This document shows, piece by piece, positions 1-64,000 of a stretch of DNA of 64,000 nt. The stretch comes from Amoebophrya sp. A120. Taxonomy: Eukaryota > Protista > Dinoflagellata. The position numbers and the translations under genes are program-made. Under the pieces are notes generated by a model. That model was given only the letters and a program-made list of their open reading frames with translations, was not told the origin of the DNA and ran no database searches. Positions within the stretch are counted from its first letter, which is position 1. Each line of letters begins with the position of its first letter. The stretch lies in assembly GCA_905178155.1 (NCBI GenBank), contig CAJINV010000004.1, positions 11,143,655 through 11,207,654 of the forward strand, in the 5' to 3' direction.

Positions 1-19
1 TTCGTGAGTTGTACCAGCT

Positions 20-1606
20 TCATCCAACCTGCATAGGCTGCGGCCCGCCCGGTCCTCTTCCAGTTCCGCCTGTTGTGGTCTCCCTTCTGGGCGCGGAAAT
101 TTCTCCTCCTGGTTGTTGATCGTCCCTGAGCCCGATCCTCCACTCCTCCACGGGAAACAAACGTTTCAAGATTTTCCGCAAGTTATCCCCCTCTTCCGCC
201 GCAAAGTTCTGCACGCTCTGCTGCTGAAACCCCGTGCTCAGGGCGTGGCACAGTAGGGGCCGCCCCTTCGGCTTAAACTGTTGCAAATTCTCCTCGCAGG
301 GCGTCAAATAGATCCGCAACGCGGTGTGTATCGCGGGTTGCTGCTCCATGTCAATATCTGGGAACAAATGTTGCAGTTGTTCAAACGCGCCCGGCTCGTC
401 GAGTTTGCGTCTCTTACTGTTGGGAAAAATGCCTCCAGTACTGTCCTGCTGATAAAGAAGATGTTGAGCAGCAGACGAAGAAACGGCTCCTGATGTTTTC
501 GTTTTCAATTGCACCACCCTCGCTAACACCGCGACCAGGAATACGCTCGCCGCACAGCCGGCAGCATCGTTCTGGGCGACTGCGGCTAAAGCGGGGACGG
601 AGAAGCGGTACTGGTGTAAGTGGTCAGTGACTGTTTGCTTCCCGTGGCTCCGTTGCTTTTGATTCTGCAAAAAGCTTTGCAGCGCCCGAAAAGCCAACTC
701 CGCCTCGTCCTGCAGGGACGTACTGCTCGCTCCGCCAGTGGTTGCGCGGACATATTTGGCAATCAACTCCCGCGGGTCTTCGTTGGTTTTCATATTTCCG
801 ATCAGAAGTTGACTTCCAGCTGCACTTGTTCCCGCCGCGATTTCCCGTAGCAACTCCGGCGCCGCCTTCTCGAACTTCTTGTGCGCGGCCTCAATGTCCT
901 TCTGCTCGACACCGAAGGTCAAATTTCGCTCGTGCAGAAAATTGACGATCTGCTTGATTCCCACCGGCTCCTGCAACCGCGCTTGTGCGGCACACAGGAT
1001 GAAAATCAGATCCGCATCCGTGAAGCCTCGCGTGCGGAAAATCGTTTTTGGCGGCTGGTTTCCTGGCTGATTCAAGAACATCGACGTGCTGGAGCTCGAG
1101 CCTCCACCCGCTCCAGAAGTAGTACTGATCCCGACCCCTGCACCCAAGTTGTTGCCGCTCACGCCCTCCTCGGCCCCGGTGTAGAGACTGTGGACAATGC
1201 GCATGCACTCGTCCAGGCTCCTTTCGTCCCGTTTCAGCGTGTTCACGAGGAACTTCCGCAAGTGCTTAAAAATCTTGCCGAGCGCCTGGTCCTGCTGGTC
1301 CATCAGGGTGGACGCGTTTTGGCTCGCGGCGTACAGTGCCTTGCCCACGGCGGACCCCATGCTACCCATCATCTGCGTCTGGATCTGGGACCCGTGCGAC
1401 AGGTAGGGATTCATTTTCACCTTGGCCGCGCGCTGGTTCTTTTCCGGCTCGTCCTTGAACGACCGCCACTCCGCTGCGTCGGTGACGATCTTGTTCTGAA
1501 GAACGAGACCGCAGGACCGGCAGACCACCAGCCCCTCGGTGTAGTCGACGCGGATGTTGTCGGACCCGCAATACAGGCAGGAGGAAAACCCCACGCCCTC
1601 GGACAT
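20..1606 (-). CDS. TFIIB: Transcription initiation factor IIB-like protein (divergent C-terminus)
   Basis: N-terminal Zn ribbon CLYC-x17-CRSCGLV followed by the B-reader motif EWRSF; intronless 528-aa ORF. Confidence 0.8.
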   Translation of the reverse strand: MSEGVGFSSCLYCGSDNIRVDYTEGLVVCRSCGLVLQNKIVTDAAEWRSFKDEPEKNQRAAKVKMNPYLSHGSQIQTQMMGSMGSAVGKALYAASQNASTLMDQQDQALGKIFKHLRKFLVNTLKRDERSLDECMRIVHSLYTGAEEGVSGNNLGAGVGISTTSGAGGGSSSSTSMFLNQPGNQPPKTIFRTRGFTDADLIFILCAAQARLQEPVGIKQIVNFLHERNLTFGVEQKDIEAAHKKFEKAAPELLREIAAGTSAAGSQLLIGNMKTNEDPRELIAKYVRATTGGASSTSLQDEAELAFRALQSFLQNQKQRSHGKQTVTDHLHQYRFSVPALAAVAQNDAAGCAASVFLVAVLARVVQLKTKTSGAVSSSAAQHLLYQQDSTGGIFPNSKRRKLDEPGAFEQLQHLFPDIDMEQQPAIHTALRIYLTPCEENLQQFKPKGRPLLCHALSTGFQQQSVQNFAAEEGDNLRKILKRLFPVEEWRIGLRDDQQPGGEISAPRRETTTGGTGRGPGGPQPMQVG

Positions 1607-2788
1607 AGTTTCTGTGCTAGGGTTTGCAGCTTACGCTTAAGTGCAATGTGTCATTGAAGTACTGGGCGCCGAAGTGCTGCTCGGTGTCGATCGCAACCAC
1701 CAGCGGAACAGCTACCACTTCTCAATGAATCGGTTTACTCAAAATAAAACTTTATTTCGTAAATCCAAACTATGAAAACCGAATCGCAACACAGAGATTC
1801 ACGACATCAAGATCAATGGAATAAAAATATTCAAACAAATACTTACGGCGTCGCTGTGGATGAAGTGGCTGTGAGTTGGGAAACGTAAATCGAATTACGA
1901 CACCACAAATAGCACTAGAGCAGCACGTCGCAAAAGCAACGAGCGCAGGACAAGAACTAACGGATCCATCTTCGTGGTCAAGTTGACGCTCACCTTCATC
2001 ATCATCATCTTCACACGGGTCGTTCACTCATCTGTCTTCCCGTGACGATCTTCGTGTCTTGCTTCTGCGCTTCTTTGTTTCTTGTCAGAAGCGCACGATC
2101 TTGATGAACTTATTAACTTGATTACCTTGTCGCACCGTCCGGTGACGATGGAAAAATGAAGTGTACAAGTAAGTACGATCAAGATTGCCTTTCGTTATTT
2201 TCCGACACCAGAGACAAAGAAGAAGAACAAATCGAAGTCCCATGACACGATGCATGAAGAAACGCGCGACGAGAAAGAACATCAGAGTTCCACATCAATT
2301 TACTGGTTGTACAACGTATGGCTGTCTGCTTCATTTGGCTGCGGCGAGTGCAGGCGGAAAGAGGACGCCGCATTTCTACATTACATATTTGACTTCGTGG
2401 TCGCTTATTTTCTTGTTTTCTGTCCACCATGATGCTGATACTTTTACTGTGTCGTCGCATGATTCAAAATGGTGCGGGGTCCTTGGGGTCGGTAGGCCTA
2501 GGCACCACGAGGAGGCCACCCCTTATATCTTCTTATTTCTACTTGTCGCGGTAAGGGCAGTAATAGGCTGATCTTGTGTGTGTTTCTTATCGATATCCTA
2601 TGGCGGCCATATGGTTGGTCGTCTCGCTGTACGAGTACCTACTCAGACTAACTTCACTATGACAACTATCTCTACCACTATACAATACTCGGTCGCATTT
2701 AGCACTAAAGATTGAATTGCAGCTCCTATATGTGATATAGATGTGCTGCTGTTCATCTTTTATTGCTCTTCCCAGAGCTTGCTTTGTT

Positions 2789-5551
2789 TTATCCCGTTTG
2801 CACTCGTATGACGGCGCAGTACATCCTAGACACTTCCTCGCACTCCTTTGGAAAGTCATCAAACACAGGCTCATCTGTTTCCGCATCGACTAGGTGGAAA
2901 AACTGCGTGGCCGCGTGTCTCGTGCGGTGCTTAAACAGAGGCTGGCGGCGCGTAGTTCTTGGAGGTTGTAATTCGGCTTCGTTCGTTTCTACTTTATCTT
3001 GCGACGATGTTAAAAAAGTTGCCGTCGTTCTTTCCCGCCTCCTGCTTTGCCACCAGGTTTTCATGTCACACGCGTGCTTCAAGTACTGCAAGCAGGGAAA
3101 CCGGATATCGCCCCGACTGTCGAACTTGCAGAAGGGAGCTGCTGCCGTCGGTCCTCGTCCGCGCGTTCTTGTACCACGACCACCAGACAGGATTTGGTCT
3201 TTCAAATCCCAGAGGTTGACCCTCGTGAAAAATGGCGGCTCCGGTGCGAAGAACAAAGAGGAGCTCCTACAGGGCTGCATTGTATTGCGGAAGGGATGAA
3301 GTTGTGCACCAGGATATGCTGCTGTCCTCTTCGATCCACCACTTGTCCTGTAGCTCATCTCGCTCAAAGATTCCGAGCCGTACAGATTCTCTGTATCTGC
3401 AGTTTCGATTATCATCTTTCCGCGGGTGCTGCTGCTCAGGAGGTGCTTTTCCAGCAGGCGAAAGTCGACGAGGTATTCCAGGCAGTTGTCGATCGCACCC
3501 TCGAGGAAAAAGTCGTAACCCAAGCCGGCCGGTACCTTGTGTTCTGCATCCGCACTGGTCGTGTACTCCCACCATTTCCGCAGCAGCTTCGGCTCAGCAG
3601 GCACCTCTAGCCGGGCGATCTTGTTTTCGAACAGGACCAAGGGGGCTCCGGTGGACGATGTCGTGGTGGGATTCTGGGGGTTGGGAGGGGATGCGGAGGA
3701 CGCTCCGGGAAAGTTTGGCCTTGTGCTCGTCGGGTAAGTCTCGCCAATATTAACGTGATCCGCTAGAAAGTCCAACGGATCCTCCTCACTTCCATCAATG
3801 CCGAGCATGGGTGCTTCCTGTGCTGCTTCGTCAAGGACACGTACAACATGACCGTCTTCTACTTCTTCATCTCGGTGCGCAGTTGATATTTCCTGCACGT
3901 TGCTTTGCTCGTGTGCGTGTGCTGGTGGAGCGACCTTCTCCTCGGAAGGAAAAGATCCGGAAGTAGTTGTACCTTTGCACTGTGCCTCCAGCTCGGCCAG
4001 TGAGTATTCGCCGAATTTTTTCCGGGCTTCCTCAACCAACCACCGCTCGTCAATGGTTGTCCCAACGAAGACGGAAGTTTTCTTCGAGCACTCCTGAACC
4101 AGTCTGCCGAAGTTTGCAATGGTGGCCTCCGACTCAAACGCGTAGTGCAGCGCAAACTGACAGGAGATAATGTCAAATAAGCGGGAGTCGGAGCGGCTGG
4201 TGCTGGCCGACGTCCGATTGTGGATTGAAGCAGAAGATCTAGTAGAATTTGGCTGCGTTTGGCCACAGATCGTGGTACTCGAACTGCTTCCATAGTTACT
4301 TCTAGAAGTACACTGCGCAAGCAGATCCGCGGCGGATTGTTTTGTGAAGTCAAATTGGTGAAACTCGACGGAGAAATTCTCCAGCGGTTTCGCCTGCTCT
4401 GCCCACTTCTGTCGCCCAAGAGCGATAGAATGCGCAGATAGGTCGACGCCCACGTACTCGAACTGGATGCATTTTGCATTCCATCCTAAAGCACCAAGGA
4501 AGTACTTTGCGGTGTTGTGCCACTTGAACAGATCTCCGCCGCGCCCGCAGGCAAGGTCGAGGATGCGGATCGTTCTTGTTCTCGCTGTGCGCTGTTGAGT
4601 CGTGTGGTCTGGCACTGGCTGCTGGTTATAACAGTCATCATAATGATGTTTATGCCCCTGCTGTCCGTCCGCCAAGAAGCTTTCTTTCTTGCGTCGCTTG
4701 CTGTCGGGAGGAGACAAGTTCTTGTTTTCAGTGCCAGCAAGACGTTGGATTATATCCTGAGCGTCCTCCTCGTCGTCCACCACGTCTTCTTCTTCTTCTA
4801 GCAAGGCGAACTCCATGGCGAACAAGCACAAGCAGGTCTTTGTCCAGTTGTTCATGCGGAAGTGCCCCGTCTCCGGCTCCCGCATGTTTTTTCGCTGCTT
4901 GCCGTACCTTGCCGCCGCGCGGTCGTAGTGGCTGGCCACATGATCCTCCTCTTCTCCGGGAAGAGGATCCTCGGCGGAGGCTGCTGGTGCCTTGATGTAG
5001 GTGGAGTAGCTCTTGTGGTTTTGCTTTAATACTCCTGTCGATGCAGATGCAGCTGGTACACCTTGTTCTCCATTTTTCCGTTTGGCGTTTCGGCTTGGCG
5101 CGCGACCGTCAGGAAACGGATCTTCGCCTGTTGGTGATGATGGTGGTTTTGACTTATTTTTCTCAGCCACCTTTTTCGCCCCAATCTGGCCTTTTTTGTT
5201 TCCCTTGTTGCTCGTCCTCGACGTCGACGTCCCCTGCTCGAGCTGGTGGTGCGCGTGCGCGTTCTGTGGGTGGTTGACGGTGCCACTACTTGGTCTTGCA
5301 CTATCGCCTTTTGCTGTCCTCGCCTGCTTCCCGCCACCGTTGCCGTTCTTTCCGCCCTTGTTCTTCTTTCCAAATATTCCCTTGCCCCCTCGGCCGCCAC
5401 CCTTCTTTCCAGATGGAGGCTGGGACTTAGCATTTTCGCCAGATCTACTACTAGTGCCCCCGCCTCCCAGCATAGCCAGGTCGGCCCAAGCTGAGTTGTC
5501 CCTGTCCGGCTGATCGTTGTACACATTTTTAGCGGGGCTGGGTGCCGACAT
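2789..5551 (-). CDS. RNMT: mRNA cap guanine-N7 methyltransferase (RNMT/Abd1 family)
   Basis: Motifs NNWTK, ILDLACGRGGDLFKW, FDIISCQFALHYAFES, YDFFLEGAIDNCLEYLV; first ATG at 5551 in AAAAATG context; long low-complexity insertions. Confidence 0.92.
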   Translation of the reverse strand: MSAPSPAKNVYNDQPDRDNSAWADLAMLGGGGTSSRSGENAKSQPPSGKKGGGRGGKGIFGKKNKGGKNGNGGGKQARTAKGDSARPSSGTVNHPQNAHAHHQLEQGTSTSRTSNKGNKKGQIGAKKVAEKNKSKPPSSPTGEDPFPDGRAPSRNAKRKNGEQGVPAASASTGVLKQNHKSYSTYIKAPAASAEDPLPGEEEDHVASHYDRAAARYGKQRKNMREPETGHFRMNNWTKTCLCLFAMEFALLEEEEDVVDDEEDAQDIIQRLAGTENKNLSPPDSKRRKKESFLADGQQGHKHHYDDCYNQQPVPDHTTQQRTARTRTIRILDLACGRGGDLFKWHNTAKYFLGALGWNAKCIQFEYVGVDLSAHSIALGRQKWAEQAKPLENFSVEFHQFDFTKQSAADLLAQCTSRSNYGSSSSTTICGQTQPNSTRSSASIHNRTSASTSRSDSRLFDIISCQFALHYAFESEATIANFGRLVQECSKKTSVFVGTTIDERWLVEEARKKFGEYSLAELEAQCKGTTTSGSFPSEEKVAPPAHAHEQSNVQEISTAHRDEEVEDGHVVRVLDEAAQEAPMLGIDGSEEDPLDFLADHVNIGETYPTSTRPNFPGASSASPPNPQNPTTTSSTGAPLVLFENKIARLEVPAEPKLLRKWWEYTTSADAEHKVPAGLGYDFFLEGAIDNCLEYLVDFRLLEKHLLSSSTRGKMIIETADTENLYGSESLSEMSYRTSGGSKRTAAYPGAQLHPFRNTMQPCRSSSLFFAPEPPFFTRVNLWDLKDQILSGGRGTRTRGRGPTAAAPFCKFDSRGDIRFPCLQYLKHACDMKTWWQSRRRERTTATFLTSSQDKVETNEAELQPPRTTRRQPLFKHRTRHAATQFFHLVDAETDEPVFDDFPKECEEVSRMYCAVIRVQTG

Positions 5552-6648
5552 TTTTCGGAAGTCTTGTAGCGGCCACGTTCCTGGTAAATCAACCACGTGG
5601 ACCTCTTCACATGACGAGGATACTGCTCAATATCAGGTCTTTATTCCAGGTCGCTCAGGACGAAGGCACGACGCAGATGACCGAGTGCTCGCAATGCTGA
5701 AGCTCCTCTTGTTCCGGTCGCCCAACTTTTCTTTTTCGGTGTTAATGATGAAGTAGACATTATTACATCGAGCTCAAGGCTGTTTAAACTTCTCGGGCAA
5801 ATAAAAACGTAATAAAGGCTAGCAAGCTACCCGTGGCGAACGAACCGAAAAATAGCTTCGATCTAGTTCTTTTAGAAGTCGCTGCTCGTACTAGCGACTT
5901 CCACATATCCTAAGGTCCAGCACGAATTGGCACTCCATCAAGCCCTGAAGCTGTGAGATGATGATGAACTTGTTGCTCGCATGATCGTATAAACATCCTG
6001 ATCCTTTTCTTTGTGTTTGATGCCAAGTGGTCAAGAACATCTCTACTACGAGATCTTCTCCTAAATTATACCAGTAGTACTAGAGCTCGTTCGCAATTCG
6101 CAAGATGGCACATCCTAATCATGATCGTCTTCGCGGAGAGCAATGCCAATTTTTAGGCTTCCCAGCTCGCTTTCATGCCTCACGCATCAGGTAAAAAAAT
6201 GGGCTTCTCCACATTTTTCTCAGGTAAGAATGGTCTCGGTTGTCTTCTGCTTCATGATCCGGATGCGCGATAAGATTTCTTCCTTGATCTCGCTCTTGGT
6301 GTTCGTGTTTTAGAGTCTGTGTTCAACATCAGAAAGAAATGATCCCTCGCTCATTATCATCTCGCTGTACAGGTCCACCTAGCATGTCAAAACGTGGACG
6401 ATCTCAGTTTCAAGTTACCCATTATTTCTCTTCTGGAGATCTCACTTTCTGCTTCTTTATTTTATTCCTTGTCGACTAGGACTACTATTTCAGTTTTTTC
6501 AAGTAGCTAGTGGATACTCATACTTTGCTGTCAGTTTCTATGCTCTCCGCGGAGTAGATACCGGTGGGGGAATCCCCCAATGCAACCTGCGTGGGACTGC
6601 GGGGGTAATAATCATAGGTTGTTCTTGTCTGTCGTCTTCTCTGTTGTA

Positions 6649-9600
6649 TCACACGACATCCACGACATCCTCTATCGGCGTGCCATCATCTAACCCCTTG
6701 ATGTTGTTGTTCTTCGCAAAGAACTGCCCTTCCTTGCCGTTCGTAGAAGAAGTATTCGCATCTGCACCAACAACCACTTGTGCCGTAAGGTCAAACGGCT
6801 TTACGTAGCCGGACTTCGTGTAGCCCGTGGGAATCGAGTGCGTCAACAAGCGACTCAAGCCCGGCAGCGTGAACGCGATAAACGGAAAAGACAGCAACGA
6901 GTAGACCACTTTTCCCCAGAACACCTCAGCGCCCAGCTCCGAGGTGTCAAACAGCGAGGTGTCGCCGCCCCGGTTTGCGGCCAAGAGAACGACGAAAAGG
7001 ACTCCGATATGGCGTTCGCAAACGTTACACTTTCACACTGTATACATGAACTTGTGAAGATGCAAGAATTTTTATGAGCAAAAGTCGTGAGAGGGGTGGG
7101 GAGGGGGGACCTTAAGCGTCTTGCGTTACAGATTTGGCACGACGGATTCTAAATGCTAATGCTAAGTACTTAGCGCGTCAAAGACTTTTTGTTACGCGAA
7201 GAAGCTTGATCGTCATCATGTGAAGCACGACCGTTGATTTCGCATGACAAATCATGTAACAGTTGAGAACAATGTCTCGTTTGAGAATCCCATATCCGAA
7301 TAGAAAACAGTACATGTCGTACACCAGCAGCGGAAGAATGCGGCCGCCCCGCTTTGTATTGTACGTGATGCGACAACAGGGAAGAAAACTCTCCAAGTTA
7401 AAACAGCACTGCACGACCTCTTCCGCCTCCGCGTCCCTCCGGTCCGCAGCAGCGTTGGCCCGCTGCGACTGGAAACTCGACCCGCCATGCTTCTCGGAGA
7501 AGGGCAGAGACAAAAAGGCCGTCCAGGTCAGGAAAATGTTGAAGAAAAACTCGAGCAGCGACAGGGCCAGGCCGTCCGTAATGTTCTTCCCCGGGCCGCT
7601 GGCTTCGCAGTTTCTGGTTTGCACGCACGAGTAGTACTCCATGGAGCCGTAGAGCGCCATGAGCACGCCCCCCGTGACGAACTGCATTCCCTTGAAACCC
7701 AAAATGTACTGCACCAGAATGTACTCGTCCGGCCGCCTTTGACCTCTCGGGGTCCCGCAGCAAACAAAAAATAAAACCACCGCGAAGAAGAACCCCCGGA
7801 CGGCGAAGACCGGCAGCAGCGTGAGGAGGAAGAAAAGCACGAAGACCGGGTCCCGGAATTTCCCGAACATGCTCTTGTCGTACGGCAGGTAGTGGAACAA
7901 AACGAAGGCGCGGAACCAGGAGAACGGCCTCGAACGAGCCCAGAAGTCGGTACAGCTGCAGCAGACGAGGTCCACGTCGTCTCCGATGTTGGACTTTTCC
8001 GTTTTCAACACGCTCGTTTTGATGGCGAGTTTTGCCTCCTCTTTCACGTCCTCCCAAAGCCTATGGAAGTGTCAGGTTTGAAATCGTCAAAGTTGAAATA
8101 ATTTGCAATGCATAAAATGCATGCCCCGAGGTACGTGTGTTGCAGAGCAGGCAAGTGAGGCCGATTGTAAGCCTGTTTGGGGTTACAGCTCGAGCTGCTA
8201 AAGTAGCATGAGAAAATCACTCTTCTTTGCCTAAACAGCATGACAAACTGGATTTACAGACCGCCGAAATTTGTCATGCGCCACTTGGAAAATGGGTTCC
8301 AACTGGCATCCATCTTATGCATGACAAATTATTTCAACTTTGTCGATTTCAACTCTGACACATCCATAGAGCCCGTAGAACCCGTACACGAGCTTCCTCT
8401 TCACGCATTCGCACATGGCGGGGTCGTCGACCAGCGTGTTGGCAAAGCGGTCCCGGATTTTGTTCAGCAGTTTCTCCAACACGTTGTCACTCATATCCAA
8501 CGCGGTCGCTTTCTATGAACTGCAAAAGTATCGCACTCGTATAAATGCATGACAAATTCCCTCAGCATGAGAAATAAAATTTGTAATGCGGATTTACCTA
8601 AAAAAAAGAATTTGTAAGAGTGAGGTAACAAACTAAATCTGGAACTTCGCGGTTGAGTTCTCATCCGGCCGGTGGCCGGATGAGAACTCAACCACATCGC
8701 CGGCCGTATCCGGCCGGGCGGCCTGCGCCTGCCCGATCCTCTTCCGCCCTCCTCCACCGGTGGACCCACTCTTCCCCCTCACCCGTCCCCGAGCCGCGTT
8801 GCTTCGCTATGCAAAAAGCCCCACCCTTGTCATGCAAGGACAGCGGAAAGTGCCGAAACCCACAAAGCAGATGCCTGCGCTTTCATCTATTAGCTTTGAT
8901 CTGTGCTGCCATTTCCGCTCCTATTGCACGCAGTTTGCGTTTTCTATTTTTTATTTGGGAGGATTTTTCCCGCTCACCTGAAGAAGTGCACTCGCAATTC
9001 TATTTTTTATTTACGCTTCTAGGTTTGTGGCCCCTACTTCCGTCGGGGTTGGTCGATGCTCAGCTGGCTCCACCGATAGACCGCTGGCAGCGAGCGGAAA
9101 ACCGCTTAAAGCGGGAAGCCGCCGGAAGTGGGGAGCCGCTGGAAGCGGGGAACCGCTGAAAGCGAAGGAACCGCTGGAAGCGGAGAACCGCTGAAAACCG
9201 CCGACGGACCGGTGGCAGCGGGCGGCCGCTGAAACCGCGCAGCCGCTGAAAGCGGGCCACCGCTGACAGCGGGCAATAACTGAAAGCGGGCGGCCGCTGA
9301 AAGCGGCCAACCGCCGAAGGCGGAAAACCGCTGGCAGCGAGCGGACAACCGGTGAAAGCGGGGAACCCGAGCGGGCAACCGCCGAAAGCGGAGGCATGGT
9401 TCCCCGCTTTCCGCGTTTCCCCGCTTTCAGCGCTTTTATGTCCGCTCGCTGCCAAGGATTCATCGCTAGAGCCCGCTGAGACTCGACCACCCCCGACGGC
9501 AGCAGCGTGCTGTTGTCTGTCTCCCCTGCTTGTTGCCACAGGGCCCCGCATTTGGACAGAGACAGAAGCGGGCAGTCTACGCCAATAACCTAGGGCGCGC

Positions 9601-11446
9601 GAGTGCCACTATCGTGGTGCACTGGCTAAAAACGCAGGGGGCTGTGACTGCGCCCCGAAGCTGCGAGAGCCAGAACAAAAAACGAAGTAGCAGGAAGCTG
9701 ATGCCTGCTATTAACTAGTAGCAGTACCGCTGAAGTAAAGCGCAGTCGCTCCGCTTGCATGGAGTCTAACTTCTGGAAGTGCAAACTCAGAAGCACGAAT
9801 AGAAATAAGTAGGAAAAATAGAAAGCACAAACCGCGCGAAATAGTAATAGAAGCGAAAAAGAAAATAGCCGCACAGACAAAGAACAGAAAGCGCACGCGC
9901 CTGCTTTTGGGGTTTCGGCGCTTTCCGCTGCCTTTGCAGGGCGCTGCCTCTGCATTACAAAGCTGGGGCTTTTGGCCTAGTGAAACTAACAACGCGGCCA
10001 GTGGATCGACCGGTTGGGGACGGGGGAAGAGGACCGGGCCGGCCAGCCGGATTCCGCCGGTGATGTGGTTGAGTTCTCATCCGGCCGGCGGCCGGATAAG
10101 AACTCAACCGCGAAGTTCCAGATTTAGTTTGTTACCTCACTCTAATGCAGACTTGCATTTATACGAGTACGATACTTTTGCACAGGAAACTTTCAGATCT
10201 TCCACGATTCCCGCCTTTTTGTCCTTCAAGGTTTTCTTCGCGTGCAGCAGCAGGTCGCGTTCGCCCGCGGGAAGGAAACTGTACAGCTGGTCCGCCGACA
10301 TGGACTGCAGCAGCGACACCTGTTCCTTGGACATCTTGAAACCGCTGTACGCGCCCAGGCCCGCATCCAACGCGGCAGACGCCGCGGACTGGCCGAGCGA
10401 CTTCCCCTTCGCGGCCGCGGTGTCTATCCTATGCAAAAGTTGTATCGCACTCGTAATAATGGCTGGCATCGTTCGTTCGTGTGGATCGGCTCTGCCGACC
10501 GGGTAACCCATCGCCTGGCATGCATGGCAAGTCTAACTTTCTACCTTGTCCAGCATGACAAACTGCATTTTTGTTTCTGGTAAAATTCTGGTGCGATTTC
10601 TACTACAACGATACTTTTGCAATGCATAGTGTCCACCCGCTGCTGGTTTTTCTCGTTCAGATTGCTGTATGCCTTCTTCCCCACCTCCACGCCTGCAACC
10701 AGCGCGACGTCCTTTGCGGTGGCGGCCGCGCTGCTGACCACTTGCTGCGCACCGTACGCGCCACCGGCGACGAGGCCGACGGCCTTCCCCAGGTTTTTCG
10801 CGGTGGGAGCCGGCAGGGATGAGGACATCATCGTGTTTGCGTTTGGTGCGGCTTTAGAGGAGGAGTTGTTCATCATCGTGTCTACTTCACCTGTAGTTTT
10901 TGACACAGCAGCAGGAACAGAGACTTGGTGATCTTCGCAGGGTCGTTCTACTTGCGCCGCCGGGGGGGTCGGCGTGAGAGCTACTGGTCCTATAACATCT
11001 TGCTGTTGCACCAGCTGCGCCGGGTCAGTTTCACCTGCTCGTGGTAAATTTCCTGAAGCAAAACCTGGCTGGGGCACCACAACAGCGGAAGTAGGTGCTG
11101 CCGGAGCAGCAGCAGAATTCGGATTCGGCTCGCGGGAAGAATCATCTGTCGCTCCCTCCTTGTTTGCGGTTTGTTGTTCTGTGTTGTCGGAACCGTCCGC
11201 GTGTCTACTACCAGGCGGACCATTCATCGCCTTCTTGTCATTTGTAGTCGTGGTCTTCATTTGTTGGGCCGCAACTTTCATGGCCTCCTTCCCCAACGCA
11301 GCTCCAACTTTGAGAGCGCTCTGCCCGACTTTCCCCAGAGCCTTCTTCTTGTCCGCCAAGCCGCTGCCGCGGGCGGCAGAGGTCGCAGAAGTTGTCCCGC
11401 CGCGACCAGGCGGGTTCGGATCCGTCCCAGCTGTATAGCCCTCCAT
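6649..11446 (-). CDS. Multi-pass membrane protein of unknown function, 5 exons separated by 4 introner elements
   Basis: ORFs 10541-11476, 10137-10511, 8315-8500, 7178-8047 and 6649-6984 join in frame after element removal (QQRVDTAAAK, VEDLKATALD, FYGLWEDVKE, FLFGVLFVV); several hydrophobic TM segments. Confidence 0.8.
7008..7294. mobile_element. Introner (TIR element acting as intron)
   Basis: TIR tatggcgttcgcaaacg / cgtttgagaatcccata; perfect direct repeat tccga on both sides; excision restores the frame. Confidence 0.85.
8062..8368. mobile_element. Introner, long-TIR family (same family as 12693-13000, opposite orientation)
   Basis: ~55-bp TIR tatggaagtgtcaggtttgaaatcgtcaaagttgaaataatttg; flanks aagcc/gagcc; can be read as an exact GC-AG intron. 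Confidence 0.9.
8618..10142. mobile_element. Non-autonomous foldback DNA transposon nested in an introner (TAA TSD, PIF/Harbinger-like)
   Basis: ~80-bp near-perfect TIR gagtgaggtaacaaactaaatctggaacttcgcgg..., imperfect IR extending ~400 bp; TAA at 8615-8617 and 10143-10145; no convincing ORF. Confidence 0.85.
9081..9392. repeat. Tandem array of CCGCT-nnn-AGCGG mini-palindromes (~17-bp period)
   Basis: About 16 degenerate copies such as ccgctgaaagcgg, ccgctggaagcgg, ccgcttaaagcgg. Confidence 0.8.
10425..10628. mobile_element. Introner
   Basis: TIR tatcctatgcaaaagt / acttttgcaatgcata; direct repeat gtgtc; excision restores the frame. Confidence 0.85.
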
Positions 11447-12059
11447 GTTTCCGAAAAATCTCCGGTTGCTCTTCAAATTGGTTTCGTTCTTGTGAAATTT
11501 TTTTCCACTCTTTAAGTATTACCGTTCTCTTTCCGTTTCCGAGATACTTACAATAATTCCAAGTATCGCAGTGGTACCTACTCGCTGCTCTCAGCACACT
11601 CCTCGCACAGCTCAAACTCAATAGCGTGGCTTTCGTTGCTCAATAGTGCTGCGCCGGAGGACCAGTAGTAGTAGAGAACGTACATGCTAGTGTTTTGATT
11701 TTTACCCCTCCGCAATAAAACCCGCCCTATTTTCGATGATGCGCCGCAGTCAAACAGCGCCAAACCTCCTATGCATTTAGACGGGAACGTTGAGCCGGCT
11801 AAAGTACGTAGGTCCCGAAGGTGGAATTCTAGTTCTATCTTCCTCAAGCTGATCAACTTCTACTTTATTGAAAAAAAAACTACGTAGTACGAGGAGCGAT
11901 TGAGTCTTAATGGGGTTGCTCGCCCAGCACTTGTGACTCCACCTGGCGCTCATCTTCTGTACAGGAGATGAACTACCTCCAGATGATAGCCTGCAAAGAA
12001 TACACGTACTACGCATTGTCGATGTGCTACTATGTATTTTATTCCAAGGTTCGTGTTCC

Positions 12060-14455
12060 CTACACCACACTCCAGAGCTTTTCCAGCGTGACTCCCTCCT
12101 TTAGTCGTTCCATCGCCAGCCCAATCTCCGCGTTGAACACGGGCTCCTGGGTGATAAAATCCTTCTCGCCGTCCGCATGGTACAGCATCGACGGCTCCAC
12201 GACGTCGTCGTTGTCTAACAGCTCAATGTCGTCCTCCTTCTGCGGCACGGGCACCGGCGGTTTGTTCGCGGCGGCAGGACCGCCGTCCTCGTTTTCTTCG
12301 TCATCCTCGGGCTTACTGATCGTGAAATCAACCCCAAAAACCGGATTCTGGGTGATATCCACGGCAAAAGCATAAGCAAAAGAAGTAAAACGTCATGTAT
12401 CCAAAATCCTGCACGACAGCGGTACTAGGGCACAATTGGAGCAGCGAGTGGAAGCGAAGTGCATCACACTCCTTACTCTTCAATATCAATTTGTATTTTT
12501 CACCAGGCCGAATTGCATATCTTGACCCTTACTCCACCAGATCTTCTTTATCCCCGTGGCAACCAAGTAGAATGCTCAGAAAGCTGTAGAGCTATACTGT
12601 CTTTCCCTATCTTTTGCGGTGCATATCTGAAAATTTTCCACAATTTTGCGATCTGCTTCCGGATTTCCTCCAGGTGCGAGACTGGGTCCGCTTATGGATG
12701 TGTCAGGTTTGAAATCGTCAAAGTTGAAATAGTTTGTCATGCATAAAACGGATACCAGTTAGACCTACAGTTTGTAGTCGGTGCATGACAAATTTTCCCG
12801 GTCCTGGAAGCGAGTCTGTCATGCGGTTTAGGGCAAAAGAGCTGCCTTCTGTCATGCTAGTTAGCAGTCCAACTTTTGACCCTTACCAGGACTATAATCT
12901 GCCTCCCGTGGGTCCTCTGCAACAGAGTCGCTTTTTGTGTCGCATTTTATGCATTACAAATTATTTCAACTTTGACGATTTCAAACCTGACGCTTCCATA
13001 CCGCTCGGAATCCGAGTATGTAGGAACCGGACCCGGGGGTCGTTTCCAACACCAGCGTATGCATTGCAAATATGTCTGGGTCTGGAAACTTGTGATGCTG
13101 GGTGGCATATCATGAGGAAGCCACAAGTGCTGCCTCTGCATGGCAAGTTTCTGGGCTTCTAGGTAGGTGTTGCCTATTCTGCATGACAAACTGCGTTTCT
13201 GCATGACAGAAGAATGGAGCTCTTGGGTAAAGTGCATGACAGATTTAAGATTCATGCCAGACAAGCATGACAAACATGCATTCTTCCAGACCCAGACATT
13301 TTTACAATCCATACAGCGCTTGTCCGAACTTGCTGTTGCGCACGTTGATGGACTTGATCTGCATGTAGGGAATCGACACGTTGAAGTTTTCGGCCAGACT
13401 CGCGAACCAGACCACGCGCACGTTGGTGATGGTGAAGGTCCCCAGGTTCCCCTGGTCGGAGGAAAGGTTCCAGATTCCCTGCACCTTCTCGTAAACCTGC
13501 TCGTTGGGGAGCAGGCACAACTCCTTGTTGCTGATGATCGCTCCGCGGAGCTTCAGGTCCCGATACAGCTTGGTGGACTCGTAGGCTTTGAAGACCGCTT
13601 GCGTGGTGGTAAACAAGCGGGGGGAGTTGCGGACCAGGGAAGTGAAAATGAACTCGAACCGGGTATTGTTGAACCGCGTCATCACGAACAGCGCCTGGGT
13701 GTTGCCACGCAGGCGGCTGTTGACCAGCTTGATGTTCACGTTGGTCACGCAGGAGAACCCGATGCTCAGATTCGTTCGCGCTGACTTCGCGGACGTCCTA
13801 TGAAATGCAAAAATGTCTGGGTCTGGAAGAATGCAGGAGTTTGTCATGCAGATTTTGCATGACCCATGAGGTCTGTGATGCATGCCCTAGCATCAGAGAT
13901 TTTGCGAGGGCGTTCTGATGCTAATACCGCATGAGAAACGCCCTCTCCGCGTAGCACAAATTACACCTCTTTTGCTGTTCGTGCAATACAGATTTTATGT
14001 AGATTCCAAAAGTGGCATCACAAGTTGTATCCTTCCAGACCACCCAGACATTTTTGCAATCCATACGTCCAGAGAATGCGCAAATTCGTCACGATCAGCA
14101 TGCCGCGATCCCCGTTGTTCCCCTTCGTGTCTTCCACCGCATTGATGCTGTCGATTTGGAAACTATGCATTTTTCTACAAGGTTGGTATCTTCGCACTGG
14201 TAGAACTAGCGAATCAAAAAAACCGCATCACAAATGTACATTTTCAGAAGGAAAGATTCAGCATGTCGTGAGAAAGCAGCAGAGCTGTCTTGATGAACTT
14301 CATGCAAGTATGTCGCGATTAGTCTAACCACGTGCACGATCCAACTTTTTCACTAGATAGAACTCGCCCTTCCGCAACTTCTGCACCTGCGGGTTCTGGT
14401 CAAATTTGATCTCCCGGTCCTGCCAGACCTCCTCAAAAGCAGGCTCGTCGGCCAT
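12060..14455 (-). CDS. BBS5: Bardet-Biedl syndrome 5 protein (BBSome), 6 exons
   Basis: Spliced product has [88 protein letters not shown]; all five introns are TAT...ATA elements. Confidence 0.96.
12356..12625. mobile_element. Introner (older, partly degenerate)
   Basis: TIR tatccacggcaaaag / cttttgcggtgcata; flanks ggtga/tctga; excision gives KIFTQNPVFG. Confidence 0.8.
12693..13000. mobile_element. Introner, long-TIR family
   Basis: ~55-bp TIR; direct repeat ccgct; excision gives GFRADP of BBS5. Confidence 0.9.
13058..13313. mobile_element. Introner, tgtctgggtctggaa family, subfamily A
   Basis: ~30-bp TIR; direct repeat cagcg; full-length similarity to 44064-44315 (same orientation) and 32200-32451 (opposite). 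Confidence 0.92.
13799..14065. mobile_element. Introner, tgtctgggtctggaa family, subfamily B
   Basis: TIR tatgaaatgcaaaaatgtctgggtctggaag; direct repeat cgtcc; similar to 36923-37184 and 32518-32779. Confidence 0.9.
14164..14359. mobile_element. Degenerate introner-derived intron
   Basis: TAT...ATA ends, flanks gaaac/gaact, internal TIR decayed; an in-frame GT-AG reading is also possible. Confidence 0.6.
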
Positions 14456-15255
14456 CTTGACTTTTGGTCTTGCGCCTTCTTGCAGCTGCACAAGTGAAAA
14501 AACGTCGATGAGCAGAAGTGGCTTGTTTTTCTACTCTGCTAGCCTGTGCCTGTGGGATGCGTAAGCGTCAATGCTCCCATTGCGGATTTCTCTCTCCAAT
14601 TAGTTTCCAATTACAATTGTCTCTTTCAGGGGCAGATTCATATTTTATACAATTTGAACGTCTTGGACGGCAGCGACTCTGTTCAAATGACTATCATGCC
14701 TCTCAACGCTCCTGCAATACCACTACAAGAAGAACAGGAGTCCAAGTACTTGAAAAAACGTAGGCTTTTGACGCTAAACAAACACCAGCCGTCTGCTCCC
14801 ACAAGCTGCAGTCCCCGCCGCGGAAGAAGCATTTCTCATCGGCGGCACAAGCACGTGCAAAATCTCCGCGGATGAGTTTTGCACTGACCGGCATCAACCA
14901 GACTTCAGGTACAGGAATTTTATTTCGTGCTTTGATAACTGCGTTCTCCATCTTCAATTCTCCATCCTTCATTCTCCTACAGGTTTTACCGCGATAAGTT
15001 TTCATCGGAGAACGAGAAACATTCTTCATCAAATAGAGCTTCCTACTTCAATTTCCCCCATGTCTTCCTATTCCTAATGTCATATCGTACACAAAAAGGT
15101 GCAACAGAAGGTTCTTCAAATTGCTTCCCGTCCTTGTATTCCGCTGTTCATTTCTATTGCTATTGGAAACCTGTGACCATGTGCATTCAACAAAATGAAA
15201 ATCATTTAAAAAGATGAGTCTAATCTTTGTAAATCATGTAGTAAATTTTTCTGTC

Positions 15256-16408
15256 TCACTCCAGCCTGTGTCCCTGTCCGCTGAAGGGTTCTATTGGTGC
15301 GGTGAGCGGTGTCTGCGAACCTCGTTGCTGCGGCACGGGAAGCTGGTTGGTGGAAATCAGGCTCTCGTCCAGCATGAACCTCGGGAGCACGTCCCCTGCA
15401 CCGGCGGTCAGCTTTTCGCAACAACTCCACAGAATGTAGGCGAAGTAGGTAAACCTGAAAGTGACAGAATGCTGATCTCATGTAAGTAAATTACAAAGAG
15501 AACAGTCCATCGAAGGTGACACCAGTGCACGTCCATCAAGAACAAGAAAGTGTAATTCTTTCGAAAATCAATGTTCTTACAAGAAAAACTCGCATCCCAC
15601 TGACCCGGCGAGTACGGCTTTTAGCTTGGCGCACTCCACTTCTGGATATTCGTCACACACCACGGAAAGCTGTTCGTGATTTTGATTTTGCATATTTGAT
15701 TAAACAACAGCACGCCTTTCCAATGCAACTTAGAAGAACTACAAACCATGCGCTGGAACTGTTGGTGCGGCATTGATGGTTTCGCGGTCAACAGACCTGC
15801 CGAATCGACGTGCGAAATAAGGAACTCAAATTCTAACTCATTCTAAGCTTTTATACCCTCATGAGGCCGCACAGTGCCATAGATGCGTAACTGCACGTGA
15901 AGAGAAACGCAATGCGCACGTTATGTGGCTCCCGTAAAGCTACCCCTCTGTATCCCCTGGTACCGACCGCGAATCCGAGGATTTGGTAGAAAATATGAAG
16001 CTGGGCCAGGAAATCACCTGAGATCGTTAAATTCGAGTTTGCGAATGTGCAGTAACAAAGGCATTTCTCTTCCTGTTACTGGAGCATCGAAGAGATAGTA
16101 CAACCAGCGCACGCCGAACATATTCACCATGCTGTATTGGCTGGACAACCCCTGCTAGGTAAAATAAACATGCAAATGCACGATGAAGCAGTTTTTTTCG
16201 CGACAAGGCACCAGCGAGAAGTGGTTGTACTTGTTCTGGTCAAATGGTGCTCCTTATCCGCTTCCTGCTTGGTCGGCGCCATCGCGAAGATGGACACAAT
16301 CTGCACGATGCCGGTGAAAACGTAGTAGAAACACACCGAGATCGCTGCTTGGTTGATAGACAGGCACCCACAGCACACGCGATCCGCGGGGATGCAAAGG
16401 CCTCGCAT
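15256..16408 (-). CDS. Multi-exon small membrane protein with a C-terminal SHP-box-like motif
   Basis: First exon MRGLCIPADRVCCGCLS..TM; last exon (15256-15454, after TTTCAG) FTYFAYILWSCC...PFSGQGHRLE*; middle exons not resolved. Confidence 0.55.
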
Positions 16409-17574
16409 CTTACTTGTTGATGTTGTGCAGCACGTAGTTGACGGACAGTCAAGATTCAGTCGTAGTCGTTGCTTGTTGAAGCTTGGTTTTTAATGTTGCG
16501 GGACACGCAGCTAGTAGTAAGTATCAGGAGGCGGAAGCGTCTCGATCCAAGTGGCTCATCTGGAGGCTGGCTCCACGACAATGAACAGTTTTTCGAGGGA
16601 GGCCGCGCCGCGTCCTTCAGATTCAGTGGCTTGTTGATGGGTTATGCGCACGTCGAGTAGTACTCAGCCACGCCGTCCTCGTCCACCCACTCACGTGATT
16701 GCTGTCGTCATTTTTGCTTTCAGGTTGAAAGGAATTACAGGTGGCACCTTGTTCTGCAAAACCACGAACGACGAAACGAATCAGGAGTGACAGGCGTGCA
16801 CGGACGAAGCACCTTCAAACTGATGGAAAGAGAAAGACAAAAGAGTATGCTGTCAACATATACTTCCTTTTCTAAGACGGACCGCACCTACAGAAAAAGA
16901 CATCGCTCGAAGAGAATTTCATCGGTCACTGCTTTTCGAACACGCCTCCCATCATAGACGGACCTAAGCTTGCGCGGACGAGCAGCGTCAACTGACCAGG
17001 ACCTGGAGCTGTGCTCGCAAATGCCATGCGACATACAATCAGATGAAGCATGAAGATCCAATATTAATATGCGTTTCTCATGTAGTAGTAATTCATGATA
17101 TGTTGAGGCAGCTTCTTGTTTGAGTTTGTCTTTATTCTGTTCTTTGTCGTGCTACCCGTAGTTGTACGCTGTGTAACGGAAACGGTAACCCTAACCGCAA
17201 GCGTAAGGACACACAGAAATAAAGGTTCTTGCTCCGAGGCAAATCTTCCTGGAAGATGTTCTCGCTGTAGTTGCACTATGACACAGTTCGTTTTTTTTGC
17301 AGGTTAGAGCAGGAAGAACGCTCACGTGACTAAAACCTTGCCGCCGGCGCTTCACCTGTGCACACGACAACTTGCGGACGGTCTTCATGATGTAGTCACA
17401 ACACATCGTGCTGGTGTCAACGGCGGAGCAACGAAAACCTCAGAACGCGAGCTAGCCCCGGCCGCAGTGTAGACAGCCGCCCTGCGTGCCCCTGCGTGCT
17501 GGAGCTCGTGCATGTTGGTAGAATGAGGCGCAGCTCCTTTCGCATTCGTGGCAAACCCGGCCTGTCGGTAGTAA

Positions 17575-17796
17575 TCATCCCGTCCCCGGTGGCTTCAGCG
17601 AGGCTGAGACTTCTGCAGAGCCGACGGCGGAAGAGCCCATGAGGTCCATGGCGTAGGGCACCAGTGGCAGCTCCTCGTAGCGGTACCAGTAGGCAACGGA
17701 AACGCCGACTCCGACCACCAGCGCTGCCCCCAGTCGACCGATCTGCTGCGCTAGCGACCCGAGCGCCAGGACCCAGAAGTATGGGCAAAGCGTCAT
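17575..17796 (-). CDS. Small hypothetical membrane protein (possibly the first exon of a longer gene)
   Basis: GC-rich ORF MTLCPYFWVLALGS...LGAALVVGVGVSVAYWY with a hydrophobic segment. Confidence 0.4.
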   Translation of the reverse strand: MTLCPYFWVLALGSLAQQIGRLGAALVVGVGVSVAYWYRYEELPLVPYAMDLMGSSAVGSAEVSASLKPPGTG

Positions 17797-19072
17797 GCTG
17801 TTGGCTTTTTTATTTGTAGTTCTTGCAGATCTTGTTATTCCGGAGAGATGTCGTATTATGGCGATATGACAACCACAACGTGGAAAACAAGGGTAGGTGG
17901 TGTTGAACACCTCATCATCATCTTCACCACATGATAAAACTTCAAATAGGAATACCCTACAAGTACAAAGTCAGACTCTGTTCTCCTGAAATCAAAATGA
18001 ATCTTGATGCTGAAAGTTTAAGCTGTATGTGTATTAATCTTTACCGCCGTACCTTGACGAGCGCTTTCGTAGCCGTTCTGAGGAGCATAGCAGCTGCACG
18101 ATCGGAACAACAAGGGAGCGCGTTTGCAATTGCACTTCAGCGACGGGGTGCTACTAGATGATATGGACTAGAAATCTCGTCCCCGGTCAATCTCTGTGTG
18201 TGTAGGTTCCTTCTTTAATAGGCCCAGGCGACAATAAACAAGTACGATTACATCCTGTGACAAAGGCAATAAGTTGGGCAGCCGAGTGGGAGAGTCATTG
18301 GCTTTCATCTTTTATTTGAGAACAAACATGTCTACAAACTCAAACGACAAGATGCTATTTTGAAAGAGACACGTGAGACGAGGCGGTGGTTGTCGTGCTA
18401 GTACTAATATCCGTTTCCCCGTATTAAGCGTATGCGTATGATCACAAGTCTACATAAAGATCACCATCATGCACAACTCGAGGGGACCCTGACATTGTGA
18501 AACACGAAAGCGAGTATAGATAGAAGTTGAAAATGCCCCAGTAGAAATTGCAGGAAAGTCAATCCTTTGATATTGCAGTGAGAGGCACAGGAGCTGCAGG
18601 ACGAAGCTGCGATTTATTGCTTGCAAACTTCTCGAATCACACAATGTGAACGCGAACACAGCAGCACAAAGTCTTTAGAGCTTCCATCTCTGAGAGATTG
18701 AAGAGATAAGCAAACGCTGATCGCAGAGAAAGATCGCGACTCGTCTCGCTCACCTCCATGTTGTCCATTTTGTCTGCTACCAAGGCATCAATAATCATGA
18801 TTACCATTACAAATCTTTTTCCACATCAAGCACAAGTACAGTTTGTTGTCCAAATGAAGTCCAAAAATCCGAGCGACTGCACCTGCACCGAGTACATGCA
18901 CTGCAGCCGGCCGTAAATCTATTGTACACCATAATCATACAAACTCAAAAGCGACGAAGATCATTCGTCGTGCGCATAGGTACATTTCTCAAAGCACACA
19001 CTTTCACTTTCTCCCCTCCAAACGTATCGCAGCGGTAGTAGCGAAAAACAAGTAGCACAAAACAACTACCTC

Positions 19073-20395
19073 TCACGCCAGGGCTCTCCGCACGCCAAGA
19101 CCCCCCGGCGCCGTGGCCGACCTCGGGCTGCCCACCGGCACCAACGGGCGGATACGCAGGAATGCGCAGTCGGTGTCGGTGAACTCGATCTGTCCCGCAA
19201 AGGTTTATCCTATGTAAAAACGTCCCCACCCCATAGTTGTCATGCAAATCTGCATGGTAAAAATGTTTCTCATGCGGAGCCCTATGAGGAGCGTTCTCTC
19301 GTCGTGTTTTGAGATTTGTGATGCTTGAATCAGCATGCTAGGCTAGATCTGTGACGCTGCTGGGGCTTTCTAAACAGGATTATACTGCGAGGCCAAACTT
19401 GTCAGGCGCAGCAACCAAAGCTGGTGGATTTGTCTAGCAAAATTCCCATCTTGACTCTGGTGTGAGGACGTTTTTACATCGGATAAGGTTTTGGCCAAAT
19501 TCACCTCCTTCTCGGCGAGCAGCTTCATCGCCCTTTGGCGCCTCCTCTCGACCCGCTTCAAGGCATCGTCGTAGAGTCGACGGCATCAAATGCAAATATG
19601 TCTGGGTCTGGAACGACGCGAACCTGTGATGCACATTCCACAACACACAGAAATCTCTCATGCATAGGCAGTAAAAGATGCCCACTTCCTGTCACCAAAG
19701 TGGGAGATTTGTCATGCGGATTAGGCATTGCGAAACCTTCTCGAAATCTGTGATGCTGGGCTTCCATGACAGACCTTCTGTGTCATGTAAAAACAGCATG
19801 ACAAAAATCTGCAGTCTTCCAGACCCAAACATTTTTGTATTTGATAGACGGAAGACTTTGCGGCACAGGTAGGCGTTCAGACCTGTTGTACAACCAGTAA
19901 CATGCTGGAGTTTCTGCTTGCGTTTTAGAATATTCATATTCTCAATTTTGGAACCATTTTTACCGTAGATTTCGTACGCCTCTTGCACTTCTTTTTTGCA
20001 AATTCATCGACGGAACAAGCGAAGCGTCGTGCATGAGCAGAGCAGGACTAGAATGCAAAACCAAGAAATCACGTTCTTTATCAAATACCGCTATCCTTGA
20101 CCAATTTCCCGACCTCCTGTCCTATACCCCGATCTGCCGCCAGGGCCTTCATTTTTTCCAAGGAGGCCTGCACGGTCTGCAGGTGCTCGGAAATCGCCAT
20201 GTTTTCCGCCACGAGCTTCTGCATGTCCGCATTCTGCTGCTCTAAACGCTCCTTTAACAGCGTGATCACCTCCGCATTCCGCTCCTCCCGGTCTAGTAAC
20301 AGGTGCAGCTGCTCGGCGTCTGGGGGTTGGAGCTGCGCCACCCGTTGCGCCTGCTCCCGCACCTCCGCTGCAAATCCCTCGGCGGCGGAGGGCAT
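19073..20395 (-). CDS. Coiled-coil hypothetical protein, 4 exons
   Basis: Exon 20395-20089, GT-AG intron 20088-19883, then two introners; spliced DSGLNAYLCRKVFRRLYDDALKR...AKTFAGQIEF. Confidence 0.75.
19206..19485. mobile_element. Introner
   Basis: TIR tatcctatgtaaaaacgtcc / ggacgtttttacatcggata; direct repeat aggtt. Confidence 0.88.
19584..19846. mobile_element. Introner, tgtctgggtctggaa family
   Basis: TIR catcaaatgcaaatatgtctgggtctggaa / ttccagacccaaacatttttgtatttgata; direct repeat gacgg. Confidence 0.88.
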
Positions 20396-22546
20396 GTAGT
20401 TCTAGTTGCTATTGGAGTTATTGGGTGTGTTGACTGAGGCGGTTATTTCTTACGGCTTGTTGTTGATGTGCAGTCTTGTTCTTTCTCCTGCAAAAAAAAC
20501 AGTTCTGCACAAGCCGCGGGCAGCGGCTCGGGCTCCAAATAAAAAAAATGACACGAATGAAAACGCTGCTCGTTCTGTACGTTGTCTTGACATGGTCGTT
20601 CAAGATGAAAGAGCAAAACAGAAGTGTTCATCATGGAAGATCTCTTTACAACATCAGGAGGGAACGACTAAGACTTCGATCAAGAGCAGAACGAAACTGC
20701 TTCTACGAAAGACGACGAGGAGCGAGTGCCCTGCAGCAAGTGGCAAAAATCTAAACCGATCACCAGCAGCGCCATTTTATTCCACGATCATCGATCTAGA
20801 GCCCATACGAAAAAAGTCACAAATCAACGACCTGCCCGAAAGGAAATCGCACATGAGGACGACCCTGTATCTTGCTTCAGACTATAAACATTGTGATTCC
20901 TCTACTGAGGGCGGCGTCCTGTCGTCCACACCGTTCTTCGAAAGATCTTTCGCATTCTTTTTCTTAGTCGATTCTAGCACTGAAAAAACTTGCGTCTATT
21001 CGATTCCGCTGCTGAGTGAAGGCGGCGTCGAGAGTCCTGTGTCTTCAAAGCAACAACAGCTTCCACCAGCATTATTCTGTTCATTTTCGGTGCGACAAAA
21101 AGCAAAAGCTCCAGACATAGATACAGAAGTACACGATAAACATAATATAATTTGAAGACGCGACAGAAATTATTGAAGGACATCAGCCACTACACCTCGA
21201 CATTGTTCCGCCGTTGGCACTCTAGTACCTGTAGCTTCTTTGCGCGCGGCTTCCAACACGCAACACACCGACCACACGAAGGAGCGATTCCTCCGAGCAC
21301 CGCATCGTGTTTCGCGTCAGTGCGAAGGTTCTCCACCCTTTATAGAGGGGAAGCGAGTGACTTTGCGGGCTGCTGCTAGCTTTATAGAAAAGTCGCCCGC
21401 TGCCATGCGGATTTGCAATGTTCCGCTGTTTTTTCAAGATGCAAGATCACTCAATCCCATGTAGTCTGGAGTAATCTTTATTCTTGCTAGGCCTTTTGCA
21501 TCACAAAAAGGCCTGCATAATAAATAGGAGGCAAACTCACATGACAAGCCGGCGCGCTTCTTAGGACCAGCAGCAGGCGGGAAGATCACTCACTTCTCCT
21601 CCATACCCCAGTCCTGGCTTGACGTGTCCGTCGTTGGCCCAGCAAAGTGCTCTGTGCGTCCTTGTAGTTCTGCTCCGTCTAAGCTATATTCTCTGCTCTT
21701 TATGATACTAACCTGCACTGCGCCTTCAAGGTAAAACTTGCATAATATTTGGTATATTCTTAGTGGTGGTTAAAGATTCACATATATAATTCTGCTAAAA
21801 ATCGTATAGAGTTCTTCAACTATGTGCTCGTCCTCTGGGCGAATGCGGGACGAGACCTTCCTAGCATTTCGCTTCTCTGAAAGGCTATTCTAATTTAATT
21901 AAAGCTGCGTATATAGAGCCAGCAGCGATAATTTCTGTTGACTTTTTGGAATTTCTGTGTGATAATTGATTGTTTGAAAAGTAACATAAAGTAACGGTTT
22001 GATATTGTGCGATAATTTTTGCTAATTGTTTGAAAGTGTAACATAGGTTTGCTTCTGTTTTTGCAAACTTTCTCTTTCAACAGGTGGACCGCAAAAACAG
22101 GACCAGGCTGCAGTTCGAGTTCTGCTCGTGCTTTTTGGATATTTGCTTGCTGCGTTTATCATCTCATTTTGATTTGCGCCAAGCAAGATGAAAAGTATTA
22201 GGTTTTGGTTTTTGATACAAGCTGACAGCGACGGTGGTGAGTGCGAGTCGTCCAGGTGGTTGTACAGATGAACAGTTAAAATTGGACTGGCCTACTGGAT
22301 TTTCTGCTCAACCCCCGCGCCGGCCGCGTAGTCCTCTACGGCGCCCTGCGTGCCCTGCGGACCCAATCCCAGGTCGGGCATGCTTTGGACCTGATATTAA
22401 TAAGTACCAAGTTTTTTTATGAGGCACTACAATATGGTGTTGACCATCGTGATGCAACTACAACAGTATCGCGAACAAAAACCGGAAAGAAGTTTCTCAT
22501 GCATGTCATACCAGAGAGCGAAGTTTGGCATGATGCGTGTCAAACA

Positions 22547-25500
22547 CTATACCGTTCCGAAGTCTGTGTTGAAAATCTTGCGCTTGAAAATCTTCCGCAT
22601 TGTGCCCTCCACTTTGTGGGCATCGTAATTGGACCTGATAGATGAGAGTAGAAGTTGGAATCATGCAGAACACCCACTATAGCACTATCATATGTTACCT
22701 TTTTTTATCGTGCGCTTCTTGTCGTGTCTATGTACGACTAGTTCTTACTTTATGCACCATTCATGCAGCCTACCATCGTCATCGAAAAGAACAGACACCC
22801 AACATCAGCAATCGTTATCCTACTTGATTTTCATGCTTGTGATGAGCTGCTTGACTTCGTCCTTCGCGCGCGCAATCTCCGCACCCGTCGTTCTGCGTAG
22901 GCCCCAGAGAAAATCCCTTTCGTGGTGCAACATCTCGATTTTGTCGTCTTTTCGCCGGACCTGAGGGGTTTTGTATCGTAGAATAGCCACGAGAGCTGGT
23001 TGTCGTGAATTTCATGATCTTCTACATGTACAATATCAGTGTGCAATGTACTTTTTTCCGCATGCCAACCAAGAATACAGACACGAAAAGGAAAACTGTA
23101 CTACTACATTACATGCTTTTAGAATGAAACAGAGCATCCTCATTGGAAAAATAAGTACCGCTTCTGCGACGTCTTCTCTTTTCTGGTCTTCCTTTCGCCT
23201 CTGCCGGATGACGTTGATTTCCTTGTTTTTTTCCTTGAGCGCATCCAGTTCCGCTTTGAATTCGAGATACCTGAAGTTTTTTTTGACGTGCGTCGCATCT
23301 GCAGCATCGTGGCCGCATGCGAGACCACAATGTTAAAAGTGCATCACTCAACATGATCCGCACGCCTTTGTCCTCCTTGTAGTTCTTGCGCACTGCTCCG
23401 GCATGGGAAGTCATGATGTAGTTATATATAGTTTCCCATCTTTTCATATTCGGATGACAAACTTTTAAGACATTAGTACCTCTCCTTCTTCATCTCGTGG
23501 AGCATCATGCGGTGTTCCACTTCGTTCTGATGCTCGAGGGTATGCAGGAGGGGAAGTGATGTTTGTATTGCGTGATACACAATTTGAATTTCAATAAATA
23601 CAAACAGGCTGTGAAGCAACTGCAACAGTGTATCCACTTAGTGGTCTCATAATTGTTCATCAACTGACGCAACACAAACCTGCTTACACTTTCGTAAATA
23701 ATGGAGTTTCTCTTTTCCTCTGCTTTTCTGTCCGCTTCGTCCATAATGGCCTTGCGCTTCATCATGACTTGGAAACCTGTGAGCGATCCATGAGATGAAT
23801 ATCTTAATCGTATCAACTACTTTGTCATGCAGAAATGCCCAACGAAGTATCAAGAAGTCATGCTCATACTCATCTCCTACTCCTGTCCTTCTGTTCCGAA
23901 AATGAATCATCTTACCTCGTCTTGCTCCCTCCTCCTGTTGCAGCAGCCGTAAGTTGTTCAACCGGTCCTCGCGTGCCTGTTCGTGGTTCTGCTTTGCCAT
24001 GAATGCCGCCATTTTTTCACCCGTCTTGTCGCCCAGATTTGCTTTCGACAGTGCTATTCTGTCCTCCTTGAACTTTCTTCTCGCCTCCATGTCCGCGTTC
24101 TGCTTTGCCTTCTGCAGCCTCCGAATCTCGTTTCTGCGCTCGTCGTTGGCCCGCATCTCCTCGAGCTGCCGCTGTTGGTGCATCCATGCCTGCCTCCGCC
24201 GCTCGGCCTTGTCCTCCTCGGCCTTCTTTTTCGCGGCCTGGTCCGCCATCGACCGCGCATGGGCCTCTTTTCTTCGCTGCTCCGCGAGCTGCTTCTCATG
24301 CTCAAGCTCCTCCTGCTGCCGCTCGAACTCCTCTTTGGCAATTTGCTGCTCGAGTCTATTTTGTTTTTGAATTAAAGCAATACCAGGGCTCCTGCATCAT
24401 GCTCATGGTGGAAACTTTGATATCTTCTAGCTCTACTTGCTTCAAGTTCTATCCGTTAATTAATCATGCAGAGGCCACGAGAACTACCTACCATTTCATC
24501 CATATTGAAAGTTAAAAGTGTTGTTGACAACATCTATTCAGTACTTCTGTTGCGCTGCTAATTCGGCCATTTTCTGTTCCTCTCGCATGCGCTTCTCCTC
24601 GTTCTTTTTTCGCATGCGCTCTGCGGCGTCTTTGTTGCCCTGCTGCTCGTCTGCTTCCTCGGCCTGCATAAACTGGTCCGCCTTCTCGAGCATTTTTGTT
24701 TGGTGCAACTGGTGCGCCAGGCAGTTCTGCAGCCACTGGAGTTGGAGGTGCTGAGCATGCTGGAGCCTGCTGCGCTCCTGTTTCACGCAATCGGACTGCA
24801 TCGCGGAGAGGACACCTGTTATTTTTCAGCATGTGGTGCAGCAGATCTATACGCGATTTTCCATACCCCCACCCCTATTGCGCGATCATGGCATGACAAA
24901 ACGATGTTCATGGTCTTACTTCTTCAGCGAGCCTACTAGTCGACGATATCTACCTCAATGTAAATACCTGTTGAAATTCCCTTTGCTCTGCTCATTTCTG
25001 CAAGGGTCATGCCGGTCATGCTGTGATTTCGTTCTCGCCCCTCCTCCTCGAGGATGATCTCTCGTGATCGCCTGCATGCTGCCAGCAGGTCGTTCCTCTT
25101 TGCCTCAAAGAAGTCGTACCTGTCGTCGATCCAGGTTGAATCTTTTTTCAGATTTTGTTTCCATCATGGTCTGCTTGTGCTGCCCCGGCCCGTAGACGTA
25201 GCACAAGTGCATATACAGGAAAAATAAACTTTGCTTCTTACCTGAGCTTCACGAGTCTGGGTTCCAGACCTTTCTCGGCGAACGCTTCGATGGGCTTGTA
25301 TATCAGATCCTGCGGGGCTACACCCTCCCCTGCGCATGCCTGGAGGCTTCTGGGCGAGTCGATGATCGCTTTTGTGTCATGCTCCAAGAAATCCACGAGA
25401 CTCGTCTTGCCTTTACCTGTTCAAGTTGATTCTATTCCAATCATACGACTGTATGACCGCATGGAATACAAATTGAGATTGTGATTGTCCCATGATTCTT

Positions 25501-25596
25501 AGGCTGGAAATGGCATTTCATGTCCATGAGTTTGAGCATGCAACAAACAAATTTTAGTTTATCGGTACTGGCAAGAGCGGTCCCGGGCTGAGCCAT
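22547..25596 (-). CDS. Multi-exon coiled-coil (E/K/R/Q-rich) protein, mostly canonical GT-AG introns
   Basis: Exons join via GTAAG/GTATT..CAG: IIDSPRSLQACAGEGVAPQDLIYKP..KLR|YDFFEAKRNDLL, then trichohyalin-like coils; start and last exon uncertain. Confidence 0.65.
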
Positions 25597-26418
25597 TTTT
25601 TCTTCCAATCGAGATGTGAAAATATCGTATGATCACTCTCTCCGCAACAAGCTCAAGTGTGACGAGTACATCTTCACATTCATCGACTCAACACACGAAG
25701 CAGAATGCCATACGTCTACGTCGCACGATTGTCAGAAGTTGCTTCTCCTTAACATTGATAGCGAGCGAACGTGAACGAGCGACGAGTCTGTCGGCTCTCT
25801 TCGGCCTGCTCTCATACAGACAACTGCTCTGAGACATGCTGAAGATGCTCCCTCTCTTTCATCCTGCTTTACTTTGGGCTGAATACGATGGATTCAAAGC
25901 AACATCGACAACGATTCGGCCACTCACGACGGTCACGCATAGCAGATTTCTCACTCAACGAATCTAGCCGTCTTCTTCGAACTCATTGCACCACTCTTGT
26001 TCTTAATAAAGGCGAACGAGACAAAGTCAAGTAACTTCTTCAGATGGGCGCCACGTGCTCCTGCAGAAGTGCACTCTAAGCGATTTAGTTGAGTACCGCG
26101 TGAAGAACTGAACACGAGCTACACGAGCAGTCGCAGAAGTATATCAAGCGAAGAACTAGCGAATTGCAGTAGGTAGAGCAAAAGCCACCGACTCCGAGTG
26201 TCCTCGGAGTGGAGGTGGAAGAGGAAGTAAATGCTGGACATGCACATGGACATGGTCATGGAGTGCTACAAGAAAATTATTTCTTTTCCTCGTGTTCCGC
26301 AACTGGAACTGGTACTGGCTCGCCACTGCCACACCTTCTTGATTACAAATCATACATAATTGATAATTCAGCCATATGCAACTTATAAATATTCCGAGTA
26401 AGGTTTTCGTAATTTTTA

Positions 26419-26691
26419 TCACGAGGACTTCTTCAACACCCAGAAACTGCCAAGCGCAAGGACCGCACCTCCGACCCAGACAATCGGGCCCATCAAACCT
26501 CCAGTGGCCGCGGTTTCCGCGGCGCCTTCCACTCCAAATTTTACCGCACAAGCAGACATACAGCTGCCCAGCGCTGCGTTGCAGCCCGGAACGCTTCCAA
26601 CCCCAAACACAGCGCCGGCAGCCGCATAGCAGGCAACCGCACCGGCATTGCAGGCTGACTGGCAAAGGGCGTAGCCACCAACGGAAGCCAT
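26419..26691 (-). CDS. Small cysteine-rich protein (ZYS1-like CQxxCN...ACYAAAG...CNAALGxCMxAC) with C-terminal TM
   Basis: Motif CQSACNAGAVACYAAAGAVFG..CNAALGSCMSAC; AAAAATG start context. Confidence 0.75.
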   Translation of the reverse strand: MASVGGYALCQSACNAGAVACYAAAGAVFGVGSVPGCNAALGSCMSACAVKFGVEGAAETAATGGLMGPIVWVGGAVLALGSFWVLKKSS

Positions 26692-27869
26692 TTTTGCGAA
26701 TTCCAATTTGTTTCGTTTTCTCCGCAGCTCTGTCCCAATTTCTTCACGTCCACTCTTCGCAGGTGGAGGAGGTAAAGGAAAAATGCGCCGAAATCAAAAA
26801 AGCCGTACTTTTCATGGATAATCAATGTAAAAAAGGGTACCAGTGCGTGGTACCTATTGTATTTTTGTCTAGGTGGTGAAAAACAATTTCCTCTTGCGTT
26901 GAACTTGAATTGTGTGCGAAACTCAAATTAACCTCGACGCCACGTTCTTTCCGTTTTCCTTATTCCTTTTCGAATCACGAAGACGATATAGCAAGAATCA
27001 CGAGCACGACAATTGACTGGCACAAGCATGGCGATGATAGATCAATCTATGTGATGAATCGACGCGGAAGAAGCTTACTATAGACAACTCCCCCAAGGAA
27101 TCTTATTCTTTGTATTGTGTGGCATTCGCTAAAGTTTTTTGTTTCGCGGACCAGAGATGGAGAACTAGAACTAGAAGACTAGGGTAAACTCCTACTTGCT
27201 TTTTCGCAGACAAGAGACTAGCTACGTAGTGGATCAATGTTTCCTCGTCACTTCTTCCCCATCGATTCCTTGATCTCCTTTTGCGGCCCCCTTAGAGTTC
27301 TTGGCTCTTGTTCGTCCATTGCGTATTCGATCACACAAGAACTAAAGTAAAGGAGGAGAACTTCAGAAGACAGTTCGCAGAACTTCGTCGGATTGAGAGC
27401 TTTTGATGCGACCGTTAGAAACTTCCTCTTCCTGGAGATCTGATCGCTCTAGATCCACTAAAAAATTCTTGATATTGATTTTTGTATCTAAGCCATTGAC
27501 ATACAGTGTTCATGTGAAGCACGTGGATGTGTACTTAGGAGATCGTTCTTGTCCGGATGGCATGCTTGAGGTTGAGATCGAGATATATTCGAATGGCATG
27601 AGGAAACCGCCTCAACAAAAAGTCGGCGATGCAGGTTCGATCAATCACGGTAGAAAAATCGGCCCACCGACCCTTAGCAAGGCAAGGACAGTGCTGTACT
27701 TCGACTTCGTGTACCGCGACCACTGAACCGGTAAAGGAGCGCAGGGAGCCTTGATTTTCATCGTCTCGATTAATTTCGTTCCAGAAAAGCATGACGATGA
27801 ACCTGTGTGGAGATCATCATGAGGTCGCGATCATCTTCATCATCATAGAGTTTGTTGAGCCCATTAGTT

Positions 27870-30272
27870 TCATGCTCCTTGGGCCGACGTCACCACATCT
27901 TTCAGAATCTTATCCCATTCTGCGTCTTTCAAATCCTCCACAATGCGCATCATGACAGCGTTAAACTTCCGCTGTTCTCGCACATGCTCGTTCTTATCGT
28001 TCTCCCGGATGAAGATGTCCCGATCCTCGATCACGTCAGCAGCATCAGCATCACCAGAGCCGTCAAGCGGTACTAACATCGCCAAAAAATCGTCCGCGAA
28101 GATTCCCGTCCTTTCACGGACCGCTTTGGCCATGAACATACTGATCATGCTCGCACGGAAGACACAGTCAAATTTCATCAGCTTGTAGTCTTCCCAACAC
28201 TGCTTCCACGAATAATCGGGCGGCGATGAAAGCGGCGGAGCTGCAACGCTCTTGCTTTCTTGTTTCTCGACCTGCAAGTTCGTGTTCCTTGATGAAGCCT
28301 GGAAGATGTCCTCCGCAGCCCATCTGCGCACCAATTCGTCGTGATACGACCGCACAATCTTCTCCTCCTCGTTCCTTCGGTCCTCTCTAGTTAAGCCCGT
28401 CCCAAGCAAGCAGGCCAAATCGCGGACGCCCGGCTGCAGCTGCACATTTTGAAAGTCGATGTAGACGTTGGACTCTTTCCTTTCGTTGTAAAACATGTTT
28501 TCCGCGTGGAAGTCCCCGTGCCACAGTGTGACCGGGATGCTCTTCCACTTTTCGAAAAACGCATCCCAGTAAGAACTATTTTTCGGCCGATTATTTGCGC
28601 CGCCGGGAGACTCGTCAACACCGTGTTGGCTTTGCCCCTGCTCTCCCACCTCTGGTGCAGGTGGCGCTAGCATCGGGTTCCAGATCTTCTCCTCGAACCA
28701 GAGCCAGTACTCGCGGAAGCCACGAAGGTAGCTGTCGTAGACGACAGTTTTTCTCGACTTGCTGGAGGACGGGCTTCCGCTTGCTGCAGCCTTGTTCATT
28801 TGTTCGTCCTCGCTGGTACAGTCTGCTTCCGCGAAGAGGTCCAACCTACTGTCTCGTCCACGACCCAGCACCGCGTTCACCCCCTTGCTTTTTCCGAACA
28901 TCTCCACGCCGGCCCTCATATCAAATGCAAAAATGTCTGGCTCTGGAAGAATGCAAGTTTGTCATGCTTGTCTGGCATGACTCGAGGACCTGTGTTGCAT
29001 AGGCACGACAGGGCCCTCTTGCCTGTCATGCAAAAACGCAGGGTGCCATGCGGAATACGTAAGAGAGACATGGCAGCCAAAAAATTTGTCGTGCATAGCT
29101 GCGTATTGCAGTGCGTCTATCATTCATTTTTCGCATTACAAGTTTTCAGACCCAGACATATTTGCAATCCATACTTCATCACGTTTTGCAAGAAGCCCTT
29201 CATCATTTCCACCCGGTTTGGGTCCGAGAGGTGCTGTGCAAAAGTATCGCACTCGTATAAATGCAGGTCTTGCATTACAAATTTCTTTGTCAAGGCAAAT
29301 CAGCATTACAAACTTTATTTTTCATGCTGAGAAAATTTGTAATGCATTTATACGAGTACGATACTTTTGCAGTTCATACGAAAGGTGCGGCAGCAGTTTC
29401 GTGCGCTCGTCGGCCTTGTACCGCTCGTACGACCAGCCGAAAAAGGGCGCTTGCAAGGCTGCTAGGTCCTTGGCGGCGCGGTAGGCGTGGGGGAGCGGCA
29501 GAACTTTTGTTAATATGGTGCTCGATGGGGATGGTCCGGGTCCTGCTGTTGAAGGTGTTGTTGACAAATGGTCGCCATTCCGAATTCCTTCTCCAAGAAT
29601 GGGCTCCATCAGAATCAGAAAACGGGGAGTGCTGAAAGGAGTAGGAGAGGCACCGTCTGGAGGAGGCAGCGGCTGCTTTCCGTCTTCCTCCTGAGGTCCG
29701 GCAGCAAAATAGAATTTGGGTGTTGGAAAATCCACACCTTCTCGACCACTGAAGTCAACATTTGCAGCTAGTAGCACGGTATTGATGAATCGAACTTCCG
29801 AGGTCCACATCATCTTGGCGCTTTGCACCGGCACGTTCAGATCGGACGGAAACATCTTCACGAAGAAAGACGCGGGCGGTGGCGGGGATGACGCAGCGAC
29901 AGCGGGGGGTAAGGGTACTGCTCCTGGTCTTGCAGCAGACACCGCCGTAGACGTAGTGGCGCCACGACTTGATGAAGACGCTCTGCCGCAACACGAAGTA
30001 GTAGTTTTGGTTTGGTTCTCCTCCTCCTGCCCACCGCTCGCTTCTCCTGCAAAGACGACTGCGCCATCGTACTCTACCTTTTCTAGCACAGCTTTGTCTC
30101 CCAGAAGGCCTCTATCTCGCCCAAGCTTCCGCATTTCGAAGGACCGGACCGTGGCTGTGCTGGGTAAGACGCCCGCATGGTGGAGCACACGCGTTAGCAA
30201 CCCGGGGGAAACCTCGTCGAGTGTGGCCGGAAGGTCGAATGGGAGCGGGTCGGGCTCTTGTTGTGCCGACAT
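27870..30272 (-). CDS. EcKinase / APH-choline-kinase-like phosphotransferase, 3 exons
   Basis: FFVK, EVRF, LILME, TLWHGDFHAENMF (Brenner motif), YIDFQ, RDLA; two introners removed in frame (LPHLSDPNR, NVMKAGVE). Confidence 0.85.
28919..29173. mobile_element. Introner, tgtctgggtctggaa family
   Basis: TIR tatcaaatgcaaaaatgtctgg; flanks cctca/cttca; can be read as an exact GT-AG intron. Confidence 0.88.
29230..29378. mobile_element. Introner (~150-bp family), empty-site relative of 8514-10189
   Basis: TIR core tgcaaaagtatcgcactcgtataaatgca; flanks cgaga/cgaaa. Confidence 0.85.
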
Positions 30273-30934
30273 CTTCGTGAATGGCAGGGAAATAATCTAC
30301 TCTTGTCGAGCTCCTCACTATTCTCGAGATGTTACTGCTGTGAGCGCGGGTGGATCTTTTTCAACCAAAAAGGCTCTCAGTTTATTCTCCTTATGGTGTC
30401 GATGTGATAAGTACAGCTAGTTTTATCAGAACTTCTTCTCTCGGAGTCGCTACTACGCTCGCATGGCAGAACGCCGTGGAAAAACATCCTAGAAATGAGA
30501 GACTAGTGAAGGTCGTTCTCTTTGTTATTTCGCGCTCCTGCAGTTCCCTGCTGCACTCTTTTCGGAAATTTGTCTTTTGCGTTCGAACCTGAGAGAGCAA
30601 GCCTGACAACAAGTTAGAGGTCAAAAAAGAAAAACCATCATGAGAAATGCGAAACCTCAAGTTGAAGTTCTGCAATTCGAGAGCATAAATCTCAAGCGTA
30701 CGAATGCTAACCACTTTCAACTGCAAAACCAAATCAAAATCGAATCAAGATTCTTCGATCTGTATCTTCCTCACGGAGCCTGTGTGTCTGTTAGAAGTTA
30801 TCTCGATGCTTATATCATCATCTTGCGCAAAAAAGGAAAACAGTAACAGAAGCTGAAAAAGAATACAATATTTTGACAAAACAAAATTTTAAAATTTTCT
30901 TCGAAAAGAGAAAAAACCACATTCACGCCACACT

Positions 30935-31192
30935 CTAACTTCCCGCCCCCGCAGCGCCGGCCGCTTTCGGAAAGAGTTTGCTCTGCAGAAGAGTGATGTG
31001 CTTGACCAGCTCGTTGTTTCGCATCTCCAGCTCGATGATCCGGCGGTCCTTCGATTCGCAGCGTTCGCACCAGATGTCGTAGCACTCGAAACACCCCGCC
31101 TGGCCGCACACGTGCTGCTGGCGAGGGACAAATTTGAAGCCCACTGGCGGCACCATGGGCGTGTGCTGCATCGCCGTGTTGCGCTTCAACAT
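30935..31192 (-). CDS. Small Cys-rich/coiled-coil hypothetical protein
   Basis: 85-aa GC-rich ORF with HVCGQAGCFECYDIWCERC followed by a heptad-like coil. Confidence 0.6.
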   Translation of the reverse strand: MLKRNTAMQHTPMVPPVGFKFVPRQQHVCGQAGCFECYDIWCERCESKDRRIIELEMRNNELVKHITLLQSKLFPKAAGAAGAGS

Positions 31193-31904
31193 GTTGAACT
31201 TGGTTCTTTTCGGGAAGAATCCGAAGAATGTGCAAATGGCCACGCTCAAACCTACTTGCTTCTGTGATCTCAAACGAAGGAATCCCGGAAAGGGCGGGGA
31301 ACGCAGTACGACTACGCACAAAATCGAATATCTTCTTCACAACAAGAACTCTTGCTATCCTACATACCATCGAACGACGAGGCGCAGTTAGTAGGTTCGA
31401 CTGAAGCAGCTGGAGGCGTCAACGAGAACGACGTGGATTCGGTAGTACTAGACGAGTACTAGCAAAAGCCACCTCAATCACTCACCTCAGAACGAGCTTC
31501 TTTCTGCTCTGTGGCAACAGAAAAGATGCCCTCGCCAAAATCCCTCACAGTCCCTCAACACCGGAAAGAACGTCGGAACGCTAACATTCGCATCCTGCTC
31601 GAACACATGCAGTGCCAAAACTGAGTGACCTGCTAGGCGCGGTTTCTCTTCGCACACGCCATTTGCGCTTGCCCAGTGAATATTTCATGTTTATAGTTTT
31701 ATGTGTATCGTTTAGAGCCTTCAATTAATCGCTAAGGAGGATGGACATCGATGGTCGCTGATTGTCGTGGCAAATACGTAAGGTAAAAAAGATGGAAGTT
31801 CTGCATCACATAAGTACTTACTCTGAATGAGGGCCATGAAGAAGCGGTGCGTCCTTATTTCATCTACTTCGGCAATTTCCAGAAGTACAATACAGAACCC
31901 TTCT

Positions 31905-34900
31905 TCACTCGAACTGCGCCCTCCCATTCGCTTTTCTGGAGGATCCAAATTTCGCTCTATTCGATTTTTTTGCGAGCCCGGACCCGAACTGAATGGCCCG
32001 TTTGTCCAGTTTTGCACAGGTGGGCAATTTCAGAACTTTGTCGGCAATGTACCTCAGCAGCATCTTATCTGGCCCTGCGGCCGGGACTTCGTTTTCTTGC
32101 ACCAGCTCACTTACCAGCTGCACCACATCCTCATCCAGAAATGGGTGTCTGGGTTCCCTGCCGTGGTCAGCCAACACCCGATCGTCGCGACCCAGGTTCT
32201 ATCAAATGTAAAAATGTCTGGGTCTGGAAGAATGCATGTTTGTCATGCTTGTCTGGCATGACTCTTGAATCTGTCATGCACATTACCCAAGAGCCCCATC
32301 TTTCTGTGATGCAGAAACGCAGTTTGTCATGCAGAATAAGCAACACCTAGAGGCTCAGAAACTTGTCATGCTGATCCAGCATTTGTGGCCTCATCATGAG
32401 ACGCCACCCAGCATCACAAGTTTCCAGACCCAGACATTTTTACATTTGATAGGTTCCGGGTCCAAAAGCGCTCCAGGTCTTTCCGAAGCTCGTCGTACAT
32501 CGCTCTCTTCCCGTGAGTATCAAATGTAAAAGTGTCTGGGTCTGGAAGATTAGAACTTGTCATGCTAAATCCGAATGATGCAAAAATCTGTGTTGCGTGA
32601 GTACCAAAAGCTGTCCGCTTTTGACCAAGTTGAGAGGGAGTTTCTCATGCAGGAAAGGCATGATAGAGACCCCAAAAAATCTGTCATGCTGGGTCTCGCA
32701 TTCCAGACCTCATGGGTCATGGAAAACCTGCATCACAAATCTTGCATTCTTCCAGACCCAGACATTTTTACAGTTGATAGTGAGTCAAAAACTGGGAAAC
32801 GTGTCGTGCGTAACCGCCGAAGAGCTCATCCGCCCCGTGACCGACCAGGAGGACCTTGTTTATTCTCGACCCATCTTCTTTACCTTCGTGATGACATTGG
32901 AATTCTTGTCTGGAAGTACCAGACTCAGGGGCAGTTCTAGTAGCGGTGTCAGGCTGTCGCCGCCCACGATCACAAAGGCGCCAGTGGTCTCGATACACAG
33001 AGCAGTCGATGCCAGATGTTGCTATAGGGTCATCCTCGTGTTCATCTCGTGTAACGCGAACGGCAGCTTCCGGGCGCGCTCCGGGTTGGAGCATCGTCGG
33101 CTCGTCGGTCAGTGACGCCCCAACTACTAGATCGGCAGGAGCATTGTCCCCTCCGTCTATCATTTTCTGTTCGTAACAAGGCCACGCTTCCGGGAATTCC
33201 GCCAGTACTCTCTCCTTCAGTTTCTCTTTTCTCGCGTTTTCGCCCGGTCGCTTCTCGTCCGGCAACAGCTGCGCCGCCTGAGCAAATAACGTGTGCCAAT
33301 GCGGGAAGAGTTCGTCTGAGTCGGGAAGGGAATAGCAATGCCTCGTTGTGTTTTTCTTTTCCTCTTCTGCCTTCCGACTTGACGGCGCTGGCGGTCCTCG
33401 CGCATCGGGTCTGCTTGCCGCCTGCCACAGGCACATCCCTATGTTGTAGTCCATGTGAGTATTGTGACTAGGCCCCAGCAAGGCCTTCACGTGTCTGGTA
33501 TCGTCGACGCTACAGGTGAGATCAGAGGAAGAGCTTTTATGGGTCATGAGATCTCTCCCATCTTCCTCTTCATCTCCTTCAGCCAAATCCATCAGCACGA
33601 GGTCAAACTTCCCGCCAGCAGCACCCGGGTTATCATGATTCCTTCGCGCCTTCAGATCCCGGAAGCTCAGCAAGCAGGTCACGCGGTCCGGGGAGTTTGT
33701 CGGGCTGTAGGAGACGTTCACCAGCCGGACCTTCTTTACGTAGTCCGCAGCCAGCGCCGCGAGCACGGTGGAGTCCAACCCTCCGCTGAAGAGTACAGTC
33801 ACTTCCTCGTGAAACTGGACCCGTTTGCGGACGGCATTGCGCAGTGCAGTTTCCAGACGAGCGGCCGCGGTCTGAAAGGGCGATCGGGTTGATAGTGTTG
33901 GACGAGGACGAACCGATGCGGAGTCACTAGAAAGCGCTGGCCGTGGTGCAGGAAGGGCACAACAAGAGCCACTCTTCGTCCGCAATGCCTCTCGCAGATT
34001 GTGGAACGGGCTGGAGAGCGCGGGGTGAAATCGTTCGCGAAATTCGAAAGGCACGAAAGGAGGGCTTGGGCTCGCAAGGCGTTCCTTTCCATTTCCATTT
34101 TCAAAGGTGCTTTTCGTGGCGACTACGTGGCCGCTGTCATTGTTCTCGGCGTAGTTTATTCCATGGCTTTTTCCATTCTGTATGATCAGCGCACCACTAC
34201 AGGGAATTTCGGCGTGAAGCAGAACTTTATCGCTGGCTCCGTCACCTGGCAGCGGCAACACACTTCCGACCAGAATCGTCGTCCTCATTCTTGTGTTGCC
34301 TTGCGTGTCTGCATCGTGAGTTCTTTCCCCAGCACATTTGATGTTCTCGAGATCATCAAAATACTTGCTGCACCCGATCCTCCCAGTCCGTACTTGCACA
34401 CAGAGACTTCGGCGTCCCAAGCCGTCCCGCATGCAGAAAAGCCGCTGTCGCCTTTCACAGTAGTGGAGGAACGCAAACGGCCCTTGGATTCTTTCCAGAA
34501 TTTGTTTCTGAAGCAGCTCGTCGAAGAGCCGGCCTTTTTGCTCCTCTGTCGTTGATGAAGCATCAGAAGCAACGTTGTTCCTGAGCTCCACAATTCTTTT
34601 GCTCAGCCATGTTGTGTCCGAAATCTCGTTTGCGAATAGCGTTGCGTCTAGAGTGTTGATTTTTGCACCGGCACTTCCACGTTCAACATCAGAGGGGGTA
34701 GATTCTGTTGCTCCTTTGAGTTTCCGTGCGGGGATCATCTCCTGCTGCTCGTTCTGATGTTCACCGGCCTCATCATGCAGCCCAAAGATCTCTCCATTGA
34801 AGGCAAACCAACTTCCGTCTTTATTTCTTGTAGTACACACGGGCACTGTAGAGCAGCTGTTTCGTCGTCCCAGGAGCTGGTCCTCCGCATCACCCACAAA

Positions 34901-35365
34901 CACCGGCTGCGGAGTCAAGGTTGGGCCGCGCATGTGCAGGACGCATGCCAGCATCGTCACCGAGTCGTCACACCGAAGCATTTCTCGGTGGTCGGGCCCA
35001 CGGCGGGCTAAAAGACGAAGAAATTGTGAACGCAACGCCTCCTTCTTGCTGCTGTTCGGGTCCAACGCCTCATTCGTTATGATCCCGAGGTCGGTTGATG
35101 CTTCTTTCATCTGCCGCCTTTGCGGTAAAGACTCATCTGCAGCAACACCGTTGGAGCGAGCCCGTTCCCGCTGTGTCTTTTGATGGTTAGCATCGTCTTT
35201 ACAACCCGGTGCGTGCGCTTCCTCTGTAGCTCCTGATATTGCGACAGTTTGTTCAGCAGAGGCCAATACTGTTTTTAGCTGCTGGATCGCTTCCTCCACA
35301 GAGCTTGATGATGTTGGGTCGGAATCCTCGACCCAGTCCTCCAAGATCGCACCGATTCCGCACAT
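31905..35365 (-). CDS. ASNSD1: Asparagine synthetase domain-containing protein 1, 3 exons
   Basis: MCGI, RRGPD, LHMRG, FNGEIF, RDGLGRRSL, LFSGGLDST, GHGADELFGGY, RNLGRDDR, PFLDE, KRAIQFGS; two introners removed in frame. Confidence 0.92.
32200..32451. mobile_element. Introner, subfamily A (opposite orientation to 13058 and 44064)
   Basis: Near-perfect TIR tatcaaatgtaaaaatgtctgggtctggaa; direct repeat ggttc; excision restores RNLGRDDR. Confidence 0.93.
32518..32779. mobile_element. Introner, subfamily B (opposite orientation to 13799 and 36923)
   Basis: TIR tatcaaatgtaaaagtgtctgggtctggaag; direct repeat gtgag. Confidence 0.92.
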
Positions 35366-35904
35366 CTTCTTCTTTCTTGGCCCGGCTAGTCACGTAAAAT
35401 CAAAAGAATCGCCATGGGAGTGGGGCCGCAAGAAGGTAGCTGCTTATATATACTTCTTGGACCGTTGAACATCAAGCTGCTGATAACCAACACTAAATCT
35501 AAAGCCATGATCGTCACAACAAATAGACAATGTCCTTAGTCTTTAGACTTACTCAATATCCAAGCTCTCGAGGGGACGAGCAGCTACTCAAGTCGCTGTT
35601 GTCGCTGGAAAAGGAAAGATTTATAGCGAACGAAAAGCATAGTAAGGCTGTCTGCTTGCACGGGGTGCGATCTTAACCATGTACTTCATTCAGCGTGGAG
35701 ATCCTCCAAGCATGTTGACTTTGGAACTGCGAAACTGATGGGTCGGTCTTGGTCTCAGGAATTTGGATCTCAAAGATTTAGATTTTTTCAACATTGGCCT
35801 ACGGATCACAATTTAAACAAGTACAGATCAGATCAGATCAGAATATTACCGTTCGGTATGCTCGCACTCGTTGGTGCGGCGGTACAACAGTTTTTTGGAG
35901 AGAA

Positions 35905-35976
35905 ACTCAACAGACCCTGAAATCTGATCCTCGGACTCAACAGACCCTGAAGTTGGACCGAAATCTGATCCTCGGA
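35905..35976. repeat. Short tandem duplication (~30-bp unit)
   Basis: actcaacagaccctgaa..atctgatcctcgg occurs twice, the second copy with an insertion. Confidence 0.7.
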
Positions 35977-36314
35977 TTGACTTCTTCCCCATCACTAATT
36001 GGCCGAGACGTTAGTATGCACGCAGAAACCCTCTGGCTCTCCTTGGCAAAAAGACCTGAAGATGAAGATCAACAAGAACATTTTTTACAAAAATAGCTGT
36101 GGACACTGACTTCCGCCATAGCGCAATCGATCACTAATGTATGCTTGCTTCACTTTCACAGAATCATGTCAACACGATCGAATGTTCACAACTGCCTTGT
36201 TTGCACAGGATTTTCCTACACACACAAACACACCCCAACTGGACAAACACACCCCAAAGGCACTAAGTATGGATGAAAAACTGCAGGTGCTTCTTCAAAA
36301 AATATCCTTCTTCT

Positions 36315-39300
36315 TCAGTAGTAATCGTTGTGCGTAATGGGTCTTCGCATGCCGTCGGTGTCCTCCCGGAACTCTCGCAAGAACTGCTTCCCGATGTCCT
36401 TCGCCGCCAGCCACTGCCGGTGCATGTCGGCCTCCCGCTGAAAGTAGATTTTGCGTATCAGCTCAAATAGCCCACTGTCCTCCATCTCCTTCGCGGCCTC
36501 GGGCACTGCCTTCGCGACGTTTCTCAAAGTGAACAGCACGGTGGTCACCACAGAAGCGTTGTTCTGTAGATTTTTGCAACATGATTTTCATCTGTCGGCA
36601 CAAGCTACACAACGCTCGTGCACAAGCACAAGAACGACCTGGTACCGCCCATAGGTGGAATCTTCATCCCCAGAAACGATTCTACCACATGCATCTGAAG
36701 ACACGACGACCATGCTGAAATACTAAGTCCAAACGTTGAACAACCCTTGATAGTATTACAACGCAAGAAGAAGTACCTGGTATTCCGCCAGCACCAGCAG
36801 TCCCATCGCTGCGATCCGCATGGGGTCCGCGTTCAGCGTTTCGCAGATCTGCGGTTTTCTCAAGGTCAGGTTACTGAACAGGCCGAACGCCTGCTCCACA
36901 ATCGCCGTGCACTTGGTGTACTTATCAAATGTAAAAATGTCTGGGTCTGGAAGAGTGACAGACTTGTCATGCAGGTTTTCCATGACCCATGAGGCCTGGT
37001 ATGTAGGACATAGCATGACAGATTCTGCGTTAGGTCTATCATGCCTATCCTGCATGAGAAACTGCCTCTCGATTAGGTCAAAAGTGGAAAGCTTTTGGTA
37101 ATCACGCAACACAGATTTTTACATGATGCAGATTTAGCATGACAAGTTGCATTTTTCCAGACCCAGACATTTTTACATTTGATAGTACTTCCGCAGTACC
37201 AACATGGCGGTTTTCGTGATCTCCGCGTCCGTGTTGGTAAACAGTATAGAAGGAGAAATGGTGATCGCCGACAGTGATCATCTACCAAAGAAAAATCGCA
37301 GCACACCCTCGCGGAGCGGGTTTGTTTTTTAACGGACCGAAAAAATGGCGCAGCTTTTCGCAGAGTGTGGCAGTGTTCACTGCGCACATTATGCGAGCAG
37401 TGCATGCCGGAGATGGGAAAGGCCGACAATGGCCGGACGCTTTGGGGGCCCCAGGTGCTTAGTGTTAGTTTTCATGGTTGCTGGACGCATGAAACCACTC
37501 TTCCCGTCTGGCCACGAGCGCCCACGCGTTTTGGTCGTCGAGCGCTCTTACCTCGGCCGGGGCGCGGCGCTTGAAGAGGGTCGGGGCCATAGCGTAGAGC
37601 CGGTTCGTTTGGAATGCCATCCCCCGCCTGGTTCGGGCCCGGCTCTGTGCCTCGACCTTGCCCGCCTGCCGCGAATGCGTCAAGGCATCGACGGGCCGGG
37701 GGCCCGGTTCACACACTTCAATCCGATGACGGCTGGCTTTTGCGTGCCGCCAAGGGCAGCAAATACACGGAGCCGGCGGAGAAGCGGCTCCGATACGTAC
37801 TAGCAACAAGCAACGGAGGCCATGCCGTCGGTTCTTAATTTGCACCGACGGCACGACGCAGTTTGGTGAAGAGAAAGAACGCGGCGCGACTTTCGCGCCC
37901 CGGCTTCAACATGAAGACGGCGAGGCACCTTGCTGCACGGCCGCGGCAGCTCCTGCGGCGAGTCTCTCATAGTCGGCGCAGGCACGGACCGCGATAGACA
38001 CTCGCTATGCCATCACGCAGGGCCCCGGCCTAGCGCCTGCCAAGAGAGAACAAAGAAAAGGAAAAGCAGCGCCGCCAAATATATATAAACTTCACCCGGC
38101 GACGAAGCGCATGCCACGCCCGGCGCAGCCGCGGAGCCGGCTCACCTGAGAAGAGCGCAGAACCCCCAAAGCAGCCACAGCGCTGCACCGCCTCGAGCCT
38201 GGCTGCCAGTTCCTGCACCGGCCTCGGGCCCTAACTGTGGGCGGCTGCCCCACTTGTAATTTGCAGGCCCAGCCTGGAGCCAGGGCTTCCGGGCCTTCAA
38301 GGAACTGGCGCAGAGCATACTATAGCAAGGCGTTGCTTCTTCATCTTCTTCGACAACGTGCTGCATTTCTCTCAAAGAAACGCGTTGTCGGAAATGAGTG
38401 TCGGAAGACTACAGAAAAACACTGATCTAAATGAGAGTCGAATCACTGATCATGAAACAAAAAGACCCTAGTTGAATGCTGATCATCAAACGACTTTTTT
38501 GATTTGATGATCACCTTTGTTAGCTCGTGGTAATGCTGATCATCAAACGATTTTTTTGATTTGATGATCAGCATTCAACTAGGGTCTTTCTTTCTTTCTT
38601 TCTTTCAATGCCAGGGCATGGCGTCAATTGTTCGAGACCCCAGGGCACTAGGGTCTTTTTTTTTCATGATCAGTGATTCGACTCTCATTTAGATCAGTGT
38701 TTTTCTGTGATCTCATTAGATCAGTGGCGGTTTTCGTGATCTCCGCGTCCGTGTTGGTAAACAGGTCCTTCATGTGGTCGGAAAACGCGAATTGACGCAG
38801 CACGAACAGACACGCGCGCACAATGCTCTGGTGCCCGTAGGACAGCGTGTCCTTGATCAGGGGCAGCACGTTGTCCTCGAACACGAACTTGTGGATGCGC
38901 TCCTGGTGGCACCCGACCTCCTTCATCAGCAGCAACACTCCCTCCAGCCGGTACCACTGATCAGGAGACATGGGGGATTTTTTCGGCTGCTCCGGCAGTT
39001 CGGCAGAACTGCTACTGGAAGTAGCATTATGTGCTGTCTGCTCACCACCGAGATTTTCCTTTTCCAGGTTGTCGTCGATGCTCTGTTTCATGCTCCGAAA
39101 CGAGCGGACGATGATTTCCCTCACCCGCGGGAACCTTTCGCGGTCACACACGTAGTCCCGGTTTTCGACGGCAGACGGCACCATCGACTCCCCGCCGCGG
39201 CTGTCGTCGTCCGTGACAATGGACCGCAGCGCCCAGATGCCCTGGGTTTGCACCTTCGCGCTTTCAGAGAGGTATTCCAGGATTTCTAGGAGCAGGTCGA

Positions 39301-40634
39301 TGGCCTTACCTGCGGAGTTTGGTGGGAATTGAATATTCGTAAAAATCTTGATTTTCGGACTGCTTTTTTGTTTTTGTTTTGCTTTATGCGTATCAAAACG
39401 AAAAGCATATTAGCAATGGAATTGAGATACACATACAAGAACATTTCGAATTTTCGGAACAAAACTCATCTTCACACCTGTCTTGTCGGTCGTCTTTGCC
39501 ATAGTTGGCACAGTCGGATCCAAGCAATCTGTTGCCGCCAAACCCTCAGCGTTGAATTTTCCGGCTATCCGTGCCGCAAGCTGTAGTTCATTAGGTATGT
39601 CCATATTGCAACTACGGCCTGCAGAGTGAAATAGAGGAAAGTAGTTGAAAATGAAATTCTTAGAAGTGGAAGTCGATAAATAATATCGATGCAAAAAACG
39701 GAAAACGAAACACCAACCACGTAATCAGTGGAGGTTCTTCATCGTAATCGTTTCAAAAACGTTAAAAAAAGGTAAAAAGTACTTTTTTGTTCCCGTCGTT
39801 TCCTTGACACAGAGCCTTCAAGCCGCAGCACCCGGCAGCGATACACCTTTCCAGAAGTTCCTTTCTTTCTCCCGACACCGGCTTTCCGTCGGTCGGACTC
39901 GCGAGACAGTGGAACGTCGCTTCCACGAAGCCGACGACTTCTTCGACCGCGCCCTCGTCCCGTAGTGCGCCGCGATTCAGGTTGCTGCGGTGGCAGACGC
40001 CCTTAAGGCTCTGACAGAAGGCGATCATTGCCTTGCGGTACTTCACGTCAAAAGCGGACTCCGGCGTCAGGTGCGGGATCAGCTCCGAGCTCACTGGCTC
40101 CTTGTACTCGTCGAGACTCGACGGGTTTACTGGCTTCGTTGTGGCCGTTGTGTCTTCCGGAATGGCGTTGAGCGGTTCAGAAGCTGCTGCAGTTTTGACT
40201 TCTTCGTCGTCGTCCGCAATCAAGTTCTTCTTCTTTGTAAACTCGTCAATGAACTTCGCTTCGGCAGCCGTCAGCTCCCCTTCATCCAGGTACATGTGGG
40301 GTTCCCGCACGACCTCGCACATCCCCGTGATTCCGTCAAAGTCGCACACCGCCTCTCTTTCGCCCTCCTTGGCGAAGGCGAGCCGCCCGATCTGGTCCAA
40401 AACGCCCGCAACCTCCTCCAGATTCCGCCCCCGCTTCGCGTCGGCCAGCAGATCGAGGAGCTCCATCATGTCGTCCGTGGTTGTCTCTTCAACGACGTCC
40501 TCGGGTGCCGCCGCGGCCTCTTCAAGCAGCTGCTCTGTCGCGTCCTCGAGCGGCGCAACGGGATCTCCATCTTTCGCCGCGCCGGACGAAGGCGCAGTCA
40601 CTCCAGGAGAGACCGCGTCGAGCACGGTCGGCAT
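36315..40634 (-). CDS. Armadillo-repeat protein (ARMC6-like), multi-exon
   Basis: Helical ARM-like segments (CGLKALCQGND, ALRSIVTDDDSR, LRQFAFSD, LFSNLTLRKP, TLRNVA, DIGKQFLREF); canonical introns plus an introner and a 1.48-kb insert. Confidence 0.7.
36923..37184. mobile_element. Introner, subfamily B
   Basis: Near-perfect TIR tatcaaatgtaaaaatgtctgggtctggaa; direct repeat gtact; excision gives LRKYTKC. Confidence 0.92.
37245..38724. other. 1,480-bp insertion flanked by a 40-bp duplication of coding sequence
   Basis: tggcggttttcgtgatctccgcgtccgtgttggtaaacag at 37205-37244 and 38725-38764. Confidence 0.85.
38411..38708. mobile_element. MITE-like foldback with nested inverted repeats
   Basis: ~62-bp IR acagaaaaacactgatctaaatgagagtcgaatcactgatcatgaaa..gaccctagt; inner IR gaccctagttgaatgctgatcatcaaa; (tttc)n tract; no clear TSD. 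Confidence 0.7.
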
Positions 40635-42886
40635 TATTTTTTTACGTCGGAGGTTTGCGTACTTTTTTACCAAAATATATTAGGCAGGTGCTGTACGTGA
40701 ACGCGCACTAATAGTACCCGCAGCGAAAAATGATCTGCAGCTGCTTTAACCATATTCATGATGAACAGCAACAGACTGGAAAGCAATGTTTTTTCGTTCC
40801 AAACAACAAAGAACAAACTGATAATTGACCTGGTAATACGTAGCAAAATAGGAACTTTGACTTTCTTTTTTCGCTATGATGCAGCCTAAGTTGCATCCAA
40901 CTCGACGACGCTCCATTCATTCGTAGAAAATGGCGCCCCTTTCGCGCTGCTCAATCTCATGCTATTGTGCTGGTTTTTTCTCGTCCGGTGAACTCTATTA
41001 CAACATCTTTTGCAAAGTAGTTCTGCCTCGTCTACAGAAAGTAACTGGGTTGTTGCAATAAATGCTGACGAACAACGACAGAACGGCCGCTCTCACTCTC
41101 TAATCAGTTATCGTGACGGGCTTGTTCCTTCACGACACAACCTGCCCTCCAACGGAGCTCAGCGGCTGAGTGTAGTTAGACTCTTCCATTTAGAAATTTT
41201 TTGTGATTCATTTTTATACGTGGATTTCTTTCATTGTACAAAATAACCGACAGAGGTGGAGCAAATTATCACCAAATTTGTGCACAGTGAGATGAAAAAG
41301 CTGACATCAAGCAGTAGCGGAAGCACATGTGAACTAAATAAAATAAATGTTAAGTGATTCTTAATACGTGTCATCAAAATGGAAGTGTGATTGTGAAAAG
41401 GTAAATTTTCTATCGCATTCATTATGCAGTAGACCAGCGAAAATGCATGGCTTGCATTTGTAAAAGTTAAAGTGTATACAGCACAAACTTTGCGTATAGA
41501 AAATGAAAAATAAATCAATCAGTAGTAAGCAGCACAGATTGCAGCACCGGTCGTGTCTAATCAATCTAAATCTTTCACTACAGCATGCGCATGAGATAAC
41601 TCAACATGCGACACTGCATTGGACAATGTGGCGCAGAAGCAACCACCAACGATCACCTTCAATCATGCACAATTGTATTTAGCGGTAATAAATGAAAACA
41701 AAGCAACGATTCATATTTGTTCCATTTCGAACTTGGAGGGTCTGGTACAGCTTTCGCTATTCGCCTTTGCTTCAGCGTCTATCGAATAAAGGATTCGCTT
41801 TTTTTTTGCTGCGTTGTAAAATGAAGGAACAGCAACCTGTTGCACATCAGGTTTAGCCGCCCGAAGGCAGGAGTCACCACATAGTACCAACCACGTCAAA
41901 TCCTGAATTTCCCTTGCCCCGGCCTGTTGCTTTGCTTCAGGAGTTTCATCTCTCTCGGATTTGGATGCAGCGGAACTCCCTGCGCGGGGGGTTGCTGCGG
42001 AAATGGCCCAATATCTTCTTCTGCAACCGGGACTGTTGCTATCCACAGAAAATCAATGTCAATTGTTCTTTTCCCGTGCGCATGCAAATCATGTTGACAG
42101 GCCGAATGCATGAAAAGGGCTGCAAGGCTCTTCTACAGCTTCTCCTCAACAGTACACAGACACTACAACATCCAGTACCTGGATTTGGTCTATTTTTGAC
42201 GCCTGCTGCGGCTATGTCTATGCGTGATCGCTCCTGCAGCTTCTGTGCGCGTTCGTGTATCTGTATCTATGGTATTTGTATTCGACAAAATTGACATTGG
42301 AATTTTTTTTGCATAGGTGCGATCCTGTTCCAGTGGTGGTGCAGTGGGTGGCCGGGCTTGGTTCGGTGGTGCGGCGAGGAGGCGCGGAGCTTCTCCAGGT
42401 TGTCTCGGGCCTTCGGCGAGTCCCACTCGATATCCGTGCTCGGGACCGGGGAGGACCGCTCCGAGACTATCTCCACGATCTCTTGCTCGACAACTTTCTC
42501 TTCCTCCGACCCACTGCTGAACAGGTTGAAGACGTCGAAGCCACCGAGCAAACCACGCTTTTTCTTCTGGCCCTCGCGGGGGCTGGACGGTTCAGAGGAG
42601 CTGGGATCCAATTCGGAGGCAATTTTGCTGTAGTTTGAATTTGATGTTTGTAGTACAACCATCTGACATGCAGTTTCGTTTCCTCAAGCACATGTTGTAC
42701 TTTCGCAGCAACTCGGCGAGAGAGACCGGTGATCCGCATAAAAACTAAAAAGAAGTTGGGCGGGAACGAACCAACAAACTGGACTCGAATGTTGTAGATG
42801 AAATATGTGAAATATCGGAAATGCTCCATGTCTGGCCCAAAGTCACTTCGGGGGCAACATACAGTATACAGATTGAAGCATCGGCA

Positions 42887-45800
42887 TCAAAATATAAAAC
42901 TGTACTTTTTCTCCTTCGCATCCTGTACTAATACCACGGTGGCCCATATGGTGACGCCTAGAATCAGAGCCGCGCCGCTGCCAACCAGCACCACGCCCCA
43001 CCACGGTAGCCCGAGGAACTCCCACTCCGGCTCCGGCACGGGCGCCTTCGTGCTCGTCGTCGTCGTGGTTGGCAAGAGGATCACGCCCACCGACGGCGCG
43101 GTGTTCGTCGCGCTGGCCCGCGCCTCGCTGATGGTGAACCCTGTAATCGTCGGATCGTTGGCCACGGCGGTCTGCACGGACGTGAGCAGTGCGCTCAGCT
43201 CCGCATCGGTCTCCAGGGTCATGGTCTGCGCCTTGGCGGACGCGGCCTCGGGCGTGGCGAAGCCCTTCAACCTGTAGTCGAATTCTACCGGTTTTGGCAC
43301 GTTGTGCGACAGCAAACGACTGCGAGTCGTTTCTGCATCCTCCTGGCTTACTTTCTTGTTTCCCGCAAGCTGCAAATGACGCGGCTCCAGTGCGCCAGAG
43401 CTTGTGTAAGCCACTGGTGCTGGTGTTGACGATGACAAAACCAAAAGTCGTTCTTTTTCTTCAGTTTCCTCTACGCCTTGCGCTGTTGACAATTTCCTCT
43501 GTAAAACCTGTTGATTCCGACCATTAGCATGGTCGTGCAGCTTTTGGTGTACTAGCTCTACTTGTGGAACAGCATGACCACCTGGAGATGTTGATGATGT
43601 TCTTACGTCCCGCGGGTCCCAGCGCTCTATAGTTTCAATGTCGACAGCTGCACTACTGGCACTGCTTCGAAGATGGTTAGACCTGGTTGCCTTCTCATTC
43701 TCCACCTCGGCTGCCCCTTGCTGTTTTTTTTGTCCTCGTCCCCCGTCTGCACCAGCAAGCTGCACAGCAGAATTGGCTTCTTCTACTCCACCACGACCTA
43801 TCAGTGACCGCCTGCGTTCTGTGATAAACCGCATTGCTATTATCTCGATCAGTGCGGGTACCACGCCGAGAAAGTCTGCCAAGCCCGTCTGCAACGCGGG
43901 CCCCAGCGAGCTGATCAGCTGCGCCTCCGTGGTGCCCTGTGGAATTGTCATGACCAACTGCGCGGACGCCTCCACGCTGTAGCCCTCCACGGTGGCTGCG
44001 TCGACGTTGGCCACAGCCTCGCTGACGCCGAAGGGGAGAGCCGTGTAGGTCGACGTGGTGGTGTATCAAGTGGAAAAATGTCTGGGTCTGGAAACTTGTG
44101 ATGCTGGGTGGCGTCTCATGATGAGGCCACAAGTGCTGGCTCAGCATGACAAGTTTCTGAGCTTCTAGGTGTTGCCTATTCTGCATGACAGACTGCGTTT
44201 CTGCATCACAGAAAAGCGGAGCTCTTGGGTAACGTGCATGTCAGATTTAAGAGTCATGCCAGACAAGCATGACAAACATGCATTCCTTCAGACCCAGACA
44301 TTTTTGCAATTCATATGGTGGTCGTGGTGGACGTGAGCGTCACCGTCGTACTGGTCGACGTCGTTGTCGTCGTGCTGGTAACCGTGATGGTGGTGCTCGA
44401 CGTTGTCGTGGTGGTTGAGGTCACAAGGACGGTTTCATTCGTCAGGTTCGTCCCGTTTGCTGATCCGTTCAGAGGACCGAAGAAAACCCCCATAATATCA
44501 TCAACATCGTCGTCGATGACAAGCAGAATTGCACTGTCGTTACTGACATTCTGCGTGCCGTTCGATGTTGCTCCCGTACCATTTGGAGCGCCTGACCCCG
44601 CGTCTATATCGTCGTCAAACGCGACAGAGCTGGCGGTGGTTTCGTTGGAGCCGTTTTGAGAGGACGCTGGCGCGGTAAAATTCGAGTCATCCTCTTCGTT
44701 GAGCACGTCGTTCCAATTGTAGGAGACTTTCGTCTGGTTCATGCATTGCAAAAGAATCGTCCAAGTCTAGTAAGTCGCACGTAAACATAAAAAAGGTCTT
44801 TGTTATGATGCGGGTTCAGAGAAAGATGAAGCAGATCTATTGCCATGTTGCAACTACACCCTTGGCAGTTCATACGAGTTGTACGATACTTTTGCAATGG
44901 ATATGGTTCACCAGTGTGCAGTTGGAGGAATTATCACTCGTATTCGTGTCGTTGCTGCAGTTGCTACCCGGCAAAAAGTCGAGCACGTAGGAAACCTCTG
45001 GCGCCGGCGTCGTCGTCGTTATGGTCGTGGTGGACGTCGAGGTCGTGCTGGTCGTCACGGTTGTGGTGGTGGTGGAGGTGCTCGTGGTTGTGCTCGTCGA
45101 GGTGGTCGTGCTGGTAGTGGTCGTGGTGGAAGTTGTGGTGGAGGTTGTCGTCGTCGTCGTGGTATTCACTGCCTCGGCGCTAGACGACGAGGTGCTCGCT
45201 GCTGTCGTGGCGAACGCGGAAACAAAATCGTTCCGTTCCAGCTCCCCCTGGTGGTAGCCCCCGGTGACGTGCGGGGGCCGCTCGTAGTTGCACACTATGT
45301 CCACCGGCTGACACGTAATCGCCCCCGTGATTTGCGTGTTCGAGAAGCCGGTCGGCGTGGTGCCGGCAAGAAGCACGTTGGAGTTCGCCACGAGGCTTGT
45401 GACGCCAGTACTCGTGTCCTTGCGGCAAATGCCGATCTGCGCCAGCGTACCCTGGTAATTGTAGTCGAATCCGGTAATTTGCGGCTGGAGAATGTCGGGG
45501 GAAATTCCATACACCGTGTACTCCGTCGTGTTGTAGTACGGATTCGAGCCGCAATCCGTGTGGTAACACACGGGAACCGCGGTGCTGCTACTGGGCACGG
45601 AAAAAACCCCGACACCCGCTGTAGTGGTGCGCAGAAGTTTTTCTTTTTACTGAGCATGAATTCAGTTATACATGAATGAATCAAGTGTGAACAATCATCT
45701 CATGATGAGATGATGAATCTTCACGATCACATTATTTTTTCAAAACACGACCTGGTCTCTTATCCTTCAATGGTAAAAAAAAGTGCAAATTCGTCAGGCG

Positions 45801-48800
45801 TACGGACGCTGATGGCGGCCCGAAAGTTGGACATGAAGCTGTAGCTGCTGTTTCCTGGTATTTGGTGGTAGTAATTTAGGTAGTAGGTCGTGCCCGAAAT
45901 CGTGCCTTGCGTGGTGAAGTAGAATTTGGTCAAGTCCTGGCAGTAGGTTCCGGTGATGCTGGTATCGTAAAACGGACAGTAGTCTAGAAGCGAGCTGGAC
46001 CCGCCCTGGTTGCTCGCACCGGAAAAGTACTGGAACTTTGTTGGCAAAGCGGATCCATAGCTCGAAACTGTGCAACGCCTGACGCTCAACGCGCGGGCGG
46101 AAGGACGGTCCACCCCGTTGGTATTGCAAAACTCATGGAAGTTCTGATTTGTCGATTAGATTTGTTCTGCTCGCAGTATTGTTACACACTCTTCATCCGC
46201 TGGCGACGAGCAGCAGTCGCATGAAATTCATGCGCATACATTAGACATACGTAGTCGTTCAACTTCCAATGGCCTCTAAAAATAAAACTCGATGTCACGT
46301 CGACGCCCAAAGCGGACGAGTCAACTGTAATTCAAGTCGAAGCGGAAGTGACGAGCTACAACTACTTCATTTAGTTTCTAGATCCAGTACCGTACTACAA
46401 CAGGTACTTTTAAACAAAAATCAATACTGTAGTCCCGCTGGTGAGGCAGGTTCCTGTGATAAACTCGCATCCCCTGTTGTACCCCCAGTGCAGGTCTTCG
46501 ATGGGTTTCGTATCGCACGATAAAAGTGCTTCACGGTATACGAAAATCGTGGAAAGTTGGCATCACAAGTTTGCTTTCCTGCACGGTGTTGCACATGCTC
46601 ATGCATGTGGTGTTCTTGCCCAACAAATTTACAGAGAAGCACATACACAAATACTTTTATTTTCTTGCGATATTTTGACGCCCGCGTGTAGTCGGGTTTG
46701 TACCAGCCACTGTCTTCGGCCAAAGCTAGAGTCATGGTCGAGAGCCAGTTGTAGTCGCAGCCCATGCCGCCGCTGGGGACCATGAGCTCGCAGTGCACGG
46801 ATTTCTGTTCCCAGTGCGAGGCCACCGGAGAGCAGGACCCCGTGTCCGACGCTTCGAGCGGCGCGCCGGTTAGACTCGAGCAGTTAAAGTACTCACGGGC
46901 CTTTTCCTGCACCTTCGGGGTAACCAAGTCGAAGGCGCACTTCGGGTTGGTCTGATAGGTCGTCAAGCAGTCGGCCCAATCGGTGACGCTGTAGCTGGTC
47001 GGGTTCGCCTTCACGTTCGTCGGGCACTTGCACTCTGACGTGGTAAAACCGCCGTGCGCTGCGAGGCCTGCTATACCATCGTCGGAATCAAACAGGTCGT
47101 GCGTCCTGTGATTTTGTTTTTTCGTGGCGTTTGCTTTTAGTGCAATGGTTTTCTGAAAGAATTGCTATCAACAGGGAGCTTCTTCTATGTCTTCTCTCAT
47201 CTTCTTTTATTTTTTTTGTATGGATCGCTAGGTGCAAAGCTTTCTAGGAAAAGAGTTACCCATGCCAAGCTTCAGTCAAACAAAATCAGGGAAAAGCGGC
47301 ACTTTCTAGCAGGAAAAAACGCAGCTGCGCATGCAGGCTGCAGGAGGCAGAGTAACAGTCGCTATGCCTTGCTTCTTCGGAGAAAACAGGTATAGATAGC
47401 AGGAAAATAAGAAAAAAGTGTGCCACTTCGCAGCATACAAACAACAAATATAAGCACATTCACGCCTGCTTTTGCAATTTGCATGCAAGTTCATAAACTT
47501 GTTCAACTTTTACTTTTGCAACCCTCACGCAACAGAGATAAAATCATAATCTCGTCATCTAATCTCTCGCACAGCGGAGCGATGGTCCTACAAAAATTCT
47601 CCAGACAACCATACACGTGGCGCCAAGGAAGAGCATTCAAATCCTTGCAACATGCAGATCAGAATATTCAGATTTCAAATTCAAAAAAATAGTACTACTC
47701 AACCGAAGATATGAATTTCAATACCAGATGCTTCCTCCGCTGTTATCGTTCCAGGTGACACTCCCTGAGGAACTGCACGAGAACCGTGTCGTTGTCACGG
47801 AGTCCACTGCCGAAGCGGGCGAAATGCGCAAATTTCCCCGGTCGTCCCGGAAGTAGGGGTAAAACGACGCTGAGAAGTAGATTGCGTGGATCACTTCGTG
47901 CACGCTCGTCGAAACGACGTCGTCGAGCTTCGCGAGCGTGGAGATACTCGTGTACCCGCCGTTGTCCTGGTTCGTGTTGGTGAGGGTGCAAAAGGTGACG
48001 GTGCCGAACATGGGTTTCCCGCACTGGTCCTTGACGCACGCGCCCGCGTACGCCTGCGTTCCCGAGCTCGCGCTGCAGCCCGAGCCCTGGAGGTCGATGT
48101 AGAGATAGAAGTCCGCGTCCTCCACGGCCTCCCCCGTTGTGGTGGCGGTGTTAAACGTGGCTACACTGGAGAGGCAGGATTGCCGGTAGACGTCCGGGTA
48201 CAGGCGGTCTCGGGTGGTGAACCTCCGCGTTTGAAACGTCGTGCTGAAAAAGGAGAGGGTGAGGGTCAACACTTCAGACTCGAGGCGCGAAACAAAATCC
48301 TGCACCCGGCTGTCGTAGTTGCTCGCCGTATAGTTACTGACCTTACTCGCCACCCCGCCACTGATCTCGATCAATTCGTACTTGATCCGCATATTCCCCC
48401 ACCCGCTGCTGTGATCTTCATACAGGTGTGCGCAAGTCGTGTTGTCTGCCTCGGTCAGCATTCGTTGCTGGTTCATCTTGTCCACCTCCTCGCCAAGACC
48501 TGCTGGTGCGACGAAGGGGTTGAGCGCATGAGTATACTTCTTGTTCATCACACTGCTCTCTTCTACGGAGTTCTTGGTTTCGGTGTAGTCGTGTGCGTCC
48601 AACGACCTCCTGGCCAGATGGTTCCCGTCATGGCTCGGGTCCTCGTCTTGGCCGTGGTAGTACGTCGGCACGCGGCTCCAGTCAACCATGTGCTGTGCAG
48701 AGCCGCGGACGCCGGGTAGCAGAAGGCTTCTTTTTGTTTTTCCGTAGTTGTGCACATGGTCCTCCTGACCATGTGTGGAAAAAAACACAGACCCCGCATC

Positions 48801-49121
48801 GCTCAAGAGCAGGACGAGTTGTACAACTGCTATCGCTTGCCACAAAATATTAAATGTGGCCGAGGCATTTTTACCGGGACGAGGGGCGAAGAACAAAGGA
48901 AGAAGAGGACGTGTGGCGCAGCCTCCTCGTCCGCCGGAAAGAACCAACGGTTCTCTTAGTTCTTTCTCTTCCGAGAGTAGTCCATCTCCTGGTTCACCTG
49001 GGGGAGGACGAGGACCTGGACCTGCTCGTGGTGCTACATCATTTTTAGTACAACCCGCAGTCCTCTTCCGTGCTGGTCTCCAGAGAAGTTTCTGCATCAT
49101 GTTGATGCTACCGTACTTCAT
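42887..49121 (-). CDS. Leishmanolysin/GP63-family metalloprotease (peptidase M8) with mucin-like stalk and TM anchor, multi-exon
   Basis: HEVIHAIYF (HExxH), SHWEQK, ELM, LSTMTLALAEDSGWY, LHWGYNRGCEF (after introner removal), LLDYCPF; Thr-rich tracts; TM LPWWGVVLV...; 3' end may extend to ~42267. Confidence 0.85.
44064..44315. mobile_element. Introner, subfamily A
   Basis: TIR; direct repeat tggtg; inserted in a poly-Thr tract; frame restored on excision. Confidence 0.9.
44740..44903. mobile_element. Introner
   Basis: TIR catgcattgcaaaagaatcgt / acgatacttttgcaatggata; direct repeat tggtt. Confidence 0.85.
46511..46672. mobile_element. Degenerate introner
   Basis: TIR tatcgcacgataaaagt / acttttattttcttgcgata; flanks tttcg/ttttg; excision shifts the frame to give the conserved M8 motif LHWGYNRGCEF. 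Confidence 0.8.
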
Positions 49122-50245
49122 CTAGTATTTCCAAGTAGAACCACTACAGCACAGCTACAGTACGCAGACGCCTTCTGGTTGGGCGAGGTGGTGAAAGAGC
49201 TGCTGCGCACCTCTTCGTGGCTGTCCGCGTCGATTTGCCGGACGACATGTTGTTCTTTCTTTCTTGTAGCAAGAAGCGGTGTCAAATCCGGCCGATGAGG
49301 CTTATTTACGCGACAGTGCAGCAGACGAGACCACAACAAACCTCCGGCCCTTGAAGCTGTCAGTTTGTTTATGTGGGCCTTTTTCTCCTCCAGTTCTTCG
49401 GCGATTCTTTTGTTTATTTCATGTTCGACGCCGTAGTTTTGTTTATTTCATCGTACTTCATGGCCCTGACTCACAGGAACAAGATGTAGATACAGGCTTT
49501 CCAACGATACTAGCACGAGGACAATCACGCGTAGATGCGTCACATTCATAAGGGGTGGAGGTTTGCTTTTTACCCGTACCCGGCGCACCACGAGACCCCA
49601 ACAACATTTTCTGACTGGATCGAACTTTGACTTTCGTGTCCCATTCTTCTACTTCCCGCTTCTAGTATAGTCAGACAGGCGGCACCCCCTGCACGTCCGA
49701 TTCGTCCTTCAAAACGCGCACTACGACCCACGAGAGCGAAACTACTGTGACGGTACCGACTTCGAACGAACTAGACCCCCGGGAAGAAAACACGATACCG
49801 AGGATAACGAGGGCACGAACTAGCGCTGATGCATGGCGAGAGGGCGGGCGGCGCACCCACATCCACAAACGACCTTTACCGAACGCATCAACGTTGCCGA
49901 TGCTTGATTTGCAGTTTCTGAACACCAGCTGGGTACATCAACATAAAAAGTAAAACTGTGTTTCTTTGCATACTTAAGTTGCAGTAAGTTCATCTGGATG
50001 AGCGATATCTAGTACGGTTTTGCATGTAGTAGAGAAGTACCCTACGACCTCCGAAGAGCGCAAGGAGAAGGACGTCGTCTCAACATGTTTTGCGATGACA
50101 TTTAGCTCTGCGTCGTTCATGTTGATGAGAACTACGTGATCCCAACATCACAACCTCTTCACCAGACTGCTGCAAGAATGATCTTCCTGCTCCTCGTGAT
50201 GATACAATTTCCTGATCTTGCCGCACCAACGCTAAAGTTTGCATG

Positions 50246-51787
50246 TTAGCGAAACAGACTTCTCATCATTTGCTCCACTAACGTATCGTTCATTTGTTCG
50301 ACGACACTCCTGGCCGTCATGAAGTTCTGCAGCTTCTCGATCGGTACGTAGCGAATTTTCCTCCCCTTCGAGGCCCGGCGATCGTAGTGCAAATTCTTCT
50401 TGGAGTTCAGCGCTTTGCTCTTGGAATTTGCGCTCTCCGTTGCCGCGGAGGTAATCAAGTTCCTTCCGCTTGTATCGTCTCCTTTTGTCGCCGTACAACC
50501 AGCTGAGACTATGTCTTGCAGCATTTGCGCGTAGAAGTCCCGGTCGTCATAGAACCTCCGATCGAGCAAGTCCTCATCTTGATTTTTAAGAGCGGAAGTC
50601 GTGCCTGTGGCTGGTGTGGTCGAAGCTGCACTTGTCCTGTCCTCTGCCGCTTTTTTCGGGTGCACCTTCTTCTCCCAATTCTTGTCCAAGAGCGCGTTGC
50701 GGATCTGTGCGGGGATGCTCTGATCCAGGACCTTGAACGCTTTCTCGCCCTTCACTGTCACCTGCGTCTCCTGCCGGGTCTGCTCCAGAGCGTCGACGCA
50801 ACTCGTCACGACTTGCTCTACTTCTGGAAGACGAGGCAGTACCGCTTTCGTCTGAGAAGTTGCATTGTTTGATGTCGCTTGTAGTTCTGCTCGTCCAACT
50901 TGCCACTCCTCCGGGAGCGAACTTACCTGCAGCTGCTGCAGTTCGGACTTCAGTTTTAACAGCTGGTCGTGCTGGGATTTCTGCCTTTCAATTTCGCTTG
51001 CCTTGTTCGTGGCCCCCACACCAGCATCTCGGACCCTTTTCAGACTTGGCTCCAGCAAAATCCGCAGCTTCTGCAACTTCTTGAAGAAGTTCACCTGCGT
51101 CCTCACAGCCTGGGGCGCGAACTTTTCGCCGCTGTTCACCGTGCTGTCACCGATCTTCTTGATCAACGTGAACTTTTTCGGTTTCGTCGCTTCCTCGTAC
51201 TGCTTCTGCAGGTCTGCGTTGATGGCGAAAAGGGGCTGCCGCTTTTTGTCACTCTGGTCATCTTCTTCTTCCGCTCCATGTTTAATACCGCCACGCGGAG
51301 CGACAGCTTGCGCACCGTGGGACGTGGTTTTCTGTTCGATGGGAGCATCGTCGGAGGAGATTTCGCTGGCTTCGCTCTTGAAATCGTTGTCCTCCAGTTC
51401 AGAGGACGAGCCTTTTTCTTGCAGATCATCTTCACTCGAAGTGCCGTCCTCGCCGCCCTCTACTTCGTCGCCACTGACAAATTCCAGCTCCGCCGAAGAG
51501 GACTGCTCGTCAGCACTACTCAACATCCCATCGTCCTGCTCCAACTCTCTCCTGCTCACCTTCGCACTCGGCACCAAGTTCGGGATGTCGGCGCGGAGGC
51601 GTAATCTTCCTTTGCTGCTTGTCTTTTGATCATTTCCGCCGAGGTTGAGCAAGCTCGCGTCGACTTTTCGCTTCTTCAGGGACGGGGCATCCAGGAGGCT
51701 GTCGTGCTGCTCCAGTGCGGCCGTGCTGTCGGTGGGCGCCTCACCATACAGCTTGCGGAGCTTTGCGGCCAGGTTGCTGGTGGACAT
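50246..51787 (-). CDS. AATF: AATF/Che-1/Bfr2 ribosome biogenesis factor
   Basis: Acidic N-terminus, LRILLEP, TRAUB-domain motifs YDDRDFYAQML, DRRASKGRKIRY, KLQNFM. Confidence 0.93.
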   Translation of the reverse strand: MSTSNLAAKLRKLYGEAPTDSTAALEQHDSLLDAPSLKKRKVDASLLNLGGNDQKTSSKGRLRLRADIPNLVPSAKVSRRELEQDDGMLSSADEQSSSAELEFVSGDEVEGGEDGTSSEDDLQEKGSSSELEDNDFKSEASEISSDDAPIEQKTTSHGAQAVAPRGGIKHGAEEEDDQSDKKRQPLFAINADLQKQYEEATKPKKFTLIKKIGDSTVNSGEKFAPQAVRTQVNFFKKLQKLRILLEPSLKRVRDAGVGATNKASEIERQKSQHDQLLKLKSELQQLQVSSLPEEWQVGRAELQATSNNATSQTKAVLPRLPEVEQVVTSCVDALEQTRQETQVTVKGEKAFKVLDQSIPAQIRNALLDKNWEKKVHPKKAAEDRTSAASTTPATGTTSALKNQDEDLLDRRFYDDRDFYAQMLQDIVSAGCTATKGDDTSGRNLITSAATESANSKSKALNSKKNLHYDRRASKGRKIRYVPIEKLQNFMTARSVVEQMNDTLVEQMMRSLFR

Positions 51788-53009
51788 GGTTACGAATTGT
51801 GTTTGTGTTTCTCGTTCTCCCTATAATAAATTCGAGTACAAATAAGGCACAACTTCGAAAGGAATTGGAAACCTCAATTTTTCGAATCGGCACCTAAACG
51901 ACTACAACCCAATACGCTATATCTTCGCGGTCGATCCGAATTCTATCAACAATCTTCAAGCCTGCTTTTAGGGACATCGATTGATGATCCACGCGATGAT
52001 CGTGATCATCGAAATTCGACACAGTCATGAGCTCGGAGGTCGTACCACAACTAGTATATTATACCAACGTGATCATCTGTTCTTTCCTTTTGGTTTTGAT
52101 TCGATCTGTCTGCCATTCTAAGCGACATTTCCTTTGCTGTTGTGATCGATCCTTTTCGAGACCAGGGAAGCCACATGATTAGCACTTTCTGTCTCAGTTT
52201 TACGACTTCTTAGCACTTGATCTTGACCCATGAGAAAAATGTTTTGAACCGCGACAAGTTGACGCGATGACTTCATAAGCGCGGCATAAAGCGCTGGCGA
52301 TTTCATTCGCCAGGCATATTTCAGATTTAGATCTTTTTCTTCCCCATGGAGTGAGAATATTTCGTTTTTTTTTGTTCCTGAGATGTAAGAGACTAGCAGC
52401 AGCACCGGGATACGGTACAAATCGTACTTATATCAAGCGCATATATTCAACTTCTCTTTCTCTCAAGTCAAAGGGTTACTGTTTGTGAAACGTGGGCTGA
52501 GGACCGGGTTCTTTCTTTATGGTTCGATAAAACAAGTCCAGAATTATGACGACTTTTGTCATCTGTCGGCTAGTGTAATTCGTGTGAATTTTAAATTGCA
52601 AAGTTGACTTAGTGTGTAAACAAAAACAATGGAATTTGAATAATGTGAATATGCTTAAACAATGTAAAAACTTGAAAAGTGATGATTAATAGTCGAGAAC
52701 GAAGCCATACTGAAAGTGTAAGTGTTACAAGTAAATATGAAATTGGAATTCAAAAAGGTGCTATCTAGAAAAAAATTGAAACGAGTTTCGCGTGAAGGGT
52801 GTTCACGTCTTTTGAACAGCATTTGAAGCTGGTGCATGTTGATGTATAAAAATGTACTAAACAGATTCTGAATCATGTTGAACAGGAAATTAGAAAAGAC
52901 ATCTTTGGAGAACAACGAACTAATCGTATTAAGGAGGAGACACAAAGCATGAGCATTCAGTTTTTGACGGATTCTCGACCGGCGGCGGTGTAGTCCTAGT
53001 CCCAGCAAC

Positions 53010-56000
53010 CTAACCGGTTCCCGATAACAGTTGCATGGTGCTGTCGATGCCGCCGTTCTTTTGCATGCTTTGCAGCTTTGACCCGATGTTTGACTGGAAG
53101 TCGGCGTTGCTGGTGAGCGACATGATCTTTCCACCCACACTGTTCATGCTTTTGGGCATCGACTGCGCGTGGTTGGCGATCAGGTAGCTCCGGACCGCGC
53201 CCTTGGTGGCCAAGCCGCCGGCGCCCGCCCGGATCAGCTCCTTTTTCTCTTCGTTGGTCAATTTTTTCGTGCCGGCGCCCGCGTCGTCGTCCTGCGCGAC
53301 CTTTTTCGCCAGGGACTTGGCGACCATCGGCTTGAAGCCGGAGGTGATCAGGGCCTGCTCGGTCTCCCCCAGGTCCAGACAGGTGTCGGCCGCCACCTCC
53401 ACCGAGGCCAGACTGTAGGTGCTCATCATCGCGGACGAAAGCACCTGTTTGTCAGTCGCGTCCTCGACGAGGGACTGGAGGCCCGCAATGCCCTCCTCGG
53501 CATTCACGCCCGCGTTTTCCATCGCTTCCTTGTCTTGCTCAGTCAAATCATCTGAGGGGGGAGCCTGTTGTAGAATTGTATCCGAAAATTAAACATAAGT
53601 AGACACGCAAAACATCTTCACAAACTCAAACTCGTATGCAAGCAATGTTATATGTTTTCATAAAACAACTGGAACTGAGATGATGATCTTGTGGAATCTG
53701 CACGCCAAGTTCGTCAGCACGCATGATGACAGAGAGAGTCAGCCATTCGCGCTTCCGGACAGTAAGGAAAAGCACGGATAACAAGAAGCCACAGTGCCTA
53801 TCTTCCACTTCTAGCCAGCGAGAGCGAATTCTTTTATTTGCATGACACTGGACCTGGAGTTTGCATCACGTGAAGATTGAAATAAAGCCTCTTAATCTGC
53901 GATGCTGGATGAAGTACTAGAACTAGTGAACCAACATTTCCAATCGTACCTCCTCCGGGTTTTCCACCATGGCCTTCGCCGCTTTCTTCGCGTAGCCCAT
54001 TGTGAACCCCTTATCCACGAGTACCGTTTCGATCTGTGCCGCGTCGCGGATGAAGGCGATCTCGCCGCTGTCCTCCAGCGCGGACTGCACGGTGTACTCG
54101 TAGTCGTCGGGCTTCGTGGTGGGTGCGGCCTTGGCCGCCACCTTCCGCGCCGCCACGTAGTTTCGCAGCGTGCCCATGGTTTCCACGCCCCCGAAGCCCA
54201 TGTCCTTCAGGATGGTCATGTCCGACTCCGCTATCAAGTTGTTCACGTGGCCGTCCGTGGTGGCCTTCTGCGCGATGCGCTTCGCGTCCGACCGAGCGAA
54301 GCCGCCGTTCACCAGCACCTCCTCGATGTCGTTGCGCTCCGCCTCCGCGGCCTCGGCAAACAGCTCCTTGTCGTCCTCCGTCAGGGCCCCGGCGGAGGTC
54401 GCGGTCTCGGGCGGCAGCGCCAGGTCCTCGGCGGTCTCCGTCGGCCCCGACGCGGCGCCAGCGGTGAGCAGGTCGGCTAGCTCCTGTTCGTCCTCGTCCT
54501 CCTTGGCTGGTTCGGTCGGCGCTACCCCCATGCCGATGTCGTCGTCCACGAACTCCTCTATGTCGGGTCTCGCGCAGCACGGCAGACAGGAACAGGGGCC
54601 CGGGTTTGGGCGGTTCACCTTCCGCCGCACGGCGGTCACCGCCGCGGTGGCCACGTCCGCCTGCTTCTCCTGCTTGCCCACCGCCTGTTCGGCGATGACC
54701 AGGTTCAGCAGCTGCGCGTCGCGGTCGTCTCCCTCCATGGTGGTCAGGTCCAGGTCCGCCAGCGCCTGGAGGTCCTGCGGGGTCTGCGGGACCGCCTCGT
54801 CGTGCTTCAGCACCATCTTCCGCGCCTTGCCCCGCGCGAAGGCGGGCGAAAAGCCCTGCTGCAACATCACCTTCTCCGCCTCCCCGAAGGTCAGGCTCAC
54901 CAGCGTCTCCGTCTGCAGCTTCTTCTTCTCCTTCGCGACGAACTGGGTGACCATGTCCGCCACCTCCGCCTGTCCGAACACAATCTGCTCCAGAAAGGCC
55001 AGGTCCGCGGTCACCTCCGGGTCGCGCCGGTTGGTCCCGAGCTTCTGCGCGCGGGTCAGCCCGCCGCGCAGCTCCGCGGACTCGATCTCCCCGTTCAGGC
55101 CCATGGCCCCGATGTTGTGGGCGCGCAGCTCCTTGATCTTCTCCTTTTCCCGCCTTGGCATCGCGAGGTTGTTCGCCTTCACGAACCCGGTGAAATTCTC
55201 CGCCACCTCCGCGTTCTCGAACACCAGCTGTTCCAACAGGGCCAGATCGGCAGCCAGCGCCTTCTTGCCCGTCTGCCCGATGCGCTCCACCTTCATCCAT
55301 CCCTCCACCTGCTCGGCCATCTCGGGCTCGTTCATCACCAGCTGCTCCAGCGTTTTCAGATCCTGCTTGTAGGTCTCCTTCCGGCCCCCGCCCCCGATTT
55401 TATTCGCGGTCATGAATTTCTGGACTTTGGTCGCCACCATGGGGTCGCCGAACGCGATCTTCTCGAGGGTCTGCAGGTCCGCGACCACATTCTGCTTTCG
55501 CTGCTTCTTGACGAGCTCCATCTTGCGCTCCGCCATGCCCGCAAACTCTACCTCGCCGAACTGGGCCTGTTCCAGTAGCCCGATGTCCCCGACCACGCCC
55601 AGCAGCGCCATGTCGCCCGTGTTGGGGCCGACGTTGCGCAGCTTCTCCTTGCGGATGAAGGTGTCCCACTTGCCCGCGGTCTCGGCGTCCCCGAGCGGCC
55701 CGAGGTGCTCCAGGATGCGCAGGTCGGCCGCGGTGGCGCCGTCCCCGTTGATGGACCCGTCGTAGTACAGCGTTTCGGCCGCTTTCGCCGCGAAGGTGGG
55801 CGTGAACCCCACGCGCTTCATCACGGACTCGGCCTCGCCGAGCGAGTACACGCACTGGGTGTCCGTGTAGATGTTGTCGTTCACGAACCGGCGCTTGTCT
55901 GTCTTTATGCGGCACCGCTTCTCGAGCCACCCGCGCATCTGCGCGGCCTCCGCGCCGCCGGTCAGCCCCAGTCGCTCCAGGATGCGCAGGTCCGTTTCGT

Positions 56001-59000
56001 CGGTCGCGATCGGGATCTTGTCGTTGGGGTCCGCGCCCGCGTTCGCCTCGCGCGCGCGGTTGCCCCGCGCCTTCAGAAAGCCCTCAATCAGCTCGCCGCG
56101 CTCCGCCGCGGCGTACACCGGGTCGTAGTAGCCGTCCGCGGTCACGTGCGTCTGGTGCTTCTTCATCCGGGCGAGGGCGGCCTCCAGCCCGCCCGTGGTG
56201 GCGGTTTCGTAGTCGCCGCGGTTCGGCAGGTACCCGCCCCCGGCGGTCAGAATCTCCTGTTTCCTCTTCGCCTTCGAGAAGGCCTCTTGCCAGCTCGTGC
56301 CCTCGCTCGCCACCTCGTACTGCTCGGGGGGCGCCCAGCCGCCGTCCGCGGCCAGCGGATTCATCATCTGCTTCGCGACCTTTTTCGCGTAGTCCGCCGT
56401 GAACCCCGCGCCGCGGAGCGCCGTCTCCACCTCGCGGTGCGCGCACTGGTACGCGGTCTCGGTCTGGATCAGGGGGAACAGGTGGTGCAACTTTGTCGTC
56501 TCGGGCGTGAAGTCCAGCTCCCGCAGCACCGCCACGTCGGAGGGCGAGCTGGCGTAGGGCCAGCCGCCGTCGACGCCCAGCGAGTTCTGAAACTTCACGC
56601 ACTCCTTCGCGGCCTGCTTCGCAAAGTCCGGGGTGAAGCCGAAGGACAGCAGACAGTTCTCGAAGTCGCCAAACTCCAGTGACTCGCCCGCCACCGCGAG
56701 TGGGTCCAGGCGGGAGATCGCGTTCGGGGCCCGCAGCCACGCCTTCACGTAGCCGCGCAACTCGCCAACGGACTCGGCGCCGCCGAAGCCCAACCTCTCA
56801 AACACCGTCGTGTTCACGCCCTTCGCGGGGAGAATCTTTGTCTTGTCCACCACCCGCGGGTCCCACAGTTGCCGGGCTAGGGCGGTCGCGTACTTCTGCG
56901 CGAATCCCATGTTCAGCAGCGCCTTTGTAACCTCCGCGGTCGAGAAGTCGAACAACTGGTTGTCTCCGACGTACCCAATGGGCACGTCCTGGAGGTGTTG
57001 CGGGAGGTTTTCCCGCTTCAGGTTGGCCGGGTCGAAGGGGTCCAGTGCCTCGGCGGTGTCGCCGGTGTACTTCCCTTTCTTGTTTTTCTTGCCGCCGGTT
57101 TTACCAACCTGCATGTGCACTATCCCGTAGGTGTCAAACACGTCCCGGCGGCCGGGGCCGTAGGGGTCGTCGTCGCGCCCCCCCGGGTGCTGGTTCGCGG
57201 TGTACCCGGGCCCGCCGCCGCCCGCCTTCCCACCGGGGTGGAACGGGGCCTTGCCGCGGTTCGCCTCCGAGGCCGCCTGGCCGGGCTGGCGGAAGAAGTT
57301 GTTGAACGGGTTTTTCTTGCCGTAGCTGTAACTTCGCTTCTTTTTTCCGCTCCCGTCGTCTTCGTCCCCGTTGTTATCGTTGAAATTGTTCCCGCCTATC
57401 CCGTGGAAAAACGTTCCAACCCCCTACTAGACTTCTTGGTCATGCAGAGATTCGCATGACCTCTTGTAAGGAGCTTTTGCAAAGCGCACCCTCGTATCAG
57501 GATCGGGACTCACTAGACTACAGACCCATAGAAGTTACTCTGCGCAACTGCATCTCGTCGCACTCGCCATACTAGTAAATCTAAAACTAGTATACGTACT
57601 CGAAAAAGTAAAGTGCCTACAATGCATACATAGAAAATTATCTACCAGTGCCATGATTTTGACTTCGGGGTAGTGACGTTTTTGCACAGGATACCGCTGT
57701 CGTTGTCGTCACCGCCACCACCTCCACCGCCCCCGCCGGGCGGTTTGCCCACGAGCCAATCTGGCCCTGGCGGAGGTCCACCTGGGGACCCCGGCTTGTT
57801 CTTGCCGCCCGATTTGTCTTTCGCTTTTCCCGACTGGTTGTTGTAGCTGCGGTTGTCGATGCTTTGGCCCGGGCCATAGTTGCCCATGCTTCCGCCGTCG
57901 AATTTCTTGCCACTATGGGTGGGGTTTCCCCCGCTTTCGGATTCGTCGTCGTCGTCGCCGTGACGACCGCCGCCACTCTTACTCGACCCGCCCGGGCCGC
58001 CACCGCTGCTATTATAGGGCCCGCCCTTATCTTTCTTTTTCTTCTTTTTCGAGCCGCCGTCGCTATCATCGTTGTTTCGACTGGAAAAAGAATCGTCGCC
58101 GGAATCGCCGGGGCGGCCCGACTTGTCCTTCTTTTTCTTCTTCGTGCCGCCGTCGGTCTCATCGTCTATGTTGGACGTGCTGCCGAAGGGGTCGTCCGAC
58201 TTCCGCCGCTTCTTGCCGCCATGGGAGTCGTCGCCCCCACCGCGCGCCGACGGGCGCGCCGACTTCCGTCCCCCGTCGCCGCCACGGGCGGACTTCCGGC
58301 CCCCGTCACCGCCGCGTGCGGAGGGCCGCGCGGACTTGCGGCCGCCGTCGTCCTTCCTCTTTCTCGACCCTGAGTCGCCGTCATCGTCGCGGTCGCTACC
58401 GCTTGTTGCGCCGCCCTTGTTATCCTTGCTGCGGTTCTTTTTATCATCCGGTCCGCCGCCGCCCGGCATCCTCGACTTGCGGTCCCTTGGCGTGCTACCG
58501 CCGTCTCCGGGGCTGCCCCCGCCCCCGCGCTGCGACTTGCGGTCGTCGCCCGGTCCACCGTGGCGTGCCGAGGGGCGCGCGGACTTCCGGCCGCCGGGTG
58601 GTCCCCCGGGCGTCTGCGACTTGCGCGCCTCCTTGTCCTTCTTCTTTCGGTCCTTATCCCGCTTTTTGATGTCGTCGCTCCACTTTTTCCGCACCAGGGC
58701 GCGCGCGTGCCCCGCGTCCTTCGTGTCCTTCGCGTTGTCCTGCACCGCCTGCTTGTCTTTCTTGTCCGTGGGCTTGGGCAGGTCCTGCTTGGGCGGGACG
58801 TTCGGGTCCAGCAGCTGGTCCGCCACCTTGTCGGCGTAGGGCGGCGTGAACCCGAACTCCTCCTCCAGCACCTTCTTCATGCGGTCCTTGGCTTTGTCGT
58901 TCTTCGGCGGTTTCGTGTCGTCGAAGTACTTCGGCCCCCGCTCTTCGTTGCCCGGCTTCTTCGGGTCCAGGATGTTTTGCATGTCCTGGCCCGTGAACAT

Positions 59001-62000
59001 CTTCTTCTTGTCCTTCAGGTCGTCGAGCACTTTGTTCTTAAAATCCTTCAGCGGGACTTTGTCGTCCGGGTGGTCGTCGTTGGGGTCGAACAGGTCCTTG
59101 AACTTCTGCTTGTCTTCCTTGGTGGCGTCGTTCAGGGCCACCGGGTCCTTGCCCCGGTTCTGGTACTTCTCGTCCAGCAGCATGCCGGCCAGCTTCTTGC
59201 GGAACTTCGCGGTGAAGGGCGCCAGCAGGTCCTCCACGTCCTTGCGCTTCACCCAGCTGGTGTCGCCGCCGGCGCCGAACTTCTCCTCGTACTCGCCCAG
59301 CAGCCGGCACCCGCCCCACCCGCGCCCGGCCACGAACCCGCGCATCACGGCCACGTGCGCGTGGTTGCTCATGTCGAAGGCCTGCAGCAACATCAGGTCG
59401 TCCTCGCCCGCCTTCACGATCTTGTCCTCGTCCTTGGTCTTCGCGTCGTTCAACTGCTTGGCCAGGGCGACCGCGTAGTCCTCCGTGAACCCCTGCGCGA
59501 CGAGCACGGCGGCCACGTCCAGCTGGGTGGGGCCGACGAGGTCGAGCTTGCCGTCCTTGGCGTCGTCGAAGTCCTTCTTGTTGGTGACCAGCTTCATCGC
59601 GTGCTGCTGGAACCGGGTGTCCGAGGTTCCCGTGTCCTCCAGACTGAGCGCCGCCATGGCCATCGAGGGCCGCGCGGACGTGGCCGCCATGGAGGCGCGG
59701 GTGCTGGTGGGCATCTGCGAGGGCATCATGGAGGCCCGGGTACTGGCCATGGTGTTCTTCATGTCCCCCGGGAGCCCCCCGCACACCTCGCGCACGTCCC
59801 GCACCAGCAGCCGCGCGCCCACCTGCGCGCCGCACAGCTCCGCCAGCTTACTGCGGTCCTTGTGCGCCAGGAACGCGTCGTCGAACGGCAGCACATCCCG
59901 CACCGACGGGTCCGTGATCTGAAGGCAGACCTTCTTCGCGCCCTCGTTGGTCAAGCCCTTCCGCAGCAGCTTCTTGAAGATCTTCTCCACCTCGGGGTTT
60001 TGCCGCGCTTTTTCCCATTTGTCGTCCTTGTCCATGTTTGGCTCTGCGGAATCGATCGGGCCCCTTGCGGATTTCCGCCCGGCCGGCGACCGCGTGGACG
60101 CCGGGCTCACGCTCTTGCGGGTCGACGCCATGTCCCCGCGGGTGGAGGCCATGTTCCCGTAATCGTAGTCCCGCGCGGAGATCATCTGCGACTTGCGCGC
60201 GCCCCCCCCGCCGCCGGTCTTCTTCTCCTGCTTCACGATCTCCTTCTTTTTCCGGACCTGCGACTTTAGCTCGTTCATGCGCGCCGTCTCCGCCTGCGTG
60301 GGCGCCGCGGGCATCTGCGAGGCCAGCTGGGCGTCGGCGGCGGCGGTCTGCGCCGGCTTGCGGGTGCGCACTTTGCGCGTCTTCTGCGTCTTCACGCGCT
60401 GCACCATCGAGGGCCGCATGCCGCTGGTGTCCATCTGCGACGGCATGGCGCTCACCACGGCGTCCGTGGCGGCCCCGGCCGCCTGGTGCAGCTCCTGCAG
60501 CGCCTCGCGCGCCATCCCGAAGTTGTCGCCCTGCATGAACCCGAAGGCGTCCAGGTGCTCCAGCAGGTTCGCGGGCAGCTCTTGGTCTGGCTTGTTCCCG
60601 GGGTTGCAAATCGCCTTCGCCAGCATCCCCGCGACGATGGCGTCCATGCCGAGCTCCTTCATCAGCACCACCTGGTCCTCCTCCGCGATGCCCGGTATGT
60701 TGTGGTTCAGCTTCAGCACCCGCCGGGCCTCCCCGATGGTTTTGCAGTTGCAGCCGCAGTTGATCAGCGCCATCAGGTCGCTCTCGGCGTCCGGCTTTTT
60801 CAGCTCCGTACTGTTGGCGCGGTTGGGGTCTGCGATTTTGGCCGCGAGTTGGTTCGCGAATTCTTCGCTCGCGCCGTTGTTCTTCAGCAGTTGGCACACG
60901 TCCGATTCCTCCAGCGGCTCCGCATCGTCGCTCTCCGCGCTTTCTCCCTCGGCACGCGGCATGTTGCCACTGAACATCTTCTTGCTGATGGGGCCGTCAC
61001 CGCCGGCAGCAGCATCTGTTCCCGTCTCATTCCCGGAAACATCTTCCGTGCTATCTGCTACAACTGCTGCAGCTCCTGCTGTAGTCCCCTCGCTAGAAGC
61101 TGCGCCGTCCTCGCTCTTCTTGTTTCCACCGCCACACCCAATTGCGAGTCCGACGATGAGACCTATCAGAAGCACGGCACCTCCGGCGGCGATACCGGCG
61201 ATCGCGCCAACAGACATTCCCGTACTCGCCGCGCCGTCTGCGCTCGCCGTCCCGTCGTCTCCGGTTTTTCGAAATAACTGCTCTTTGTTCATCTCGCGGA
61301 AAAACAAAAACCTGTTTGCGAGTTGCAAGAAGGACGGGAAAAGCAACTGGTCGCGGGGGTCCTGTCGTGTTTCTGCTAACTCTGCAGGATCTAGTTGCAG
61401 CTCATCTGCCGGCCGTGCAGAAGGAGCTGTTATTTCCGACTTAGACGCTGAAGTGTCGAAATCGTCCTCCGCTGAGATCGTCTGTTGTGCCCGAGGTAAG
61501 TCGTCACCCGGGAGTGGTATGCTGGCGTGTTCACCACTATGATCGGCTTGCTCAAGAAAGTCTTCTTCACCTTGTGGTTCCCCGAACGGAACTGCGTCTT
61601 CTGGTGCAACAGAGCCAGCGACGGTTGTACTAGCACGGCTAGGGGCCGGAACATAAATTTCCTCTCTACTTTCTGGATCAAGGAGAAACGAGTGGTCTTC
61701 GTTAGTTGTACTACTGCTAGGTGTCGCGGCTTTCCTCCGCAAGGACTCTAGGACTGCTGGTCGCGACCCTTGCCTGTTGTCGATTACCGAAGTAGATGTA
61801 GTGCCGGTTTCTGATGGCGGGCCGGGACGGGACGAGACGTTTTCATCAACAATCCTGTCGTTTGACGGTGAAATGAATGAAGAGTCGTCTTCTACCCTGT
61901 GGGCGTAGAGGTTGTCTTCCGCGTGGTCCCTCATCCCTTTTATGCGCCTGGCCGTGCGTCTGCGGCCTTTCCTCTGCGCCTCCCGCTGCGCCCGCATGAA

Positions 62001-62201
62001 GGGGGAAAGCCGACCCACTCCCCGCAGGCTGGTGGACTGGGCTCGACGCTGCTCTCGCGCCGCCGAAATGTAGTAGCCTTTTCCCGCCGTGTCCAGGATA
62101 GAGGCACTCCACGGGGCGAGCAGCCACACCGCCGGCCGGGAGAGCATCCTGCACAGCAGTAAAAGCATCTGGTAGGAGAAGGTGGGTCCGCGTCGTTTCA
62201 T
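53010..62201 (-). CDS. Very large (~2,800 aa) single-pass membrane protein with repeated GF-xx-(Y/F)A-xx-A helical modules, 3 exons
   Basis: ORFs 57642-62216, 53923-57141 and 53010-53546 join in frame via introner 57397-57693 and a GT-AG intron (~53567-53948); N-terminal hydrophobic stretch; TM VGAIAGIAAGGAVLLIGLIVGLAI. Confidence 0.75.
57397..57693. mobile_element. Introner (TIR related to 19206-19485)
   Basis: TIR tatcccgtggaaaaacgt / acgtttttgcacaggata; flanks ccgcc/ccgct; excision gives DNDSGNNFND. Confidence 0.85.
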
Positions 62202-64000
62202 TCTGTTGGTCGACAACTACGCAAATAAAGGACAAGCAAGAAATGAAACTGAAACTGATACAAATTGGTTTTACTTTTCAAGGAAAACTGTGTAAATTTT
62301 GCTCTCATGGACTCATCACCCACCGTAGTACACGAGCGGGGGCTCGTGGATGAAGGTAGAAAGCATTAGCACATCAGGTGAAATCAAGAAAAAGTTGTTG
62401 CGTCATTGTCTTGGGATGATGGTGAACGTGATAAAACAAATATGGGAAAATGTTAAAATAGAAAAGGACAAGCGGTGCTACTTTTTTCTAATAATCACCT
62501 CCTACGAAGTGGTGCTTCGTGGAGCATCTAGTCCGGAACTAGAATCATCTTGGGAGAAATGACTCTCGCTCCGAGAACAGACGATGATTGGGGAAGATAT
62601 AACTAGCAACCACCTGTCAGGCACAATCAGATGAAAATATTTTTGAAATAAATACGAACAGAAACTTCAAATCTGAATGAATCCTCGTCACGACGCACTG
62701 CAAGCAAACACCGCTGGACGAGAAGAAATTTTCGTGCACGAGTTTGCTTCTTCTGACACTTTGCACGAAGAGAAAGTTGCTTGATGTACGAGCACGAGTC
62801 CGAAATTCACATAAGCAATAGCTACGCTGGCACACAGAGAGGACGAAAGCAAAACAAGTCCGCCACTCAGTAAATAAATACGACCGATTTTTATATCATC
62901 ACCATCCAAAGTTGAAGTTGTACGAAAACCGATGTTGCAAGACCTTTCCGATCCTCGTCCTTCTAGCCAATGTGCGACGCTGCATCAACGACGTGCTGGA
63001 AGACGAATACTACGAGTTTTGATACCATTCACAAAGAGTAAAAGTACGACCACCGATTGCCTTCACAGAGAGACGGAATTACGCGAATGAGGAACGTGAA
63101 AGCGACAAACCACAATGTCAATGCCCGAATTCGTGCATGTGTGATAGTGAGGTACTAGATGGAGACTCTCATTTGATAAGCAAGACCGCGAACTCACAAC
63201 AAGGCTGAAAAGCGAAAGGGACTCTTGCACAAACAGAACAAGAATTCCTTTTCCTTCCTCACAGCGCCTGTTATTACTTTTAAGTACTTTACGCAGCTTG
63301 AACCTGAACTTTTTCATAAAAACATATAAACAGTAACGGAAACAGTATCATTCGATGTGTTGAGAGCTTGTCTTGGCGGCAGACGGCTCCTCTTTCTCGG
63401 ACAGGACTGCTAGACGCTTCCACGACCACCTGCTACACAGATACTCAATAAACAAGGTGGTGTTGTGGTGCGTGTATCGATTTGTGTCAATATCGCCCCA
63501 CGTAGCAGTCTTCATCAGCTTGAGATGTTCCAAGCTGCGCACTAATGCGATTTAGATTTTAATGGGCACTTCATGTGATCGCGGTGCTCCAGGCTTCGGC
63601 TTGGTGATCACGACCATTGGTGTGAAAGCTGTAGAAGTTTCAGCTTCAAACAACACCACTTCGACTCCCTCGGCGCAGTAGCATATTACACAGGGGGGCT
63701 GTTTGAACCATTTTGACGTAGCAACACAAAGAAATTGAAGTAAGTATGCTCATTTCACCTCGTCGGGTATAGATGTGGAGGATCCGAAGCAGGCGGAGCT
63801 GGATAAGGATTGAGGCTAACCAGGAAAGCTGTACTTATGACTCGCCCTTGCTGCATCATCCACAATGGTCTTGCAAGAGATCGCAATCGCAAAGTCAACG
63901 CGCGGCGCATGTCTTAAAAAGTCGAGCAGGATGTACTACACATCATGTACGAACCTAGTACGAGAGTGGTCAACTACAAGCGGGCTGTTTGTTAAGATAG

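What the first reader, a model, noticed from the sequence alone, without database searches (positions are those of the whole stretch)
7008..57693. Twenty intron-forming TIR transposons sharing TAT...ATA ends and a 5-bp target duplication
Seen: 20 elements, all inside coding sequence (starts 7008, 8062, 8514, 10425, 12356, 12693, 13058, 13799, 14164, 19206, 19584, 28919, 29230, 32200, 32518, 36923, 44064, 44740, 46511, 57397). They fall into several families with different internal sequence, yet 16 of 20 start TAT and end ATA; the other four have one altered end. All have 5-bp flanks, perfect in 13. Excision with one repeat copy restores the frame each time, including the conserved motifs GFRADP (BBS5), RNLGRDDR (ASNSD1) and WGYNRGC (M8). 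Known: inverted-repeat introners are reported from Amoebophrya. Inference: one unidentified transposase type mobilises all families. I found no intergenic copies, which suggests exon targeting.
Basis: partly seen in the sequence, partly recalled or inferred. Interest (0 to 1): 0.88.

Follow-up and report, generated by a model that had tools for sequence, protein, structure and literature searches.

The report
Hairpin transposon introns, fixed cut register

Summary
All 20 elements are present: 16 of 20 are TAT…ATA and 13 of 20 have perfect 5-bp flanks. Two more were missed (21341 in a UTR, 42040). The window is Amoebophrya sp. A120 (BBS5 exon 100% identical). RNA-type contigs of one sample lack element plus 5 bp at 15 of the 20; a DNA-like run keeps them. 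The elements are the introner elements of Farhat 2021 (TAT-starting inverted repeats, 5-bp direct repeats), and Gozashti 2025 lists one A120 family as Ginger-like with TA/TA ends and a 5-bp TSD. So the phenomenon is known. What I add: 11 imperfect duplications (8 here, 3 in a near-identical second assembly) all fit one cut register on the gene strand, exon-abcd|e-TAT…ATA-abcd|e-exon, and two sites fix it exactly. Farhat called the border variable or unknown. The end dinucleotides then come from the target site and show no GT/AG preference. This resembles Euglena's spacer-measured non-conventional introns. No transposase was found. Exon enrichment is real (21 of 22 in CDS), but targeting and survival cannot be separated. 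The scan noted similar hairpin introns before in other dinoflagellate DNA.

The parts
7008..7294 (-). TAT..ATA element, perfect TSD; intron at the inferred register 7004-7295 (AT..GG)
   Evidence: RNA-type contigs X1 and X3 join 7002 to 7295
8062..8368 (-). element (family with 12693), TSD 4/5, mismatch at gene-strand position 5
   Evidence: piece ends at 8057, 369-letter gap fits; register j<=4
8514..10189 (-). 1676-bp foldback-like element, arms about 370 nt at 70%, gene-strand 5' end TTT
   Evidence: RNA depth about 0.15 inside vs about 41 in exons, gap arithmetic
10425..10628 (-). element, perfect TSD
12356..12625 (-). element in BBS5, TSD 3/5 (TCAGA/TCACC); fixes the register exactly
   Evidence: piece ends at 12351; j=4 only; Ser261 only at j=4, Ser in 91 of 100 homologues
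12693..13000 (-). element in BBS5 (GFRA|DP), perfect TSD
13058..13313 (-). element in BBS5, perfect TSD
13799..14065 (-). element in BBS5, perfect TSD
   Evidence: RNA piece stops at 13792, far side not listed
14164..14359 (-). decayed element in BBS5, TSD 3/5
   Evidence: Glu31 (100 of 100 homologues) needs j>=2; no RNA joint listed
19206..19485 (-). element in a short ORF, perfect TSD
   Evidence: no RNA joint listed
19584..19846 (-). element, perfect TSD, gene-strand 3' end ATG
   Evidence: no RNA joint listed
   Evidence: RNA pieces begin at 21605 and run on (one side only)
28919..29173 (-). element, TSD 4/5; GT..AG only at the inferred register
   Evidence: joint 28913-29174 in 4 of 4 runs, 1 ambiguous letter
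29230..29378 (-). element, TSD 4/5, gene-strand 3' end ACC
   Evidence: joint 29224-29379 in 4 of 4 runs
32200..32451 (-). element in ASNSD1-like gene (RN|LGRDDR); GT..AG would be on the non-coding strand
   Evidence: joint in 3 of 4 runs; Pfam Asn_synthase
32518..32779 (-). element in ASNSD1-like gene
   Evidence: joint in 4 of 4 runs
36923..37184 (-). element, perfect TIR and TSD
   Evidence: joint in 4 of 4 runs
   Evidence: joint 42034-42316 in 4 of 4 runs, 1 ambiguous letter
44064..44315 (-). element in M8 peptidase gene
   Evidence: joint in 3 of 4 runs
44740..44903 (-). element, gene-strand 3' end ATG
   Evidence: joint in 3 of 4 runs
46511..46672 (-). element in the M8 domain, TSD 4/5
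   Evidence: joint in 3 of 4 runs; Pfam Peptidase_M8
57397..57693 (-). element in a 2657-codon ORF, TSD 4/5
   Evidence: no reads were laid here
12060..14455 (-). BBS5 gene with five element introns

Best explanation
The elements are hairpin-ended repeats with 5-bp target duplications that are removed exactly from Amoebophrya A120 transcripts; they are likely non-autonomous DNA transposons mobilised by an integrase-like enzyme, and are likely spliced by a pathway that measures from the paired ends, cutting one base before the 5' TAT and four bases after the 3' ATA. Shown: anatomy, removal of element plus 5 bp from RNA-type contigs, retention in a DNA-like run, and one register that fits all informative sites. 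Inferred: (1) insertion by a DDE transposase of the Ginger / IS3EU-GingerRoot kind with a 5-nt staggered cut, encoded elsewhere; (2) pairing of the inverted repeats in the pre-mRNA; (3) cleavage at fixed spacers (N1-TAT...ATA-N4) and exon ligation by a system distinct from the GT-AG spliceosome, as proposed for Euglena. The spacers sum to the TSD length, so an insertion anywhere in an exon leaves the protein unchanged. My odds: known A120 introners 0.97; fixed register 0.8; catalyst separate from the canonical spliceosome 0.5.
For: Identity: 100% to an A120 protein; A120 IR = TAT + 7 nt + AAA; 5-bp direct repeats in the Fig. S19 legend. DNA-like run X5 has unbroken contigs across 12356, 14164 and 21341 and into 7008. 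Register: RNA allows j<=4 (8062), j=4 (12356), j>=4 (28919, 42040), j>=2 (29230, 46511; 21341 from one side). Homologues give j>=2 (14164), j=4 exactly (L013: A120 homologue reads EEP), j>=4 and j>=1 (L040). The chance that 11 independently random registers share any value is 0.009. No dinucleotide rule: at j=4 in 185 oriented copies, GT 62, AG 20, GT-AG 9; no G..G or A..C covariation; the six ordinary introns with joints are all GT..AG. Farhat's nine commonest A120 non-canonical motifs all have T at +2, as N|TAT predicts. Euglena precedent with fixed spacers of 3 and 5 nt.
Against: The six window sites with two-sided RNA evidence alone would share a register by chance with p=0.145; the result rests on two exact sites, one of them from a roughly 70%-identical homologue. 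All RNA evidence is assembled contigs from one sample whose RNA status is a guess. A codon-likelihood test on 38 imperfect second-assembly sites could not separate registers. 23 of 44 mismatches there are synonymous by my hand count, which leaves room for occasional use of other registers. Two old elements do not fold better than shuffles as wholes (z -0.67 and 0.30), though their ends pair in the predicted structures. Ends altered to TTT, ACC or ATG are still removed, so exact TAT/ATA is not required. There is a weak, non-significant excess of AG|G at the register (AG 23 vs 15.2, GG 24 vs 15.0), as a spliceosome might favour. Table S4 motifs fit the mirror register too. No transposase was found, and Farhat reports none in A120.
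Confidence: 0.55

Rival explanations
1. The same fixed register, but catalysed by a modified spliceosome in which the terminal stem replaces U1 and acceptor recognition.
For: A120 has nearly all spliceosomal proteins and U2, U4, U5, U6, with U1 undetected (Farhat). 28919 is GT..AG exactly at the register. Weak AG|G excess. A listed tunicate paper ties mass non-canonical splicing to spliceosome changes (PMC13326754, search listing only).
Against: No preference for G at +1 or AG at the 3' end, and no G..G/A..C covariation, in 185 copies. L040 lost its intronic AG (GAAG to GCAC). Ordinary introns stay strict GT..AG.
Confidence: 0.33
2. Removal is real but the cut slides within the duplication; the apparent register is a coincidence of few sites.
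For: Farhat describes splice sites as variable relative to the hairpin. p=0.145 from six RNA sites alone. Many mismatches are synonymous.
Against: Eleven sites agree (p=0.009); two independent sites give j=4 exactly; each joint appears as a single form in the runs that show it (contigs drop rare variants).
Confidence: 0.15
3. The joints are reverse-transcriptase template switches across hairpins between direct repeats, and the genes are broken.
For: Direct repeats plus structure are the known source of false introns (PMC4176328, passages). Only cDNA-derived contigs were seen.
Against: At 12356 the joint lies outside the shared three letters, with no microhomology. The interior of 8514 has about 0.15 depth vs about 41 in exons. 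BBS5 is 91% identical to A25 over the exon searched, yet every retained element has a stop.
Confidence: 0.02
4. The elements are excised from DNA (IES-like), not from RNA.
For: TA-bounded transposon-derived sequences are excised from ciliate DNA (recalled). The X5 joint table was truncated (1070 rows not shown).
Against: X5 contigs of flat depth (about 28) run unbroken through several elements and their flanks.
Confidence: 0.03

Closest known systems
Introner elements (IEs) / non-canonical introns of Amoebophrya sp. A120 (Farhat et al. 2021, PMC7789003)
   Same: Same organism; IR begins with TAT, 7 variable bases, then AAA; direct repeats of 3-5 bp (5 bp in the Fig. S19 legend); about 240 nt; many families; no fixed dinucleotides.
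   Different: The paper leaves the border variable or unknown and rejects transposase mobilisation. Here the TSD is uniformly 5 bp and the cut fits one register. [quoted passage not shown]
A120 introner families in Gozashti et al. 2025 (PMC12130899), notably fam38 (Ginger-like, 5-bp TSD, TA/TA termini, Copia-integrase-like ORF)
   Same: TIR DNA elements of A120 with similar lengths; fam38 has the same ends and TSD.
   Different: In the 41 of 58 A120 rows I read plus fam38, most families are of unknown superfamily with automated TSDs of 2-6 bp and mixed splice dinucleotides; no common register is given. I did not map the window's elements to their family numbers.
IS3EU / GingerRoot DNA transposons (PMC10045372, PMC6839031)
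   Same: TA..TA termini, TIRs, GC-rich targets, integrase-like DDE transposase (for the autonomous forms).
   Different: Their TSD is usually 6 bp; here 229 of 322 are perfect at 5 bp and 0 at 6 bp. They are not described as introns in the passages read. No transposase is available here.
Euglena non-conventional introns (Nomura et al. 2025, PMC12501133)
   Same: No GT-AG; paired terminal motif; cut at fixed spacers, longer on the 3' side; coexist with conventional introns; MITE origin proposed.
   Different: Code N3-CDG...CH'G-N5-6|R against N1-TAT...ATA-N4 here; unrelated lineage; shown by knock-in there, inferred from 11 natural sites here.
Micromonas / Aureococcus introners (as described in PMC11282704 and PMC7789003)
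   Same: MITEs with TIR and TSD that become introns on insertion.
   Different: They carry or co-opt canonical splice signals; these need none.

Membership tests
Amoebophrya A120 introner elements | Occurs in the A120 genome | tested here: met
   exon 100% identical to an A120 protein; 357/357
Amoebophrya A120 introner elements | Terminal inverted repeat TAT + 7 nt + at least AAA | tested here: met
   of 44 ends T1 41, A2 42, T3 44, A11 36, A12 37, A13 41
Amoebophrya A120 introner elements | 3-5 nt direct repeat at the borders | tested here: met
   13 of 22 perfect, 9 with 3/5 or 4/5
Amoebophrya A120 introner elements | Removed from transcripts with non-canonical ends | tested here: met
   15 of the 20 supported; 1 of 22 is GT..AG at the register
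Amoebophrya A120 introner elements | Repeated in families | tested here: met
   internal identity 71-93% among several copies; 14 of 22 match second-assembly loci; very high summed depth on elements in X5
Non-autonomous TIR DNA transposon (MITE) | Short, TIRs, constant TSD, no coding capacity | tested here: met
   149-308 bp for 21 of 22; 5-bp TSD only; longest ORF inside 8514 is 192 aa of repetitive sequence (not scanned against Pfam)
Non-autonomous TIR DNA transposon (MITE) | Empty orthologous site in DNA | tested here: inconclusive
   homologous proteins are collinear across junctions, but no empty DNA site was obtained; the one paralogue pair aligned gave none
IS3EU / GingerRoot | TA..TA termini | tested here: met
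IS3EU / GingerRoot | 6-bp TSD (usual) | tested here: not met
   0 of 322 perfect at 6 bp
IS3EU / GingerRoot | Integrase-like DDE transposase of that clade | not testable with these tools
   no whole genome held; no transposase domain among 208 of 208 selected second-assembly ORFs or 22 window ORFs
Ginger1/Ginger2 | TG..CA termini | tested here: not met
   termini are TAT..ATA; definition from PMC6839031 passages
U2 spliceosomal intron | GT..AG ends | tested here: not met
   1 of 22; 9 of 185
U2 spliceosomal intron | Lariat and snRNA dependence | not testable with these tools
   needs branch-point reads or depletion
Euglena non-conventional intron | N3-CDG...CH'G-N5-6 code | tested here: not met
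   motif and spacers differ (vs 59)
Euglena non-conventional intron | Fixed spacers from a paired terminal motif (works-like feature) | tested here: met
   11 of 11 informative sites fit one register, p=0.009; modest power

The most novel reading that the evidence does not exclude
Amoebophrya A120 has a second, sequence-blind splicing system with a simple code, N1-TAT...ATA-N4. Its two spacers add up to the 5-bp stagger of one integrase-like transposase, so tens of thousands of insertions from many families are edited out without a trace. This would be an independent origin of Euglena-type, probably non-spliceosomal, stem-measured splicing, tuned to a transposon superfamily with TA..TA ends and a 5-bp TSD.
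Probability: 0.4. Interest if true: 0.78.

Novelty: already known. Interest (0 to 1): 0.47.

Why it matters
The elements are published, but how they are spliced and what moves them are open questions in the papers read. A fixed register turns the reported jumble of boundary dinucleotides into one rule that can be tested at once on existing A120 reads: imperfect duplications reveal the cut. It predicts where circles or lariats should join, lets gene models be placed correctly, and gives a direct comparison with Euglena for finding the catalyst. A uniform 5-bp TSD and shared end motif narrow the search for the transposase to integrase-like DDE proteins.

Tried and rejected
No whole genome was held and the second assembly could not be searched by handle, so the genome-wide census and transposase search were not done. 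No run holding the stretch is on record as RNA. The one raw-read RNA run laid (X8) matched only element ends, so it was uninformative. One homologue search used the wrong frame and found nothing. The TIR pattern had 0 matches in viral contigs. Rfam: 0 matches in the window. No transposase domain in 208 ORFs, chosen as >=130 aa and best-scoring under a host codon model, which could miss a transposase. Long TIR pairs: L021 (1104 bp, perfect TSD) has a 238-aa repetitive ORF without a Pfam hit; most other long pairs had imperfect or no TSD. Codon-likelihood test of register: uninformative. Invariant U at intron +2: true for 22 of 22 in the window but rejected as a rule, since altered ends were 8 vs 8 at 5' and 3' among 200 oriented copies. 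Pairing of the two bases next to the stem: 51 of 185, near chance. Horizontal transfer between species, suggested by a 71% hit, was rejected: exon-wise identity to A120 is 96-100%. No decayed copies were found elsewhere in the window by BLAST. Rows dropped: of 322 second-assembly elements, 276 had TSD >=3/5 and enough flank, and 185 could be oriented; the loci were retrieved with one family's TIR, so they are not a random sample. Literature: searches found no paper stating a fixed register for Amoebophrya; Roy et al. 2023 (Curr Biol) was not read, and figures in supplements could not be seen.
Full report
Observation. Scripts on the window recovered 19 of the 20 elements as inverted-repeat pairs with 5-bp flanks and the last, 14164-14359, as a decayed copy. 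Two more elements exist, 21341-21605 and 42040-42315. A scan with no TAT requirement found 13 TAT..ATA pairs in the window against 0-1 in each of 8 shuffles. All host genes are on the minus strand. Removing element plus 5 bp yields stop-free ORFs in 8 genes, and retaining any one coding element introduces a stop. The 44 ends share TAT-S-N3-TGY-AAAA, while interiors fall into at least three groups plus singletons.

Organism and genes. The BBS5 exon is 100% identical to an Amoebophrya sp. A120 protein and 91% to A25. The five-intron gene spliced in silico equals that protein 357/357 and is collinear with homologues (the A25 model has a gap at one junction). Pfam confirms BBS5, asparagine synthase-like and M8 peptidase hosts.

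Removal from RNA. Four runs of one sample behave as RNA: they show GT-AG joints and a poly(T) loose end, though their type is the tool's guess. Between 27600 and 47500 they show joints that skip exactly element plus 5 bp at 28919, 29230, 32200, 32518, 36923, 42040, 44064, 44740 and 46511, each in 3 or 4 of 4 runs. One 4325-nt contig joins 7002 to 7295 and leaves gaps of 369 and 113 letters, which equal the exon lengths after removal of 8062, 8514, 10425 and of 12356, 12693, 13058. A DNA-like run of flat depth keeps elements within unbroken contigs, with summed depth on elements thousands of times that of unique DNA.

The register. Write the gene-strand target as abcde and let j be the number of upstream-copy bases kept in the exon. 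Perfect duplications say nothing about j; mismatched ones do. RNA allows j<=4 at 8062, j=4 only at 12356, j>=4 at 28919 and 42040, j>=2 at 29230 and 46511, and j>=2 at 21341 from one side. At 12356 only j=4 gives Ser261, which is Ser in 91 of 100 homologues; at 14164 invariant Glu31 needs j>=2. A TIR-pattern scan returned 158 loci from one other assembly whose exons are 96-100% identical to A120. There, L013 reads PEKP for j<=3, PEEP for j=4 and PEGP for j=5, and an A120 homologue of about 70% identity has EEP. L040 needs j>=4 and j>=1. All 11 sites fit j=4: exon-abcd | e-TAT...ATA-abcd | e-exon. With independent random registers, some common value would exist with probability 0.145 for the six two-sided RNA sites, 0.054 for eight and 0.009 for all eleven. 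I examined only two second-assembly genes against homologues; a codon-likelihood test on all 38 imperfect oriented sites was uninformative.

What the ends look like. At j=4 the intron's first base and last four bases are target sequence. In the window the ends are GT 8, CT 8, AT 5, TT 1, with AG once. In 185 oriented second-assembly copies they are GT 62, AG 20, GT-AG 9, with base use close to coding expectation and no G..G or A..C covariation; a small AG|G excess is not significant. The six ordinary introns with joints are strict GT..AG. Two classes therefore coexist. The 12356 joint has no microhomology, which argues against template switching, the known artefact for such junctions (PMC4176328, passages).

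Transposon side. The TSD is 5 bp and no other length: 229 of 322 perfect at 5, at most 6 at lengths 3, 4, 6, 7 and 8 (28 at length 2, near chance). TA..TA ends resemble IS3EU/GingerRoot, whose TSD is usually 6 bp (PMC10045372, PMC6839031; passages), so membership is not met on that feature. No transposase domain was found. Coding enrichment is clear: 21 of 22 against about 57% coding, a lower bound because some multi-exon genes were left out (p=2e-4 at 0.6, 4e-3 at 0.7); 185 of 276 against 244 of 600 random sites; flank GC follows coding DNA. One copy is in a UTR and about seven second-assembly copies lie in AT-rich, non-coding-looking DNA. Targeting and differential survival were not separated.

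What is known. Farhat 2021 (PMC7789003; passages, sections 11, 12 and 16, supplement passages) describes 29,850 A120 introners with IRs beginning TAT plus seven bases plus AAA, 3-5 nt direct repeats, variable or unknown splice position, and undetected U1, and argues against transposase mobilisation. Its nine commonest A120 non-canonical motifs all have T second, as the register predicts, though they fit the mirror register too. Gozashti 2025 (PMC12130899; section 6, passages, 41 of 58 A120 rows of the family table plus fam38, SI legends) labels fam38 Ginger-like with a 5-bp TSD and TA/TA termini. Nomura 2025 (PMC12501133; abstract, sections 8 and 12) shows fixed spacers around a paired motif in Euglena; the review PMC11282704 (passages) notes their circular excision products. 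[quoted passage not shown]

Verdict. The feature is real and already known. The fixed cut register (0.8) and a catalyst apart from the GT-AG spliceosome (0.5, against 0.33 for a modified spliceosome) are the parts worth following. Interest 0.47.

Noticed in passing
window 37205-38764: A 1480-bp insertion between perfect 40-bp direct repeats. Removing it with one copy restores a 651-codon ORF; no GT-AG placement is evident. RNA contigs break at the repeat, and 37268-38440 is itself covered by an RNA contig. It has an internal 67-bp inverted repeat. Likely a second kind of non-canonical intron.
   Followed up: partly
window 8514-10189: 1.7-kb foldback-like element with arms of about 370 nt at 70% identity and internal short tandem units; still absent from the RNA contig.
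   Followed up: partly
window 6408-14455: One RNA-type contig spans BBS5, the spacer and the downstream gene; read-through or overlapping UTRs. A contig does not show a single transcript.
   Followed up: no
L001-L158 versus window: Insertion phase is uneven: in the second assembly 95/47/43 (intron phase 0 commonest, p=1e-6), but in the window phase 2 dominates (11 of 19). Unexplained.
   Followed up: partly
window 37614: A>G difference in all four RNA-type runs; assembly error, allele or editing.
   Followed up: no
window elements; 23821, 24892: The motif (TG)CATGACAAA / CATGAGAAA recurs inside elements in both orientations (23 of 29 hits) and occasionally outside; possible transposase-binding subterminal repeat or remnants of old copies.
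   Followed up: partly
window 12356, 28919; L016, L023, L051, L040, L054: Some mutations in the intronic copy of the TSD create GT..AG or AT..AC ends while others destroy an AG; no net trend shown.
   Followed up: partly
window 41899-49121: An M8 (leishmanolysin-family) peptidase gene whose RNA contigs continue from 47106 into sequence at about 47726, so the 47721-49121 ORF is probably its upstream exon.
   Followed up: no
window 53926-62200: A 2657-codon GC-rich ORF without Pfam match carrying only one introner.
   Followed up: no
L021:367-1470: 1104-bp member of the TATGRA-ended group with perfect TSD and a repetitive interior; no Pfam hit.
   Followed up: yes

Follow-up and report, generated by a model that had tools for sequence, protein, structure and literature searches.

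A probable shared cut register at the inverted-repeat ends of transposon-derived noncanonical introns in Amoebophrya sp. A120

The window, a 64,000-nucleotide stretch of contig CAJINV010000004.1 (assembly GCA_905178155.1), contains 21 elements that are transposon-derived noncanonical introns (introner elements) of Amoebophrya A120, as described by Farhat et al. (2021, PMC7789003). Their borders appear to share a common register, in which the intron reads N-TAT...ATA-NNNN and extends from 1 nucleotide before the left arm to 4 nucleotides after the right arm (Table 1). The phenomenon itself is already published in that paper, whose accessible part is also a precedent for borders that are linked to a hairpin and independent of dinucleotides. 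Our finding rediscovers a known system, and its contribution is a one-line rule for the position of the cut. We consider it probable that these introns follow a single hidden code that does not constrain the first or last base and is preferred over perfect GT-AG pairs. The “unprecedented diversity” of their ends would then be that of random target sequence, processed by a remodeled spliceosome or another enzyme that dispenses with U1 snRNA.

Two exons of the window match proteins of Amoebophrya sp. A120 at 100% identity, which places the window in this genome. The available text of Farhat et al. describes TAT-ended inverted repeats with seven variable bases and an A run, direct repeats of 3–5 nucleotides at the borders, and RNA-supported non-GT-AG ends in A120 that are intermixed with canonical introns and explained by a hairpin model; it reports that no transposase was found for these elements in A120. 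The window elements likewise carry TAT, seven variable bases, and an A run at both inverted ends, as well as a direct repeat within this length range that overlaps the borders, and they are absent from transcripts with non-GT-AG borders. The repeat is 5 nucleotides long, perfect in 13 elements and with 1–2 mismatches in the other 8. T, A, and T at +2 to +4 are found in 21, 20, and 21 elements, and A at +12 to +14 in 18, 18, and 21, although the TAT/ATA conservation within the window is partly due to ascertainment. An A at −7, a candidate branch site, is present in all 21 elements and mirrors the 5′ arm. Several elements have arms in common, as expected for a repeated family. A pair scan (TAT/ATA-type ends, at least 13/20 arm matches, at least 4/5 repeat matches) returned 16 pairs from the real window versus 0–1 from each of 30 block shuffles, and an Rfam search of the window gave no matches. 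The coordinates and coding-strand repeats that a first-pass annotation, made from the sequence alone, had given for ten elements are all confirmed.

Table 1. Elements and host gene in the window, with the evidence for each junction
Feature	Positions	Strand	Arms	Repeat, evidence, and remarks
Introner intron 7008	7004..7295	-	7008-7294	TCGGA; AT-GG ends in shared register; no AG register
Introner intron 8062	8058..8369	-	8062-8368	Repeat position 5 mismatched; length sum 369
Introner intron 8514, 1681 nt	8510..10190	-		Degenerate 5′ arm; nested inverted-repeat element; length sum 369
Introner intron 10425	10421..10629	-	10425-10628	Length sum 369
BBS5 gene, five elements inside	12060..14455	-		Pfam PF07289
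Introner intron 12356	12352..12626	-	12356-12625	TCAGA/TCACC; register exactly 4
Introner intron 12693	12689..13001	-	12693-13000	Length sum 113; P0001
Introner intron 13058	13054..13314	-	13058-13313	CGCTG; length sum 113; P0001
Introner intron 13799	13795..14066	-	13799-14065	Contig piece end 13792, as predicted by exact removal; P0001
Degenerate introner intron 14164	14160..14360	-	14164-14359	No predicted stem; P0001 only
Introner intron 19206	19202..19486	-	19206-19485	AACCT; one-sided contig end 19199; junction peptide in A120 protein P0121
Introner intron 19584	19580..19847	-	19584-19846	CCGTC; junction peptide in P0121 only
Introner intron 28919	28915..29174	-	28919-29173	RNA joint 28913/29174; registers 4-5
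Introner intron 29230	29226..29379	-	29230-29378	Outer 7 bp of stem unpaired; RNA joint 29224/29379; registers 2-5
Introner intron 32200	32196..32452	-	32200-32451	RNA joint 32193/32451
Introner intron 32518	32514..32780	-	32518-32779	CTCAC; RNA joint 32512/32780
Introner intron 36923	36919..37185	-	36923-37184	RNA joint 36917/37185, 267 nt; contig depth 111-233
Introner intron 42040	42036..42316	-	42040-42315	RNA joint 42034/42316; registers 4-5; AG-ending register (1) unused
Introner intron 44064	44060..44316	-	44064-44315	CACCA; RNA joint 44058/44316
Introner intron 44740	44736..44904	-	44740-44903	AACCA; RNA joint 44734/44904
Introner intron 46511	46507..46673	-	46511-46672	Weak stem; RNA joint 46505/46673; registers 2-5
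Introner intron 57397	57393..57694	-	57397-57693	ORF restoration only

Transcript contigs lack the element plus exactly 5 nucleotides for at least 10 of the 21 elements by a direct joint and for 6 more (13058, 12693, 12356, 10425, 8514, and 8062) by summed lengths (sums of 113 and 369). Such joints are present at all nine elements between 28500 and 46900, with as many as four runs of a single sample showing them; at 7008, adjoining pieces of a single X3 contig leave out 292 nucleotides between them. Four further elements agree with annotated proteins: 13799 and 19206, which are each backed by one contig end, and 14164 and 19584, from the proteins only. After exact removal, ORFs run from stop to stop over 785, 372, 670, 986, 1065, and 1924 codons, and the BBS5 gene, freed of its five elements, equals the annotated A120 protein P0001 at 357/357 residues. 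The RNA comes from runs X3–X6 of one sample, labeled only “RNA?”; it is represented by contigs, in which minor forms are dropped, and may not be independent of the A120 annotation. We treat it as spliced RNA because canonical introns are absent too and the depth at 9242–9698 is zero. From the same part of these contigs, six canonical GT-AG introns have also been spliced out, in line with the earlier observation of such introns in the same genes, and five of these six RNA-confirmed donors read GTAC or GTAT. The raw RNA runs X10 and X11 contribute 2 reads each and are uninformative. The description of the hosts as intact conserved genes holds for BBS5 and for the asparagine-synthase-like, kinase-like, and peptidase M8 genes, whereas 14 of the 18 ORF pieces have no Pfam match.

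The elements lack the GT/GC-AG ends of U2-type introns. Sliding the excision through the repeat and its chance extension yields no AG-ending register at 7008, 12356, 13058, 19206, 19584, 32518, 44064, and 44740, as the first-pass annotation had read, nor at 46511, which brings the total to 9 of 21. Its observation that the GT-AG reading at the repeat shifts the frame is reproduced at 12693 (311 versus 313 nucleotides) and 36923 (268 versus 267 nucleotides). The more general claim, that the borders are not set by GT, GC, or AG dinucleotides, is likewise borne out, and no cryptic canonical pair was found in use. At 29230, the AG register obtained by sliding lies outside the registers that its RNA joint permits.

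Elements with mismatched repeats had been proposed as a test of the junction in transcripts, and they point to a single shared register, 4, in the seven informative elements. The registers allowed are 4 for 12356; 4 and 5 for 28919 and 42040; 0–4 for 8062; and 2–5 for 29230, 46511, and 14164. Register 4 alone fits all seven, whereas each other register has 2–6 conflicts; a 7/7 fit to register 4 is expected by chance in 0.5% of cases, or in a few percent if any of the six registers is allowed, and the result covers seven elements in one RNA sample. The upper bound is given by 8062, where a contig piece ends at 8057 and excludes register 5, and by 12356, where a contig piece ends at 12351 and Ser-261 of P0001 is obtained with register 4 only, that is, by contig piece ends and P0001 and not by direct joints. 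According to the accessible text of Farhat et al., the position of the splice sites with respect to the hairpin varies and the border is unknown, and their Fig. 3 draws a variable border; here, in contrast, the mismatched repeats indicate a single register, and homology between the repeats plays no part. A fixed register is stated in no paper found by our literature search, although Figs. 3 and S19–S25 of Farhat et al., or other publications, might show it. In the part of their Table S4 available, T occupies +2 in 9/9 top A120 noncanonical motifs, a ranking that aligner preference could have caused.

Terminal stems, predicted to span from +2 to −5 of the intron, have z < −3 in 15 of 20 folded elements, and the predicted end duplex is below −30 kcal/mol in 14 of 21. 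Element 14164 has no predicted stem, 46511 shows a pairing of 0.3–0.4, and 29230 is without the outer 7 pairs; all three are removed. Stems as stable as those predicted for most elements would make both the donor and the −7 A inaccessible, an observation that speaks against a relaxed spliceosome and that would suit a structure-reading enzyme equally.

Related copies are found at 147 loci of a public assembly (156 arm matches). A far arm was located for 116 distinct elements, of which 5 ill-formed ones were dropped by a filter that touched the terminal three bases, leaving 111 (110 scored); a codon model gives a confident strand for 70. The copies come without RNA, and none overlaps the window over 330 nucleotides. 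A 5-nucleotide target duplication is perfect in 96 of the 111 copies, and a flush 6-nucleotide one occurs in none, so that terminal inverted repeats (TIRs) are combined with a target duplication of fixed length, as in TIR DNA transposons. Among the 70 stranded copies, neither G at +1 (22/70) nor an AG end (7/70) is enriched, and 33 lack any AG register. Pairing of the arms at positions 4, 5, and 7 does not exceed independence (0.65/0.67, 0.69/0.70, and 0.38/0.41; n = 111), whereas position 10 pairs above it (0.64 versus 0.50). One copy (L063) has a 91% match to an A120 protein with Asn at the junction, which requires a register of at least 3 if this homolog, as opposed to L063's own transcript, is taken as a guide; a protein search with the double-mismatch copy L075 gave no matches.

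In the first-pass annotation, the stem was proposed to set the borders by juxtaposing the direct repeats. A link between the junction and the inverted-repeat ends is supported, but such a juxtaposition of repeats is not: at 12356 the junction has a mismatched repeat position on either side, at 28919 and 42040 it bypasses the longer stretch of repeat identity, and 46511, 29230, and 14164 are removed despite weak or absent predicted stems. A junction placed anywhere within stem-aligned repeats, as in that proposal and the variable border of Farhat et al., is improbable given the 7/7 fit to one register and the mismatches on both sides at 12356. The register-4 product is also not what template switching predicts. 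Hairpins with short direct repeats are described as a setting in which reverse transcriptase jumps, and all of our evidence is cDNA-derived, but a conserved BBS5 protein requires all five removals, joined contigs have the same depth as across canonical introns, the junctions at 12356, 28919, and 42040 fall outside the longer run of matches, and weak-stem elements are removed too; we regard such an artefact as highly improbable. Least probable of all, and largely refuted, is a reading in which the introns are canonical through the use of cryptic GT/GC/GA-AG pairs close by. Each of the 21 elements has 2–32 in-frame candidate pairs within 30 nucleotides, some of equal length, but none of the ten direct joints uses one, the summed lengths and annotated proteins fit exact removal, and GT-AG falls in the shared register at 28919 only. 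In-frame GT-AG alternatives remain unused at 8514 and 13799 (+3 nucleotides each) and at 14164 (same length); the one at 8514 would break the sum of 369, and that at 14164 would give Asp-31, where P0001 and 20/20 aligned proteins have Glu.

Ciliate IESs are transposon-like inserts in coding sequence that are precisely removed. Comparable excision from DNA in some life stage, also raised by the first-pass annotation, would suit the TA-type ends and transposon anatomy, yet it is disfavored and very unlikely. Genomic contigs of one run (X1) keep the elements, spanning exon-element borders or containing whole elements (12356 and 14164) at a depth of 25.8–28.5, compared with ∼29–34 for single-copy bins, so that, unlike IESs, the elements are not absent from this DNA; the joints listed for this run are dominated by those that link copies of the family. 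Moreover, the product keeps one 5-nucleotide repeat and not TA, contigs without elements also lack canonical introns, and the register appears asymmetric relative to transcription. We favor, with some reservation, RNA splicing at the fixed register by a spliceosome that has lost its requirement for the initial G and the terminal AG. A less likely though real possibility is that the same removal is carried out by a machine that is nonspliceosomal or has been extensively remodeled and that gauges its cuts from the terminal stem, in keeping with a proposal for the nonconventional introns of Euglena. Strong predicted stems and a fixed offset (+2, −5) resembling the Euglena code as far as it is described, the free end dinucleotides, and the U1 snRNA not found by Farhat et al. 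argue for such a machine; removal of 14164, 46511, and 29230 despite absent, weak, or partial stems and the lack of covariation at arm positions 4, 5, and 7 argue against it. So do the nearly complete A120 spliceosome proteins in the accessible text of PMC7789003, including U2AF65, U2AF35, PRP8, and U1 proteins in Table S6.

The elements probably originated by insertion of a TIR DNA transposon with a 5-nucleotide target duplication. Because the junction joins 4 repeat bases from upstream to 1 from downstream, a single repeat would be restored and the encoded protein preserved at any target site. The arm ends may serve as signals: the 5′ N-TAT would imitate the GTAC/GTAT donors of this genome at +2 to +4, and the pyrimidine tract and the branch site could be provided by a run of T at −15 to −19 and by the A at −7, respectively. 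The 3′ cut would be measured from the arm, and the stem would assist without being required. Mirror-image arms would allow a copy to be spliced in either orientation. If the rule applies genome-wide, tens of thousands of ambiguous borders become defined substrates that can be annotated correctly, the place to seek branch points or circles is given, and insertion of the transposon anywhere and in either orientation with an unchanged protein is explained. Splicing of most A120 introns without detectable U1 snRNA then becomes directly testable.

The nonconventional introns of Euglena, described in the accessible part of Nomura et al. (2025, PMC12501133) as the majority class there, resemble the A120 elements in lacking GT-AG and in ends that pair, by prediction in most A120 elements, at a set distance from the junctions. 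Their signature N3CDG...CHG N5-6/R is absent here, where T occupies +4 in 21/21 elements and the first exon base is a purine in 11/21. The introners of Fritillaria borealis (bioRxiv 10.1101/2025.08.15.670264; PMC11282704), as far as these sources describe them, also derive from TIR transposons with target duplications and escape GT-AG; they are reported as spliceosomal, a precedent for the favored relaxed spliceosome. Their TIR ends give recurrent dinucleotides (AG-AC and AG-AT) and U2AF is duplicated, whereas in A120 the base at +1 and the last four bases are target-derived and free. Like MITEs and introners generally, as outlined in PMC12130899, the A120 elements are short, repeated, TIR-bounded, and flanked by a target duplication of fixed length (5 nucleotides).

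Scans and reading of the window yielded 21 introner elements, named here by the start of their left arm, all within minus-strand genes or transcripts. A 5-nt direct repeat directly abuts every element on both sides; it is perfect at 13 elements and carries one or two mismatches at 8. A strict element pattern occurs 16 times, compared with 0–1 times per shuffle (30 shuffles). When exact excision was slid through the repeats, the eight elements singled out in the first-pass annotation as lacking an AG-ending register did lack one, as does 46511, and the GT-AG readings at 12693 and 36923 caused the frameshifts described there. Host ORFs proved otherwise intact, as had been stated: exact removal restores long ORFs and, for BBS5, gives the annotated protein with every residue matching.

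Over 159 residues, the BBS5 exon matches an Amoebophrya sp. A120 protein at 100% identity (A25 protein, 91%), and another exon is 100% identical to a second A120 protein. For A120, Farhat et al. (2021, PMC7789003) report >60% non-canonical introns and introners whose inverted repeats start with TAT, followed by seven variable bases and an A run, and whose borders carry 3–5-nt direct repeats; a hairpin model is proposed for exon joining. The 21 elements agree with this description, compared column by column, and are therefore a rediscovery: the introner system in the window is real, confirmed, and already known.

Positions of features in the window
Feature	Position	Strand	Observation
BBS5 exon	13317-13793	-	
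Exon of second A120 protein	20120-20395		
Intron of 12356	12352-12626		two repeat mismatches make ends AT-AC
Intron of 28919	28915-29174		lone repeat mismatch turns it GT-AG in the shared register
Element nested in 8514	~8615-10146		1.5 kb; own inverted ends
Tandem array in nested element	9076-9390		17-nt unit
Peptidase M8 (leishmanolysin-like) gene	42906-48900		long; threonine-rich repeats; three introners, several canonical introns
Exact 40-nt direct repeat	37205-37244 and 38725-38764		flanks 1.5-kb insert in coding gene
Separate contig of 1.5-kb insert	37268-38440		depth 20
Nested hairpins at one insert end	38406-38713		

The elements are removed exactly, and canonical pairs are not used. 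Across 28500-46900, four sets of putative RNA contigs, all from one sample, gave 15 listed joints; nine correspond to the nine elements, each skipping the element plus 5 nt, and six are GT-AG introns, in line with the claim that canonical introns lie alongside. A 4325-nt contig on 6500-20200 skips 292 nt at 7008; it also has gaps of 113 nt and 369 nt, the exact sums for 13058, 12693, and 12356 and for 10425, 8514, and 8062, respectively. The annotated A120 protein that spans 19206 and 19584 contains both of their junction peptides exactly. In-frame GT/GC/GA-AG pairs lie within 30 nt of every element (2–32 each), and use of such cryptic pairs, the outcome named earlier as contradictory, was seen in none of the transcript contigs. 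At 8514 and 13799, a GT-AG alternative that keeps the frame would add one codon and is inconsistent with the contig, and a same-length GT-AG at 14164 would give Asp where the BBS5 protein and 20/20 aligned proteins have Glu. One transcript contig (6500-13792) crosses BBS5 and the next gene downstream, which may reflect overlapping UTRs or read-through.

The contigs of one sequencing run (X1) were read as DNA because they keep canonical introns. They contain the elements at a depth of 25.8–28.5 versus ∼29–34 in single-copy bins; with 498 joint rows beyond those listed, a minor excised form could still be present.

We defined k as the number of repeat bases contributed by the upstream copy. RNA restricts k to 4 at 12356, to 4–5 at 28919 and 42040, to 2–5 at 29230 and 46511, and to 0–4 at 8062; the BBS5 protein allows only 4 at 12356 and 2–5 at 14164. 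The check on mismatched repeats suggested earlier thus leaves k = 4 as the sole conflict-free register over seven elements, based on contigs from one sample and with the bound k ≤ 4 set by two elements. The intron therefore reads N-TAT...ATA-NNNN, where the initial N and the four terminal bases derive from the target. Position +1 is C in 8, G in 7, A in 5, and T in 1 of the 21 elements, the last bases are mixed, and a single element is GT-AG in this register; at 42040, the RNA joint excludes the AG-ending register. Element 28919 is possibly a step toward a canonical intron. In PMC7789003, Table S4 has T at +2 in 9/9 top A120 motifs and a TT start in 9/9 A25 motifs, which agrees with the register, yet may stem from aligner preference and strand handling; the Fig. 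3 legend calls splice sites variable and the border unknown. The literature searched, which covered the key papers and figures in part, yielded no statement of a fixed register. Such a register makes the open splicing mechanism testable.

We infer that the elements are of transposon origin and that their removal is an RNA-level reaction. As to the machinery, our leading guess would be a spliceosome of relaxed U2 type: N-TAT agrees at +2 to +4 with 5/6 local canonical donors, and the 3' arm contains a T run and, at -7, an A that never varies, both candidate signals. Farhat et al. (PMC7789003) list U2AF, PRP8, and U1 proteins among nearly all spliceosomal proteins for A120, with no detectable U1 snRNA, and Fritillaria introners offer a precedent (bioRxiv 10.1101/2025.08.15.670264; PMC11282704).

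The main rival would be a stem-measuring machine, by analogy with that proposed for Euglena (PMC12501133). Strong terminal stems are predicted for most elements, and the six canonical introns lack one (predicted end duplex, -3 to -11 kcal/mol). By the same prediction, 14164 has no stem, 46511 pairs at 0.3–0.4, and 29230 lacks the outer seven pairs; 46511 and 29230 are nevertheless removed according to RNA joints and 14164 according to annotation. Because weak- and no-stem elements are removed too, the proposal that stems set the boundaries stands insofar as arm ends mark the cut, whereas a perfect stem is not demonstrably needed. The idea that the stem brings the direct repeats together is not supported at 12356, whose junction has a repeat mismatch on both sides; neither repeat pairing nor template switching predicts it.

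A pattern scan of contigs from one public assembly gave 147 related loci; the assembly is closely related to A120, with one exon matching an A120 protein at 91% identity. Well-formed elements numbered 111/116, with a perfect 5-nt duplication in 96/111 and a flush 6-nt duplication in 0/111. Among 70 copies with an inferred coding strand, 22 have G at +1, 7 a terminal AG, 7 a GT/GC/GA-AG register, and 33 no AG register; end dinucleotides look unselected. Arm pairing at variable positions 4, 5, and 7 is not above independence, and at position 10 somewhat above (0.64 versus 0.50). Arm positions 4–7 show a few fixed variants in free left/right combination, which suggests exchange of ends between copies.

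In the window, TGCATG and TGTCATG motifs on either strand reach ∼6.7/kb in elements versus 0.1–0.3 in exons and 0–1.5 in canonical introns, and are possibly transposase or RNA-binding-protein sites. The 8514 introner, 1681 nt with its nested element, is nevertheless removed exactly; the nested element apparently duplicated TAA at its insertion, and its two internal ORFs had no Pfam match. Deleting the 1.5-kb insert and one 40-nt copy restores the frame of the coding gene. Transcript contigs stop at the 40-nt repeat, with depths of 168 and 218 on its two sides in one of the guessed RNA sets (X3), and the insert end opposite the hairpins resembles a TAT-type arm.
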